The notes below the pieces were generated by a model. It did no database searches and was not told the origin of the DNA. It worked only from the letters and a program-made list of their open reading frames with translations. A stretch of DNA of 64,000 nt from Sphyrna mokarran (Eukaryota): the NCBI GenBank assembly GCA_024679065.1, contig JAGIQG010000028.1, positions 992,001 to 1,056,000 of the forward strand. Direction: 5' to 3'. This document shows, piece after piece, positions 1-64,000 of the stretch. Within the stretch, counting starts at the first letter, position 1. Each line of letters opens with the position of its first letter. A program made the position numbers and the translations under genes.

Positions 1-59
1 GAAATTAGTGATGGAAAAAGTGGAAATGGCAGATGAATTGAACAGATTTTTTACATCAT

Positions 60-475
60 AGGAAATGCTGGAAAAAGTTCAGCATCTGAGGAGAAAGAAA
101 CAGATAGTGTTTTGTCCTACAGAGTTCAAGACAGGGAGAAACGTGATGGATTTTATACCTCATAAATGGGGATGGAACAAGTGGAGCAAAATTTAACTGA
201 GATTTCACTGCCTCCCAATGACCCCCCCTCCCCTCACCTCACAGTGGTTAGCAGCACACTCGTCTGTCTGCCCAATCCCCTGTACCTCAATCCTCACCCA
301 TTCTCCTACCTCCTGGAACCATGTCTTCACTTTTCACCCCATTGATCTCCAAATTCAAAGGATCATTCTCTGACTTTTCCACCAACTCCAGCATGATGCC
401 GCCAAATATATCTTCCCCTCACCCCCAAACCTCTGGCAGTATTCTGCTAGGACCACTCCCTGTCAACACCTCTCT
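60..475 (+). mobile_element. Penelope-like element fragment (terminal-repeat remnant plus ORF linker fragment)
   Basis: 60-115 matches the 'aaatgctggaaa..cagcatctg..gagaaagaaacag' terminal motif that recurs at 24340 and 31050; ~322-470 decodes to degenerate VFTFHP...IQRIIL..FHQLQHDA, typical of the RT-to-GIY-YIG region of fish Penelope ORFs. Confidence 0.6.
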
Positions 476-616
476 TAATTTTGATATAATTAGTATGGAG
501 TATTTTCGTGCCTAGAGGGCTAGTGAGCCATTGTGTTGTTTCTGGTGCTTAGCTGCAGGTGCTCCATAGAGTTTCCATTCAATAAGACTCATCACAAAGA
601 TGGTAGATGGAAGTTT

Positions 617-727
617 GGGGCCTCATTTGCCCCAAAACCAGAAAATCCCACCCAAGGTCAATGAATCTTTCCATGATGCACCCCTCACCCATTCCAATTT
701 CTGTGGCAGGGAGGAGAGTAAAATTGA
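617..727. mobile_element. Harbinger-type MITE remnant
   Basis: Shares the core 'ccccaaaa..gaaaatcccacc.aggtcaatg' and an 'aaaatt' end with the copies at 28054-28178 and ~34200-34317. Confidence 0.5.
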
Positions 728-2138
728 TGAGTCCAGGAAAAGCTCTAGGCACTGATGAAGTAATGACAGAACAGCCATTGCAGAAACAGAAGGAGGAATA
801 GAAATTTGTGATGAAATTTATACCAAAAGATACTTTCCCAGTAACTGGGTTGTTTCAGATCCCTGAATCATTAGTTCAGCAACAAATCCATTATGCTACC
901 ATATCTGATTTGGATCATACAACTGTGTTCAAAGATCTCTAATTCGTTAAGCTCTGATTTATATCGTCTTCAGACTTACAATCAATGAAAAGTATCTCTT
1001 GATTGATAGTAATGTATTTTGGCATGACAAAGATCTCACCTTTAAAAAGGAAGGAAGCTTTTCTCAGCCTCTATAATTAAGATATGAAAGTGAAATGTAT
1101 TTATTTGCAACACTGTAAGGAGTGAAGAATGGATTGCAACGACATTTAGATACACAATCCTATTTAATGTTTTCAGTGAAAACACACTGAAATGAACCTA
1201 TGATCTGTGAGTTGGTGTGGAGGTTCTGATCAATAAAACTATTCTTTATTATTATCTATGCTGTTTGAAATGCAGGGCTGTAACAAAGAGAGGAGCCGTT
1301 AGGATATTTGCTGCTTTGTTCACACTGACTCCTTCCCAAAGATCTGCTGTCAGTGTGTCATACTCACCAACCTGGCACCATCCTCATACATCCATGGAGC
1401 TTGTCTGTAACAGCTCTGTGATGTCTATCACCCAGTTATACTGAGACTGACTCCTCTTTCTGTTTGCCTCCACTCTCCCTTCTACAAGAAATCTCTGCAA
1501 CCTGCCAGCTCTGAGCAAGTGGCCAAAATACTGACATTAACTTTTCTGGATTCTAAGTTCCTTTTGTTTTTGCTATTTCAAAAACCTTTTCACATTTGAA
1601 TGTGTAATTTTTAGCAAACACCTTGGCAACCACATTTCAACAGCTTTGATTTTCTTCCAAAAATGTTTATTTATTGTCCAGATTTCTGAGAACTACAGGA
1701 AAGTAGAGAATGGAACATCTTATGTTTTTCTTTCTTGTTACAAGCTTGTTTTTTTCCCCATCTTCATATAATTACCTCCGATCATCTCAATCTGTCTTCA
1801 GACTTTGTCATTCCATCCAGTATCTTTTGTTATCAATTGTCCTAAACTGACAAACCTATCAACTTATTCTAGTGCAACACTATCACTTCAGTCTTCACCC
1901 TAGTTTCTTCTAATGTATTCCTCTAACTACTATTGTTTTTGTCTTCATTCTAAAATTTTAGATTTTAGGATATTTCATTAGTCCTCTCCTGATTCTGAGT
2001 GAATGTCAGCATTCCACAAATCTGTAATGATCTTTCCTCCACGTTTTACCCCGAAAGTATATTTGACTCTGAATATTTGTTCTGTGTACAGATGGAATAA
2101 TTCCTGTAATTCTTCACTTGAAACAACAGTGAGGCATT

Positions 2139-2431
2139 TTAGGACGAGAGATCACAATCTTAGAATGAGGGGTAGCAAATTTAAGAGTTGAAGAGAAACT
2201 ACTTCTCCAAAGGGTTCTGAATCTATAGAATTCGCTACCCCAAAGTGTGATGGATACTGGGACAGTGAATAAATTTAAAGAGTTAGATTTTTAATCGGTA
2301 ATGGGTTAAAAGGTTATGGGGAGAAGGTAGGAAAATGGAGATGAGGATCATATCAGACATGATCGAATGGCGGAGTGGACTCGATGGGCTGAATGGTCTA
2401 AATCTGCTCCTGTATTTTATGAACTATGAAC
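2139..2431 (+). mobile_element. CR1 LINE 3' end
   Basis: RTRDHNLRMRG motif, then the 3' UTR 'gatgggctgaatggtcta..ctgctcct' and a (tatgaac)n tail. Confidence 0.85.
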
Positions 2432-2502
2432 ATGTCTGATTGTCCATCTTCAAGCCTGATGTTTATTATTTGGTCCCAATATTGATTCTGGTAAATCATG
2501 AT

Positions 2503-3858
2503 AGATCAGAGGCGGAATGCCCATGACCGCTGAAGTGTTCCCCAACACAAAGAGAACGGTTTTGCTTGATGATTGTCGAGCGGTGTTCATTCATCAGTTA
2601 TCATAGTGTCTGTATAGTCTTCCCAATGTACCATTCCTTGGGACATCCTTTCCTGAACGTATCAGGTAGACAACATTGGCTGAATTGCAAGAGTATGTAC
2701 CATGCACCTGGTGGATGGTGTTTCCTTGTGAGAGGATGGCATCCGTGTCGATGATCTGGCATGTTTTGCAGAGGTTGCTCTGGCAGGGTTGTGTGGTGAC
2801 GTGGTCACTGTTCTCCTGAAGGCTGGATAGTTTGCTGTGGACAATGGTCTGTTTGAGGTTGTGCAGTTGTTTGAGGCTGTAACTGCTCTGTGATGTGGGG
2901 ATGGCCTTGGCAAGATGTTCGTCTTCATCAATGATATGTTGAAGGCTCCAGAGAAAATGTTCTAGCTTCTCTGCTCCGGGGAAGGACTGGACAATGAAGG
3001 GTACTTTGTCCACTGTGTCCCATGTTTGTCTTCTGAGGAGGTTGGTGCGGTTTCTCGCAGTGGTGTGTTGGAACTATCAATGAGTCAAGCGCCATATCCT
3101 GTTCTCATGAGGGCATCTTTCAGCTTCTGGAGGTGTCTGTTGCAATCTTCCTCATCTGAGCAGATCCTGTGAATATGGAGGGCTTGTCCATAGAGGATGG
3201 CTTCTTTCAAGTGTTTATGGTGGAAGTAGAGTATCGTGAGGTTATCCATGGGCTTGTGCTAGAGTGCGGTGCTGAGGTGACTGTTCTTAATAGAGATGTT
3301 TGTTTCCAAGAATGTAACCAATTTTAAAGTCGTCCATAGTGAGTCTGATGGTGGGTTGGAACTTGTTGATGTCATCATATAGTGAACAATCACTGAAACA
3401 ACTATGAGACCAAAGGAAGAAAATGTCATCGATGTATCAAGTGTATAACATCAGTTGAAGGTCTTTTGCGATGAATAAGTCTTATTCGAACCTGTGCATG
3501 AAGATGTTGGCATATTGAGGTGCGAATTTGGTCCCCATGGCTGTTCCATGAGTCTGGTTGAAGAACTGGTTGTTGAAGGTGAAGACATTGTGGTCCAGGA
3601 TGAAACAGATGAGTTGTAAAATTGCATCTAGAAACTGGCAGTTGTCAATGATGAGCACTGAGGCAGTTGCAGCAATGCAATCGTCATGGGGGATGCTGGT
3701 GATGAGCACCGAGACATCCATTGTGACGAGAAGTGCTCATCGTTCAACTGCTCCATGTGTGCTGAGTTTCTGTAGGAAGTCCGTAGTATCACGACAAAAG
3801 TGGGGGGTTTTTTGTACAATGAGTTTCAGGATGGCCTCAACGTAGCTGGAGAGGTTCT
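2503..3858 (-). mobile_element. Penelope-like element ORF remnant (RT + GIY-YIG endonuclease), with frameshifts and stops
   Basis: MDVS.L.TSIPH, GTAMGTKFAPQYANIFM, YIDDIF (3425-3436), C..C..C..I, SCNSANVVYLIR. Confidence 0.92.
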
Positions 3859-4186
3859 CTTGGGTTCATGTCACACTATCTGTAACCCACATGACTTGCC
3901 TGGGCTTGCAAAATCTCACTAACTGTCCTGTCTGAAGACAATACACATCTCTTTAACCTATGCTTAACGCTCTCTCCACTCAAATTGTCTGTACCTTTAA
4001 GAGTTGATTGGCTGTAAACATTTGCATTCCAATCATTATTCTGTAGATTGAGTTGTGTCTTTCTATGCCTTGTTTGTGAACAGAACTCCCATTCACCTGA
4101 TGAAGGAGAAGCACTCCGAAAGCTAATGGTATTTGTTACCAAATAAACTTGATGGACTTTAATTTGGTGTTGAGACTTCTTACTGT
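3859..4186 (+). mobile_element. Inverted Penelope pseudo-LTR (ORF C-terminus plus 3' UTR) at the 5' end of the minus-strand element
   Basis: Starts with LGFMSHYL*, the Penelope ORF end, in the orientation opposite to the adjacent RT; contains a hammerhead motif and aataaa; homologous copies at 6692, 20640 and 60379. Confidence 0.85.
4094..4128 (+). ncRNA. Minimal type I hammerhead ribozyme motif (Penelope-associated)
   Basis: cac-CTGATGA-a-GGAG-aagca-CTCC-GAA-AGCT-A-atg: intact core boxes, 4-bp stem II, palindromic AGCT stem III; one mismatch in stem I. Confidence 0.75.
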
Positions 4187-5334
4187 ATCACTATTTCATT
4201 AGTGCCTGAAGATTTTCGTAGATTCATCAATTTTAAAACAGTTTTTACTTCTGGTATCAGAATGTTTGATCCATCATTTGCCTTTATATCTTGAGGACTT
4301 CTTCAGTTTGGGGCAATGCACAATTCACTTTTATATTCTATCTTTCTGCTGCTATATCCCTTCCAAACCCTTTACCAGCTTTGTATTTTATGTGCCTATT
4401 ATCTGTTGTTATTCTTTTCTTCTGTCAAAGATTTTACCTTTTGATGTTTAATTCACATGGTTTGCTTTCATTTCTGCTCCAATTCTTCATCCTCATTACA
4501 TCATTTCTTGTTAGCTGTCTATGTGCTTTCTTTCTGTTTTCAGTTTCATCATATTAAATGTGTTCCTTTTCTTTCATCTCATTAAGCTCTCATCTCTCAC
4601 CCATCCTTGTCTCTTTCTCTTTTCTAGTTTGGTAAGATTTCCTTTGCAGAGTATTCCATATTCTCTTTCACATATTTCCATTTCTTTTTAATTTCTGTTT
4701 ATTCTGATTCCTTGATCCTGAAACAGTCATGCTGCTTTTTTACTGTAAGAGTGAATCTTTCTCTCTTATTTTCTCATCCTGCCATCTGTTAAGATCTGAA
4801 CAGTTACATGTCTTTTTTTGTATTTTCAGTTTTGACTTATCTTTGCCACGAGGAGACAATGACCTGAGTTTACATCCACCCCGGATTACAGTATAAAATG
4901 CTGTTTCAGCATCACATTGTCTATTTGATTTCTATACACATCACCTATTCTTTCGAATTGTTTCAAGGTTAATCAAATCAGACCCAATCACCATCAGATC
5001 ACTTCCTTGACAAAACTGTATCAGTCTTTCTCCTCTCTCATTTTATAATGTGAGGTCATTCTGACTAATATATGTTCTTTTACCAATTTTATTCACTTAT
5101 TATAATTACATCAGTAGATCTGACAAAAGCACTTCAAGATGTCACCATAAAATGCCTCCATTTCCTGCTCACTTATCTTGTGGAGTTATAAACTTGAGTA
5201 AAAACCATCCTTTGAGTAAAAAAGATCCTTTGATCTTAATCACAATCCTTCTTTCTGAAAATGACCAATAAACTAATCTCTTATTTCTTTTGGTTATTGG
5301 GATTCCTACTCCATTCCTGTTTCTCTTTCTAATA

Positions 5335-5470
5335 AAAGAGGAATAAGGGAATATGGGGAACAAGTGGGGAGATGGATTAAAGACCAGGGAGAGATCAGCC
5401 ACGATCTGATTGAATAGCGGAGCAGGCTCTAAGCACTGAGTCCGCCTACTTCTCCTAATTCCTATGTTTC
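5335..5470 (+). mobile_element. CR1 3' UTR remnant
   Basis: 'agatcagccacgatctgattgaatagcggagcaggctc...cctacttctcctaattcctatgtt'. Confidence 0.75.
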
Positions 5471-5802
5471 TCACCTCCCAAGAAATATGCAATTCTTCTT
5501 TTCCATCTGACTAGATTCTAACCATCTTCCTTCTGCAAGTCTGAGTGAACCAACACAGTGTCTAACATCACCTGCATTCAGTCACTGAGCTTCCTACCTT
5601 ATATGAAAGTTGAAGAATAGGAGATATAGGAGAGGTTTGCTCCCTACAGCTGGATGTATTGTAAGGAGTGGCAGGGGAGGAGAAGACCTTGCACAATGAT
5701 CTAACCAACACATTTATTACAAAGTTGACTTAACCTCACAGGAGAGGTCAGCTTCTGAACCCATTACACTCACCGGAAGAGGTTGCTTCTTTAGGATAGG
5801 AG

Positions 5803-6089
5803 CATAGAACATTACAGCACAGTACAGGCCCTTCGGCCCTCGATGACCTGTGAAACCAATTTAAAGTCCATCTAACCAATACTATTCCAATATCATCCAT
5901 ATGTTTATCCAATGACCATTTAAATGTCCTTAAATCCAGTACTGTTGCAGGCAGGGCATTCCACGTCCTTACTACTCTCTGAGTAAAAGAACCTACCTCT
6001 GATATCTGTCCTATATTTATCACCTCTCAGTTTAAAGCTATGTCCCCTCGTGCTAGCCATCTCCATCTAAAGAAAAAGGCTCTCACTGT
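5803..6089 (-). mobile_element. CR1 LINE 3' end
   Basis: FTQRVVRTWNALP...LDKHM, with a 'catagaacattacagc' tail. Confidence 0.9.
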
Positions 6090-6381
6090 ACTCCCAGGAC
6101 CAAGGACTATAAAAGCTTTATATCAAATAGGAAAACTGATAATTGCAAACAGCTAATGGACAGACACAGCTACGGCTATATATTTAGAAAAATGACACAA
6201 AATATATGATTTACTTAAATACATGTTGACAATGTTGCAATTACACTTCAAGCTCAAAGCTACTTCCAAAAACTATAAAACTAAAAATCATCTATTTCTT
6301 TTCCCTTTATTTCAACATTTTTTTAACAACTATTTTGCTGGCAAAGTATGAAGTACCAATGCAGAACCAGCCAAAAGATAC

Positions 6382-6910
6382 ATGCAAAGGTGCTTCATAA
6401 GAGAGTTACAAAGCACCATTTAACAATGAACCACATAAGACAGGTGACCAAAAGCTGGATCAATGTTAGGGAGAGTGAGGTAGAGAAACAGAGAGGTTAA
6501 GGGAGAGATTGCCAGCTCAGGCAGCTGAAGGCACAGTCACCAAGGATGGGACAATTCATATCAGGGATCCTGAAGTGGGCGGAATGAGAAGTATGCAGAG
6601 ATCTGGGAGGCTTGTGGGAAGATTAGAGAGGCAGAGGCCATGGAAAACATGAAAACAAGGATAAATATTTTGAGATGAACTTGTTCTTCAACTGTAAGAA
6701 TACCAGGTTAAAGTCCAGCAGGTTTAGTCAGAGAGCGCTGTTCCTTCATCAGGTGAGTGACTCATCTGAAGGTGCAACACTGAATCCAAGTAGACCTGCT
6801 GGACTTTAATCTGGTGTTGTGAGACTTCTTACGTTGCTCACCCTAGCCCAACACCAACATCTCCACCTGGTTCTTTGACTGGCAGCTGAAGAGTGAGCAG
6901 GGAGAAATTG
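6382..6910 (-). mobile_element. L2-like LINE remnant, interrupted by a Penelope mini-element
   Basis: 'caggtgaccaaaagct', 'ggcagctgaaggcac' and 'gaaaacaaggat' motifs; similar 3' ends at 38970 and 40660. Confidence 0.6.
6692..6867. mobile_element. Palindromic Penelope mini-element (two pseudo-LTR ends head to head)
   Basis: ccaggttaaagtccagcaggttta (6703-6726) is inverted relative to tagacctgctggactttaatctgg (6791-6814); centre caggtgagt-g-actcatctg. Confidence 0.8.
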
Positions 6911-7701
6911 GGTGGAAGAAAAATGTAACATATGGAGTCAGACTGGGCTTCAATTACAATAGTCAAAGCTGGAATTCACAAAGGCAGCAGTTGAGGCCCG
7001 GCTGTGATACACTCTGACCTGACAGGTACAAATAAAGAAACACAAGACAGGACAGACAGCATTACTGCTGCAATGTTGAATACAATGGCACTTACAATAT
7101 CTCATGGTTGCAATCTCTGATTTTATATTAACCTTGGCCAAGAATTACTGGATCCTGGCGGCTCCGAATCTAATTATAAACTTGATGCAGATTTTACCCT
7201 CACATTAAACTGATCTCACTTGGAAGAAACACAGGGAGCAAGTCAGGGCATTAGATTTTCATCAACGTGGAAAGTGGAAATTCCCCTGATATTAAATCAA
7301 TGATAAAATCTCTCACCCACTGCAAAATGAGACACGAATATTGAATCATCACTTTAAAACATAGCCCTGAATTAAAGAGAGATTTGCCCCAAATTGCTAG
7401 TTACGTTTTTAAGTATTTATTGGTCTTTAAGCAAGTTTTAATCCATCTGGATTCTGTTTTGCGATTCTCATATCCGCATTAAAATGATTCTGATTTTGAT
7501 CATTTCGAATGTTTGGTCATATTAAACATTGTGGGTCTGCCATTTATTACTGTCCATAAAAGTTCATTTCAAAAATTTTATAGAATGGCCCAATTTCTAC
7601 CAACCACCTCCCCAGGGCTGATTTTGAGATGGAAAGGCAAGATCTGGGGACTTTGGTTGAAGTCTTGTCTATCCTGAGTTGCCCTTTATCCTGAGGTTCC
7701 T

Positions 7702-7961
7702 TAAAGTTTATTTGAAGTTACTGTGAAATTTCCCTAGTCACCACATTCCAGCGCCTGTTCGGGTACACTGAGGGAGAATTTAGCACAGCCAATGCGTGTA
7801 ACCAGCACGTCTTTCAGACCGTGGGAAGAAACTGAAGCATCTGGAGGAAACCCACACAGGCACAGGGAGAACATGCAGACTCCACAAAGACAGTGACCCA
7901 AGCCGGGGATCCAACCTGACTCTGGCACTGTGAAGTAACAGTGCTCAACACTGTACCACCC
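7702..7961 (-). mobile_element. tRNA-derived V-SINE (HE1-like head and core, alternative tail)
   Basis: A/B-box-like head, V-core 'gtgtgggtttcctcc', tail 'gactagggaaatttcacagtaacttc..aataaacttta'. Confidence 0.85.
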
Positions 7962-7976
7962 TCTATCCAGAGTCCC

Positions 7977-8332
7977 GGTGAGGGTGGGGACAGTGTGGGT
8001 GTGGGGACGGTGTGGAGATGGGGACAGTGTGAGTGTGGGGGTGGGGACGGTGTGGAGATGGGGACAGTGTGAGTGTGGGGGTGGGGACGGTGTGGAGATG
8101 GGGACAGTGTGAGTGTGGGGGTGGGGACGGTGTGGGGGTGGGACGGGAATGGGGATAGGACGGTGCAGGGATGGGGTGGGGGACACGGACAGTGCGGGGG
8201 TGGGGATGGTATGGGGGTGGGGACAGTGTGAGTGTGGGGATGTGTGGAGATGGGGACAGAGTGGGTGTTGGGGTGGGTGCTGGGGTGGGGGTGGGGACAC
8301 GGACGGTGCGGGGGGTGGGGACAGGGACAGTG
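7977..8332 (+). repeat. G-rich minisatellite, 40-bp unit (3 exact copies at 8001-8120, then degenerate)
   Basis: Unit gtggggacggtgtggagatggggacagtgtgagtgtgggg is directly visible. Confidence 0.95.
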
Positions 8333-9790
8333 ACGTGTGAAGCTCCCTCCCACTCCCCGACTTGGCAGCAGCGTCAGCGGGCGGGGTGTGAGCCTGGAGC
8401 CGGGAGCTGGGAGCCGGGCAGCCGCTGCCAGTCTGTGCCGGGCTCCGGCTGGGAGCGAGCAGAGCGGCAGCGGCTCCCGGAATAGCCGCTCTTCCCGCCG
8501 TATTCCCGGCTCCCGGCTCCATTCTCCCGGGCTACCCCGATCCGGTCTCCCCCCTGCCCAGGTCTCCCTCTCCCCTCCTCCCGGTCCCGGTGCCCTCTCC
8601 CCCGGGCTCAGCCCCGGTGCTCTCCCTCTCCCGGGTCCCCGGCAGGATGTTCCCCTGGAGAAGCGGGAAGGCGGCTCTGCTGGAGGAGGAGCGGGCCCGG
8701 GGAGGGAAGCGGCTGGCGGCGGCGCTGGGTTTGTCCCCGCTGCTGGCGGCGTTGCTGCGGGCCGCTCCCGGGGCCTGGGGCCGCTGCTCTCCGGGCCGCC
8801 TGGGCAGCGCCTTCCGCCGGCGGCGCCAGAAGCTGGAGCTGACGGCCGAGGACCCGAGTTACAGCGCCTGGTATCTGGGCAGCGCGGTGACTCTGGCGGG
8901 CCGCGGCGAGGGCTGCTGCCGGGAAGCACTGGGCCGGATCTGGGCCCGGAGCTGGCAGGGGGCAGCCGGTACCCGGGTCCAGCTCAGCATCGGGCCGCAC
9001 GGCCTCCGTATGGGCCAGTCGGAGCAGAGGGGCCGAGAGGCCGCCGCCCACCTCTATCTGCTTCACCGCATCAGTTACAGCGCGGCGGAGCCGCAGCGCG
9101 GCCGCCTCTTCGCCTGGGTTTACCGGCACCAGCTCCGCCACAAGGCCGTGGTGTTGCGCTGCCACGCCGCGCTGCTTTCCCGGGCCGAGCAGGCCCAGGC
9201 CCTGGCCCGCCTGCTCCGCCAGGCCTCCGCCGCCGCCTTCAGCCACTTCCAGCGCCTTAAGCGGCAGGACGACGCCCGGCACCGGCAGCAGCAGCGGCTC
9301 GGGGAGCTCTCGGTGCCCCGCGTCCCCCTCCGGAGGCTCCTGAACGGTCAGTGTCCGTACCGTCCCCCGGCCGAGCGCAGCGGCCAGCGCCTCGGCTCCA
9401 TCGCCGAGGATGTGCAGGGGGAGGAGGCGGAGGAGAGCAGCTACCAGCCGCCCGCAGACATCAGCGGCATCGCCCGGCAAATCCACCGCTGCAGCATCGG
9501 GCACGGAGTCAGAGTGAGCAGCCTGCCCTCCGGAGACAGCCGCTCCTTCCCCCGGCACCAGGCAGCCTGAGCCCCGGGCTGCAGAGCGAGAGCGCCGCAG
9601 CCGGAGCCGCACTCACACCGGGAGCAGCCTCAGCCTCAGCCCGTGTCCGAGTGAGGAATCTCCCGGAGACTTACAGACAGCGGCGGCGGCAGGAGCAGCA
9701 ATCCCGTCCCCAGGCATCAGCACCGACTTCCGAACACCCAGAGAGGCAAACCTCCATCAATCCGCCTGCAGCTAAACCCCCCACCCCCGG
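8330..9790. promoter_or_regulatory. CpG island covering the promoter and CDS of the FAM43B-like gene
   Basis: Very high GC and CpG density against a CpG-depleted, AT-rich background; TGACGT (8331-8336), TTGGCA (8362-8367), CGTCA (8372-8376), GC box GGGCGGGG (8379-8386); no TATA box seen. Confidence 0.85.
8647..9570 (+). CDS. FAM43B: Protein FAM43B-like (single coding exon, PTB/PID-like domain), 307 aa
   Basis: ATG at 8647 with A at -3. MFPWR start, RQKLEL..EDP.Y..WYLG.AVTL, GPHG.RM, FAWVYRHQ.RHKAVVLRCHA, F.RLKRQ.D.RH, PLRRLLNGQC.YRPP, RL.SI.E and an acidic tail all match FAM43 proteins as I know them; HQ.RHKAVVL is B-type. Orthology versus paralogy is not proven. Confidence 0.9.
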   Translation: MFPWRSGKAALLEEERARGGKRLAAALGLSPLLAALLRAAPGAWGRCSPGRLGSAFRRRRQKLELTAEDPSYSAWYLGSAVTLAGRGEGCCREALGRIWARSWQGAAGTRVQLSIGPHGLRMGQSEQRGREAAAHLYLLHRISYSAAEPQRGRLFAWVYRHQLRHKAVVLRCHAALLSRAEQAQALARLLRQASAAAFSHFQRLKRQDDARHRQQQRLGELSVPRVPLRRLLNGQCPYRPPAERSGQRLGSIAEDVQGEEAEESSYQPPADISGIARQIHRCSIGHGVRVSSLPSGDSRSFPRHQAA

Positions 9791-10827
9791 AGATTCCTAC
9801 AGTAATAACAGGACAGCGAAACAGACATTACAAAAGTTTCACAACTTGAGACTTTTTATTTAAGGTGATATTCACTTTGGAGTGTGTGTATATATAAAAT
9901 GTGTATATATGAGAGTGATAGTGCTGAGTGAAAAGCTGCCATCCATTAACTTATAACTAACTATAGAAAGTGAACTTTATTTCGCACAGAGCGCGACTGC
10001 TGAATAGATCAAATGTCACAAAGCGATAACGTTCTCATCGTAACACTAAAGCCGTAGATTCCTGCTCAATGGGTCCATAGAGTCAGTAATTTATTCCTTA
10101 GAAAATCACAGTCGGTGCATAAAGCGGAAAATATAACTTGTGTTTTGCCACATCATCTATTTTACACGGTATTTTATGATATTAATGTAGTACAAACTAT
10201 AAAGCTCATTACATCAGTTAATATTCGTTTAGCGATTTTTATTGGGTGTGAATACATTATTGTGGAATGGTCGAAACATTCTCATTCACAAATGTTACCC
10301 GAATGTGACAATCGCTCTGTTTATGTAGAAGCCACGTGAAAATAATCAGGATAGACAGCTCGGCTTCAGGCTTTATTAGATATCAGCTTCTTCTTTATCT
10401 ACTATGACACTAAGTACAACGTATTTGTGTTCAGAACTGTAAGAGACTGTCCTGAGATTTTCCGGCGCAGACGGTTTGACAGTGTTCTGATTTCTGTTAA
10501 TATTAAACTCTGTTCTCTTCCCCCACACACTCTAACAATCTTTCCTTGGTTGCCAGGCTTACACATCCTTTCCTTCAGAAATAACTCTGGTTCACTTTCC
10601 CCCGAAACATCAATGTTAGCTGGGGTATAGAAAATTCTTTCAATCTTGCATGCTATTATACATCAAAGCTAAGTTATTGATCAGGAAAGAATACTCTGTT
10701 TCAATTCTGAGCTGCTGAATGTCCAAATGTGAGAATTAAAGATGTTCTTTGAGAATTTGAAGACAGTGTGTTTGTAGGGAGTGTTTTAACTCCAGTATCT
10801 GGTATGTGGACATATACAAAGTCAGTG

Positions 10828-10833
10828 AATAAA
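10828..10833 (+). terminator. Candidate polyadenylation signal of the FAM43B-like gene
   Basis: First AATAAA I see after the stop codon, followed by GT/T-rich sequence; implies a 3' UTR of about 1.3 kb. Confidence 0.45.
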
Positions 10834-10898
10834 ATGTCTTCGATTATGTCTGTAAAGTGCCTTTGATCCAATTCTTAATTTGAAATCAGTTTAATCTT

Positions 10899-11012
10899 TA
10901 ATTTACAGAATCCAATTCTTTTGGAATGTGTAATTTATAGAATTCCCATTCTTTGGAAATGTGTAATTTATAGAATTCCCATTCTTTGGAAATGTGTAAT
11001 TTATAGAATTCC
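10899..11012 (+). repeat. 33-bp minisatellite, about 3.5 copies
   Basis: Unit aatgtgtaatttatagaattcccattctttgga. Confidence 0.95.
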
Positions 11013-12170
11013 TATGTTTGGAGATGCTTCCCACAATATTTTCCAGGAGTCCCCTCTGCTTCAGGAAGTTTACTCTGAGAACAGTTGGTTAAAGGAAGGC
11101 TCTAAACTTGTCCTATGTTTGTGCTGGAGAAGCAAATCGCACTCGCTGTGGGGGTGAGTGCATGCTGAGGGGGCTTCATCATCACTGGATTGCTGGGGAA
11201 ATCCCAATGGGTCTCTCTCCAGTGGCTATGGACCCTTTTACCAGTGGAAGCATGGACACTGAGAATCTGACTCTTTAATCTGTGTTATCACAATTAAATG
11301 ATCGCTTGATTGAAATCTCCGTTGAGTCTGACAATGAGAAGTATTTATTTGGAATAAGCTATGCATCTTGCAAGGAGGGAACAGAGAGAGAACATTAATC
11401 ACACAAATCCTGTCAAACCACGCTTACAGTGTTTACAGAGGATGTATTTATATCACAATCCCTTTGTAAATGCTGAATTGCTTTCACTTGACAATATCCC
11501 TAGCATTGTTATGTAAGCTGAAGCAATGTTTAAAAATCTCCCTTCGCTTTGTAATCAGATTGACCCCGACATTCATTTACGTGTTGTGCTGGTTTTAGAA
11601 TCCGCGTTCTGGATGGGCTGCCCAAGCGCTGCTAGAACACTTTCCAAAAACAAAAGGACATACCGACCATTCTGAAAAGTGAATATATTTTGGATATTCG
11701 GTTTCCTGCTGGAATTTGATTTTGGTCTTTCTAAATTTAACATGACGCAGACAAACAGATTAAATATACAGTTTGCAGTTCCCTCCACTTGGAAATAACC
11801 CCTGCAGGGTTTGATATGTCATTTATATAAATCATTTGATGTATCATTTAGATCAAACATTAGATCATGTTCAAGATGCAGTGTGAAGCTTTATCTTGTC
11901 AGCTTAAATCTTGTTTGTCTCTCTTATGGGGACCATGAATTGAATTCAATTGGATTTTGAATTTGTTTTTTGGAGCAGCAAGAAATAGATTCGGCTTGGC
12001 CTGGTCCATTCTGAGCATTGGTGCTCTGTAACTGTAAGGGTGAAGTAAAAGTTAAAAAATATACATTATAAAATACAATTTAAACCTTCTACCAGAATTC
12101 TTGTTAATACATATGCAGCTGCCATTGCTCCCTGATAAAATTCCATGGCTTCGATAATATATTTCATCAT

Positions 12171-12579
12171 CTTGTGGGGAAGAGCACAGTTAGAAATGAT
12201 CAGTATAAAATTCCAATAGAATTGGAATTCAGGAAAAAGTTCTTTACACAGAGAGAGGCAAGAGTGTGGAACCCACTCCTAGGAGAAGTGGGGAGAATGT
12301 GGGACTCACTCCCAAAGGGAATGGGGGAGAATGTGACAGTCACTCCCACAAGGAGTGGGGAGGATGTAGAACTCGCTCTCACAGAGAGTGGCAAAACTGG
12401 AACTCGCTCCCAAAAGGAGGATGGAAGTGAACGGTCTGGATGTATTTAAAGGAAAGCTGGACAAACAGAGGGAGGTAGTTTTAGGTGAGAAAAGTTGAGA
12501 GGAGGTTCAGGTGGAGCATAAACAGCATCATGATGTGGTTGAGCCAAATGGCCAGTGTCAGTGCTGACTATCTTATGTG
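12171..12579 (+). mobile_element. Old CR1 3' end with an internal ~31-bp tandem expansion
   Basis: FRKKFFTQR..RVWN.L motif; about 5 diverged copies of 'gagaatgtggaactcgctcccacaaggagtgg'; CR1 tail. Confidence 0.8.
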
Positions 12580-12908
12580 ATAATAGTGGAACACAGCCTG
12601 AATGCAGAAGACCTGACTTTGTTTGTTCAAATACTTAGCTGACTTTGCTGCTGTTTGCTTAGCTTGGATTGGGAGGAAGCACCTGAAGGTCTAGTAATTA
12701 GTGCGAGTCTAGTAGGAAATGAAGTGATTGGTGGAATAATATTATCCACATATGTACTTGCCTGCTGATGGTATGTTAGATATACAGCATGTTTCAGCAT
12801 CAAGCCTGAACAGTGAATAAATGACCTGGGCCCTATTTGTGAGATTGCTGATAAGACTAATTTTATATAGTATTTAAGTAGAGAAAAGTTACAATAAAAA
12901 GGGGCTTG

Positions 12909-13596
12909 TGTATAGAACACAGAAAGCTAGCACGAGGAGCAGCAGGTAATCAGGAAGGCTAATGGAATGTTGGCCTTTATTTCCAGGGGGGTTGGAGTAT
13001 ATGAGTAGGGACGGCTTGCTGCAACTGTACAAGGTACCAGTAAGTCCACACCTGAAGCACTGTGAGCAAATTTGATCCCCTTATTAAAGAAAGATATTAT
13101 TTCATTGGAGGCAGTTCAGAGAAGGTTCCCTGGGATGATCCCCGGTTTAGAGGGATTGTCTGATGAGGAATGGTTAAACAGATGGGGACTTTACTGTTTG
13201 GAATTTAGAAAAATGAGAGGTGATTTTATTGAAACATAAAGAATTCTTAACAGGGCTTGACAGGGTAGGTGCTGAGAGAATGTTTCCCCTCTTGGGTGAG
13301 TCTAGGACCAGAGGGCACAGTCTCAGAATAAAGACTAAGATGTGGAGGAATTTCTTCTGAGAGTTGAGAGTCTTTGGAACTCCTTGTCACAGGGACCTGT
13401 GGAGATAGAGTCCTTGTGTATGTTTTAAGGCTGAGATAGATGGATTTTTGATCAGCAAAGGAATCGAGTGTTTCAGGGAAAGGACAGGAAAATGAATGTG
13501 AGGAATGTTGGATCAGTCATGATTCTATTGAATGGTGGACTCGGCTCAAGGGGCTGAATGACCTACTCCTGTTCCTATTTGTTATGGAATTATGGT
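12909..13596 (+). mobile_element. CR1 LINE 3' fragment
   Basis: KANGMLAFI, LYK...PHL, LEAVQRRF, TRGHSL and a CR1 3' UTR. Confidence 0.9.
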
Positions 13597-13860
13597 GTGT
13601 GGAACTGTAAGAATTCCAAAGTGTATATTGGCCAATGAAGGTAGGCTTGTGGTATAGTGTGATAGAGAGCCCCCTGCCATATTTTTCAATTAGTACATCG
13701 GAAAAGGGAGTTCATTTTACTGCTCAATTTCAAAGGTGAATTTGAGTATAGGATGGAGCCAATTAAAATATGTAGGTGCAGATTTAAATGTAGCAAACGT
13801 ATCATCAACATATTGGAAAAAAAGCTAGAGGTGGGATTGTTTCCCCTTAGTATTCTTGTG

Positions 13861-13894
13861 TGTTCCGATGAGTGCAGGATGAAAAGTTTCAACA
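13861..13894 (+). ncRNA. Degenerate minimal hammerhead motif, second family
   Basis: tgtt-CCGATGA-gtgcaggat-GAA-aagtttc-aaca: stem I tgtt/aaca pairs, one core substitution; sister copy at 28365. Confidence 0.45.
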
Positions 13895-14459
13895 ACGTCT
13901 CTTTTTTTCATCCATATGCTGTTTTAAGATCATCAACAATTATAATAGATGCCCCCCCTCACCCAGCCTCCACAGCACACACACAAAAAACACAATTGGC
14001 TAAATTACACAGAATTATTACTAATCTCAGTGAATTAAAACATGACCCATAGCAACCAGAATGATAGGTAAAGACAGCGCCAACACTACAAATAGATGCA
14101 AAAAGTGGCGACTCATCAATTTTCTTCTCGCTTGAAACGTGAGCACTGCTGGCAAGGCCACCAGTTATGATTAATGATGATCTGATCTAATGGCTGTAAA
14201 GATAGACATGGCATAGAGTGAAGGTAAAGGCCCATCAACAAATGCCAGCAGCAGCACTTATAAACCATTGTATCCAAATTAAAATAATTGGTATTCTTGC
14301 AAGGAAAGTCCAATAAAATACTGAGTATGCAGCACTGCTCACTGAGCTAAAGAGGATCACATTTCACAGGTGCAGTGAATTTGCATTTCGAAATCTGTTC
14401 TCCAAAGTCCAAATAAATGAAAAGTCAGCTTCTTTCAAAATAAAGATTAATAAGCAAGA

Positions 14460-16302
14460 GGTAGTCATAAAAGCACTGGACTGATACTTCAGGGCATGAG
14501 TTCATCATCCCCATCACAGAAGTTAGTGGAATTCAAATTCAACTAATGAGTAAATCTGGAATTAAAATAAGTAGTGTCAGTAATGATGACCATAAAACTA
14601 TCAGACTGTTATAGAGTGACCAGGTTGCTGTCATTACCTGGTACAGTGGTTAGCACTGTCACCTCACAGCACCAAGGATCTGGGTTCGATTCTTGGCTTG
14701 GGTCACTATCTGTATGGTGTTTGCACGTTCTCCTTGTATCTGTGTGGGTTTCTGCCCACAGTCTGAAAGATGTGCTGGTTAGGTGCATTTATCATGCTAA
14801 ATTCTCCCTCAGTGGACCCAAGCAGGTACCAGAGTGTGACAACCATGGGAATTTCACAGTAACTTTATTGCAGTGTTAATGTAAATCTACTTGTGACTAG
14901 TAAATAAACTTTATGTGACTCCAGACCCACAGCAATACAGTTGGTTTTAACTTTTCTCTGAAATAGCTTAGCAAGATATTCCATTGTGTCAAATTGCTTC
15001 AAAAAAATCAAATAAGAAAATTATTTGGATCATTCAGTAATGACCTAAGCACTGGAAAGAACAAAACCCAGGTGACATTGCAACGTCCTCCTTACTAACA
15101 TCCGGAGATTCGCATCGACATTGGGAGAACTGTCTCACAGACCAGTCAAGCAATAGCTTAACGTCGTCACATTCACAGAATCATACTTCAAAGACAATGT
15201 TGTGGACACAACCATCACTGCTCTGGAGCTGATGGTACAGCGGTAAACAGGTGGGAGGGAGTGGCCTTGGGAGATGTCAACATTTCCTCCTCACCCCCTC
15301 AAGTTAGTCAGAAGTGCCAAGTGGATAACACTGAGGTCTCCTCCAGAGGTACCTGGTATCAGTGATGTTAGTCTTCAGCCAATTCTATTCAATCCACATG
15401 ATATCAAAGCAATAGGTTAATGCAGTAGATACAGCAAAAGTTATTGGCCCCTGACAACACCCCGATTGTACCACTGAAACCTTGTGCTCCAGAATTTTTA
15501 GCCAAGCTGTTTCAGTACAGCTGCAGCACTGGCATCTTGTTGAAAATTTCCCAGTTAAATCATGTCCATGAAAAGCAGGACAAATCCTAATTGGCCAATT
15601 ACTTAGTGACAACAAGGAGCCCAAACAGAAGTGAATTTTTTGAAAGAATTAGAAAAAGAGTTGCAGTCATAATTAGCACAAAGATTATTGTGGTCAATGG
15701 AGGCTTTTCACCTTAGCCCCAGGAAAACTGTGCAGGTTTTCCTCAAATGCCTGAGGCCCAACAATCTTCAACTGTTTCATCAATTATGGGTCCTTCATCA
15801 GAAGGTCAAATGTGAGGTTGTTCACTGATGACTGCACAGCGTTCAGCACCATTGCAGCTCCTCTGATACAAGAGGAATCTGTTTCCAAATTCACCAAGTC
15901 CAGGCTTGGACTGATAAGTGGCAAGTAATATTTGTATCAGTGCCGGACAATGACCAGCTAGGGCAAAGCAGCAAGGGCATCTCAACCATCACCTTAAACA
16001 TTTACACCTTCCATCACTGATGGAAGTGGCAAAGGTGCTCTGCAGCAACTAACTCACTTTGACAGCACCTTCCAAATCCATGACTCCTACCATTGAATTG
16101 ATAAGGGCAGGAGATACCTGGAAACACCACCACCCACAAGTCACACACCATCCTGACTTGGAAATTTATCACCATGCCTTCAGTATTGCAGGGTCAAAAT
16201 CCAGGAACTCCCTCCCTAACAGCACTGTGGATGTACCTACACATCATGGACTGCAATGGTTCCAGAAGGAAGTTCACCAACACCTTAGGGATGGGTATAA
16301 AG
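14460..16302 (+). mobile_element. Internally deleted CR1-group LINE of a second lineage (5' UTR, APE start, RT pieces, 3' end)
   Basis: LLTNI..F....GELSHR.VKQ....V.FTESY (APE start, ~15088), KL.QYS..TGI, VHEK.DKS, LFTDD, GSKS.NSLP, tail 'ttagggatgggtataaa'. Confidence 0.75.
14640..14913 (+). mobile_element. V-SINE with the alternative tail, inserted in the LINE 5' UTR
   Basis: Same head, core and tail as 7702-7961; B box 'gggttcgattc'. Confidence 0.85.
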
Positions 16303-16439
16303 AGTAAAAGAAAACATCAAAATTACATCATTGAACTGAAGAATTTTAATTACCTATGAGATATTAATGATTTTGAATGAACAGTGTATGGAGAGTGCAC
16401 ATTCTTTGCTTCTTTGTTAATTCAGTGAGTTAACGGAAG

Positions 16440-16832
16440 ATAATATTCTCACCTTTAACCCTGAACATTGTTGCTTTCAAAAGCAAAACCAGAATCTTAA
16501 GTACATCACCTGAATTGATTGGTTAGCACAGCTGGTGAAGGAAAGTGAGAGAATTAGGGATTGAAACCACAAAGCATTCCTCACAGGTGGATGTAACAGA
16601 TGCCAGGGTCATATTCAGTGACAAGCAGGGGATCTTTGCCAACATTTATCCACCACCAATAGCCTCAGTGTAATTTCCTGTTCAATTCTCTCATTGTTCT
16701 CCCTTGGACCAGTCTGTACAGAAGGAGACTGCAGCTCTCCCTCACATTATTATAGTATTATCCTACAAAGCAATTTGTGATGTCCTATGATCTATGCTGA
16801 CAAGAGACATTATATCAAATTAATTCTTTTCT
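16440..16832 (+). mobile_element. Very old Deu-SINE (SacSINE1/AmnSINE-like)
   Basis: 'caggtggatgtaacagatgcc', 'agcagggga', 'gccaacatttatcc' and an L2-like tail. Confidence 0.6.
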
Positions 16833-17082
16833 TTGGTCAAAGCAATAACTGGATGCTTGGGAAATACAACACTGATAGAGAATTGTCCTTGTTCAGTAAA
16901 TATGGTCTCAAATCTCTCTCCATGAAGTATCAACTATGATTTAAATACACCTGGACATTCTTATCAGGCAGATGCTTGCAATAAGGTCAACATTTGATTG
17001 ACATGGTAGAGTTCAAAAGATTCCCAAGCTCTGGACAGTTATGATCTTACCAGCTGGAGCTGAAATGTTCCAATTATTTTCA

Positions 17083-17188
17083 GCTGTGATGAAGGGTCAT
17101 CCACTTTCCTCCACAGATTCTGACAGCCTTGGTGAAATTTGACACATTTCCTATTTTTGTTTCAGATTCTGCAGTATTTTGCTTTTAT
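17083..17188 (+). mobile_element. Penelope-type terminal repeat remnant
   Basis: 'tgatgaagggtcat...ctccacagat...ttttgtttcagatt..gcagtattttgctttta'. Confidence 0.6.
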
Positions 17189-18821
17189 GGTAACTAGAAT
17201 ATTTCTAGCCATGGAGGATAGCGTTAAATCTACGGCATTCGAGTAATTATCTCCGTGTGATATTTCTCCAGTCTCAGGTGTAACATTCAGATATTGATTG
17301 CCTCATAGTCCTATTTCCAAGTGCTTTCCTGTTCTATTCTGCCTGTTAAAGAGCTCCCCAGTTACAGGAAAGATTACATTAGTGTCGCTTCCTTATTTTA
17401 CATGAAGAAGATTTAAAGCAAAACTGGTTAGAAAGATGTTACTAACATTGAGCCATTGAGATGTTACGAACAAATGGGGCCATTTGTAGAGTGTGTGATT
17501 AATATTCAAGACAATAAAATTGTTGATTGGCTGTCAGATTCACTCAGTCACTATTTTAAATTTGACTAATTTTATAAGGAACCTTTTACTGAAACACCAA
17601 AGAACATTTTTGTGACACCATTTGACAGGTGACTTTAAGTAATGTAAATGGATTGAAATCTGAATCATAATAATCATGAAGAAAATGCTGGAATGTAACT
17701 CATGGACAATCTAACATTGATCCAATTTGTGCCGAACAATTTAAAGATGATGTGGAGGAAAAAAAAACGTTTTTAGAACATGTTCTGCTGTTTGACTGAA
17801 CTGGCAAATCTTCAAGGTCCACAACTGAACTTTGCCCGTATTCAGGAGAGGTTAACACTGGCAAGGTCAACATCAATTCCCAATAATGTAATTAACTGCA
17901 TGAGTTTTGAAACACTTGCCGAAATTATTTTTAGATATTGTAATAACTATACACAGTTAATGTATAGTTAACTATACATTATAGTTGATATACAATGTTA
18001 AGGGAAAACAAGAGTAATTACAGATATAAAACATTCATATCAAAAGTGAGAGGTATTCCTGAAGAATAGTTCATTCCTTCCCTTTTTACAGATTGAGAGT
18101 CAAGGGGATTCTTCTTTGGGGGAATTCGGTGTTACTTTTCTGAAGGGGGGCAATTTCCGCATTCCTAACTGTATGCATTGGCTTATGTTTTATCTATTCA
18201 CTGAGTGATCAGTTATCTCACTGCCAGTCCCACTCAGTGAACAGAAGAAATTTTACCAGGTCTCGTCAAACTGGACGGGAGGCAGAAATTGGAAAATTAG
18301 ACAAAGAAGTGTTAAGATACTGTGTTCCTGCCTCCTTCTGTATTAAAGCTGTATGACTCTGTGTGTACTGGTTATGTGCCCTACAGCAGCAGAAGCTGTC
18401 AATGAAACAATTAACTGGCAGTTTTTGCACTCAATTATTTTTTGTCAGGGGCGCATGGGACCCCTCTCTCCCACATGCCACCACTTCCCTCCTGAATGGG
18501 ACCCCCCCCCATTCTGAATGGAATCCCTGCCCTCCCCAATGTGACCCCTTCCCTCCTGCATGGGGTCTCCTCTCTTCCAAATGAGACTCCCTCCCTCTGC
18601 CACAATGAAGGAGGTGAGAGCACAGTGCTTTGGTTCTTCCATCTCTTTGGTGCCACCATTTCATTTGGTTCTCGTCTTCCTCAACCACACTCTCACAGCA
18701 GACATGGAGAAAGTTGTCCATTGACTCTGAGCCATTGCCCATTGAATGAGAATCCCAGAGACACTTTCTAAACTGGATAGCCTCTGCATGGCTATGTTAG
18801 TAATTCCTGGGTTCACACATG

Positions 18822-19305
18822 TGATTGCAGTGGAGAGGGTGTAAAGGAGATTTCTCAGAATGTTGCCTGGACTGGAGAATTGCAGCTTTGGTTAGGCTGG
18901 GATTGTTTTCCTTAGAGCAGAGGAGGCTGTGGGGAGGGGGATCTAATTGAGGTGTATAAAAGTAAGGAGAAGATGGATAGATAGAGTAAATGCAAAGGAT
19001 TTTTCCTTTAATAGAGAGGTTAGTAACCAGGAAGGACACCATTATGGGAATAAACAGAAAATTTGACGGGAATTTGAGAAAAACTTTTTCTTACCCATAC
19101 AGTGGTGGGAATCAGGAACTCTGTCTGAAAGGATGGTAAAGGCAATATTGGAGAAGCATTTAGATGAACTCTTGAAATGCCTCAGCACACAAAAATATAG
19201 ACCAAGTGCTGGAAATTGAGGTTAGAATAGATAGGTGCTTGATGGCTGGCGCTGGCATGATGGGCCAAAGGGCCTCTTTTTGTGCTGTATGACTGAATGA
19301 CTCTG
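18822..19305 (+). mobile_element. CR1 3' fragment
   Basis: ERV.RRF.RMLPGL, LFSLEQRRL.G and a CR1 tail. Confidence 0.88.
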
Positions 19306-19537
19306 TAACAACACAAGGATGGCCCTGTCACCCAGTGGGAAAATATCTGTGCATTGCTGCTGTCCAGAGAGAGAGGCAGCTCTGGGAGGAACTTTACTAA
19401 ACTCCCCACACACAAGGGCAATGTAAGGGACACAAGAAGGATATTTTGCACAATTGCAGACAGACTACTGTTAAAAATGGTATTCCAGGAATTTGTGTGC
19501 AATTTTCATCATCCGGCTTTCAAAATAAAACAATTAT

Positions 19538-19686
19538 CTCTTAGTGTCCAGGGATGTGTAGGTTAAGGGGATTAGTGGGTGTAATATGTAGGGATGTGGG
19601 GGTAGGGCCTGGATGGGATTGTGTTTGGTGCAGACTCGATGGGCCGAACAGCCTCTTTCTGCACTGTAGGGTTTTATGATTCTATA
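19538..19686 (+). mobile_element. HE1 SINE 3' half
   Basis: 'ggtgcagactcgatgggccgaa..cctctttctgcactgtaggg..tatgattcta'. Confidence 0.85.
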
Positions 19687-20639
19687 AAACAAGCAGAACA
19701 TTTTGGAAAGAAAATAAAAAAGCATGAGGTGGCATAAATTAAAAGAAAATGACTTTTCAATCAATTCTTGTGCAAAACAATTCAAATTTGACTTGTGAAA
19801 AATTCTCTCAGTATAGGGCAGCTCACAGGGAAGTTATGGTTAATGTAAAATGTGTGTTTCTATTCCCATCGTGTCTGCATCATCCATCAGCCACCTCCCA
19901 CCCATCTCCCACCCTCCTCCCATCCACCTCCCAGTTATTCACAAATATAAGCCATTAAAGTGTTAAGCTAACCCACTCCGAACACCCAGTAAATTCATGG
20001 CACTTTATTGAGTCGCGGTTTGCCTGTTCTCATTGATTTAGTCATTTAAAAATGTTCACCACTGCAAGGATTGATTGTCCCAAGTTCTTGTGAACGGCAA
20101 TATATTTCATAAATGAGTTTTATTTCTCTGTACTCACTGTGTGTTTTTGAGTTCTTTACCCTGTGAAACAGGCTCTGAATTACTGATATTCACCATTAAT
20201 GCTATTGGTTTACCGTCAGTCCATTCTCAATAATGGAGAGCTGTCAGCAGGTTAATTAACATTTCTTTTAAAAACATAATCTCTTTCACACTCCAACATC
20301 ACACACACAAGCAAGAGGTGGACTGAAATCTGCAGCTTCCAATCCATCACGGTCACGGTTAAGAAATTATTTCCTGCGAGAGGAATTTTACATTATTGAA
20401 GGGAATTTTTATGAAAAGCTGGAACTAGATTTAACAGTTTCTCTGCTCGATATGTTTCTGGAAAGACGGGTTGGGGGTGGGGGGGGGAGTGGGATGTAAA
20501 ATATGAGAGATGCCCACTCACCACCTCCTTCCCTTCCCCCGAACTGCCCCCCACCCTGGGTGGAGGGTGCTAAAATTAACTAAATAATTAAAAGTCAATT
20601 CAACTGGTTACTAAACCAATGTCATGTTGCTTACAAACG

Positions 20640-20845
20640 ATGTAGAGATGCCGTTGTTGGACTGGGATGGGCACAGTAAGGAGTCTCACAACATCAAGTT
20701 AAAATCTAACAGGTTTATTTTGCAAACACGAGCTTTGGGAGTGCTGCCTCTTGGTCAGGCAAGTGGACAGTTGGGTTCACAAACACAGCATATATAACCA
20801 TATCTATAGAGAGAGTTTGTGTCTATACATGCCCTGGTTGTTTGC
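20640..20845 (-). mobile_element. Penelope pseudo-LTR with a mutated hammerhead, plus a short inverted piece
   Basis: Reverse complement of 4050-4186 plus the 'ccagtccaac..ggcatctc' extension; 20813-20843 is the same repeat in + orientation. Confidence 0.8.
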
Positions 20846-21859
20846 ACATTAATCTGGTAGATATGGGCAGGCATGGGTAGACCATTTCATGAGGGGCACA
20901 TTAAAGGAGGGCAGGGAGGAAGGAGGGACATCTCATTCAGAGGGTGCCCTGTATGCACCGCAGGCCCACTCACCACAACAGGTCACATCTGTCTCTGTCC
21001 TCACTATCCAGAATCCAAACCCTCTTCCTCCCTACCCATCTCTGCTTCCTCATCACTGCTCTGTGCTCATGGATCCTTTTCCACCCGAAAAAGCCAGGAT
21101 TCACCGAGTTCGGGCAAACATCAGGACTTCTCCTATTTCCTCCAGCAGTTCCTATGTGTGAGCTCCAGTTTTGCTGGGGCTGCTGGATTTGGGGCAACTC
21201 TCAGGGATGTGACCTCCTCTCACAGAGTAACAGAAGTCCCACTTTCACCCAGTTTAGTCACCAGCAGCAAGTTATGTCTGTGAGGTTGGATTCCCAGTGT
21301 ATCAGCTGCTGGTCAGCCTTTGAAGAGCAAACAATTCAGCATCCATGACCTCCCCACCACCGACTCCCCACTCATCACTTCGTCTAGTTCAATTAGGAGA
21401 TTTTAGTTATAATAAAAAGGGTTTTATTGTCATGGATAATTATGAAGTGGATTTTATATAACTGATGGTGTAGCATTAAGTAAAGTGCATTCTGTCTGAT
21501 TTCTTCTGTATTTTGTTAAGATACACCTGATGACAAATGCTGGATGCTCAAGAACCAAAAGGAAACTTGAAGCAGCTGCCAAAACAATTTTTGAACTTTG
21601 TATATTATAAGGAGCTTTTCTGAAATAGGAAATCATTTCTCCAACCAATTGTGATGATTTTATATTAAAGCAAACATTTTTTTAAATAAAGAAATTTTTT
21701 AAAAAAAACTAAATTCAACAATAGTTTCACACAGCTAACAATACTTTAAAACAGTTTCAAAAAGACCTTAGCTTAACCTTCACTCAGAGGTAACCTTTCC
21801 TTTTTTAATGGCAATAGTCCTAATAGGTTTTTAAATGTGTAGAATTCCAGTAACCTTAA

Positions 21860-22165
21860 CATAGAATCCTACAGTACAGAAGGAGCCCTTCACCCACTGA
21901 GCCTACAATGACAACAGGCCCTTTCCCTGCAACTCACATATTTACCCTGCTAATCTCCCTAACACGAAGGTGCCATTTAGCATGGCCAATCAACCTAACA
22001 CACACACCCTTGAAGTTTGGGAGGAAACCAGAGCTCGTGAAGGAAACCCAAGCAGACACAGGAGAACATGCAAACTCCACGCAGAGAGTGACACAAGGCC
22101 AAAAATGAACCTGGGTCCCTGGTGCTGTGAGGCAGCAGCGCTAATCACTGTGCCACCATGCCACC
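21860..22165 (-). mobile_element. HE1 V-SINE, near full length
   Basis: tRNA-like head 'ggtggcacagtgattagcgctgctgcctcacagc', V-core, CR1-derived tail. Confidence 0.9.
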
Positions 22166-23409
22166 TCTCTGTGCCACCCTGTTATCTCTATATCTCTTGA
22201 GATGACAGCAAACTGGTTCTCAAGTCTGGTCTTGTCCATGCTCTGTTTTCTTTGAATTATTACCAGCCACTACTTTATCTGCTTGGATATATTACCAGCT
22301 AGCATGCTGAGAGATCTAAACAGCTAACCGCCCCCCACCCCACTCAAGCTTCAGTGTTTTCTTAAATATGTTCCTTTCTTTTGATCTCTTTACCTTCTAA
22401 TGTTTCACACAGTCTCTCAGAAGTTTCCCTTTCCCTAAATTGATCACTTCATAGATCCTATATTTTAAAAGATGAACTTTCTGTCTCTGCCATACTTACT
22501 TATAATTTGATAACTTGTATATGTTCCCCTTGGAACTAAAACAATTCATTTCAGAACTTTATTTTTTGTCTTATCAAAATTCTTATCCCAGATTGTCTTG
22601 GTTCTCTCTGCTGATTAACCTATCAAACTCACTTCTTTCACACCTTCTCATTGATGTTGAGACTCTTGGATGGAATTTTACAACCTCACTTATCCCGTTC
22701 TGTTCTCACACTGCTGAGAATGGTTTTTCTGTCAGAGTGACAGGGAGTTGGGGGGTGGGGGGGATGGTTACTGGAGGGTGGGGGTGAGGGAGTGGTGTAG
22801 GGATAGCTATTTAGGCATGGAGGCCTGATAATGTTATGCTAATTAATTCAAATGATATTCCCAAAATTGAATGTTGAGAGATGTGCCCTGTTGCTGGGGG
22901 AGGGACAATCGCGGAATGTGCTCACACTGAAATGTGATGTAGTGTCCTGGTGAGACTTTCTGCTCTCTTTGTCAAACCCACCCAATGTGCTCGGGATTGG
23001 AAAATCCCAGTCTTTGTTGCTAATCCAGTCACACCGATTGGACACACAGCATCCTGCTTTCCAGTATATTATAAATAAATATTATCAAATTAAAAATATT
23101 CTAATTTTCTGACAATTTACGGAAGGATGAAAAACTACGTCCAGGAAATCAGACTATTTATGAGCATCCAACACCCACACAGATCCAGAACTGAAAATAG
23201 AAGAGAAAAAAGATAAATGAAAATTCCAGGATTCAATTCGACAAAAACAAAGTGCTAAATATATCTGAATATGGGAGCCATCTTCAGACCAACCTTGGGG
23301 GCTAAATTTTAATCTTGAATCATACACTTGTCACATAGATAACATATTAATTAGACCATAATGTTTTACTATTATTGTTAATAATAACTGACATGTAACT
23401 AAAGATATT

Positions 23410-23544
23410 GGCCAGAATTCTTTGGCCATTCACAACGGTGGGATTCTCCAGTGCTGCTGCAATGAATGGGGATTTGGTTGAGCACCAAATCCTCATCCTC
23501 ACTGGCAGCAGTGGTGAGATGTGAAGAGCTAGAAAATTCCAGCT
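23410..23544. mobile_element. Harbinger-type MITE
   Basis: Imperfect TIRs ggccagaattct / agaaaattccagct. Confidence 0.55.
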
Positions 23545-23678
23545 ATAAAAGCACAATTTAAAGAGTTCATTCTTGGACCCAGGATCAGCACTGTTCCTAA
23601 ATAGACAGGTCCAAATTGTTCTGAAACTGAGGTCATTAATATGGCATCTCGTCCTAGTACACATGCGTTTGAGGCAAA

Positions 23679-24018
23679 CAGCGTGATACAGTGGTTAGCA
23701 CTGCTGCCTCACAGCAGCAGGGACCTGGATTCAATTCTGGAATTTGCACGTTCTCCCCATGTCTGCATGAAAATAATTTACTTCAGAAAATAAGTCAAAG
23801 ATAAAGGTTTAATAAATTAACTTCCTCTGGGTGCTCCAGTTCCCTTCCACACTCCAAAGATGTGCGGGTTAGGTTGATTATCTATGCTAAATTGCCCTCA
23901 GTATCAGGGGATTAGCAGGGTAAATATGTGAGGTTATAGGAATAGGTCCCAGATGGGACAGTTGTGCAGTCTTGATGGGCTGAACAGTCTCCTTCTGCAC
24001 TGCAGTGACTCTCTGATT
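23679..24018 (+). mobile_element. HE1 V-SINE carrying a 54-bp internal insertion
   Basis: Head 'cagtggttagcactgctgcctcacagc', V-core split at 23770/23824, CR1-type tail. Confidence 0.9.
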
Positions 24019-24603
24019 GTTCATCCAGAAAACAACAAATGAACTTACTTCAGAAAATAAGTCAAAGAAAAAGGTTTAATAAATTAATTTCATTATTCCA
24101 ATACTTGGGGCCATACCCTGGCCAATACAAGTTTCCCACAATTCCCATCTGCTTTCTAGGTCAGCTGACCCTCAGAGCATGTTCCCATTGGTTACATTAT
24201 AACAATGGTGGGAGTGTGGGAGGTGTGAATTGTTGGTGTAGGCGGGAGATGAGCTTCCTCTAGCACTTCCCAACACTTCTGTGTTTCTGTGGCCCTTTAC
24301 AAAAATTTTACAAAAATGGGCCAATGCATAGAAATTTCAAATCTAAAACCAGGAAATTCTGGAAACGCTGAGAAAGTCAGACAGTATCTATGGAGATAGA
24401 AATAGTGACTGAGTGACAGGAGGTAGAGGGTAATGTTTAATGGATGTTTTTGGGGCTGGAGATTTGTTGTGGAGTTCCCTCAGGATCACTATTGGGGCCC
24501 TTCCCTTTCCCAATTATTTGTAGTCACATGAACCTCGGTGCAAAGGACACAATTTCAAAAATTTGTGGACAGATGAATCTTGGAAGCATTGAAAACTGAG
24601 GAG

Positions 24604-25415
24604 TATGAGGGGCCAGATCAGAAACTCCAAGGCATTTTATGAAATTAGTATTGGCCCCAATTTTTACATTTGATGGCATTAGGGTGAGCACAAGGTGTTT
24701 AATTGCAGACATGATGCAAGTGACCCACTAGGAAGCTTCGATCAAAACAAGCTTTATTTAAGAACACAGTTTGAATATAACAAAATGAATTAGCAAAATG
24801 TTTACTAATTAAGTACTTAAATATAGTATCATTCTTAACAGCTAATTATCTCTGATGTTCTAATATAAGTAATACCCCATAAACATAAATTTTTTCTTCA
24901 GAAATATTTAGCAACAAAAACATATATCCTCATGTGGATGCAAGATTTCCAGCCTTTTAAAGCTTCTGGACAGAGATTCAGACAACATATTTCAACGAAA
25001 GATGCATCCTCAAACAACAAAAATTCAAGAAATAAATTAATCTCAAGTGGATCCCAGTCTTTAGACATCAGGGAGAAAATGATAGGCACTGCTCTCTAAC
25101 AATCCCAAGCAGCACCTGACTTGATATTCTGTGTAGGCCTAACTCTATCCAATCATATGATTTTACTGGTCAATCAACCTAACGAGTCCAATTCCACAAA
25201 ATCTCAGGGGCATACATCAAAAACAATAGAAAATAGCATTTGCTCAGATTAAAATAAACATTCTAACAATTAAGAGCAATTATGCTGCTGCAGTAACAAC
25301 ACAGGACTGCCAAATATAGACAAAATAGCAAAGATAATTTTAAAAAATTACTAATACAGATCTTACACAAGAAACAGGTCCCAAGTGCATTTCATGAAGG
25401 CACTGTATCATGACA
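24604..25415 (-). mobile_element. Probable solo LTR (~810 bp)
   Basis: Cleanly interrupts the CR1 RT; ends ta(tg)...tgaca; flanks ggag/ggtg fit a 4-bp TSD with one mismatch; aataaa on the minus strand near 24755. Confidence 0.6.
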
Positions 25416-26019
25416 GGTGAATTCTGTTGAATTTCAAAGCAACAGAGATAAGATTATGGAAAGAGTGGACAGTTGATAGCTTAAGTTCAATGCAGAGAAA
25501 TGTGGAATGATTCATTTTCATTGGGAGAACATAGAGACAATATAAAATAATAGGTAACATTCTTAAAGGGGTGCAGCAGGAGAGGGACCTATGGGTATAA
25601 ATGTGTATAAATCATTGAAGGTGACAGGACAATGTGAGAGAACAGTTAATAAAGCAGACAGAATCCTGGGCTTTATTGATAGGGGCACAGAGTATGTCAG
25701 CTAGAAGGTTATGCTGAATTTGTGTAACTGGAGTATTGTGTCTGGGCACAACACCTTTGGAAAGGAGTGAAAGCATTGGAGAGAGTGCTGAAGAAAATCA
25801 TGAGAATGGTTCTAGGAATGAAGAGCTTCACTGAAGAAGACAGACTGGAGAAGAATAGAACAATTTTCCTCGGGTAAGAGAAGCTTGAGAGATCATCTTA
25901 AATCATAAAGAGATCAGATAGGGGAAACTTTTCCTATTCATGAAAGGATCATGAATGAGAGAGGACACAGATTTAAAATAATTTGTGAAAGAAGCAGAGG
26001 CAAAATGAAGAAAAAGTTT

Positions 26020-26259
26020 TTCATACAGTGAGTGGTTAGGATCTGGAATGTACTGTCTGAGAGTGTAGTGGAGACAGATTCATGCAGCGAGTGGTTAGGA
26101 TCTGGAATGTACTGTCTGAGAGTGTAGTGGAGATAGATTCACACAGCGAGTGGTTAGGATCTGGAATGCACTGTCTGAGAGTGTAGTGGAGATAGATTCA
26201 CACAGCGAGTGGTTAGGATCTGGAATGTACTGTCTGAGAGTGTGGTGGAGACAGATTCA
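26020..26259 (+). repeat. 59-bp tandem repeat x4 derived from CR1 coding sequence
   Basis: Unit cacagcgagtggttaggatctggaatgtactgtctgagagtgtagtggagatagattca. Confidence 0.97.
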
Positions 26260-26454
26260 ATTGTATAATTCAGAAAGGAAATAGACTTTTATCTGTAAAG
26301 GAAGACCATGCAGGGTTATGGTAGTCAGAAAAGTGGAACTAAGTGAATTGTTCATTTGGAGAGTTATTGCAAACATGAGGGGCTGAGTGGTCTCCTGTGC
26401 TGTGACAGTTTGGTGATTCTATGGCTCTGAGTTTATATCTTAAGTTTAAAGATT

Positions 26455-26570
26455 ATTGATCTGAAATATTAATTCTGTTTTCATTCACAGATGCTGCAAA
26501 ACCTGTTGAATATTTCCAGCATTTTTATTTCTAGTTCAGATTTCCAGCATCTAAAATATTTTATTTTTTA
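26455..26570 (+). mobile_element. Penelope-type terminal repeat remnant
   Basis: 'cacagatgctgc..acctgttgaatatttccagcatttt...tcagatttccagcatct'. Confidence 0.65.
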
Positions 26571-26774
26571 TTCATAGAATTCATAGAATCCTTACAATGC
26601 AGAATGAGGCCATTCAACTCATCAAACCTACACTGACATGCTGACAAAGCATGCATTCGGGCTCTATCCCCGTAACCCTATGTATTTCTCTGCTAATCCC
26701 CCTAATCTACACATTTTGGGATACACTAAGTGGCAATTTAGCACAGCCCAATCTACTTAACCTGCATTATCTTT
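26571..26774 (-). mobile_element. HE1 SINE 3' part
   Basis: 'catagaatccttacaatgcagaatgaggccattc...ggcaatttagca'. Confidence 0.8.
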
Positions 26775-27486
26775 CACCACATAAATGTTTACACCTTTAT
26801 GACTATATCTGCTTCCTCTGGAATCTTTGGAAATTTAGAAGGATAGTTTGTAGTCATTGGAAAAATCTAGACATCAGCAAAGTTCCCATCTGTTCCTTAA
26901 CTAGAAACACAATTCTAGAAGTGTGAATACAGTTCATGATTTTATGCATTATTCCTACATTTGACAATTTCTCCAAATTGTGTGATAATGTATTCATCAT
27001 GCCTCAGTTGTCAGTTATGGTTCTTTGAAGTGGATTGGCAGTTCAAGGAGATGCTTGTTAAGTGAGGAGAGCAAGCTGTTCATACAGCCAACTTCATTGC
27101 ATAGCAACCAATCAGGTGAGAAAAGTCAGTAATAAAGGTCAGTGGGGATTTATGTTGTCAACATTTAACGCAATCTTTCAAAAAAATCCTTTAAAACTTA
27201 AGGAGATAAAATACAGAAGCAGGAAAATAAAAAAAAGAGCTGACATTTTGAGTCCAGATGATGCTTTGTCAAAACTAACATATATTATCATTTGGGTTTA
27301 CACTCTGACTCACTTGCATTTCCTAGAAGCTATAAACATTCGTACCCTGGGACCTGTCCCTCTGCAAAAGAAAGGAAGATATCTGGTGATTGTGTCTTTT
27401 TGAATTAAACACGCATAGGGGTCGCTAGTTCCCTGGTACCTTCTCCATGGCAACACCTTGACCAGGCAGAATTGATGTACCTACCA

Positions 27487-28302
27487 GAGAGATCTTAGGG
27501 CACATGTCTCCAGATTCCTGAAAACAGCAGGACAGGTAGGTAAGGTGGTTAAGAAGGAATGTGGAATACTTGCCTTCATTACCTAAGGCATAGAATGTAA
27601 GAGCAGGGAGGTTTTGATGGAACTGTATAAAACTCTAATTAAGCCCCAGTTAGAGTACTGTGTGAAGTTCTGGTTGCCAAATTATAGGAAGATATGATTA
27701 AGGTCGAGAGGAGATTCACCAGGATGTAGCCTGGGCTGGAGTGTTTCAACTCTAAAGAGAGACTGGCTGGGCTGGGGTTGTTTTCCTTCGAGCAGAGAAG
27801 GCTGAGGGGGGACCTGATTGAGATGTACAAAAATATAAGGAGCTTAGACAAAGTAGGTAGACAGAAACTTTTCCCCTTAGCAGAGGGGTAAATAACCAGG
27901 AAACGTTGATTTCAGGTAAGTGAGAGGAGATTTAAATGGAATTTGAGAAAAAATCTTTTTACCTAGAGGGTGCTGGGAATCTGGAACTCACTACCCGAAA
28001 GGGTGGTAGAGGCAGAAACTCTCACAACATTTAATAAACACTTGAAACATCCTGGGTAGGATTTTTTCAGCTGCCTCACCCCAAAACAAAAAAGTCTCAC
28101 CGAGGTCAATGGACCTTTCGATGGTCTGCCCCTCACTCGCTCTGATTCCCATGGTGGGTGGAATGGGAAAATTCACCCTCATGGTGTACAAGGCTATAAA
28201 CCAAGGATTGGAAATCGGATTAGAGATAGATCCTTGATTGTCAGCACAGACACGATGGGCCAAAGGACCTGTTACTGTGCTGTAAAGCCTATAACTCTCT
28301 GA
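27487..28302 (+). mobile_element. CR1 3' fragment with a MITE inserted
   Basis: LYKTLIKPQLEYCVKFW.P.YRK, LFSFEQRRLRGDLIE and a CR1 tail. Confidence 0.9.
28054..28178. mobile_element. Harbinger-type MITE inside CR1
   Basis: TIRs gggtaggatttt / aaaattcaccc; host CR1 is continuous on both sides. Confidence 0.7.
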
Positions 28303-28876
28303 CAATCAGTATTTTTTTCTCAAGCAATCTGTTGCTCCCTTTGAAATTTAACATTCTTACATCTGACCTGATGAGTGTGCAGCAAAAAGCTTCAACAGCA
28401 AGTATTATTTTGCATTATTCAAATTGTATAATTGATTTGCAAATTTAAGTTCTAAGAGCCCAAAATGCAATAATGGAATTAATGTTCATCCACTGCAAGA
28501 TATCCTTGTGAACTATCTAACAAGTATGTCCAAAAATTCTGTTTTACACTAATATTGCAGTTGTGTATTACTAAAAGGAAATTAAAATAGCCTCAAGGCA
28601 TTGTATCATATTGCTAAATCATTGAGATTTATTTCTGTGTACAATACATGCCTGCTACGTTATTCCCCATAACAGTCGTGAAATGAAACCTAATATTGTT
28701 CAGGTCAAACCATCGAATGTGAACCTTTCAGGTTATATCTTCTTGTCTGATTGAGTCATTTTGCTGTTGTCACTCCCATAGATGACCAAGAACTGAATAA
28801 TACAATAAAAATCTCTCTTAAAAACAAAATATTAAAGATGCTGGAAATCTGAAATATAAGCAGAGAAAGGGGAACT

Positions 28877-29096
28877 TATAGGTACATCTATACATTTACT
28901 ATAGGTCTATCTAAATGCTATGTATGGATTATCAAAAGAACGATCTATAGGACTATTTATGGGGCTGTCTTTATGGATACCTTCAAGGCTATCTGTGACA
29001 TTACCTTTGGGACTATCTATAGAGCTCTCCATAAGGTTATCTATAGGACTATCTATAGGCAATTGATTAGACTCCCAGTGGGATTATCTGTGGAGC
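28877..29096 (+). repeat. Degenerate 12-bp minisatellite (ctataggactat)n
   Basis: Recurrent 'tctataggactat' at ~28944 and ~29040, with 12-bp-phased variants. Confidence 0.7.
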
Positions 29097-29174
29097 ATTT
29101 TATCATTCTTTCAGATACCGTGGGTAGAAAACTACAGGGAAGAAGGAAGACATATTAGCAGCAATATTTTGGAA

Positions 29175-29398
29175 GGTGGCGTCATCAAATCAGATGCGAT
29201 GGAGACACAGGAGCTGAGAGAACCGGGGTGAGGTCTGTACAGGGTCTGGCTGTGAAGTACCAAGTGTCAAGATAGCTGTGGGAGTCAGTGGGTTTGTAAT
29301 AGATACATGGAGACAGATAACTCAAGGAAGGGAAGTGTTGGAAACGGATTATGTGTGGGTGGAAATTGGAAGCAAAATTGATCAACTTTTCCAGCTTC
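29175..29398 (-). mobile_element. Penelope-like RT C-terminal fragment
   Basis: LEKLINFASNFHP, IYYKPTDSHSYLD, SQLL.L.RI. Confidence 0.85.
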
Positions 29399-31041
29399 AT
29401 TTGTGCACTTTGTTTTGTTTCCTTCAAATCATTTTCATGGTGCTAATTATAAATGACAATAAAAATCAAAAAGCTTTTCCAGTCACAGGTCGTTGAACAT
29501 GTTGAGTGTGTATGAATAATAGCTAAATGAGCTGAAGCTTTAATATTCATTCTTAAATTTAAATGTGTCTTATAAGAGAATTCTTGGGGCAAATAAGAAG
29601 TAATTTGAGTACATAACACATGTAGAAAGAAACCAGCTTTTCTGAAGGGTCACCCTGACTCAAAACATTCCTTAATTTTCATTCTTAAAGTCACTTTTTC
29701 TTGTAGTCGGTTAGTTACATTGACTTAAAACCATTTAGTGCTTGAGCATGTTGTTAAGGTTGAATTTGATAATGGTGAATGGTTATCATATCTAACTTTC
29801 AATTTGTGTCCATGGAAGAAAAAGGCCTTCATTTATAAAAATCACAGCATCCCATAGACAGCCAAAAACAGTAGCTGCAATTGACAAACTGGGCAGCACA
29901 AACCAAGAGAATGATTCACGTGCTTAATGGGGCTGTTCAAACTGTCCATTCTACTGAAGTCTCGCAACTTCAACATTCACAATTAAGTTACATTGAATAA
30001 TTTTGTGCAAAGGATTTCAGGACAGTTGGTAAAGCAGAGATTCTCCGGTTAAACTGCTCATTGCAATTCTAACTTGTAAATTTCAGAGCCTTCTTCAATC
30101 CTCTGAAAGCTTTAATCAATTTTTAGTGGCTTGTGCATGCTCAAGATAGAAAAGGCTCTTCACAAATTCAGATTTGGAATTAAAATAGCCTTGATTTTCT
30201 TCAAATCATATAACACAGTCGGGGGCCTTTCGGCCCAACATGACTGTGCCAGCTCTTACATTTCATGAGATTCTTGTGTCTTCAATGAGTTTCAGCAGAG
30301 TTCTTTACAAAGGGAAACTGATTTAACAATTTCGCTCAAGAAGCCAGAGGAATAACAGTGTGGGAAAATGAAAAGATGTAAAACTGGTTCTGTCGATGAT
30401 ACTCTTCTGAGGTTGTGACTGAGGCATATTGTTCAGAACAGTCTAATCTTCTCATAGCTAATCAGGGAGCCTTTGTTATTTGGTTCATCAACAGGATGGT
30501 GTTACATTCTTGAACACTGACCTTCTTCAGCCTTAAACACAATAAAATATATATTAAAAATTGTCACAAAGAAAGGGCTCTTCTAATGTTGAATCCTATC
30601 ACAGTTCAGAGGTGAATTCTTAAAGATGTTGTAATAGAATAACAAATCATAGCTTGAGGATAAATAGCCATGACTAATTTTCCCATGTTATTAATATGAA
30701 ATATTCCCATTTTAAGATAAAAATACTTTAATTAAAATATAAATAATACATTTTGGTTTTGGCTTATATTTATCATTTTATGGCAGAATTGTTCCAGGTT
30801 TATCCCTGTTTAGAAATGTAATAATGTTTGCTTTCCTTTGAAATATTTTTCTTATTTTTAGCTCTGTTGTAATCATTCCGGTAGGGACCATTAACATTTC
30901 AAAAGAAATCCAAACATTTCATTTTGACCAATGGAGCAACACTAGAGGATTTTACTCGATTTAACAAAGCAAACTTTATTGTATATGAAAGAATTTAATA
31001 AAACCCAGAGCCATTTATTTAATAATACACTTTATTGCTTC

Positions 31042-31140
31042 AACAAAAGCAGAAAATGCTGGAAAATCCCAGTAGGTCTGACAGTATCTGTGAAGAGAAA
31101 ACACGGTGAATATTTCGAGTCTGGGTGACTCTTCATAAAG
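31042..31140 (-). mobile_element. Penelope-type terminal repeat with a hammerhead-like remnant
   Basis: Minus strand reads ctttATGA-a-GAGTC-accca-GACTC-GAAA, followed by 'cacagatactgtcagacct.ctg'. Confidence 0.7.
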
Positions 31141-34100
31141 GTTGGTTTCTTTCTACCTTTGTTATGCACTCAGGTTACTTCTTATTTGCTCCAAGAATTC
31201 TCTTATAAGGTACATCAACCTCAAATTTATTTAACTGAGCAGGAACCATCCATAAGTATACAACAAAGTTCTGGATAATTCTCTTTAGTTCCAGCTGTTC
31301 TCAGAAGTAACATTTTCATTTACCCTCTTTTGACTTCAGAATCCTCTGCCCCTTGTTCTGGTTTCTCAAACCTTCAAAGTTAATGTTCAAAGCACATTAA
31401 TTTATTTGCTGCAAGACTCTGGAGGAGTATGGAAGAATCTTCTATTAGTTTCTCAGTGGGCAATCTTCCAGCTTCTGTACCTTCACAAATTTAAACTGAA
31501 ACTAAACATTACCTGCATGCTATATGATTAATTATGAGATTAGGTTTTCATTCTGCTTAAAATGCATGTGTATCTAGTTGTCATTTATTTTAGTTGCCTT
31601 TTCTCAATGAGCTGCAAACCATAAAAATTCCAACCAGCAACTAACTCTCTAAGCAAAACCACCGGATAAATTAAAACTACAGAAGCTTGCCAAGCAAGAT
31701 TCATTTCCAATATTGTCTCTCTGGGTTGCCCTAAAAATGCTCTTTAGATTAATTATCCCCAATTTCTCCTTTAATCTGGTGAAGTCAATGGTTTTTGCAA
31801 CCTTTAATGCTTTGCTGAATGGTTTTAAGCTAATTTAGCTCAATTTTACAGAACAAAAACAGATGTCTGTACTGCCCTTGTTTTTGCGAACATTGCAGAT
31901 ATAGTATTGCCAGCTCTTTAGCTAAGTCATTTAACCGACTGCTTTGATCTCACCTGTTCAATTCTGACTTTAATAAACAAACATGGCTCATTCTTTAAAT
32001 GTATTTATGTGCTCCAAGCTTGTTTTAATTTTATTTATCTGATTTTCATGGTTAACTTTTATTTCGTGTAACTTAAAATATATATATTCTGACGCACATG
32101 AACCATGAAGGAGACATTCACAGCATTGTTCTTTCTTATATCGGTCTTCCCTTTCCTGTTTTGCAAACCCAGAGCAGCTTCACCTGATTCCTAACTTGGC
32201 TGATTCTGTGCGTGGGAACAGCAATGTTGTGAAATTGTATACAGGCTCTGTGTTCATGTGACCAGCTATTGTCTTTAATCCTCTGGGTCCCGTACACACT
32301 AACGTATTCAGGTAGATTACAGATTTTCATTTTTGGTTTCAAGTTATATTATTTTATTGTAACACTGGTGTAATTGCTTTTTCTTTGTAACATCGGAGTT
32401 CTGCAATCTGTTGTGAATAGATTAATTGTTCAAATTGCACAAAGCGCTTTGGTTATTCCAAGGCGCTGGAATTAGAATGAAATATTTTTGCTTTAATTAT
32501 TTTGACACGTTTTGTTGCCTGAGCATCGGTTTCTCTATGTGGCCTGTAAACAAAGTTGCCCAAATTGTTTCGTCTGTTGGTGTGACGAATGTGATTTTTA
32601 CTTTCAGAAGTAATAGGAGAAGTGTGGGTTTCTGACGGATCCTTAATGACCAATAAACTCGACCACAATTAGAGATTCAGTGTATCCCGGACATACTGAC
32701 CCATTAATAGGGTTGTTATTTTGCCTCCTAAGGAACACATTCTGTTCACAGGAATACTGTCCTGTTTGGACACAACAGCATGTATTGAGGAAATGTTTTA
32801 CAGAAACTTCCATGTTTCAGGTTCATTTTCTTATCGCTTTTTAAAACTGGCAACTCCTTCACACTAGAGAAAAACAAACAATTATTTCAGCCTTTCGGTA
32901 CCTGGAAACTTCTTCCTCATTTTCAAAGTTTCACTGTGAGGCTGAGTTACTCTGAAGCAGCTTTAGTGCCGAATTCTAGAAAGGGATGGTCACTTTTAAA
33001 ATTCTTGTAAAAAAATAAAGAAAACCAGCTAGTCCCCATGATATAAACAAAAGCAAACTTTTATCTTTCTCTTTTTGTCAGCGATTCTTCTTAACTTTGC
33101 TTTTTCAATCTTTGAATTTCCAGCTCCAATTTTCATGTGCAGAAGCCTGAGTCCCACATTCCATTCACTGATTCCCAAAGTCTCTGAGCTGTGAAAATCC
33201 TCATCTCTCAGTCTCCCAATCTCCTCTAATCCAGAGTGCAATGAGCTATATCCCCTTGTCATTATTTCTGCCTTATAACACTTCCTTCTTGTTCTTTAGA
33301 TGATTTAAAATCTTCACACTGCACTGAAATGATAACAAGTGCAATTATAACAAACACAAGAGATGATTTTAAGTTTTATAATCTCATACAGGAATTGAAC
33401 TAAAGGATTGAATATGTTGATTCCATTGGCTATCTCTTGTATTAACTGTTCTCTTTGCATTGCTCATGTGAGGGCAGGTTGTGGGTTATGATAGCACAGA
33501 TTGGGAAGGCCTCAATGCTGGAATCCAGTGATGGAATGGGGGAGGGAAGGTGGGGAGTCCTGATGTCCGTGGAGGAAGGGAGGAGTTCTCCCAATCAACA
33601 CACCCTGAAGCAGGGTTGACTGACATGTTTTGGGTCCTGCACCCTCTACCCTCCCCCCCAACCCCCCACAATGTGGAACTCTCCAGAACAGTGACTGAAT
33701 GTGGAATGATTGAGGTGTGAAGCACACCTGAGAAGCTGGCGAGATCACTCTGTTATTCTCATCGTTTTGATACTTAGAAATATTTTCAGAAAATTCTGCC
33801 TCGTGGTCCTTTCCTTTTTGTTTAAATCCCACAACCCCTCCCATAGTTAGAATATAACTCATCCTGGTGAACATGGTAAAGATCGAGGACCCTGATTGGA
33901 AAGATCTGTGAGATAATCATGTCTCTATCTCTCTCTTCAATGGTTTCTATTTCAAATCCAGTATTTTGATTCTATTTGGGCTGTTCTCATTTGAACGTGT
34001 ACAATATGTTAATGACATCCCATTGTGTGGTGGTGAGGGAGGGGGAAATGGCATTTCTAAAAACCTGCACTGATTCGTTTCTTCCCTTTTTATACAATCC

Positions 34101-34564
34101 CAGAAACCTTCTTAAAAAGTCTTGGGAATTCTGATGAACCAAATAACAGTGGCATTGATCCTCCAGTGAGGAAATTCTGGTGGGATTTCAACATGGGATC
34201 AGGCCATCTTCACCCCAAAATTGGAAAATCCCACCCGAGGTCAATGGATCTTTGCGCGCCTCCCCCACCCCTCCCCCCTACCATTCCCATGGTGGGTAGG
34301 ACAGGAAAATTCCAGCTTATATTTTTATAATTGCAATTTGATTTGTTAGTTGTTCTTAATTCAGTCACAATACACAGAGAACCTGAGAACCAAAGAGAAT
34401 TACCTCAGACTCTTAACAATAAGTTCAATAAGACATTGCTTCCATGTTATTTTCCTGAGTCTGGGGAGACTGTTATTTTGCTGTTCTCTTGCTGTGTGTA
34501 ACTAATGTTATTTGTTAATATTTCTGTTGTCTATTGTGGAATTCTGTAAAGTACAATTGTAGAA

Positions 34565-34668
34565 GCTGTGTGTGTGTGTCTGTGGGTAGGTATGTGGATG
34601 TGAGCGTGGGTGTGTGCGTGCGCACGTGCATGCATGTATGATCTGTGTCTGTGGTGTGTGTGTGTGTA
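34565..34668. repeat. Imperfect (TG)n microsatellite
   Basis: Directly visible. Confidence 0.9.
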
Positions 34669-34850
34669 ACTAATTTAGTTAAGCTGGGGATTGAATGTCT
34701 ACAAAGTGAGGATATCAAAGAGACTTAGTGTGAAAGGCAGGCATTTGAGGTGAATAAGGACAAGTTAAATGTTCTACAGGTAAAAGCAACATGGGTTGAT
34801 ATTTGCATGAGTAGAATCCTCATGAATCCATGAATGAACAGCCTTCAGCA

Positions 34851-34874
34851 CCCCCCCCCCCCCCCCCCCCCCCC
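34851..34874. repeat. Poly-C tract (24 nt)
   Basis: Directly visible. Confidence 0.95.
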
Positions 34875-35121
34875 TGCCAAGAGAAGTACCTGTTTGTTTC
34901 AGAGTGCAGGGTTTCAGTCATAATGTCTGGAATTTCCACAAGTGAGTGTGGGAGAGAAACCCTGTGAAATATTTCCCCTACAGCAACACTGAGTTGCACC
35001 TTATGGTAGTATGATTGTAATCTTTTTGGATTAAGTATCTATAAGGACCATTGCCTGAATGGGTTTTTATTTGTAAGGCTAATCAAATAAATATCTTTCA
35101 AGATAATATTCCATTACATTT

Positions 35122-36697
35122 GGATGTGTTAGACCTGTTAAATGCTATCAAGGTAGACAAGTCGCCGGGACCGGATGGGATGTACCCCAGGTTATTGTGG
35201 GAGGTGAGGGAAGTGGTTGCAGAGCCCCTGGCGATGATCTTTGCGTCATCCATGGAAACGGGAGAGGTTCTGGAGGATTGGGGGATTGTGGATGTGGTTC
35301 CTATCTTTAAGAAAGGGAACAGGGATAGTCCAGGAAATTACCGACTGGTGAGTCTGACTTCAGTGGTTGGTAAGCTGATGGAGAGGCTTCTGGGGGATAA
35401 GATTTATGAATATTTGGAGAAGTTTGGACTGATTAGAAATAGTCAGCATGGTTTTGTCAAGGGCAGGTCATGCCTTACGAGCCTAGTTGAGTTATTCGAA
35501 AATGTGACTGAACACATTGACGAAGGAAGAGCGGTGGACATAGTGTATATGGATTTTAGTAAGGCATTTGATAAGGTCCCCCATGCAAGGCTTCTTGGGA
35601 AGGTGAGAAGGCATGGGATCCAAGGGGCTTTGGCCTCGTGGATCCAGAACTGGCTTGCCCGCAGAAGGCAGAGAGTGGTTGTGGATGGGTCTTGTTCTGC
35701 ATGGAGGTCGGTAACCAGTGGATTGCCCCAGGGATCTGTTCTGGGACCCCTGCTGTTTGTCATTTTCATAAATGACCTGGATGAGGAAGTGGAGGGATGG
35801 GTTAGTAAGTTCGCCAACGTTACAAAGGTCGGTTGTGTTGTGGATGGTCTGGAGGGATGTGAAAAGTTGTAGCGGGACATAGACAGGGTGCAAGACTGGG
35901 TGGAGAAGTGGCAGATAGACTTCAACATGGATAAATGTGTAGTGGTCCATTTTGGCAGGAATAATGGGCTGAAGGAGTACAATTAAGGGGTAGCTGTGTT
36001 GTAGAGCAGAAGGATCTCTGGGTCTGGGTCCATAGGACTCTTAAATCAGCCTCGCAGGTGGAGGAAGTGGTCAAGAAGGTGTACGGTGTACTGGCCTTCA
36101 TTAATCGAGGAATAAAGTTTAGGAGTCAGGGGTTAATGATGCAGCTCTATAAGACTCTTGTCAGACCCCAGTTGGAGTATTGTGCGCAGTTCTGGTCGCC
36201 TCATTATAGGAAGGATGTAGAGGCTATTGAGAGAGTGCAGAGGAGATTTACAAGGATGCTGCCTGGATTGGGAGGCAGGCCTTATGAAGATAGGTTGAGG
36301 GAGCTGGGACTCTTCTCACTGGAGAGACGTAGGTTGAGAGGCGACCTGATAGAGGTTTATAAAATGTTGAGAGGAATAGATAGGGTGGACTCTCAGAGAC
36401 TATTTCCCCGAGCTGAAATGGTCACTACGAGAGGACACAGATTTAAGGTGCAGGGAAGCAAATACAAAGGAGATGTCAGGGGTAGGTTTTTCACTCAGAG
36501 GGTGGTGAGTGAATGGAACCGACTGCCGTCGGAGGTTGTTGAGGCAAACTCACTGGGGTCTTTTAAGAGACTTCTGGATGAGTACATGGAAAAGAATAGG
36601 ATAGGGGGTTATAGATAGGTCTGTGGATTGGTAGATGTGATCGGCGCAACTCGTGGGCCAAAGGGCCTGTTTGTGCTGTATTATTCTATGTTCTATT
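35122..36697 (+). mobile_element. Young 5'-truncated CR1/HER1-like LINE (subfamily C), ORF2 broken
   Basis: [42 protein letters not shown]; FADD mutated to FANV; stop at 35870; ttctatg tail. Confidence 0.97.
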
Positions 36698-37417
36698 AGT
36701 TTTAACTGTGTAAGTATAACCTTGTGTGTTTAAGTTTTCTTTTCCTTTGTTAATAAGGGTATTAATTAAATATTTAAAATCTCCAAAGGTGTTATGGGAA
36801 TTTATGGCTCCTAACTTCAGAATATACCATTTCTCATGGTAAAATACAAAAAGAAAATAGTGGTGTTTGCTTGTCAAGTTTCACTTTTTCAGATTTACCT
36901 GGATAACGCTCACCACTTGCTGGGGAATAACAGCTAGAATTCTGTTCCATTTACTGAGACAATGGGAGATTCAGGGCCAATGTGGTTAAAACCAGTTCCA
37001 TTCAGAGTTCTGTGCCCTAAGCTCAAGTCTGACTGATGTGAATCCACATATTTCTGCCTGGCTCTCCCTAATGCGCTTGGATTGAGGGGAGAATTGCAGC
37101 CATCAAATAAACAGCACATGATTATCTGGCTCTGTCTAAATTCAGCTGATACTAATTCCAATTAGTGAATCTGTAACCGTTTGGATTATTCAAATTGTGG
37201 TCAAGTCAACTGGAACTAATAAAGAGAAAACTTCTGATCTATTAACTCCCAGAATTGTTAAGAATATGAAGAGAACAACACAAGAGAACAAAAGTAATTT
37301 ATTAAATATAGTTTAGCATCAGAGATTGTGAATTAAATTGTATGGAAGAGTTAGTACTGGCAAATATTGATTGCAGCACAGAGACAACCAAGGCCACTCA
37401 ACCCCTCCAATTTGTAA

Positions 37418-38450
37418 AAACATAGAAAATAGGTGCAGGAATAGGCCATTCGGCCCTTTGAGCCTGCATCACCATTCAATATAGAATGGTTATGATTATG
37501 GCAGATCATGCACTTCCAGTGTCCCACTCCTACTTTCTCTCCAAACCATTTAGTCACAAGAGCCACGCCCAGCTCCCTCCTGGACATATTTAACAAACTG
37601 GCCCCAACAGCTTTCTGAATTTCACAGGTTCACAACTCTCTGAGTGAAGCAATTCTTCCTCATCTCAGTCCTGACTGGCTTACCCCTTATTCTTATACTG
37701 TGACCTCTTGTCCTGGACTTGCAAAAACTCAGGAACATTCTCCCCGTATCCAGCTTATCCAGTCCCATCAGGATTTTATATGTTACTATGAGAACCCCTC
37801 TCAATCTTTTAAATTCCAGTGAGACAAGCCCAGTTGATCCAATCTCTCTTTATATGTTAAATCAGGCCATGGCTGATTTGTGCTCAACTCCACTTAAAAA
37901 CATAAGAACTAGGAGCAGGAGTCGGCCATCCAGCCCATCGAGCCTGCCCCGCCATTCAATAAGATCATGGCTGATCTGAAGTGGATCAGTTCCATTTTCC
38001 TGCCTTCTCTCCATAACCCCATAACTCTCCTTTCTCTATCAGAAATCTATCTACCCGTGACTTAAACATATTCAATGAGGTAGCCTCCACCATTTCAATG
38101 GGCAGAGAATTCCAGAGATTACCACCGTCTGAGAAAAGAAGTTCCTCCTCAGCTCTGTTCTAAACTGCCCCCCCTCTCTTATTTTGACCCCACTTGCCAT
38201 CTTTGAGTCATATCCCTTGCAGTCCCAACCTTTTTGAAAAGCTCCTGAATGCAGTTTTGATATGGCTCCATCTGCTTCTCTGTGTTCACAGCCGGGAGGA
38301 GAATTTTGCATTTCCACAAACTCTGTGTGAAAAAGCTCTCCCTAGTTTCAATTATAAATGTCTAATTTAAACATTCTATCCCTTTGTTCTGGACATCCCT
38401 ACAGAGGAAACCCTACATCCCTACAGAGTTTCTCTCTATACACTGATCAG
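37418..38450 (-). mobile_element. Cluster of CR1 3' ends (37418-37858 and 37899-38180, nested in an older copy)
   Basis: Two separate 'aacata(g)aa..aggagcagga' tails; TRGHS and FTQRVVNL motifs. Confidence 0.85.
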
Positions 38451-38969
38451 TTTACTGAATATATCCAATTCTTTTATACGTATACAAGGTAGATTAAGAT
38501 TTGGTTTAATCTCAGATGATTAAACTTCTGTTTGCTTTTCACATAAATAGCCAGTAGGTTTGTGTTGTTTCTATAAATAGTCAAATAGCCTAAGCTGCTC
38601 ATTTTTGGAATTCTCCAGGGTGTGAATAACATTTAATAAAAAAATCTTTGTCAGCAAGGAGAACTTTTTATCAGTTAAGAATGCTGAATAAGGAGTGAAT
38701 GTTCTCCTTAGTGAGGACATAGCTTCAAATACCACCTGCCACACATGTGGGCACACAGAGAATTATCAGCTATTTCAGAATCCACGGATTAGGGTCGAAG
38801 CAAGTCTTCCTCAGTCATTGGAGATCACCTGGGAAGGAAGAGATAAAGTTGCTAACAATCGAAAATGAACAAGGCAGAGATCAACAATTCCTGATAAATG
38901 ATAAACACCTCCTTCCAGGATGTGCACAACAAGAACCCTCGAACCATCTTCATCTTTTCTTCGCAAAGA

Positions 38970-39165
38970 CAAACAACTATCACTTATATAACGCAATAAA
39001 ACCCCAAGATGCATCACAGAAACATCTTCAAATAAAAAGAGAATGGAAATTGGGTCAAATGATCAAAACTTGATCAGTGATGTTGTTTTTAAGGAATGTT
39101 TTGAAGGGGAGAGCAAGGTGGGAATTTTTAGCAAGAGGAATTCCAGAGTTTAGGCCTTGGCAGTT
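38970..39165 (-). mobile_element. L2-like 3' end
   Basis: 'aacaact..cacttatataacgc', 'tgatcaaaacttgatca', 'gaattccagagtttaggcc'. Confidence 0.6.
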
Positions 39166-39168
39166 TTT

Positions 39169-40460
39169 GGGCTGAATCTTTACAATGCATTTATATTAAT
39201 TTCTATTCCCATGTGCTTCATCCCCGCTCCTATGGCATGTTCCCTCAGATTTGCCCTCGCTGCAATGACTTAACTGCTGCAAGCACAGAGTGGGGTGGGG
39301 GAGTGGTGGGGGGGGGGTGTGAAGGGGTGGAGGAGTGGGGGGGGATTTGAAGGGGTGGGGGTGGATAGGCAGGCAGCTCTGTATAAACTACTCCCCAAAG
39401 CTTGTTCCACAATGAATGCAGGGGACGGCAGGCAAGGCAGCAGCACCACACTTTACAGAGGGAATCCTCACCAGGATGCTGGATGGAGTGGAGCAGAGGT
39501 GAGATACCACAAACTACCCCCGCCCCCCTCCGTCCCACCCCAGTCCCGGAGACAGCCTTTCAGCAGGGTGACCCACCCCTGCCTGGGACGCACTGGCAGC
39601 CTGGTCGGTGCAAACACACTGCAGAACAGGACAGGGCAGCAGTGTTGGAAGAAGATGAATGATCTTCTTTGCTCAGCCAGAATAAGTGAACCACACCCGG
39701 ACTCCCACAGGATCCCCTTGAACACATTACCATCCCTACCTCCTTCACACCTCCTCCCCGTCACATCCCCTCCCCCTCATATCCCCTCCCTTAGCACCTC
39801 CACCCTCCTCACACCACCCCCCACATCCCCTCCCTCCTCACATCCCCAATCCCTTCTCTCACTCAGCTTCCTTGGCCTCTGCTAACTACAGGTCCCCCAC
39901 TCTCTCCCACAATCACCATGTTCCCCCAATACCTGCTAGGCTCCTCACACTCCAGCTTCTCCCAGGCCTGTGATTCTGGGAACCCTTACCCTGCCCTGGG
40001 TTGAACCTATCCATGTCCACCGAGTTCTCTCGGGTGCCTCCTGCACGCTGTCTAACCCCAGCAGCAGCACTGGGAGGTATGGCCACAGTTGCCATGGCAG
40101 CCTGCCGAGAGAACACAGAGATAAACACTCTCCTTATAACAATGTAAATGCCATCGCATGTTGTCGAGGTTGGTCAGGTATACCTTGATCAGAGTGTTGA
40201 AGAATTGTTACTGAGGCAAGGTTGGGCTCTTGCTGAGTTGTGACAGGATGGAAGGTTCATCCCCATGGGGGAAGATAGGGAAGAAACCATTAATGGGTCA
40301 CTTAAATTTTTCAATTGACCCTTTGGGCTGAAGGGTGACCCGACACTTTCCCCTCCACTCTGACAGTGAGAATGTGACTCCATCCTCCGTTCATCTATCC
40401 CTCACCAACTCCCAATGCATTGCACCCATCTCTCCATTTTCTACCCTGCTCCCAGGCATT
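39169..40460 (+). mobile_element. PIF/Harbinger transposon remnant with a Myb/SANT-like ORF
   Basis: Starts with a TIR-like gggctgaatc; ~39430-39681 decodes (with frameshifts) to F.E..L.RMLDGVEQR.D...P and V.ANTLQNRTGQQCWKKMNDLL; right boundary uncertain. Confidence 0.65.
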
Positions 40461-40659
40461 GTGTCTGGCCCAGGGACAGGAACCAAGCTATTGTAACAGA
40501 TGTCCTGTAATATTCATTCAATCACTACATATGATGGCTATTGGAGATAGAATTTATTGTAAATTGGTAATCAGATTCCAATCACATTCTCTGAGAAAGT
40601 ACCAATCACTGTTTGTTTTATCTACATGTCGATAATGTTACCCATGAATGCACCAACAA

Positions 40660-40803
40660 TAACAACAACCTGCATTTATCTAGCACCTTTCACATAATCA
40701 AAGATCCTTGAGGCTTCACAGAGCGTTACAGATCAGAGTCTGTTACCAGATCACATAAGGAAATGTTAGGCCAGGTGACTAAAAGCTTGATCAAAGAGGT
40801 AGT
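40660..40803 (-). mobile_element. L2-like 3' end
   Basis: 'aacaacaacctgcatttatctagcaccttt...caggtgactaaaagcttgatcaaagaggtag'. Confidence 0.7.
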
Positions 40804-42408
40804 TCAGCAAACATGTTGCAGTGAGTAAATTGAGGGCCACAGCATTATCCTATATTAAAATAGCCAAAGCCATATCAGTCCACTGTAATCTGATTCAGAG
40901 AGCAATAATTTTTCACTCAATAAACAGGAACATTCACCAGCTGCCGACTCCTAATAATGTTGAGCTGTGACATAAAATATAGTCCTTCCTAGTGAGTTTA
41001 GATGCAAATATGTAAATGTTTGTGCAGCAAAGCACTGCCCAACACAATTGAGAAGCAGCAGGATGTGTAGAGAATGGACATTATTCATAACAGGAAATGC
41101 ATAGTTTGAGCACGCAAACTTCAATTTTCCTTCATTGTGTGAAAACACTAATTTCACTAATATCTGCAGAATTGAGAGCAAGGGTAATAAAGAGGGATAT
41201 TGGAAAGGTCAATCATCCTGTCTGTAGCCACTCATCCTTTGCAGAGGAAGAAAAGGAGGGAGCTGTGGGAGAATCCTATGGGAATCCATGCGTGACTGGG
41301 TTGTGGGAGATCACAAAGCAATTGCTGGAGGTGGAGTTGTTGTCTTTGAATGTTTCAGATCGGAATCAGACAAGGGGAACATCCCAGAGCTGGAAAATGG
41401 AGTGAATGACATGGTTTACCACAATAAAAATGGGAAGGTTGGTGAAGAGTAAGGAGAAATAGTACATTGTGGCTGCAATACAATAATGCATAGTATTTAG
41501 ATTCTGCCTGTGGGATTTTCAATGTAAACTCTGACAGTAATGTTCCATGTACATCCTGATGTTGGATTATATTTCCAACTATCTCCGTTATGCTTCCTGA
41601 TGAATGGAAGACCTTACAGTTTGATGTACAGTCAATCACTCAAAGTTTCCATCTTAATGAAGAACGTGGAAAAGATTTATATTTTCAGCCTGTGGCCATC
41701 AGTGATATTTATCTTTATGTTGTCACAAAACTAAATGAGTTTTTGGAATCTATTTCGCAGCACTGATACAGATTATCTCTTAGGGGAAAGGGTGTGTAAT
41801 GGAATCAGTTTAACCACTCGCTAGTTGCAGAATATCTTTGCTATTTTTTATGATTCTTACTTAATATTTATGCAAGTACTTTCAGATTTGTGGTTTATGA
41901 TCAACTATTTCAGCTCAAAACTAAAGAAATTGAATGGCAAAGAAATACCTTTTTGATTAAATTTTTTATCACTTTAAATTGCATTTGCATCATGTGAAAA
42001 TCCTCCAACATCCCAAAACCTAAACTTGTAACTGAAAATAAATTTTATTCCATCAGCCATTACTCTGGAAAGCTTGGTTTAATTGGTTCCTTTTAAAACA
42101 TAAAAGTTAATCACTGGGAAAAGGACAGTTTTTTTTTAGATTTCATATTGCCACCAGCAGGGTGATTAAAATAAAGGCAAGGAACCAGTTCATCCCCCAC
42201 TCCGCTGACCTGGGCAAAATGACCTGGGACTTTTCCAGTTGGATAGTAACAAATTGAGGGATGTAGCTCAGATTTAAAATCCACGGAGTCTCACATGGAG
42301 ACTATCATAACATTTGACAGCACGATGTCTCTGTGGATGATCCATTTCCTGGTTTAAGTTAATCCCTTGAAGTTGCCAGCCTTTAAACACTACTTGTACT
42401 CCACCTTT

Positions 42409-42556
42409 CATAGAACCATCTAACCATAGAAAGGTTACAGCACAGAAGGAAGCCATTTGGCCCATCTTGTCCATGCCAGCCCGAGGACATCCAGGTACCC
42501 TTTCTAATCCCACCTTCTTGTACCTGGCCCATAGTCCTGTAGTTTACAGCACTTCC
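42409..42556 (-). mobile_element. CR1 3' tail
   Basis: 'catagaa..ttacagcacagaaggaagccatttggcccatc'. Confidence 0.75.
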
Positions 42557-42625
42557 TTTTTCACTAAGAAACCTCAATCTATGGGGCAGAGAATCTTCAA
42601 TGGATAAAAGGTGCATGATCTATGA

Positions 42626-43650
42626 TGTGATTGCACTGGACAGGGATGCAGAGGAGATTCAGCAGGATGCTACCTGGGATGGAACATATAACATAGAACA
42701 TAGAACAATACAGTACAAATAGGCCCTTCGGCCCATTGGTTGCGCCGATCACATCTATATCTACCAATCCACAGACCTATCTATAACCCCCTATCCCATT
42801 TGTTTCCATATACTCATCCAGAAGTCTTTTAAAAGACCTCAGCGAGTTTGCCTCAACCACCTCCGACGGCAGCCGATTCCATTCACTCACCATCCTCTGA
42901 GTGAAAAACTTACCCCTAACATCCCCTCTGTACTTGCTTCCCTGCACCTTAAATCTGTGTCCCCTCGTAGTGACCATTTCAGCTCGGGGAAAATAGTCTC
43001 TGAGAGTCCACCCTATCTATTCCTCTCAACATTTTATAAACCTCTATCAGGTTGCCTCTCAACCTATGTCTCTCCAGTGAGAAGAGTCCCAGCTTCCTCA
43101 ACCTATCTTCATAAGGCCTGCCTCCCAATCCAGGCAGCATCCTTGTAAATCTCCTCTGCACTCTCTCAATAGCCTCTACATCCTTCCTATGGTGAAGCGA
43201 TGAACATGTAAGTTATGAAGAGGGATTGGATAGACTTGAGTTGTTTATTCTGGAGAAGAGAAGACCGAGGGGGAAACCTGATCGAGGTGACCAAGATTAT
43301 GAGGGTCGTGAACATTGTGGATAAGAGCAGCTGTTCCCCTAAGGGTCAGTTATGAGGGGTCACAAATTAAAAGTGAGGGGTGGGAGGTTTAGGGGGATTT
43401 GAGGAAAGTTGTTTTTTATCAGAGGATGATGATAGTCTGGAATGCGCTGCCTGGGAGGGGGGGTGGAGGCGGGACACCTCACGTCCTTTAAAAAATACCT
43501 AGGTGAGCATTTGGCACATCATCACATTCAGGGCCATGGACCAAGTGGTGGCAAGAGGGATTGGTGGGCAGTTCGGGGCCTTTCATGCATTAGTTCAGCC
43601 TCAATGGGCCAAATGGCCTCTTCTGCACTGTAGTAATCTGTGATTCTGAG
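42626..43650 (+). mobile_element. Older CR1 3' fragment hosting a younger antisense CR1
   Basis: QRRFSRMLPGME continues as SYEE.L..L.LF.LEKRR.RG after the insert. Confidence 0.88.
42692..43201 (-). mobile_element. Young CR1 3' end (subfamily C)
   Basis: Nearly identical to ~36195-36697; TSD gaacatataa (42682-42691) / gaacatgtaa (43202-43211). Confidence 0.95.
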
Positions 43651-44034
43651 ATGAATCAAGAATTAAAGAACTTGCATAGAATCTTTAATGTACTCTGAAT
43701 ATTTTCAAATATTAATGAAGTATTTCTGAATTGTGAATATTATTGTGGACAAAATTCAGCAGCTGAAATGTCCAATAAAAAGTGAGGAGAAAAACAATCT
43801 GATATTTGGGAATATGTTCAACTTATTGTCCAAGAACCAAGAATGTAGATTGTGCAGCCGTTATTAAACACACCCAATTCTGACATTATTGAGGACTGGT
43901 GCCAATTGTGGCTAAAGTTTATTTTCAGAAAACCAAAGGTCGCAGCAGGTAGGAAAGAGTTTTGAAGTATTGCACAAGTTAAAAAGTAACATGGTTTTGA
44001 GGTCTTGAAATTGGGATTAGCATTTATCCAGTTT

Positions 44035-44310
44035 CTTGCAAACCTCATGATGTTTCAGAATGTTTTATAGTTTATGAAATATTTCTGAAGGATAGTTTCT
44101 GTTGTAATGCAGGTAACACAGTTACTGATTTTCACACAGCAAACTTCCACCAGCTGCAACCTGGTAAGGACCAAATAATCTGATTTAATGATGTTTAGTG
44201 ATTGGCCAGGACACTGTGGAGAATCTCTTTGCTCTTTTTTGGAATAGCGTTCTGGGAGAGTAGATGGCACCTTGTTTGGATGTGCTATTCAATAGTGGCA
44301 CCTTTAACAG
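44035..44310 (-). mobile_element. Deu-SINE (SacSINE1-like)
   Basis: 'ttggccaggacac..ggagaa.ctc..tgctctt..ttggaatag', 'accaaataatctg', 'cacagcaaa'. Confidence 0.75.
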
Positions 44311-44857
44311 AAAGAATATGTGGAGTAACATGAGGAGGCAGGTCAGATTTGAAAAATTATCATTTTGGTAAAATAAATAAAGATTTTAAGGATTTGCAGG
44401 CAAGAAAGGTAAACCTGAGGGACAAATTATAACAGAAAACCTTTCACCTGCTGCCCAGAAGTATGAGAGGGACCCACAATATCTGATTTTAATTTACATT
44501 TTTACTCAGATGTTTTATTCATGTTTGTAATTTATCACTATTCCATTTCAACGACAGAGATTTAACCAACAGTTGATGTTTTATCCATATAACCTAAGCT
44601 TGAATGAGCAGAGATTTGATTGCTTCCTTGAAACATGCATCTTGTCTGTTATCATTTCAAATTCATATCTCATAAGTTGTGTCTAAGGAGTTGGTTTTGT
44701 TGTTTTGCATCAGTTTTGGTGTCAAGAGGAGCTGTCAGTGCAGACATCATCTATCAGCGCCTTCCAGGAATTTCAATCTCACTCCACACAGCAGGATTAA
44801 CTCAAATGGAATTATTCCAATACAAATAATGTAAAACTGATATTGTGGGAATTCTAC

Positions 44858-45036
44858 AGTAGTCCAAAGATGTGTAAGTTAGATGGATTAGCCATGCTAA
44901 ATTGCCCCTTAGTGTCAGGGGGAATAGTTAGATAAATACATGAGGTTATGGGGATAAGGCCTGAGTGGGATTGTGGTTGGAGCAGACTCAATGGGCTAAA
45001 CAGCATCTTCCTGAGCTATAGGATTCTGTGATTCTA
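44858..45036 (+). mobile_element. HE1 SINE 3' half
   Basis: 'gtccaaagatgtg..gccatgctaaattgccccttagtgtc...gattctgtgattcta'. Confidence 0.85.
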
Positions 45037-45106
45037 TCCAGCAATTAAAACAACAAAGCAAAAAGAATCAGAGAAGTTACTGAGTTCTTTTTGTAAGAAA
45101 CATTAT

Positions 45107-45328
45107 GGCTGGAATTCTCCGGCCATTCTCACTGGTGGGATTTTCCAATCCTGCTGGCAGCACACATCTGTCCCTGGGTTTTTCATGGTCTGAAGTGACA
45201 TCAATGAGAATTTCCATTGACAGCAGCAGCACCAGAAAATCCCACCATGAACACCACCTTCCACTGGCAGGAAACACAAGGCTGGGGGAGGGGGGGAGGT
45301 GGTGGTGAGGGTGTGGAGAATTGTGTTC
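45107..45328. mobile_element. Harbinger-type MITE with internal inverted repeats
   Basis: TIRs ggctggaattctcc / ggagaatt; internal ggtgggattttc / gaaaatcccacc around tcaatg..cattga. Confidence 0.65.
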
Positions 45329-45839
45329 TGTATCCTTTCTCTGATTCAGTATCTTGGAACAGAATCTTTCACTCCCACTAGGAGTGGGAATTGTGGCAGG
45401 TGAGAAAACTTATTTGGCGTGAGGTCCATTTCCCAAAACTAGGATGAACTGTCGGAATTTTGTTCGTGAGTTAAAGGTGAGCCAATCTTCCAATGAACAA
45501 GGTCAGGAAGCAGTTTTGCATGAATCAGCATCTCATGCAAGATCATTAAAAGGGCATCCTTCAAAAATAAAGTTCCCCACAGGTGAGAATTTAGAATGTT
45601 CAGGTTTACCACAGTATGTAAGTGACGTGGGCCTAGCACACTTCCTACCGACCAAGTCTCTGAGTTTGGTTAACATATTGTTGGGGAATTTGCATCACCT
45701 CACTTATATTGACAGCTGGTAGCAAAATCTACACCAAGGCTGGGCATGGCAGGAATGATTAGCAATGAAGGGGAAAGGGTGGAGTGAAGGCAAGACTTGA
45801 CAGAGAGGACTAATGTAAGTCAGTTCAAGTAACTACTGC

Positions 45840-46003
45840 CAATCAATACTGTTAACCATTGTAAATTGATATTGTTAACTATTGCAAATAAATTAGTTAA
45901 TTGTTGTAAACAAATACTGTTAACTATTGTAAACTGTTCATGACTTTTAACTCCTATACATCAATACTGTGAACTATGTAAATCAATAATACTGTCTACT
46001 GTC
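45840..46003 (+). repeat. Degenerate 23-bp minisatellite, about 6 copies
   Basis: Unit ~caatactgttaactattgtaaat. Confidence 0.8.
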
Positions 46004-47441
46004 AGGTAGCTTGGCAATTACAAGTTGAGAACATGGGTGGAAATGACTATATGTGATGTATGATGGATTATATACGATGGATTAGCTGAATAAAAATCTC
46101 TATCATTAAAATTTGTACAGAGATTACCTCAAATCAAATACATTTATTGCACATGAGATTCATAAGACTTGATAATTTACAAGGGCATTCTCAACATAAT
46201 TCATGGACAGTGAGATTGAAAACAATGCTGTTTAAGAAATTGAAGTTACATTAAGTTGTATTTTTTAGTAGAGTTGGAATAAGAATCAAAGATGTTTAAA
46301 ATCATGAAGAGAGAGATTGGAAATCCTTTTCAATTTTGAGGGATCGAAATGAAAGGGTCAATGATATAAGATTAAATTAAAATATTTAGGTCACAGTCCA
46401 GGTGAAATTACTACAGATTTGTAACAAGAAGATTTTCACTGCATTTTCATTTGTGAAACTGTTAAAAATGGAAAACATGTATTGAGATTTAATATAACGG
46501 AAATTAGAAAACTCAATTTTTAAGGATTTGTTGATTATCTTTCGATAATTTTCTCTAAATGATTCCACAAGTGATAATAGTTCTAATGCTGTCAGATTGC
46601 ACTGTTCACACACATGATGTCATGGGAAAAATATGAGACAACAACAAAATATAAAGCAACTTGTTGCATTTTGTACAACTCGGTGCCTTACATCCCAGTG
46701 AGCAATGTTGTAAATTCTCATATCAGTTTAGTGTGATGATTTTGTACCATGTTGTCTGTTGTACATTGTAACATTAACATTATCCACCTCACTTTACAAT
46801 GTCAACAGTCACGACTTGGTCAATAATTTCCTTAGTGGGACATGTTTCTGAAGTCTCTTTTGCAACTCAGCTCCAACTTGTACATTAATATCTAACCATC
46901 AACTATTGTCATTGCCAAGAGCAACTGGCCAGTAAGAAATAAATCACGTAATGTTTATATTATGCAAAAGTATGAACATTAATCTTGATAACACTGACAA
47001 TATTGAATTCATAAAATATGAAGCAAGATTTACTAACCTTGACAATTCAATTAAAATCAATAGGAGGAGACATAGCCATTCACTCTGTATTACAGTTAAT
47101 TATAATTTATATAATATATCCAAGCAGGTGAAAAGGATTGTCCCTCCAATAATCTTAGTAACAAATTGTTGCTCTTTTTTAAAATTTGTTATTCCAAATT
47201 TCCCAAAAAGTCTTGCTGTTCTGAACTAAAGATAGAAGATGTTATACAATTTGGAGCTCCTGAGAGTTTGAATATTTAAAACAATAAAGGCTGAAACTAT
47301 GCTAGATTGTAGTGTAATCTGGTTAACTCTTAAGAACATAAGAAATAGGAGCAGGAATAGGCCATCCAGCCCCTCGAGCCTGCCCCGCCATTCAATAAGA
47401 TCACGGCTGATCTGAAGTGGATCAGTTCCACTTTCCCGCTT

Positions 47442-48006
47442 TAGAACATAGAACATAGAACATTACAGCACAGAACAGGCCCTTCGGCCTTCGATGTTGT
47501 GCCGACCAAAATAAAAAGCAATGCCCCTCCAAACTAAACCATTCCCTTCTCTTCCATATACTTATCAACTAACCTCGTAAACGCCACCAAACTTGGCGCA
47601 TCTACAACTGCTGCAGGCAGGGCATTCCACTCCCGAACCACCCTTTGGGTAAAGAACCTACCTCTGATATCCGTCCTATAACTATCACCCCTTAAATTAA
47701 AGCTGTGTCCCCTCGTGCTAGCTTTCTCCATCCTAGGAAAAAGGCTATCACTGTCCACCCTATCTAAACCTCTAATCATCTTAGATGTTTCGATCAGGTC
47801 CCCTCTTAGCCTCCTCCTTTCTAACGAAAACAACCTCAAATCCCTCAGCCTCTCCTCATAAGACCTGCCCTCCATACCAGGCAACATCCTGGGAAACCTC
47901 CTCTGTACCCTCTCCAATGCCTCCACATCTTTCTTATAATGCGGGGACCAGAACTGCACACAATACTCCAAGTGCGGCCGCACTAGAGTTTTGTACAGTT
48001 GCAAAA
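47442..48006 (-). mobile_element. Young CR1 3' end (subfamily B)
   Basis: Nearly identical to 53876-54436; (catagaa)n tail. Confidence 0.95.
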
Positions 48007-48170
48007 CTTTCTCCCCATAACCCTTAATTCCCTTCTCTATCAGAAATCTATCTACCCGTGACTTAAACATATTCAGTGAGGTAGCCTCCACCACTTCAAT
48101 GGGCAGAGAATTCCAGAGACTCACCACCCTTTGAGTGAAGAAGTTTCTCCTCAACTCCATTCTAAACATT

Positions 48171-49207
48171 CCAGGTTATTGTGGGAGGTGAGGGAAGTGG
48201 TTGCAGAGCCCCTGGCGATGATATTTGCGTCGTCCATGGAAACGGGAGAGGTTCCGGAGGATTGGAGGATTGTGGATGTGGTTCCTATCTTTAAGAAAGG
48301 GAACAGGGATAGTCCAGGAAATTACCGACTGGTGAGTTTGACTTCAGTGGTTGGTAAGCGGATGGAGAGGCTTCTGAGGGATAAGATATATGAACATTTG
48401 GAGAAGTTTGGACTGATTAGAAATAGTCAGCATGGTTTTGTCAAGGGCAGGTCATGCCTTACGAGCCTAGTTGAGTTATTCGAAAATGTGACTGAACACA
48501 TTGACGAAGGAAGAGCGATGGACGTGGTGTACGTGGACTTTAGTAAGGCGTTTGATAAGGTCCCCCATGCAAGGCTTCTTGGAAAGGTGAGAGGGCATGG
48601 AATCCAAGGGGCTTTGGCCTCGTGGATCCAGAACTGGCTTGCCGGCAGAAGGCAGAGAATGGTTGTGGATGGGTCTTGTTCTGCATGAAGGTCGGTAACC
48701 AGTGGAGTGCCCCAGGGATCTGTTCTGGGACCCCTACTGTTTGTCATTTTCATAAATGACCTGGATGAGGAAGTGGAGGGATGGGTTAGCAAGTTTGCCG
48801 ATGATACAAAGATCGGTGGTGTTGTGGATGGTCTGAAGGGATGTCAAAAGTTGCAGCGGGACATAGACAGGGTGCAAGACTGGGCGGAGAAGTGGCAGAT
48901 GGACTTCAATGTGGATAAATGTGTAGTGGTCCATTTTGGCAGGAATAATGGGATGAAGGAGTACAATATAAGGGGTAGGTGTCTTAGCTGTGTTGTAGAG
49001 CAGAAGGATCTCGGGGTCCGGGTGCATAGGACTCACTGTGAGTTGTTGAGGTGAACTCACTGGTGTCTTTTAAAAGACTTCTGGATGAGTGTATGGAAAC
49101 GAATAGGATAGGGGGTTATAGATAGGTCTGTGGATTGGTAGATGTGATCGGCGCAACTCGTGGGCCGAAGGGCCTGTTGTGCTGTATTGTTCTATGTTCT
49201 ATGTTCT
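48171..49207 (+). mobile_element. Young CR1 (subfamily C), 5'-truncated, with a stop and an internal deletion
   Basis: Near copy of 35187-36040; FADD intact; TGA at 48686; jumps to the 3' end near 49035; TSD taaac (48163-48167 / 49208-49212). Confidence 0.95.
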
Positions 49208-49773
49208 TAAACTGCCCTCCCCCCTTTCTTTCTGCTATTGAAGATGGTTTGGTTTGAATATTAATCAAAGGCTAGAATAATTTGCAATGTTGGGCCTACA
49301 GAGGCATTGCCCATCACATTTTGTTTTCTTTTGTTTCATGAGCATTATTTCCTGATCACAATGTTTCTGTTTAAAACAATTCCATATTTTACATGAAAAC
49401 AAGCAAATTAACCAGAACACTAAACAAACAAAGTTTAATGAACAATTTACAGCCCGGTTAATCCAACCCCTGTGCAATGTACAGTTGGCAGTGAATTCCG
49501 TCTCCTGTTGAAAAAATATCCATCCACAAATCTGATAATTTTGTTTATCAAAGAAAGAAGTTCCATTGGCAAATCCAGTGTTGTTTTCAAACATCTGCAC
49601 AACCATTGCACATAATTCAATGCAAGGTCTCGCATGCTCGACCTCAATGTTCTCACTACGTGAACTCACGTGAAAATGATTAACTTTCCAACCTAATTGG
49701 CTACTGAAGGAATGAAAGTCTCCAATTATGAATTAGTTTTTCAAGATGAGAGAGATTGGTCTTGTTTTGTCTT

Positions 49774-50030
49774 TCATCCATCCTTGTTCCAAGAGTTAGC
49801 TACATTATGAACAATCTTTCTCCACTGAGTTCTATTCTCTGCTGTCCTCACTGTCTGTCTTATGCAGAGACCAGTCCACATTCTGATATCATCCATTTAT
49901 TCCATCTTGTGTCTTCCTTGTTCATGTTTTCTCGATGTTTTGCTTTGCATCACCTCTTTTTCCAAATACTCCACTCCTGTTCACAAGTTCAAAATATGTG
50001 AATTTCTTCATTGTGATTGCCTCAAACGAG
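49774..50030 (-). mobile_element. RTE-clade LINE C-terminus and 3' end
   Basis: Minus strand KFTYF.LV.R ... DDIRMWTGL...VRTAENRTQWRKIVHNVAN..NKDG*. Confidence 0.7.
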
Positions 50031-50361
50031 CATTAGAATTCACAAGCACTTGGTCATTGCTGAATGAGACACATTGTTTAGTAATATTTGGCCATAATTA
50101 TCACTTATCACACCATTTAAAAACTCATTTGCATCTCAATCTATCAGTCATAAAGTTTTCTGACATTTGCTGGGAACTAATGAGAAAGCCCCACCCCGTC
50201 CTTTACTGTCATCTTAACGTGAGCCTATCAGATAGAGCAGCAACATTAGCCACTGTGGAGGAGCAGGATACCGACAGAAACAACTTTCAGATTTCCGTAT
50301 TTAACTGTACATGTGTAAACCACAGAAGTTGCTAACATATTTACCCTGCATTGTGTTCCAC

Positions 50362-51218
50362 AAAGATTGGTGGATTTGTGGGTAGCGGTGAATTTCATCA
50401 GAGGATGCAGCAGGATATAGATCGGTTGGAGATTTGGGTGGGGAGATAGATGGCATTTAATCTGGAAAATGCATTTTGGAAAGTCTAAAACAGATGGGAA
50501 ATATAAATGGCAGAACCCTTAAGAATATTGACGGGCAGAGAGGTCTGGATGTACAGGTACACAGGTCACTAAAAGTGGCAATGTAGATGGAGAAGATAGT
50601 CAAGAAGGCATACGGCATGCTTGCCTTCGTTGGTTGGGGCATTGAGTTTAAGAATTGACAAGTCATGTTGCAACTTTATAGAATCTTAGTTAGGTCACAC
50701 TTGGAATATAGTTTTCCATTCTGGTCACCACATTACCAGAAAGATACAGAAGCTTTGGAGATTTACCAGATGTTTTCTGGTATGGAAGGCATTAGCTACA
50801 AGGAGAGGTTGGAGAAACTTAGTTTATTCTCACTGGAATGATGGAAGTTGAGGGGTAACTTGATAGAAGGCTGCAAGCTTATGAGGAGAATGGATAGAGT
50901 GGATAGTCAGAAGCTTTTTCCCAGGGTGGAAGAATCAATTACTAGAGGGCACAGGTTTAAGGTGCGAGGGGCAAGGTTTAAAGGAGATGTACAAGGCAAG
51001 TTTTTAACCCAGAAGTGCCTGGAACTAGCTGCCGGGAGAGGTATTGGAAGTGGATGTGATAGTGACTTTTAAGAAGTGTCTGGACAAATATATGAATAGG
51101 ATGGGAATAGAAGTAGGGGGAAGGCTAGAGGGTTTTAATCCAGTGAGGCAGACTGGTTTGTGCAGGCTTGGAGGATTGAAAGACTTGTTCTCGTGCTGTA
51201 ATTTTCCTTGTTCTTTGT
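50362..51218 (+). mobile_element. CR1 3' fragment
   Basis: MQQDIDRL..W, VKKAYGMLAF, RGNLIE..KLM, TRGHRFKVRG. Confidence 0.9.
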
Positions 51219-51287
51219 CCTTAGTTCTTTGAGTGATTATATTCTTGCTGTAATGCATAATACAAAATCTGGCCTAATATAAATGAA

Positions 51288-52961
51288 CATAGAACATTAC
51301 AGCGCAGTACAGGCCCTTCGGCCCTCGATGTTGCGCCGGCCAGTGGACCCTCCAACCTAAACTATTCCAATATCATCCATATGCCTATCCACCAAACATT
51401 TGAATGCCCCCAAAGTAGGCGAGTCCACTGCTGCTGCAGGCAGGGCATTCCACGCTCTCACCACCCTCTGTGTGAAGAACCTGCCTCTGACATCTGTCCT
51501 GTAACTACCACCTCTTAATTTAAAGTTATGTCCCCTCGTGTTGGTCATCACCATCCGAGGAAAAAGGCTCTCACTATCCACCCTATCCAATCCTTTGATC
51601 ATCTTATACGCCTCAGTTAGGTCACCGCGTAACCTTCTTCTCTCTAATGAAAATAACCTCAGGTCCCTCAGCCTTTCCTCATACGGCCTTCCCACCATAC
51701 CAGGCAACATCCTGGTAAACCTCCTCTGCACCCTTTCCAATGCTTCCACATCTTTCTTATAATGCGGCGACCAGAACTGTACGCAATACTCCAAGTGCGG
51801 CCGCACCAGCGTTTTGTACAGTTGTAACATAACCTCACGGCTCCTAAATTCAATCCCTCTACCAATAAAAGCTAACACATCGTACGCCTTCTTAACAACT
51901 TTATCAACCTGGGTGCCAACTTTCAAAGAGCTATGTACTTGTACCCAAGATCCCTCTGCTCGACAACACTATTAAGGGTCCTTCCATTAGCCCTATATTT
52001 CATATGCCTGTTATTCCTACCAAAGTGAATCACCTCACACTTATCCGTATTGAATTCCATCTGCCACCTCACGGCCCAGCTCTGCAACCTATGTCCCTCT
52101 GCAAACTGTAACATCCATCCTCGCTGTCTACAACTCCCCCCACTTTGGGATCGTCAGCAAATTTACTAATCCAACCCTCTACACCCTCATCTAGGTCATT
52201 TATAAAAATGACAAACAGCAGTGGCCCCAAAACAGATCCTTGAGGTACACCACTTGTAACTGCACTCAGGTTGAATATTTCCCATCAACCACCACCCTCT
52301 GTCTTCTATCAGCTAGCCAATTCCTAATCTAAACTGCTAAATCACCTTCAATCCCATGCATCTGCACTTTCTGCAGTAGCCTAACATGGGGAACCTTATC
52401 AAACGCTTTGCTAAAATCCATATACACTACATCAACTGCCTTACCCTTATCTACCTCTTTGGTCACCTCCTCAAAAAAACTCAATAAGGTTTGTGAGGCA
52501 CGACCTACCTTTCACAAAACCGTGCTGACTATCCCTAATCAATTTATTTCTCTCTAGATGCTTATAAATCCTATCCTTATAATTCTTTCCAAGACCTTGC
52601 CCACAACAGAAGTCAGGCTCACCGGTCTATAATTTCCAGGATGGTCCTTACTCCCCTTTTTGAACAAAGGGACAACATTTGCCATCCTCCAGTCTTCCGG
52701 CACTATACCTGTAGCTAACGACGACATGAAGATCAAAGCCAAAGGCTCTGCAATCTCCTCTCGAGCCTTCCAGAGAATCCTAGGGTAAATCCCATCTGGC
52801 CCAGGGGACTTATCAATTTTCATACCCTCAAAATTCGCTAACACCTCCTCCTTATGAACCTCAATGCTACCCAGTCTACAACCTGGTATCGCAGTATTCT
52901 CCCCGACAACACTGTCTTTCTCCTGCGTGAATACTGATGAAAAATACTCATTCAGTGTCTC
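51288..52961 (-). mobile_element. Young 5'-truncated CR1 (subfamily D), with frameshifts
   Basis: LNEYFSSVFT, KSPGPDG, NYRPVSLTS, FADD; TSD aatgaa (51282-51287 / 52962-52967). Confidence 0.96.
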
Positions 52962-53387
52962 AATGAAGATTACAAATTGAGAGCAGAGAATTGCTGTAAT
53001 CGTACACAGCAACTGTAATCCCAAGTGGTTCCTTGTGAGAGTCTCTCTCACAACATCCAGCTAAATTTGACTTGCTTAACTTCACACTTGATCTAAACTA
53101 TGCGATGTGTGACAATCCTAAATTGAAACTGTTTGACATCAGCACAAATCGTATGGGGTGACTGACCTATAATCATGTGGACTCATCACAGCTTCTCACT
53201 GTGGTTGCAGAGATCTCTAAATCGCTTCATTTCACTAACCAATCGGCATCTGCTTTTGCAAAATAATTTCCAACATTGGTCGAGGTAATAAAACACAACT
53301 GTAAATATTGTCAGAACCTTTAGGCCCAAAACACTGCTGCTTCGAACCCAGAAGATTGTACAACCTGTCTCTTTACCCAGCCAGTAA

Positions 53388-53566
53388 AGTGTGTGTCTGA
53401 GTGTGAATATGTGAGTGTATGTTTGTATATACATGTGAATGTGGATGTGAGTATGTATGTGATTGGGTGTGTGTGTCTGTGTGAAGGTGTGTTTGTGTAT
53501 GAGCGTGTGTGTGTGAGTGTGTCTGTGTGAGTTTGTGTGGGTGTGAATTTGTGTCTGTGTAAGTGT
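53388..53566. repeat. Imperfect (TG)n low-complexity tract running into the gap
   Basis: Directly visible. Confidence 0.9.
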
Positions 53567-53810
53567 NNNNNNNNNNNNNNNNNNNNNNNNNNNNNNNNNN
53601 NNNNNNNNNNNNNNNNNNNNNNNNNNNNNNNNNNNNNNNNNNNNNNNNNNNNNNNNNNNNNNNNNNNNNNNNNNNNNNNNNNNNNNNNNNNNNNNNNNNN
53701 NNNNNNNNNNNNNNNNNNNNNNNNNNNNNNNNNNNNNNNNNNNNNNNNNNNNNNNNNNNNNNNNNNNNNNNNNNNNNNNNNNNNNNNNNNNNNNNNNNNN
53801 NNNNNNNNNN
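53567..53810. other. Assembly gap (244 N)
   Basis: Run of N. Confidence 1.
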
Positions 53811-53875
53811 CTGGCGAATTGTGAAATCGCATTTTGAAGAGAGATGTTGAACGAAACAGTGAGGCTGAAAAGTAA

Positions 53876-56287
53876 CATAGAATATAGAACATAACAGCGC
53901 AGAACAGGCCCTTCGGCCTTCGATGTTGCGCCGACCAATTAGGAAAAAGCAATGACCCTCTAACCTAAACCATTCCCTTTTTGTCCATAAACTTATCTAC
54001 TAACCTCTTAAACGCCACCAAACTTGGCGCATCTACAACTGCAGCAGGCAGGGCATTCCATACCCTTACCACCCTCTGGGTAAAGAACCTACCTCTGACA
54101 TCCGTCCTATAACTACCACCCCTTAATTTAAAGCTATGTCCCCTCGTGCTAGCTTTCTCCATCCTAGGAAAAAGGCTATCACTGTCCACCCTATCTAAAC
54201 CTCTAATCATCTTATATGTTTCAATAAGGTCTCCTCTTAGCCGCCTTCTTTCTAACGAAAACAACCTCAAATCCCTCAGCCTCTCTTCATAAGACCTGCC
54301 CTCCATACCAGGCAACATCCTGGTAAACCTCCTCTGTACCCTCTCCAATGCCTCCACATCTTTCTTATAATGTGGGGACCAGAACTGCACACAATACTCC
54401 AAGTGCGGCCGCACTAGAGTTTTGTACAGTTGCAACATGACGTTGCGGCTCCGAAATTCAATCCCCCTACCAATAAAAGCTAAGACTCCGTATGCCTTCT
54501 TAACAACCTTATCGACTTGATTGCCAACTTTCAGGGATCTATGCACATATACACCAAGATCCCTCTGTTCTTCAACACTATTAAGAGTCCTACCATTAGC
54601 CCTGTACTCTACACACTTGTTATTCCTGCCAAAGTGAATTACCTCACACTTTTCCACATTAAACTCCATTTGCCACCTCTCGGCCCAGCTCTTCAACTTG
54701 TCCAAGTCCCTCTGCAAACTATAACACCCCTCTTCACTATCTACCACTCCACCGACTTTAGTGTCATCTGCAAATTTACTAATCCATCCTTCAATACCCT
54801 CATCCAGATCATTTATAAAAATTACAAACAGCAGGGGCCCCAAAACAGATCCCTGAGGTACACCACTTGTAACCGAACTCCACGATGAATATCTTCCATC
54901 AACCACCACCCTCTGTCTTCTATCTGCTAGCCAATTCCTAATCCAATTAGCTAAATCACCCTCAATCCCATACATCTGCATTTTCTGCAGAAGCCTTCCA
55001 TGGGCCACCTTATCGAACGCCTTACTAAAGTCCATATATACCACATCAACTGCCTTACCCCCAACCACCTCTTTGGTCACTTTTTCAAAAAACTCAATAA
55101 GGTTAGTAAGGCACGACCTACCCTTCACAAAACCATGCTGACTATCCCCAATCAATTCATTTCTCTCTAAATAACTATAAATCCTATCCCTAATAATTCT
55201 CTCCAATACTTTGCCCACAACAGAAGTAAGACTCACTGGCCTATAATTCCCTGGAAAGTCTCTCTTCCCCTTCTTGAACAATGGGACCACATTCGCTATC
55301 CTCCAGTCTTCCGGCACTAAACCCGTAACCAACGACGACCTGAAGATCAGAGCCAGAGGCTCTGCAATCGCCTCTCTCGCCTCCCAGAGAATCCTAGGGT
55401 AAATCCCGTCCGGCCCAGGGGACTTATCTAACTTCAAACCCTCAAGAATATCTAGCACATCCTCCTTATCTACTTCAATACTTTCCAGTTTGCAACCCTG
55501 TATCCCAGTGTTCTCCACAACTACATTTACATCTCCCTGCGTGAATACCGAAGAGAAATATTTATTCAGTGCCTCTCCAATCTCTTCAGGCTCCACGCAC
55601 AACTTCCCACTGCTGTCTATGACTGGCCCTAATCTTGCCCTAACCAATCTTCTATTCTTAACATATCTAAAGAAAGCTTTAGGATTCTCCTTGATCCTAT
55701 CAGCCAAAGTCTTCTCGTGTCCCCTTTTAGCTCTCCTCAACTCACTCTTTAGCTCCCTCCTGGCTAATCTATAGCTTTCCAGTGCACTAACTGAGCCTTC
55801 AAGCCTCATCCTGACATAAGCCTCCTTTTTCCTTTTAACCAGCGAATTAACTTTTTTAGTACACCATGGTTCCCTTACTCGACCATTTCCTCCTTGCCTG
55901 ACAGGGACATACTTATCAAGGACTCGCAGTAGCTGCTCCTTGAATAAGCTCCACATTTCAGATGTTCCCAGTCCCTGTAGTTTCCTAGTCCAACCTATGC
56001 ACCCTAATTCCCTCCTTATGGCCTCATAATTACCATTCCCCCAGCTATAACTACTGCCCCCAGCTTCATGCCTATCCCTATCCATCACTAAGGTGAACGT
56101 AACCGAATTGTGGTCACTATCACCAAAATGTTCACCAACTTCCAAGCCTAACACCTGGTCTGGCTCATTGCCCAGCACCAAATCCAATGTAGCCTCACCT
56201 CTAGTTGGCCTATCTACATACTGAGTCAAAAAACCTTCCTGCACACTTTGTACAAAAACTGACCCCTCTAACGAGCTAGCACGCTGG
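53876..56287 (-). mobile_element. Very young 5'-truncated CR1/HER1-like LINE (subfamily B)
   Basis: Uninterrupted ORF2 fragment, 3' UTR, tail and a 4-bp TSD gtaa (53872-53875 / 56288-56291). Confidence 0.98.
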
Positions 56288-56298
56288 GTAATTACCAC
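53965..56298 (-). CDS. CR1 ORF2 fragment (APE C-terminus + RT), 777 open codons, lacking its true N-terminus
   Basis: [58 protein letters not shown]; the first few codons are flanking DNA. Confidence 0.9.
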   Translation of the reverse strand: MVITQRASSLEGSVFVQSVQEGFLTQYVDRPTRGEATLDLVLGNEPDQVLGLEVGEHFGDSDHNSVTFTLVMDRDRHEAGGSSYSWGNGNYEAIRRELGCIGWTRKLQGLGTSEMWSLFKEQLLRVLDKYVPVRQGGNGRVREPWCTKKVNSLVKRKKEAYVRMRLEGSVSALESYRLARRELKSELRRAKRGHEKTLADRIKENPKAFFRYVKNRRLVRARLGPVIDSSGKLCVEPEEIGEALNKYFSSVFTQGDVNVVVENTGIQGCKLESIEVDKEDVLDILEGLKLDKSPGPDGIYPRILWEAREAIAEPLALIFRSSLVTGLVPEDWRIANVVPLFKKGKRDFPGNYRPVSLTSVVGKVLERIIRDRIYSYLERNELIGDSQHGFVKGRSCLTNLIEFFEKVTKEVVGGKAVDVVYMDFSKAFDKVAHGRLLQKMQMYGIEGDLANWIRNWLADRRQRVVVDGRYSSWSSVTSGVPQGSVLGPLLFVIFINDLDEGIEGWISKFADDTKVGGVVDSEEGCYSLQRDLDKLKSWAERWQMEFNVEKCEVIHFGRNNKCVEYRANGRTLNSVEEQRDLGVYVHRSLKVGNQVDKVVKKAYGVLAFIGRGIEFRSRNVMLQLYKTLVRPHLEYCVQFWSPHYKKDVEALERVQRRFTRMLPGMEGRSYEERLRDLRLFSLERRRLRGDLIETYKMIRGLDRVDSDSLFPRMEKASTRGHSFKLRGGSYRTDVRGRFFTQRVVRVWNALPAAVVDAPSLVAFKRLVDKFMDKKGMV

Positions 56299-57409
56299 AA
56301 ACAGGCATTCCAGAGTGTTCCAGGCAGTGGGGGTAAAGGCAGCAGATGGTCCCTGTTATGCTGAACCTCTGTTCTTTGAGTCCTTGGAAGCTTGTTCCTT
56401 GTCTGAGCGATGTCACAAAAACTTGTGGGACAAGCAGGTTGGCTCAGAGTCAGTTCTGCCTCCAAGGAGTTGAGCAGAATGTAACACCTTGTGTAAGGGC
56501 CACAGACTATCCAAAAAAAATTTGAACAGCAGCTTTCCGTATCGGAGCTGAGACATTTCGAGAAAAATAGAGGTGAGTTTGGAAACAGAAGGTACAAGAA
56601 TTATTTTTTCACCATCTTTCGGGATTTGCTCCTTCTATAAATTCTGAATTTCTACATTTTTTGGTTGCAGCAGCTGTTATTACAGATTGGATCTCAGCTG
56701 CACTGTGGAGAGTGAGGACATTCTGCATTTCAGTCCAATCATTCAGATTTTACTGCCAGTTAGGAGAGACAAATCTCAGGAAAAGTCACCGAATGAAATA
56801 GAATTCTAAAGAAGGAGCACACGTCTTTCCTTCGTTTGGATGCTGAACAATTAGTTTGAGTGAAATGCCCCTATCTGTGGGATCTGGTGACTGGTTCAGG
56901 AATGGGAGAGTGTAATTATCATCTTATTAAAACAGAATGGGCCATTGTCCAATCATCTTCAATCTGGTGGTCTCTAATTTTAAACTATAGGAGACTAGGA
57001 CGACCAGTTTAAGTGAACAGATTCACACTGCTGTCTTCTGGAGCTGTTTTTCCATTGAACCTGTGAACTGATCAGGACAGAGGGAGTTATTCTCCTTGCC
57101 AGACAGACTGTATCAGATACAGAAACTGCTGTCACAGAGGCTCAGTGTAGCAGGTGTGCTCCTTACTCACAAACCTTGGCCTCAGCTCCTTAATGTCTCT
57201 GGTGCAGATTCTACAGAAACCCAAAATGTCAAAGCTGCCAGCCAGATTGTTTATACCATTTCCCAGTGCAGCCCAGGGGATGTGTGATGATATTGTGTGT
57301 GTATGTGTGTGTCAGCAGTGTGCAGAGTGGGAACGATTGTGACCATGTTTAACTCATGCTGCTCTGATGCACAGATCATCATTTCTAACTCAGTTAACTC
57401 CACTTCTAA

Positions 57410-57545
57410 AAATTCATTTACAGGATGTTGGTGTCGTTGGCTAGGTTATCATTTATTTCCAATCCCTAATTCTCCTTGAGAAGATGGTAGATAGTAAATT
57501 GCCTTTTATGAACTGTAGATACATCCACCGTGTAGTTAGGGAGGG
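57410..57545 (-). mobile_element. 3' tail of the second CR1-group lineage
   Basis: 'ggatgttggtgtcgttggctagg..catttatt..atccctaatt..ccttgagaag'; same family at ~61160-61285 and 63721-63819. Confidence 0.7.
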
Positions 57546-57784
57546 ACACCCAGGAAGTTCGGGCCTCAGGCTGCAGCTGCTGAATATTTGAGTTAATCTC
57601 CAGCAGCACTGACCTTCCAGTACGGAACTCACCCCGCTTTCTCACAATCAGGCATTTCAGAGTCTTTGAAGCCAGGGTTTTAAAAGCAGCATCTCAACCC
57701 TAGACCTCCTGCTAAATATCAATCCCTTGGCTGTGATGTGCTGAGTGTGAAACACACTGTAGTGTTTGTATTCCACTGGAATTT

Positions 57785-58200
57785 ACAGCATAGAAACAGG
57801 CCATTCGGCCTATCGAGTCTGTAACAAATCTCTGAAAGAGAATCTCACCCAGACCCTATCCTGTAACCCCGTGTATTTAACTCACTAAATCCCACTAACG
57901 TACGCACTTTAGAAAAAAAGAGAAAATTTGGTACTGCCAATCAATCTAACACACACATCTTTGGACTGTGGAAAGAAACTGAAGGAAGAAACTGAAGGTT
58001 ACCCTCATATTGTGGTCAAGAAAAGTGAAGGAGGCTCGTGTGGAAGTCAAACACTGACATATTTGGGCGGCATGGTGACAGAATGATTAGCACTGCCAGT
58101 CTCACAGTGCCAGGGACACGGTTGATTGTGGGAGGAAACCGGAGCACGTGGAGGAAACTCAACACAGAGACAGGGAGAACATGCAAACTCCGCACACTCA
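57785..58200 (-). mobile_element. Rearranged HE1 SINE pieces
   Basis: Tail and core on the minus strand (57785-57990), head on plus (58065-58122), core on minus (58127-58198). Confidence 0.7.
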
Positions 58201-58207
58201 CTGAGAC

Positions 58208-58580
58208 CACAAAGATATAAAATCCTGATGGGATTGGACAGGCGAGACGTGGGAAGAATTTTCCTGATGTTGGGCAAGTGCAGGACTAGGAGTCACAATC
58301 TAAGAATAAGGGGTAAGCCAATCAGGACTGAGATGTTGTGAACCTGTGGAGTTCTCTCCCACAGAAAGCTGTTGGGGACAGTTCATTAGATAAGTTCAGG
58401 AGGGAGCTGGATGTGGCTCTTGTGCTAAAGGAATCGAGGGGAATGGAGAGAAAGTGGGAATGCGATACTGAAAGGGCATGATCAACCATGATCATATTGA
58501 ATGGTGAGGCTTGAAGGAAGCCTCACCATTCCTCACCAAGAGGAATGGCCTCTTCCTGCATCTTTTATCCATGTTTCTAT
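58208..58580 (+). mobile_element. CR1 3' end
   Basis: YKILMGLDR, RTRSHNLRIRG and a CR1 tail; same subfamily as 37418-37858. Confidence 0.88.
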
Positions 58581-59143
58581 AAGCTCTGCCAGCAACAGAA
58601 TAGCTGCTCTCAAAGATGTGACTCTTAGATGTAAAATTACAGTGTCCAGATCTTGCTTGGTTGGTCTGCAGTTGAGAATTATTTGATATCTATAATTCAT
58701 TCATTTCACCAGGTTGTTAGATCTATGCTAATAAGGAGAAGAAGGAATATGATTCATATTCCACTTCTTGGACATATACAGAAATGGCTAAGCAGTAATT
58801 TGTTATCCAGAATGATCTTTCTTGGCTAAACCAAATAAATAGAAAATAGCACTTAACACTTACAATGTGTACAACACTTCTGCTTGATGTATTGTGCAAT
58901 TGTCAACAATGGGGAACTGAGCGGAGTAGCTCACACTAATGAAGTCAGTGTTATGGACATGAAAGAGACCAATTGTGATTTTGGTCCAAGGGGATAGAAA
59001 CTTCATGTGCAATCAGTGATGCTTTGTGACAAATATTCAGGCCGTGATATCAACTTCAATAACATTGTTCTCCAGTAAGTCTAATCATCGGACCTTTGCC
59101 CATATGTTAGTGATGATCATATGGATTAGGAGCAGGAATAGGC

Positions 59144-59350
59144 CACTTGGCACCTTCAGACTCCACATCCTTTCAATAAGATTTGATTGTAACCCCAATG
59201 TCATGCTCCCAGCTAACTCAATATCCATTTACCACATTGCTAATCAAAAATCTAACTCAGATTTAAAAACATTCAAAGAATCTACTTCCACTGCCTTTTG
59301 AGGAAGTGAGTTCCAAAGTCTCAAGGCTCCTGAGAGAAGAAAACTCCTTA
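59144..59350 (-). mobile_element. Old CR1 3' tail
   Basis: Segment carries 'ttccactgccttttgaggaagtgagttccaaag'; its tail 'aggagcaggaataggcca' lies just left, at ~59128-59145. Confidence 0.7.
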
Positions 59351-60378
59351 TCTTTCAGTTCATGAATCCCTCCCCAAACTGTCTTGCTGTTAACTAGGTC
59401 TCTGAATTCTAATTCTCTCCCCAGTGCTACACTCCTCTCTGTACCTGTTCCCACCAATCTGTCCCTAAAGGCCAATATTTTATGATAACAGCCAAAAACC
59501 TTTCAATAGTTTGATTGTTTTCATGGAAACGACAAATCAAGCGTGAATCCAACAATCAAATGAAGGAGCAAAATGCATTTCCACCGGGAGAAAAGGCAAG
59601 AGCTCAGGGCCGAATCAAAGAGGCAGCCTGTACCCCAGTGCTCCTGTGGAAAATCTGTTCTGATTATTGCTCAGTGAGCCGTGACAATGAGGTGAATTTT
59701 CAACTCTTCCATCCAACACAAAAACCCAATTGCAGCAAAGGTGCTGGGCAATGTGATGCTACACTGTGTCATTGTAATGATGGCTGTGTTTCTCTGGGTT
59801 TACTATTAACCGTCCAGAGTGCCCACCCCCTCCTCCACCCACCTCATCCCTATCCCCAGTAAGTAAAATGTTGCTAACACCTCTGACTTCAATGGAAGCC
59901 TGGTTTTGCAGTGGGCTGGGTGAAGACTGCACATCTGTCCAGCTGCAGCTTCCTGAACAGGACTCAGCCACAAAGTGACTTCCTCAGTATTTGTGTGGGA
60001 TCTGCTCTGTTCCTGCGGACCACCAGCATTGCTGTTACTCCAGCTTCCTCGCCATCTGGGAGATTCAGTCCCAGGCCATCTCTTCCTTACCCTGTGAGGA
60101 GGATACTCAGCCAGTGAGGCTGAAAAAAGGGTCACTTTTTGAAGACAGAGATGAGGAATTTCTTCTTTCAGATGGTGCTGAATCTTTGGAATTCTTGAAA
60201 ATCATAAGAGTAAGGAGCAGGAGAGGCCCACTGGACTCATCGAGCCCAATCCAACATTCAGTAAGATCATGTCTCATCTGTCCCTATGTAACTCTTCATT
60301 CCATTCTTGATCAAAACCCTGTCTAACCCAGCCTTGAATATATTCAATAACCCAACACACACTGCTCCCTGTGGCAAA

Positions 60379-60499
60379 GATGTGGCAATGTCGGTATTGG
60401 ACTGGGGTGGGTACAGTAAGTTCTCTCACAATACCAGGTTAAATCCAACAGGTTTATTTGGAATCACAAGCTTTCAGAGCACTGCTCCTTCCTCAGGTT
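60379..60499 (-). mobile_element. Penelope pseudo-LTR end with a near-intact hammerhead motif (60465-60499)
   Basis: Minus strand aac-CTGAGGA-a-GGAGC-agt-GCTCT-GAA-AGCT-T-gtg, then aataaacctgttgga. Confidence 0.8.
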
Positions 60500-61282
60500 C
60501 CTCCTGGAAAAGACATTCCTCCTTATTCCCCTTTTAAATGAGGGACTTTTTATTTTTGATGTAAGGTTATCTACATGAATTGTCACTCTGTTTCTCTCTC
60601 CTCAGATGCTGCCTGACGTTTTGGGTATTTCCAGCATCTTCTGTTTTTATCATGGGTTCAGGTAAGATTGCCTTGGACATTCTGACTGGTTCAGTTGCCA
60701 CCATCAATGGGTTTCCTCATTCCAGTCCATGGCACACCAATAAAAACAAAACTTTCCTCAGCATATTTGTGGCAGTGTTTCTGGGCAACGTGTAGTGTTA
60801 ATCTTCGAATGCTCAATCCTATTCAAAACTCTGAGTAGATTACTGTTACATTGATAATTTTGAGGATTTTATTTTTCTTTCTACAACCCAGTTTATGAAA
60901 TATTGTGAAATCTGCAGTTTAAGCCTCAACTAGCTCACATCCTATTGCACACATTCAGGTCAAATAGTGATTGCACATCAATATTCAGGGCTATTTGCAT
61001 CTCAGCTTTCGTGTAACAGACTCAAGGGGCAGAATGGCCTCCTCCTGTTTGTTTTTGCAAATCTTACCAATAGTAAGCAATTGAAATATCAATAGTCCCT
61101 GGAACATCCAAAGGATAAGTAGGGAATGTTTTAGAGTTTAATTTGCATTGCTTCTTTTCTTTATTCTTTTATGAGATGCAAAGGGGCATTAACAAGACCA
61201 GCGTTTCTTACCCAACGCTAATTGCCCGGATCTAATTGGCTCGCTGGAACATTTCAGAGAACAGTTAAGATCATCCATATTG

Positions 61283-62900
61283 TTGTAGTAATGTGAAGCT
61301 GAGGAAGAATAATTTTTTCAAGTTTGTAATAACACTTTGGCTCACCAGCTGCGTGTGAAATAATTTATTTACAACCCGCTGTTTTACAGATTCTTACAGC
61401 TTTGTGGCTGCCAGTCAGTGTCCAGGGGTGATCTGCTCTGGTCAACCCCCAGCCTTGTCCTCTGATTAGTTTCCCTGGATCACGTTCTCGGCCAATTGTC
61501 TGTTATAGGGGACAGCCTGTCACTTCCCTCCCGTTTTGCATGATGATACTAGTTAAACAATTCCCATAAATTTAGCATTTAACGCATTTAAACAATTTAG
61601 TCTCTCCAGTGGTTCCCGCTTTCTGGCAGTGTGATGTAACTCCCCTGATAAGAGTGCTTCTCCTGGGGTACTTCCAGTACAAGCTGCTGCCTCTGGTTTC
61701 TCCTCAGGCCTCTTCTATTTCCATGGTAACGCCAGGCTGTCCTGTCATAGGTTCACTCGATACTTCACCACTCGGACAACCAACCACGTTTCCTGGTTTC
61801 GGGCTGCAGTATTGGCTTGTGGGACAACTCTCATCCACGTGTTTCCTGACAGTTCCACCTTGTACATTCACTTTGTAAGGTACTGGTGTTGTCTGGGCTG
61901 CAACAATTCCTGGGATCCAGCTTAGTCCACTTCCAAAATTTCAGACATCCTCTGGTTTACTTATTGCTGCTTTGCCTGAATCGAGGCTTCTCTTGTGATT
62001 GACTCTCTCCACGAAGTTTGGAAATATCTGACAGAGTCTGATTCTAAGACTCTGGCCCATCAGTAATTCCACTGGTGGCACAGAATGCAGCATTGTTCCG
62101 TGTTCTAGAAAGAGTCGAGACATTCGGTACCCGGATTCACACCCGACTGCTTTTAAAGAGTTGCCGTGAAGATTTGTCCTGTGTGTGTGTACAGCCAGTT
62201 CATTGGGTGCCGGTGTTACAGCCCAGTGCTGAGATGCTTTATATCATTTGTGGAGGTGAAATTCTGAAATTCAGCACTCATGAAGGTTGTTCCATTATCC
62301 AACACAATTACTTCAGTGATGCAAAACACTGGCACAATTTCTTAACTCTGGTTTGTAACAGACTTCATTTCAAACACTTCTATCCATTTTAAATGGGCAT
62401 CTTTCAGGAACAAAGACATCTTGCCCAAATCTGGCCCCAAATAATCAATGTGGACACACACCCATAGCTGACCAGGCCATTCCCAAGATGCAGAAGGTAT
62501 AGGACTTCGATAATCTCTCAATGCCAGGCCAAAAAAATCTAACTCCCGGTGGAAGAGCTTCATTTTTGACACACTCACAATATAATTCAGCCAATAGCAA
62601 CTCTGTTCCTAGCACAGTATCGACCACCATTCCCTTCACCCCCAAAGTATGATGCTGTCTTTGCAACTTAATTTCTCTTTCCTAATACAACATGGCTTTC
62701 TCCCTCTGACCCTGGCTCATTGATCCATCCTGTTCATATTCAGTGCTTCATTCTGGTTAATAACGGATCTCAGCTGCTCCAATACTTGATTGGCTGTTCT
62801 GATACTGGCAATGTAGCTAAGACAGTTAGCGCCATCACAGTTTCCGATGGTAATGCTTGTGGCCACTACACTCTCAGCAATGGACAACTCTATGTTCATA
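61283..62900 (-). mobile_element. Gypsy LTR retrotransposon remnant (integrase region plus probable 3' LTR at ~61283-61560)
   Basis: WEWP...W..VHIDY.GP..GKM....DAH.KWIEV, DNGT.F, VPP.ELLMG, V.NFGSG..WIPG.V, RKHVD. Confidence 0.85.
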
Positions 62901-62904
62901 AAAT

Positions 62905-63245
62905 CTACAGAATCACTACAGTGCAGAAGGAGGCCATTCAATCCATCCAGTCTGCACCAAATTATCATCTTATCCTGGCCCACACTATCTCTGTGACCCG
63001 TACATTAACCATGGCTAATTAGCCTAACCTACACATCTTTGGAAATTAAGGGGCAATTTATCACAGCCAATTTACCTAACACACATGTCTTTGGAGTGTG
63101 GGATGAAACTGGAGCATCCAGAAAATACCCATGCAGATAAGGGGGGAAGGTACAGACTCTGCACAATCACCCAAGGCTGGAATTGAATCCGGGTCCCTGA
63201 CACTATGAGGGAATAATGCGTACCACTGTACCACCATGCCACCCT
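62905..63245 (-). mobile_element. HE1 V-SINE, full length
   Basis: Head 'gggtggcatggtggtacagtgg', B box 'ggattcaattcc', V-core, CR1-type tail. Confidence 0.9.
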
Positions 63246-63339
63246 AATCTGCATTGGCTATATCCATTTCAGGCTGGTGTTGGAATGTATACTCACATGC
63301 AGAAAAGATTAATGCCCAACACTCAATTCTTGCTGCTAT

Positions 63340-63511
63340 CATAAAAACCCTACAATGCAGAAGGAGGCCATTCAGCCCATCGAGTCTGCATTGACAATAA
63401 TCCCATCCCAGACCCTATCCCCATAACCCCACACATTTACCCGGCTAATCCCTCTAACCTACACATCCCAGGACACTAAGGGACCATCAACCTGATGTAC
63501 ACACCTTTGGA
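63340..63511 (-). mobile_element. HE1 SINE 3' part
   Basis: 'ccctacaatgcagaaggaggccattcagcccatcgagtctgca'. Confidence 0.85.
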
Positions 63512-63613
63512 TTATTTGATATATTTGGCGGAATGGCCTTGTTTGCAGTCTGTTACTGCCTTTCACACACATACTGGTGGAACCTCTTTATTCCGTATAT
63601 GACAGCCAATCTG

Positions 63614-63920
63614 AGTACAGTGCAGGAACATGAAGCATTTCTGTTCCTCATACATACATATATGTAGAGTGCAAGAACACGGAGCATACTTGTTCTTCAT
63701 ACATACATATGCAGTATTTTAAAAAGGCAGCTCACCACCACCTTCTCAAGGACAACTAAGGATGGGCAATAAATCTGCCCAGCCAGCAACACCCACGTCC
63801 CAGAAATGAATTTAAAAAATCAACAGTACAATAACAAGAGGCACACGCGTTCCTCATGCATACATACATGTATGTAGAGTGTAGTAACATGGAATTTTCA
63901 AGTCCTCATACATACATGTT
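63614..63920 (+). repeat. ~50-bp degenerate minisatellite interrupted by a LINE tail (63721-63819)
   Basis: Four copies of 't(c/t)ctcatacatacat', with '(a)gagtg.a.gaaca' spacers. Confidence 0.75.
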
Positions 63921-64000
63921 CCTCAGTTTCAAAACATGTTTCTGCGTCATTTCAGCCTATTTATTTTTGATAGCTCGGTGATGCAAGCATTCTTTATCAT

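Follow-up and report, generated by a model that had tools for sequence, protein, structure and literature searches.

Hammerhead motifs scattered in Sphyrna mokarran DNA are probably decayed pLTR ends of three autonomous Penelope-like element lineages

We analyzed a 64,000-nucleotide stretch of the Sphyrna mokarran genome (contig JAGIQG010000028.1, positions 992,001 to 1,056,000; here called the window), in which an original prediction had placed about ten minimal hammerhead motifs of three types. All ten proved to be real sites, each matching one of three repeat-family profiles at the expected place and strand (E values of 1e-48 to 4e-4, the weakest matches being those at 27232-27275 and 29635-29670), and the profiles had no match in 10 shuffles of the window. 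The list of ten was incomplete, however, having missed about six further fragments. The PLE (Penelope-like element) features of the window are the following:

60 to 114, minus strand, and 26462 to 26526, plus strand: type 3 pLTR 3' parts, like that at 24328-24401
2478 to 3859, minus strand: 5'-truncated, frameshifted body of a type 1 PLE (RT end, linker, GIY-YIG)
3858 to 4190, plus strand: type 1 pLTR/3' UTR, inverted relative to the body, with hammerhead C3 at 4097 and a predicted cut after 4125; G1.1>A disrupts the first pair of stem I
6690 to 6862, no single strand: head-to-head pair of type 1 pLTR heads; the minus-strand arm (6690-6759) has C3 at about 6752 and its GAAA half deleted, and the plus-strand arm (6770-6862) has a damaged core
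13849 to 13916, plus strand: type 2 pLTR head starting about 18 nt 5' of C3 (13865); U4>C, C11.1>U, stem III and G1.1 changed
17079 to 17177, plus strand: type 3 pLTR head starting 7 nt 5' of C3 (17086); C3>G, GAAA and stem III deleted
20643 to 20841, minus strand: type 1 pLTR piece (20643-20802, minus; C3 at 20759, G8>C, G12>C) with a short inverted piece (20803-20841)
24328 to 24401, minus strand: type 3 pLTR 3' part without the core, found as a profile match
27232 to 27275, minus strand: type 3 fragment (E = 4e-4) with C3 position 27272 and G12>A
27307 to 27486, plus strand: GIY-YIG end and 3' UTR, the upstream part of the type 2 copy at 28303
28303 to 28414, plus strand: type 2 pLTR with TATA region and hammerhead (C3 at 28368); G12>A, G1.1>A, loop II changed
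29635 to 29670, plus strand: type 3 fragment with a destroyed core (position 29639)
31034 to 31141, minus strand: type 3 pLTR head with C3 position 31139; C3>U, G5>U, stem I lost
60384 to 60498, minus strand: type 1 pLTR head starting 2 nt 5' of C3 (60496); boxes intact, C11.1>U, stem I of 2 bp
60557 to 60664, plus strand: further degenerate type 3 pLTR head, absent from the original list

Damage was found in all ten copies. Under a strict descriptor (core, stem I of at least 3 bp, stem II, palindromic stem III, and NUH), no copy in the window passed, none of the ten sites included, compared with 5 passes in 600 kb sampled elsewhere and none in 640 kb of shuffled sequence; an Rfam covariance-model scan of the window returned no hammerhead family at E ≤ 10. 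The motifs as first quoted are genuine pieces of minimal type I hammerheads, yet they are composites that fail this descriptor, and the copies at 4094 and 60465, singled out as best preserved, are both damaged and do not deserve that description in a functional sense. The fragment at 27232-27275 resembles a type 3 subfamily, defined from other loci, with a U3-A8 core and a GUC cut triplet. The sites at 29640 and 31125 are probably one insertion, since both lie within a local inverted duplication (29563-29670 versus 31108-31215, 86%). A site at 15775-15801 on the minus strand has the core boxes and was excluded because it matches no family profile. The ten window copies are ordinary dead repeats.

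Most of the motifs had also been described as lying in elements with no ORF, which does not hold for two of them. At 4094, the copy forms the inverted 5' part of a PLE insertion; the body of that insertion lies at 2478-3859 on the minus strand, where tblastn with the 895-amino-acid ORF of a near-complete type 1 element (L155) aligns amino acids 406 to 866 at 68 to 78% identity. The 28368 copy extends upstream into the GIY-YIG end at 27307-27486, with about 800 nt, including a CR1-like piece, in between.

L155 consists of an inverted pLTR, a direct pLTR, the ORF, and a 3' pLTR. Its pLTRs are 98% identical, the ATG is 129 nt 3' of C3, and the ORF contains RVT_1 (E = 1e-9); the GIY-YIG was recognized from the sequence, as Pfam gave no match for GIY-YIG. 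This is the architecture of an EN+ PLE, a single ORF with RT and C-terminal GIY-YIG between flanking pLTRs, and 5' truncation, an inverted 5' copy, and an optional tail were found as well. At 28 of 29 other loci, the type 1 profile match lay 363 to 431 nt 3' of a GIY-YIG match on the same strand. Type 2 matches lay 90 to 370 nt 3' of a degenerate GIY-YIG-like end at 24 of 30 loci, a count that takes in the query's own locus and three partial matches. For type 3, homology between copies extended upstream to about 1,080 nt, and a degenerate GIY-YIG ORF was found (tblastn E = 1e-9 in L220). A query with 29560-29720 returned a different upstream repeat rather than type 3, and an upstream walk from L052 reached an unrelated repeat of about 165 nt; both were set aside. 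Types 2 and 3 yielded degenerate ORF ends but no intact ORF. Types 1 and 3 have the CX2-5CxxC linker between RT and EN, which we did not see in what remains of type 2. By motif style, we take types 1 and 3 to be Neptune-like and type 2 to be Nematis-like; a protein search with a 69-amino-acid piece of the type 2 ORF gave no candidate, so the type 2 clade label remains tentative. The RT, linker, and C-terminal GIY-YIG resemble those of EN+ PLEs of the Neptune and Nematis clades (Craig et al. 2021, PMC8557442), as do the 5' truncation, partial tandems, inverted 5' copy, optional 30- to 40-nt tail, and pLTR hammerhead; our placement of the types within those clades is tentative.

CUGANGA and GAAA boxes with an NUH triplet, in type I order, were present in consensuses or intact copies and lie in the PLE pLTR. 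In type 1, pair 10.3-11.3 is formed in 25 of 27 distinct stem-loops (shuffle mean, 13.1; reached by 0 of 5000 shuffles) and pair 2.2-1.2 is Watson-Crick in 38 of 44 (again reached by 0 of 5000), counts that are not a probability because the copies are related. The idea that these are ribozyme-bearing Penelope derivatives is therefore borne out: consensuses keep CUGANGA and GAAA, stems covary, and all three types are linked to a PLE ORF; neither loss of boxes or pairing nor absence of a Penelope ORF link was observed. The motifs resemble the minimal hammerheads of metazoan PLEs (Cervera and De la Pena 2014, PMC4209133) in type I topology, core boxes, G10.1-C11.1, palindromic 15.2-16.2, variable stem II, and the U3-A8 core variant, as well as in the occurrence of several families per genome, mostly as single truncated copies, and of opposite-strand pairs. 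Types 1 and 3 also carry the extra nucleotide between 9 and 10.1 and have a helix II of at least three pairs, as has every helix II in that work, whose 56 representatives include no shark row.

The window had been thought to hold a dense load of such elements, a view that the counts do not support: 12 matches were found against 10.2 expected (P = 0.32), and 9 core-covering matches against 7.1 expected (P = 0.29), the baseline being profile matches of at least 20 bits in 80 stretches of 10 kb elsewhere (800 kb). Motif density in the window is ordinary for this genome. Genome-wide, exact core patterns numbered 27,110 for type 1, 313 for type 3, and 12 for type 2, compared with 0, 15, and 0, respectively, in the reversed control, and core-bearing fragments number roughly 300,000 by extrapolation. 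The 27,110 exact type 1 patterns are more than the roughly 4,000 motifs of the coelacanth and 9,000 of Xenopus (PMC4209133), with the caveat that the methods differ.

Type 2 departs from the minimal hammerheads of PMC4209133: it has a 2-bp stem II, lacks the extra nucleotide between 9 and 10.1, and has a predicted pseudoknot. Lacking the extra nucleotide and the longer helix II, and with a predicted tertiary contact, type 2 is, judged on its sequence, a variant and not a typical minimal hammerhead. Loop II likely pairs with the 5' flank in a 5-bp pseudoknot that braces the 2-bp stem II. Outside support comes from two metagenome sequences, one alone of which is tied to a PLE ORF. In L479, whose ORF shares 50 to 60% identity with that of type 2 at its end (E of about 1e-8), the register is kept and 5 of 5 pseudoknot pairs form, 3 of them through double changes; L402 has 4 pairs plus one G-U, with 2 double changes. 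Helix covariation in type 2 is seen only through these two relatives, pseudoknot covariation among the 79 copies inside this genome being none above independence. As a control, 5 of the 25 other pattern matches listed pair by chance when G-U is allowed. The metagenome pattern scan gave at least 120 stretches; among the matches listed, 115 were taken to be chance matches for want of a 3-bp stem I, and of the other five, two fit type 2, one looks like a hammerhead in a bacterial context, and two are doubtful. Divergence in type 2 was 5.7% in the core and 17% in the flanks, a difference left unused because many copies were chosen by their core. Contigs from four sequencing runs at a type 2 locus, which are blind to ends and expression, carry identical loop and partner words. 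Lunse et al., in 2017, reportedly described small PLE hammerheads that cleave as dimers, and that study may already cover the type 2 form. In the literature that we searched, we found no printed shark or pseudoknotted PLE hammerhead.

The available part of Perreault et al. 2011 (PMC3088659) describes similar hammerheads, in which stem II has two pairs and a further helix joins loop II to the stem I side; this short-stem-II pseudoknot form makes up about 40% of the representatives there, and the examples are mostly bacterial, phage, or domesticated. Unlike the examples in that part, type 2 has its brace together with a palindromic, loop-less stem III, inside a PLE pLTR.

The ends of the copies bear on their origin. 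Their 5' ends fall at positions -10 to +4 relative to C3 in 36 of 70 type 3 copies (3 and 7 in the flanking 15-nt bins) and in 32 of 113 type 1a copies (6 and 7 in the flanking bins), 26 of the latter 32 being arms of inverted pairs, so that the independent events are fewer (about 24). The pile-up is absent in 28 copies of type 1b, which has no TATA box; for type 2, 6 copies only were available, and by eye 1 of 12 core-selected copies begins near -15. A TATA-like box lies at -35 in 18 of 27 type 1a loci, at -34 in 9 of 24 type 3 loci, and at -46 to -44 in 9 of 33 type 2 loci, with an Inr-like A at -6, -4, and -15, respectively, a spacing of about 30 nt in all three lineages that is also found in L402. 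The 3' ends form two groups about 25 nt apart, like the PLE tail, with the outer group near the profile end. Copies that start exactly at the cut site numbered 2 of 141 for type 1 (+29) and 1 of 70 for type 3 (+31; one more by eye); there is no clear pile-up at this site, and a few percent of copies may start there.

The short copies had been proposed to form separate non-autonomous families. If they were genuinely non-autonomous, as SINE-like heads or palindromic units, they would descend from short masters mobilized by PLE proteins in trans, which would accord with their fixed 5' and 3' ends, their length of 100 to 130 nt, the head-to-head arrangement of 26 of 32 type 1a peak copies, and the argument that retrozymes are PLE pLTR derivatives (bioRxiv 10.64898/2026.07.22.740005). 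However, their flanks are unique and their junctions differ, upstream DNA being shared with another copy (inverted pieces aside) in 1 of 36 type 3 and 1 of 32 type 1a cases; in this small sample they have no shared 5' end or junction of their own, distinct from that of the autonomous element. They have left the TATA box behind, their sequence is that of the autonomous pLTRs, and 44 of 113 type 1a copies go past -30 with scattered 5' ends. In the accessible parts of the accounts of non-LTR retrozymes (PMC7229834; bioRxiv 10.64898/2026.07.22.740005), these are likewise short, non-coding, PLE-related, and equipped with a type I hammerhead, but they are tandem repeats with a hammerhead per unit, whereas those in the window are damaged and occur singly or inverted, with no head-to-tail array of the motif and no complete copy. 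We regard separate non-autonomous families as very unlikely.

The type 3 5'-end position also resembles a 3' splice site, and fold-back at a short palindrome could make the type 1a peak without a start site. A reading in which the pile-up marks fold-back or template switching at stem I palindromes, or a 3' splice site, instead of transcription start would draw on the meeting of inverted type 3 pairs at a palindrome around AGCT, an earlier proposal of palindrome self-priming (PMC3846280), the branch-point-like word, pyrimidine tract, and YAG upstream of type 3, and a D. virilis intron that ends at helix I (PMC4209133). Nevertheless, 29 of 36 type 3 peak copies have no inverted piece, no upstream exon is common to the copies, and three lineages, as well as L402, have the TATA box at a similar distance of about 30 nt; we consider this reading rather unlikely.

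We think it highly probable that the motifs are decayed pLTR ends of three autonomous PLE lineages, the short copies being likely cDNAs that run from a predicted transcription start to an internal RT start on uncut RNA. In such a model, a TATA/Inr promoter would start the RNA 4 to 15 nt 5' of the catalytic core, and the PLE protein would prime within the pLTR-ORF junction, as has been demonstrated for the Anolis element (PMC11167929); priming at the upstream pLTR would therefore copy only the 100- to 130-nt head, and fold-back of the head cDNA would give rise to head-to-head pairs. Internal priming is known from this lizard Poseidon element, PAc (Frangieh et al. 2024, PMC11167929), in which two RT starts at the pLTR-ORF junction explain the tail, the main template is uncut RNA, and no RNA ends were found at the hammerhead site. 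PAc belongs to another PLE clade and its ORF starts inside stem II, unlike that of L155, and that internal priming leads on to solo pLTR heads is our own inference. In intact tandem elements, two near-identical pLTR hammerheads may fold as a double hammerhead with stems I and III formed between copies, which would cut slowly and probably with protein help. Scattered single copies would be dead on arrival, with no promoter, no partner, and CpG-driven decay.

The original prediction had given each family its own stem III, which might restrict cleavage to like partners. This is correct for the three deep lineages, whose palindromes are AGCU, AAGCUU, and ACGU (palindromic at 15.1-16.1, with no stable stem III) and on paper form no pairing from one lineage to another, but within type 1 at least 27 stem-loop II variants share AGCU. 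Type 1 stem-loop II has a mean identity of 66%, compared with 87 to 90% in the flanks. Partner choice needs no special explanation, because in an intact element the partner is a near-identical pLTR on the same transcript. Selection against trans cleavage between coresident PLE families would account for stem I and III differences and for at most 2 contiguous stem III pairs on paper across lineages versus 4 to 6 within a lineage. Yet AGCU is common to the type 1 subfamilies, whose differences lie mainly in the intramolecular stem-loop II; on paper, pairing is possible between a type 1b core and a type 1a substrate; types 2 and 3 seem old and probably had no period of activity in common with young type 1; and identical palindromes are found in unrelated animals (supplement of PMC4209133). 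Such selection seems highly improbable.

The system is mostly known already. We lean, by a little, toward a combined view in which a PLE lineage that ranges from this genome to those of distant animals has, at the extreme 5' end of its RNA, a minimal hammerhead of a distinct kind, with a 5-bp pseudoknot replacing the long stem II, and in which hundreds of thousands of solo pLTR heads form a fossil map of PLE transcription start and RT priming, the mobilized RNA being mostly uncut. The record of copy starts and ends in this genome can test whether cut or uncut RNA is mobilized, and the many young variants of stem-loop II amount to a natural mutational scan of a minimal ribozyme. If real, a minimal hammerhead braced by a pseudoknot would offer a simple test of whether a tertiary brace speeds slow ribozymes.

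Profiles were built from the best genomic relatives of each of three minimal hammerhead types (30 loci per type); type 1 includes subfamilies 1a and 1b. All ten motifs of the original prediction matched their family profiles at the position and on the strand assigned to them, and the same profiles returned about six additional fragments in the window; 10 replicates of the shuffled window gave no matches. An Rfam scan of the window detected no hammerhead, and no window copy passed a strict descriptor that was passed 5 times in 600 kb of sampled genome and 0 times in 640 kb of shuffled sequence. CpG decay, at C11.1-G12 and H17-G1.1, accounts for many of the window lesions. The suggestion that the motifs form a dense load was not borne out: the window held 12 matches of at least 20 bits versus 10.2 expected (P = 0.32) from control stretches (80 of 10 kb, at round coordinates on large contigs). 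Extrapolation from these stretches gives ~440,000 fragments, 310,000 of them core-covering, in a genome of 2.77 Gb in which CR1-like LINEs are also abundant. The window motifs are real and of ordinary density, and every window copy is dead.

Features of the window and of retrieved loci (L numbers)
2478-3859, minus: type 1 Penelope-like element (PLE) body, resembling that of L155
8392-9570, plus: GC-rich uninterrupted ORF encoding a phosphotyrosine-interaction domain (PID_2, E 1e-52)
26020-26259: tandem repeat, four 59-nt units, 95% alike, resembling a CR1-like ORF end
29500-29625 and 31150-31215: further old dispersed repeat, with relatives at L033-L044
35045-36618, 47534-49054, 51357-53060 and 53965-56355 (minus): CR1-like LINE copies
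L176-L204:1501-1670: abundant ~165-nt repeat, unrelated to hammerheads
L353:8853, L165:7224, L293:2036 and others: U3-A8 type 3 subfamily, GUC cut triplet

The ORF at 8392-9570 is presumably FAM43-like. One window CR1-like copy retains a 796-aa open RT frame, no hammerhead was found in the tandem repeat at 26020-26259, and the ~165-nt repeat is possibly a SINE. A type 3 copy inserted into the old dispersed repeat before a local inverted duplication.

The proposed Penelope origin held, each motif type being linked to a PLE-type ORF end upstream. For type 1, the window ORF fragment at 2594-3070 was used as a query to retrieve PLE copies, and in 28 of 29 other PLE loci a type 1 hammerhead follows on the same strand, 363-431 nt further downstream. 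The nearly complete element L155 has the order inverted pLTR (pseudo-LTR), direct pLTR, ORF, 3' pLTR; its two end pLTRs (3' versus 5') are 98% identical, and its 895-aa ORF encodes an RT (Pfam E 1e-9) followed by a CX4CxxC linker, with an end of the GIY-YIG type. The motif at 4094 is the inverted 5' piece of the window PLE body. Genome-wide, the exact core patterns had 27,110 (type 1), 12 (type 2) and 313 (type 3) matches versus 0, 0 and 15 in controls; the patterns are unequal in strictness. Covariation was seen across the 27 different stem-loops II of 44 type 1 copies with an intact core. Positions 10.3-11.3 pair in 25 of the 27 (shuffles, 13.1) and positions 10.2-11.2 no more often than in shuffles; in stem I, 2.2-1.2 forms a Watson-Crick pair in 38 of the 44 copies. 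In 23 young ORF-linked copies, stem-loop II averages 66% identity versus 87-90% in the flanks. This variability, with the pairing preserved, is seen at L108-L134, ~430 nt past the ORF end.

Homology between type 3 copies extends up to ~1,080 nt upstream, into a degenerate GIY-YIG ORF with a linker of the L155 kind (E 1e-9, 23% identity to the L155 protein). One type 3 subfamily combines U3, A8 and C17, the U3-A8 combination occurring in 8 of the 10 C17 copies versus 1 of the 88 others; window copy 27272 (27232-27275) resembles it, and a compensatory U3-A8 core is known from Schistosoma (PMC4209133). At G000:C446, about 32,000-4,050,000, there is a cluster of ~17 type 3-like cores with intact CpGs. 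They belong to two nearly identical variants and may represent a young subfamily or the duplication of a segment. Separately, the 30 nt ahead of the type 3 C3 (a core nucleotide) in L205-L234 carry a branch-point-like word, a pyrimidine tract and a YAG reaching stem I, like the intron of D. virilis Penelope.

Type 2 has a third degenerate GIY-YIG-like end upstream. A search with the peptide of this end gave 30 loci, 24 of which have the type 2 profile 90-370 nt downstream; in the 150 matches listed, no open frame exceeds 210 aa. CpG-intact copies have a 5-bp stem I, a 2-bp stem II, no extra nucleotide and a 6-nt palindrome, and their 5-nt loop II is fully complementary to positions -12 to -8, a predicted pseudoknot. 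No covariation of this pairing was seen among copies within the genome. Two sequences with the type 2 layout were among the matches listed in a metagenome pattern scan. In L479, whose upstream ORF end is 50-60% identical to that of type 2, all 5 pairs are kept in register, three of them as double changes. The pairing in L402 includes two double changes and one G-U; its TATA-Inr spacing is the same, and no PLE ORF was found upstream of it. The same letters could form a 7-bp inhibitory helix rather than the pseudoknot. The type 2 form may, reportedly, already be covered by Lunse et al. in 2017. On a large metagenome contig, L413:701-727 (minus) is a further hammerhead-like motif that has the type 2 palindrome of 6 nt and a sequence that might pair with loop II; it overlaps a bacterial-looking ORF at its end. 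Across hammerheads as a whole, short stems II with pseudoknots are frequent (Perreault et al. 2011, PMC3088659). A review describes PLE hammerheads without tertiary contacts (PMC6155905), and helix II has at least 3 pairs in all 56 PLE representatives of PMC4209133, in contrast to 2 bp here.

The 5' ends were counted on copies whose selection did not depend on their own family, window copies included. Between -10 and +4 of C3 fell 36 of 70 type 3 ends (adjacent 15-nt bins, 3 and 7) and 32 of 113 type 1a ends (6 and 7); inverted-pair arms are counted twice, leaving ~34 type 3 and ~24 type 1a events. Upstream of the peak copies lies either an inverted piece of their own element (26 of 32 type 1a, 7 of 36 type 3) or unique DNA. 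A TATA-like box lies ~30 nt ahead of an Inr-like A at -6 (type 1a), -4 (type 3) or -15 (type 2), and TATA and Inr were noted in rotifer element pLTRs (PMC3846280). The 28 type 1b copies showed neither a 5'-end peak nor a TATA-like box, and type 2 copies were too few for this analysis. The 3' ends form two groups ~25 nt apart, and few copies begin precisely at the cut site (2 of 141 type 1 copies sampled). For a lizard PLE, Frangieh et al. (2024, PMC11167929) demonstrated two internal reverse-transcription start sites at the pLTR-ORF junction, uncut RNA as the main template, no RNA-seq read ends at the hammerhead site and a protein requirement for cleavage. Short copies likely arise when reverse transcription of a normal PLE transcript is primed at its upstream pLTR, which would yield the 100-130-nt head observed in this genome, with the promoter left out.

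In the established double hammerhead model (PMC4209133, PMC6466107), stems III and I both form between two copies. On paper, at most two contiguous stem III pairs form across the three lineages, which would be mutually incompatible; a type 1b core can accept a type 1a substrate, and AGCU stem III is common to all type 1 subfamilies. On this reading, restriction of dimers to like partners would hold between lineages and not within type 1. Such restriction is plausible as a consequence, and the case for a selected function is weak; each hammerhead has its natural partner in cis, on the twin pLTR.

Further related papers are PMC8557442, PMC10085705 and bioRxiv 10.64898/2026.07.22.740005. The hammerhead/PLE system as such is already known, and the parental motifs match the min-HHR class that Cervera and De la Pena described (2014, PMC4209133), type 2 as a variant of it. 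What remains of interest is this type 2 variant, together with the copy ends as an archive of the PLE cycle.
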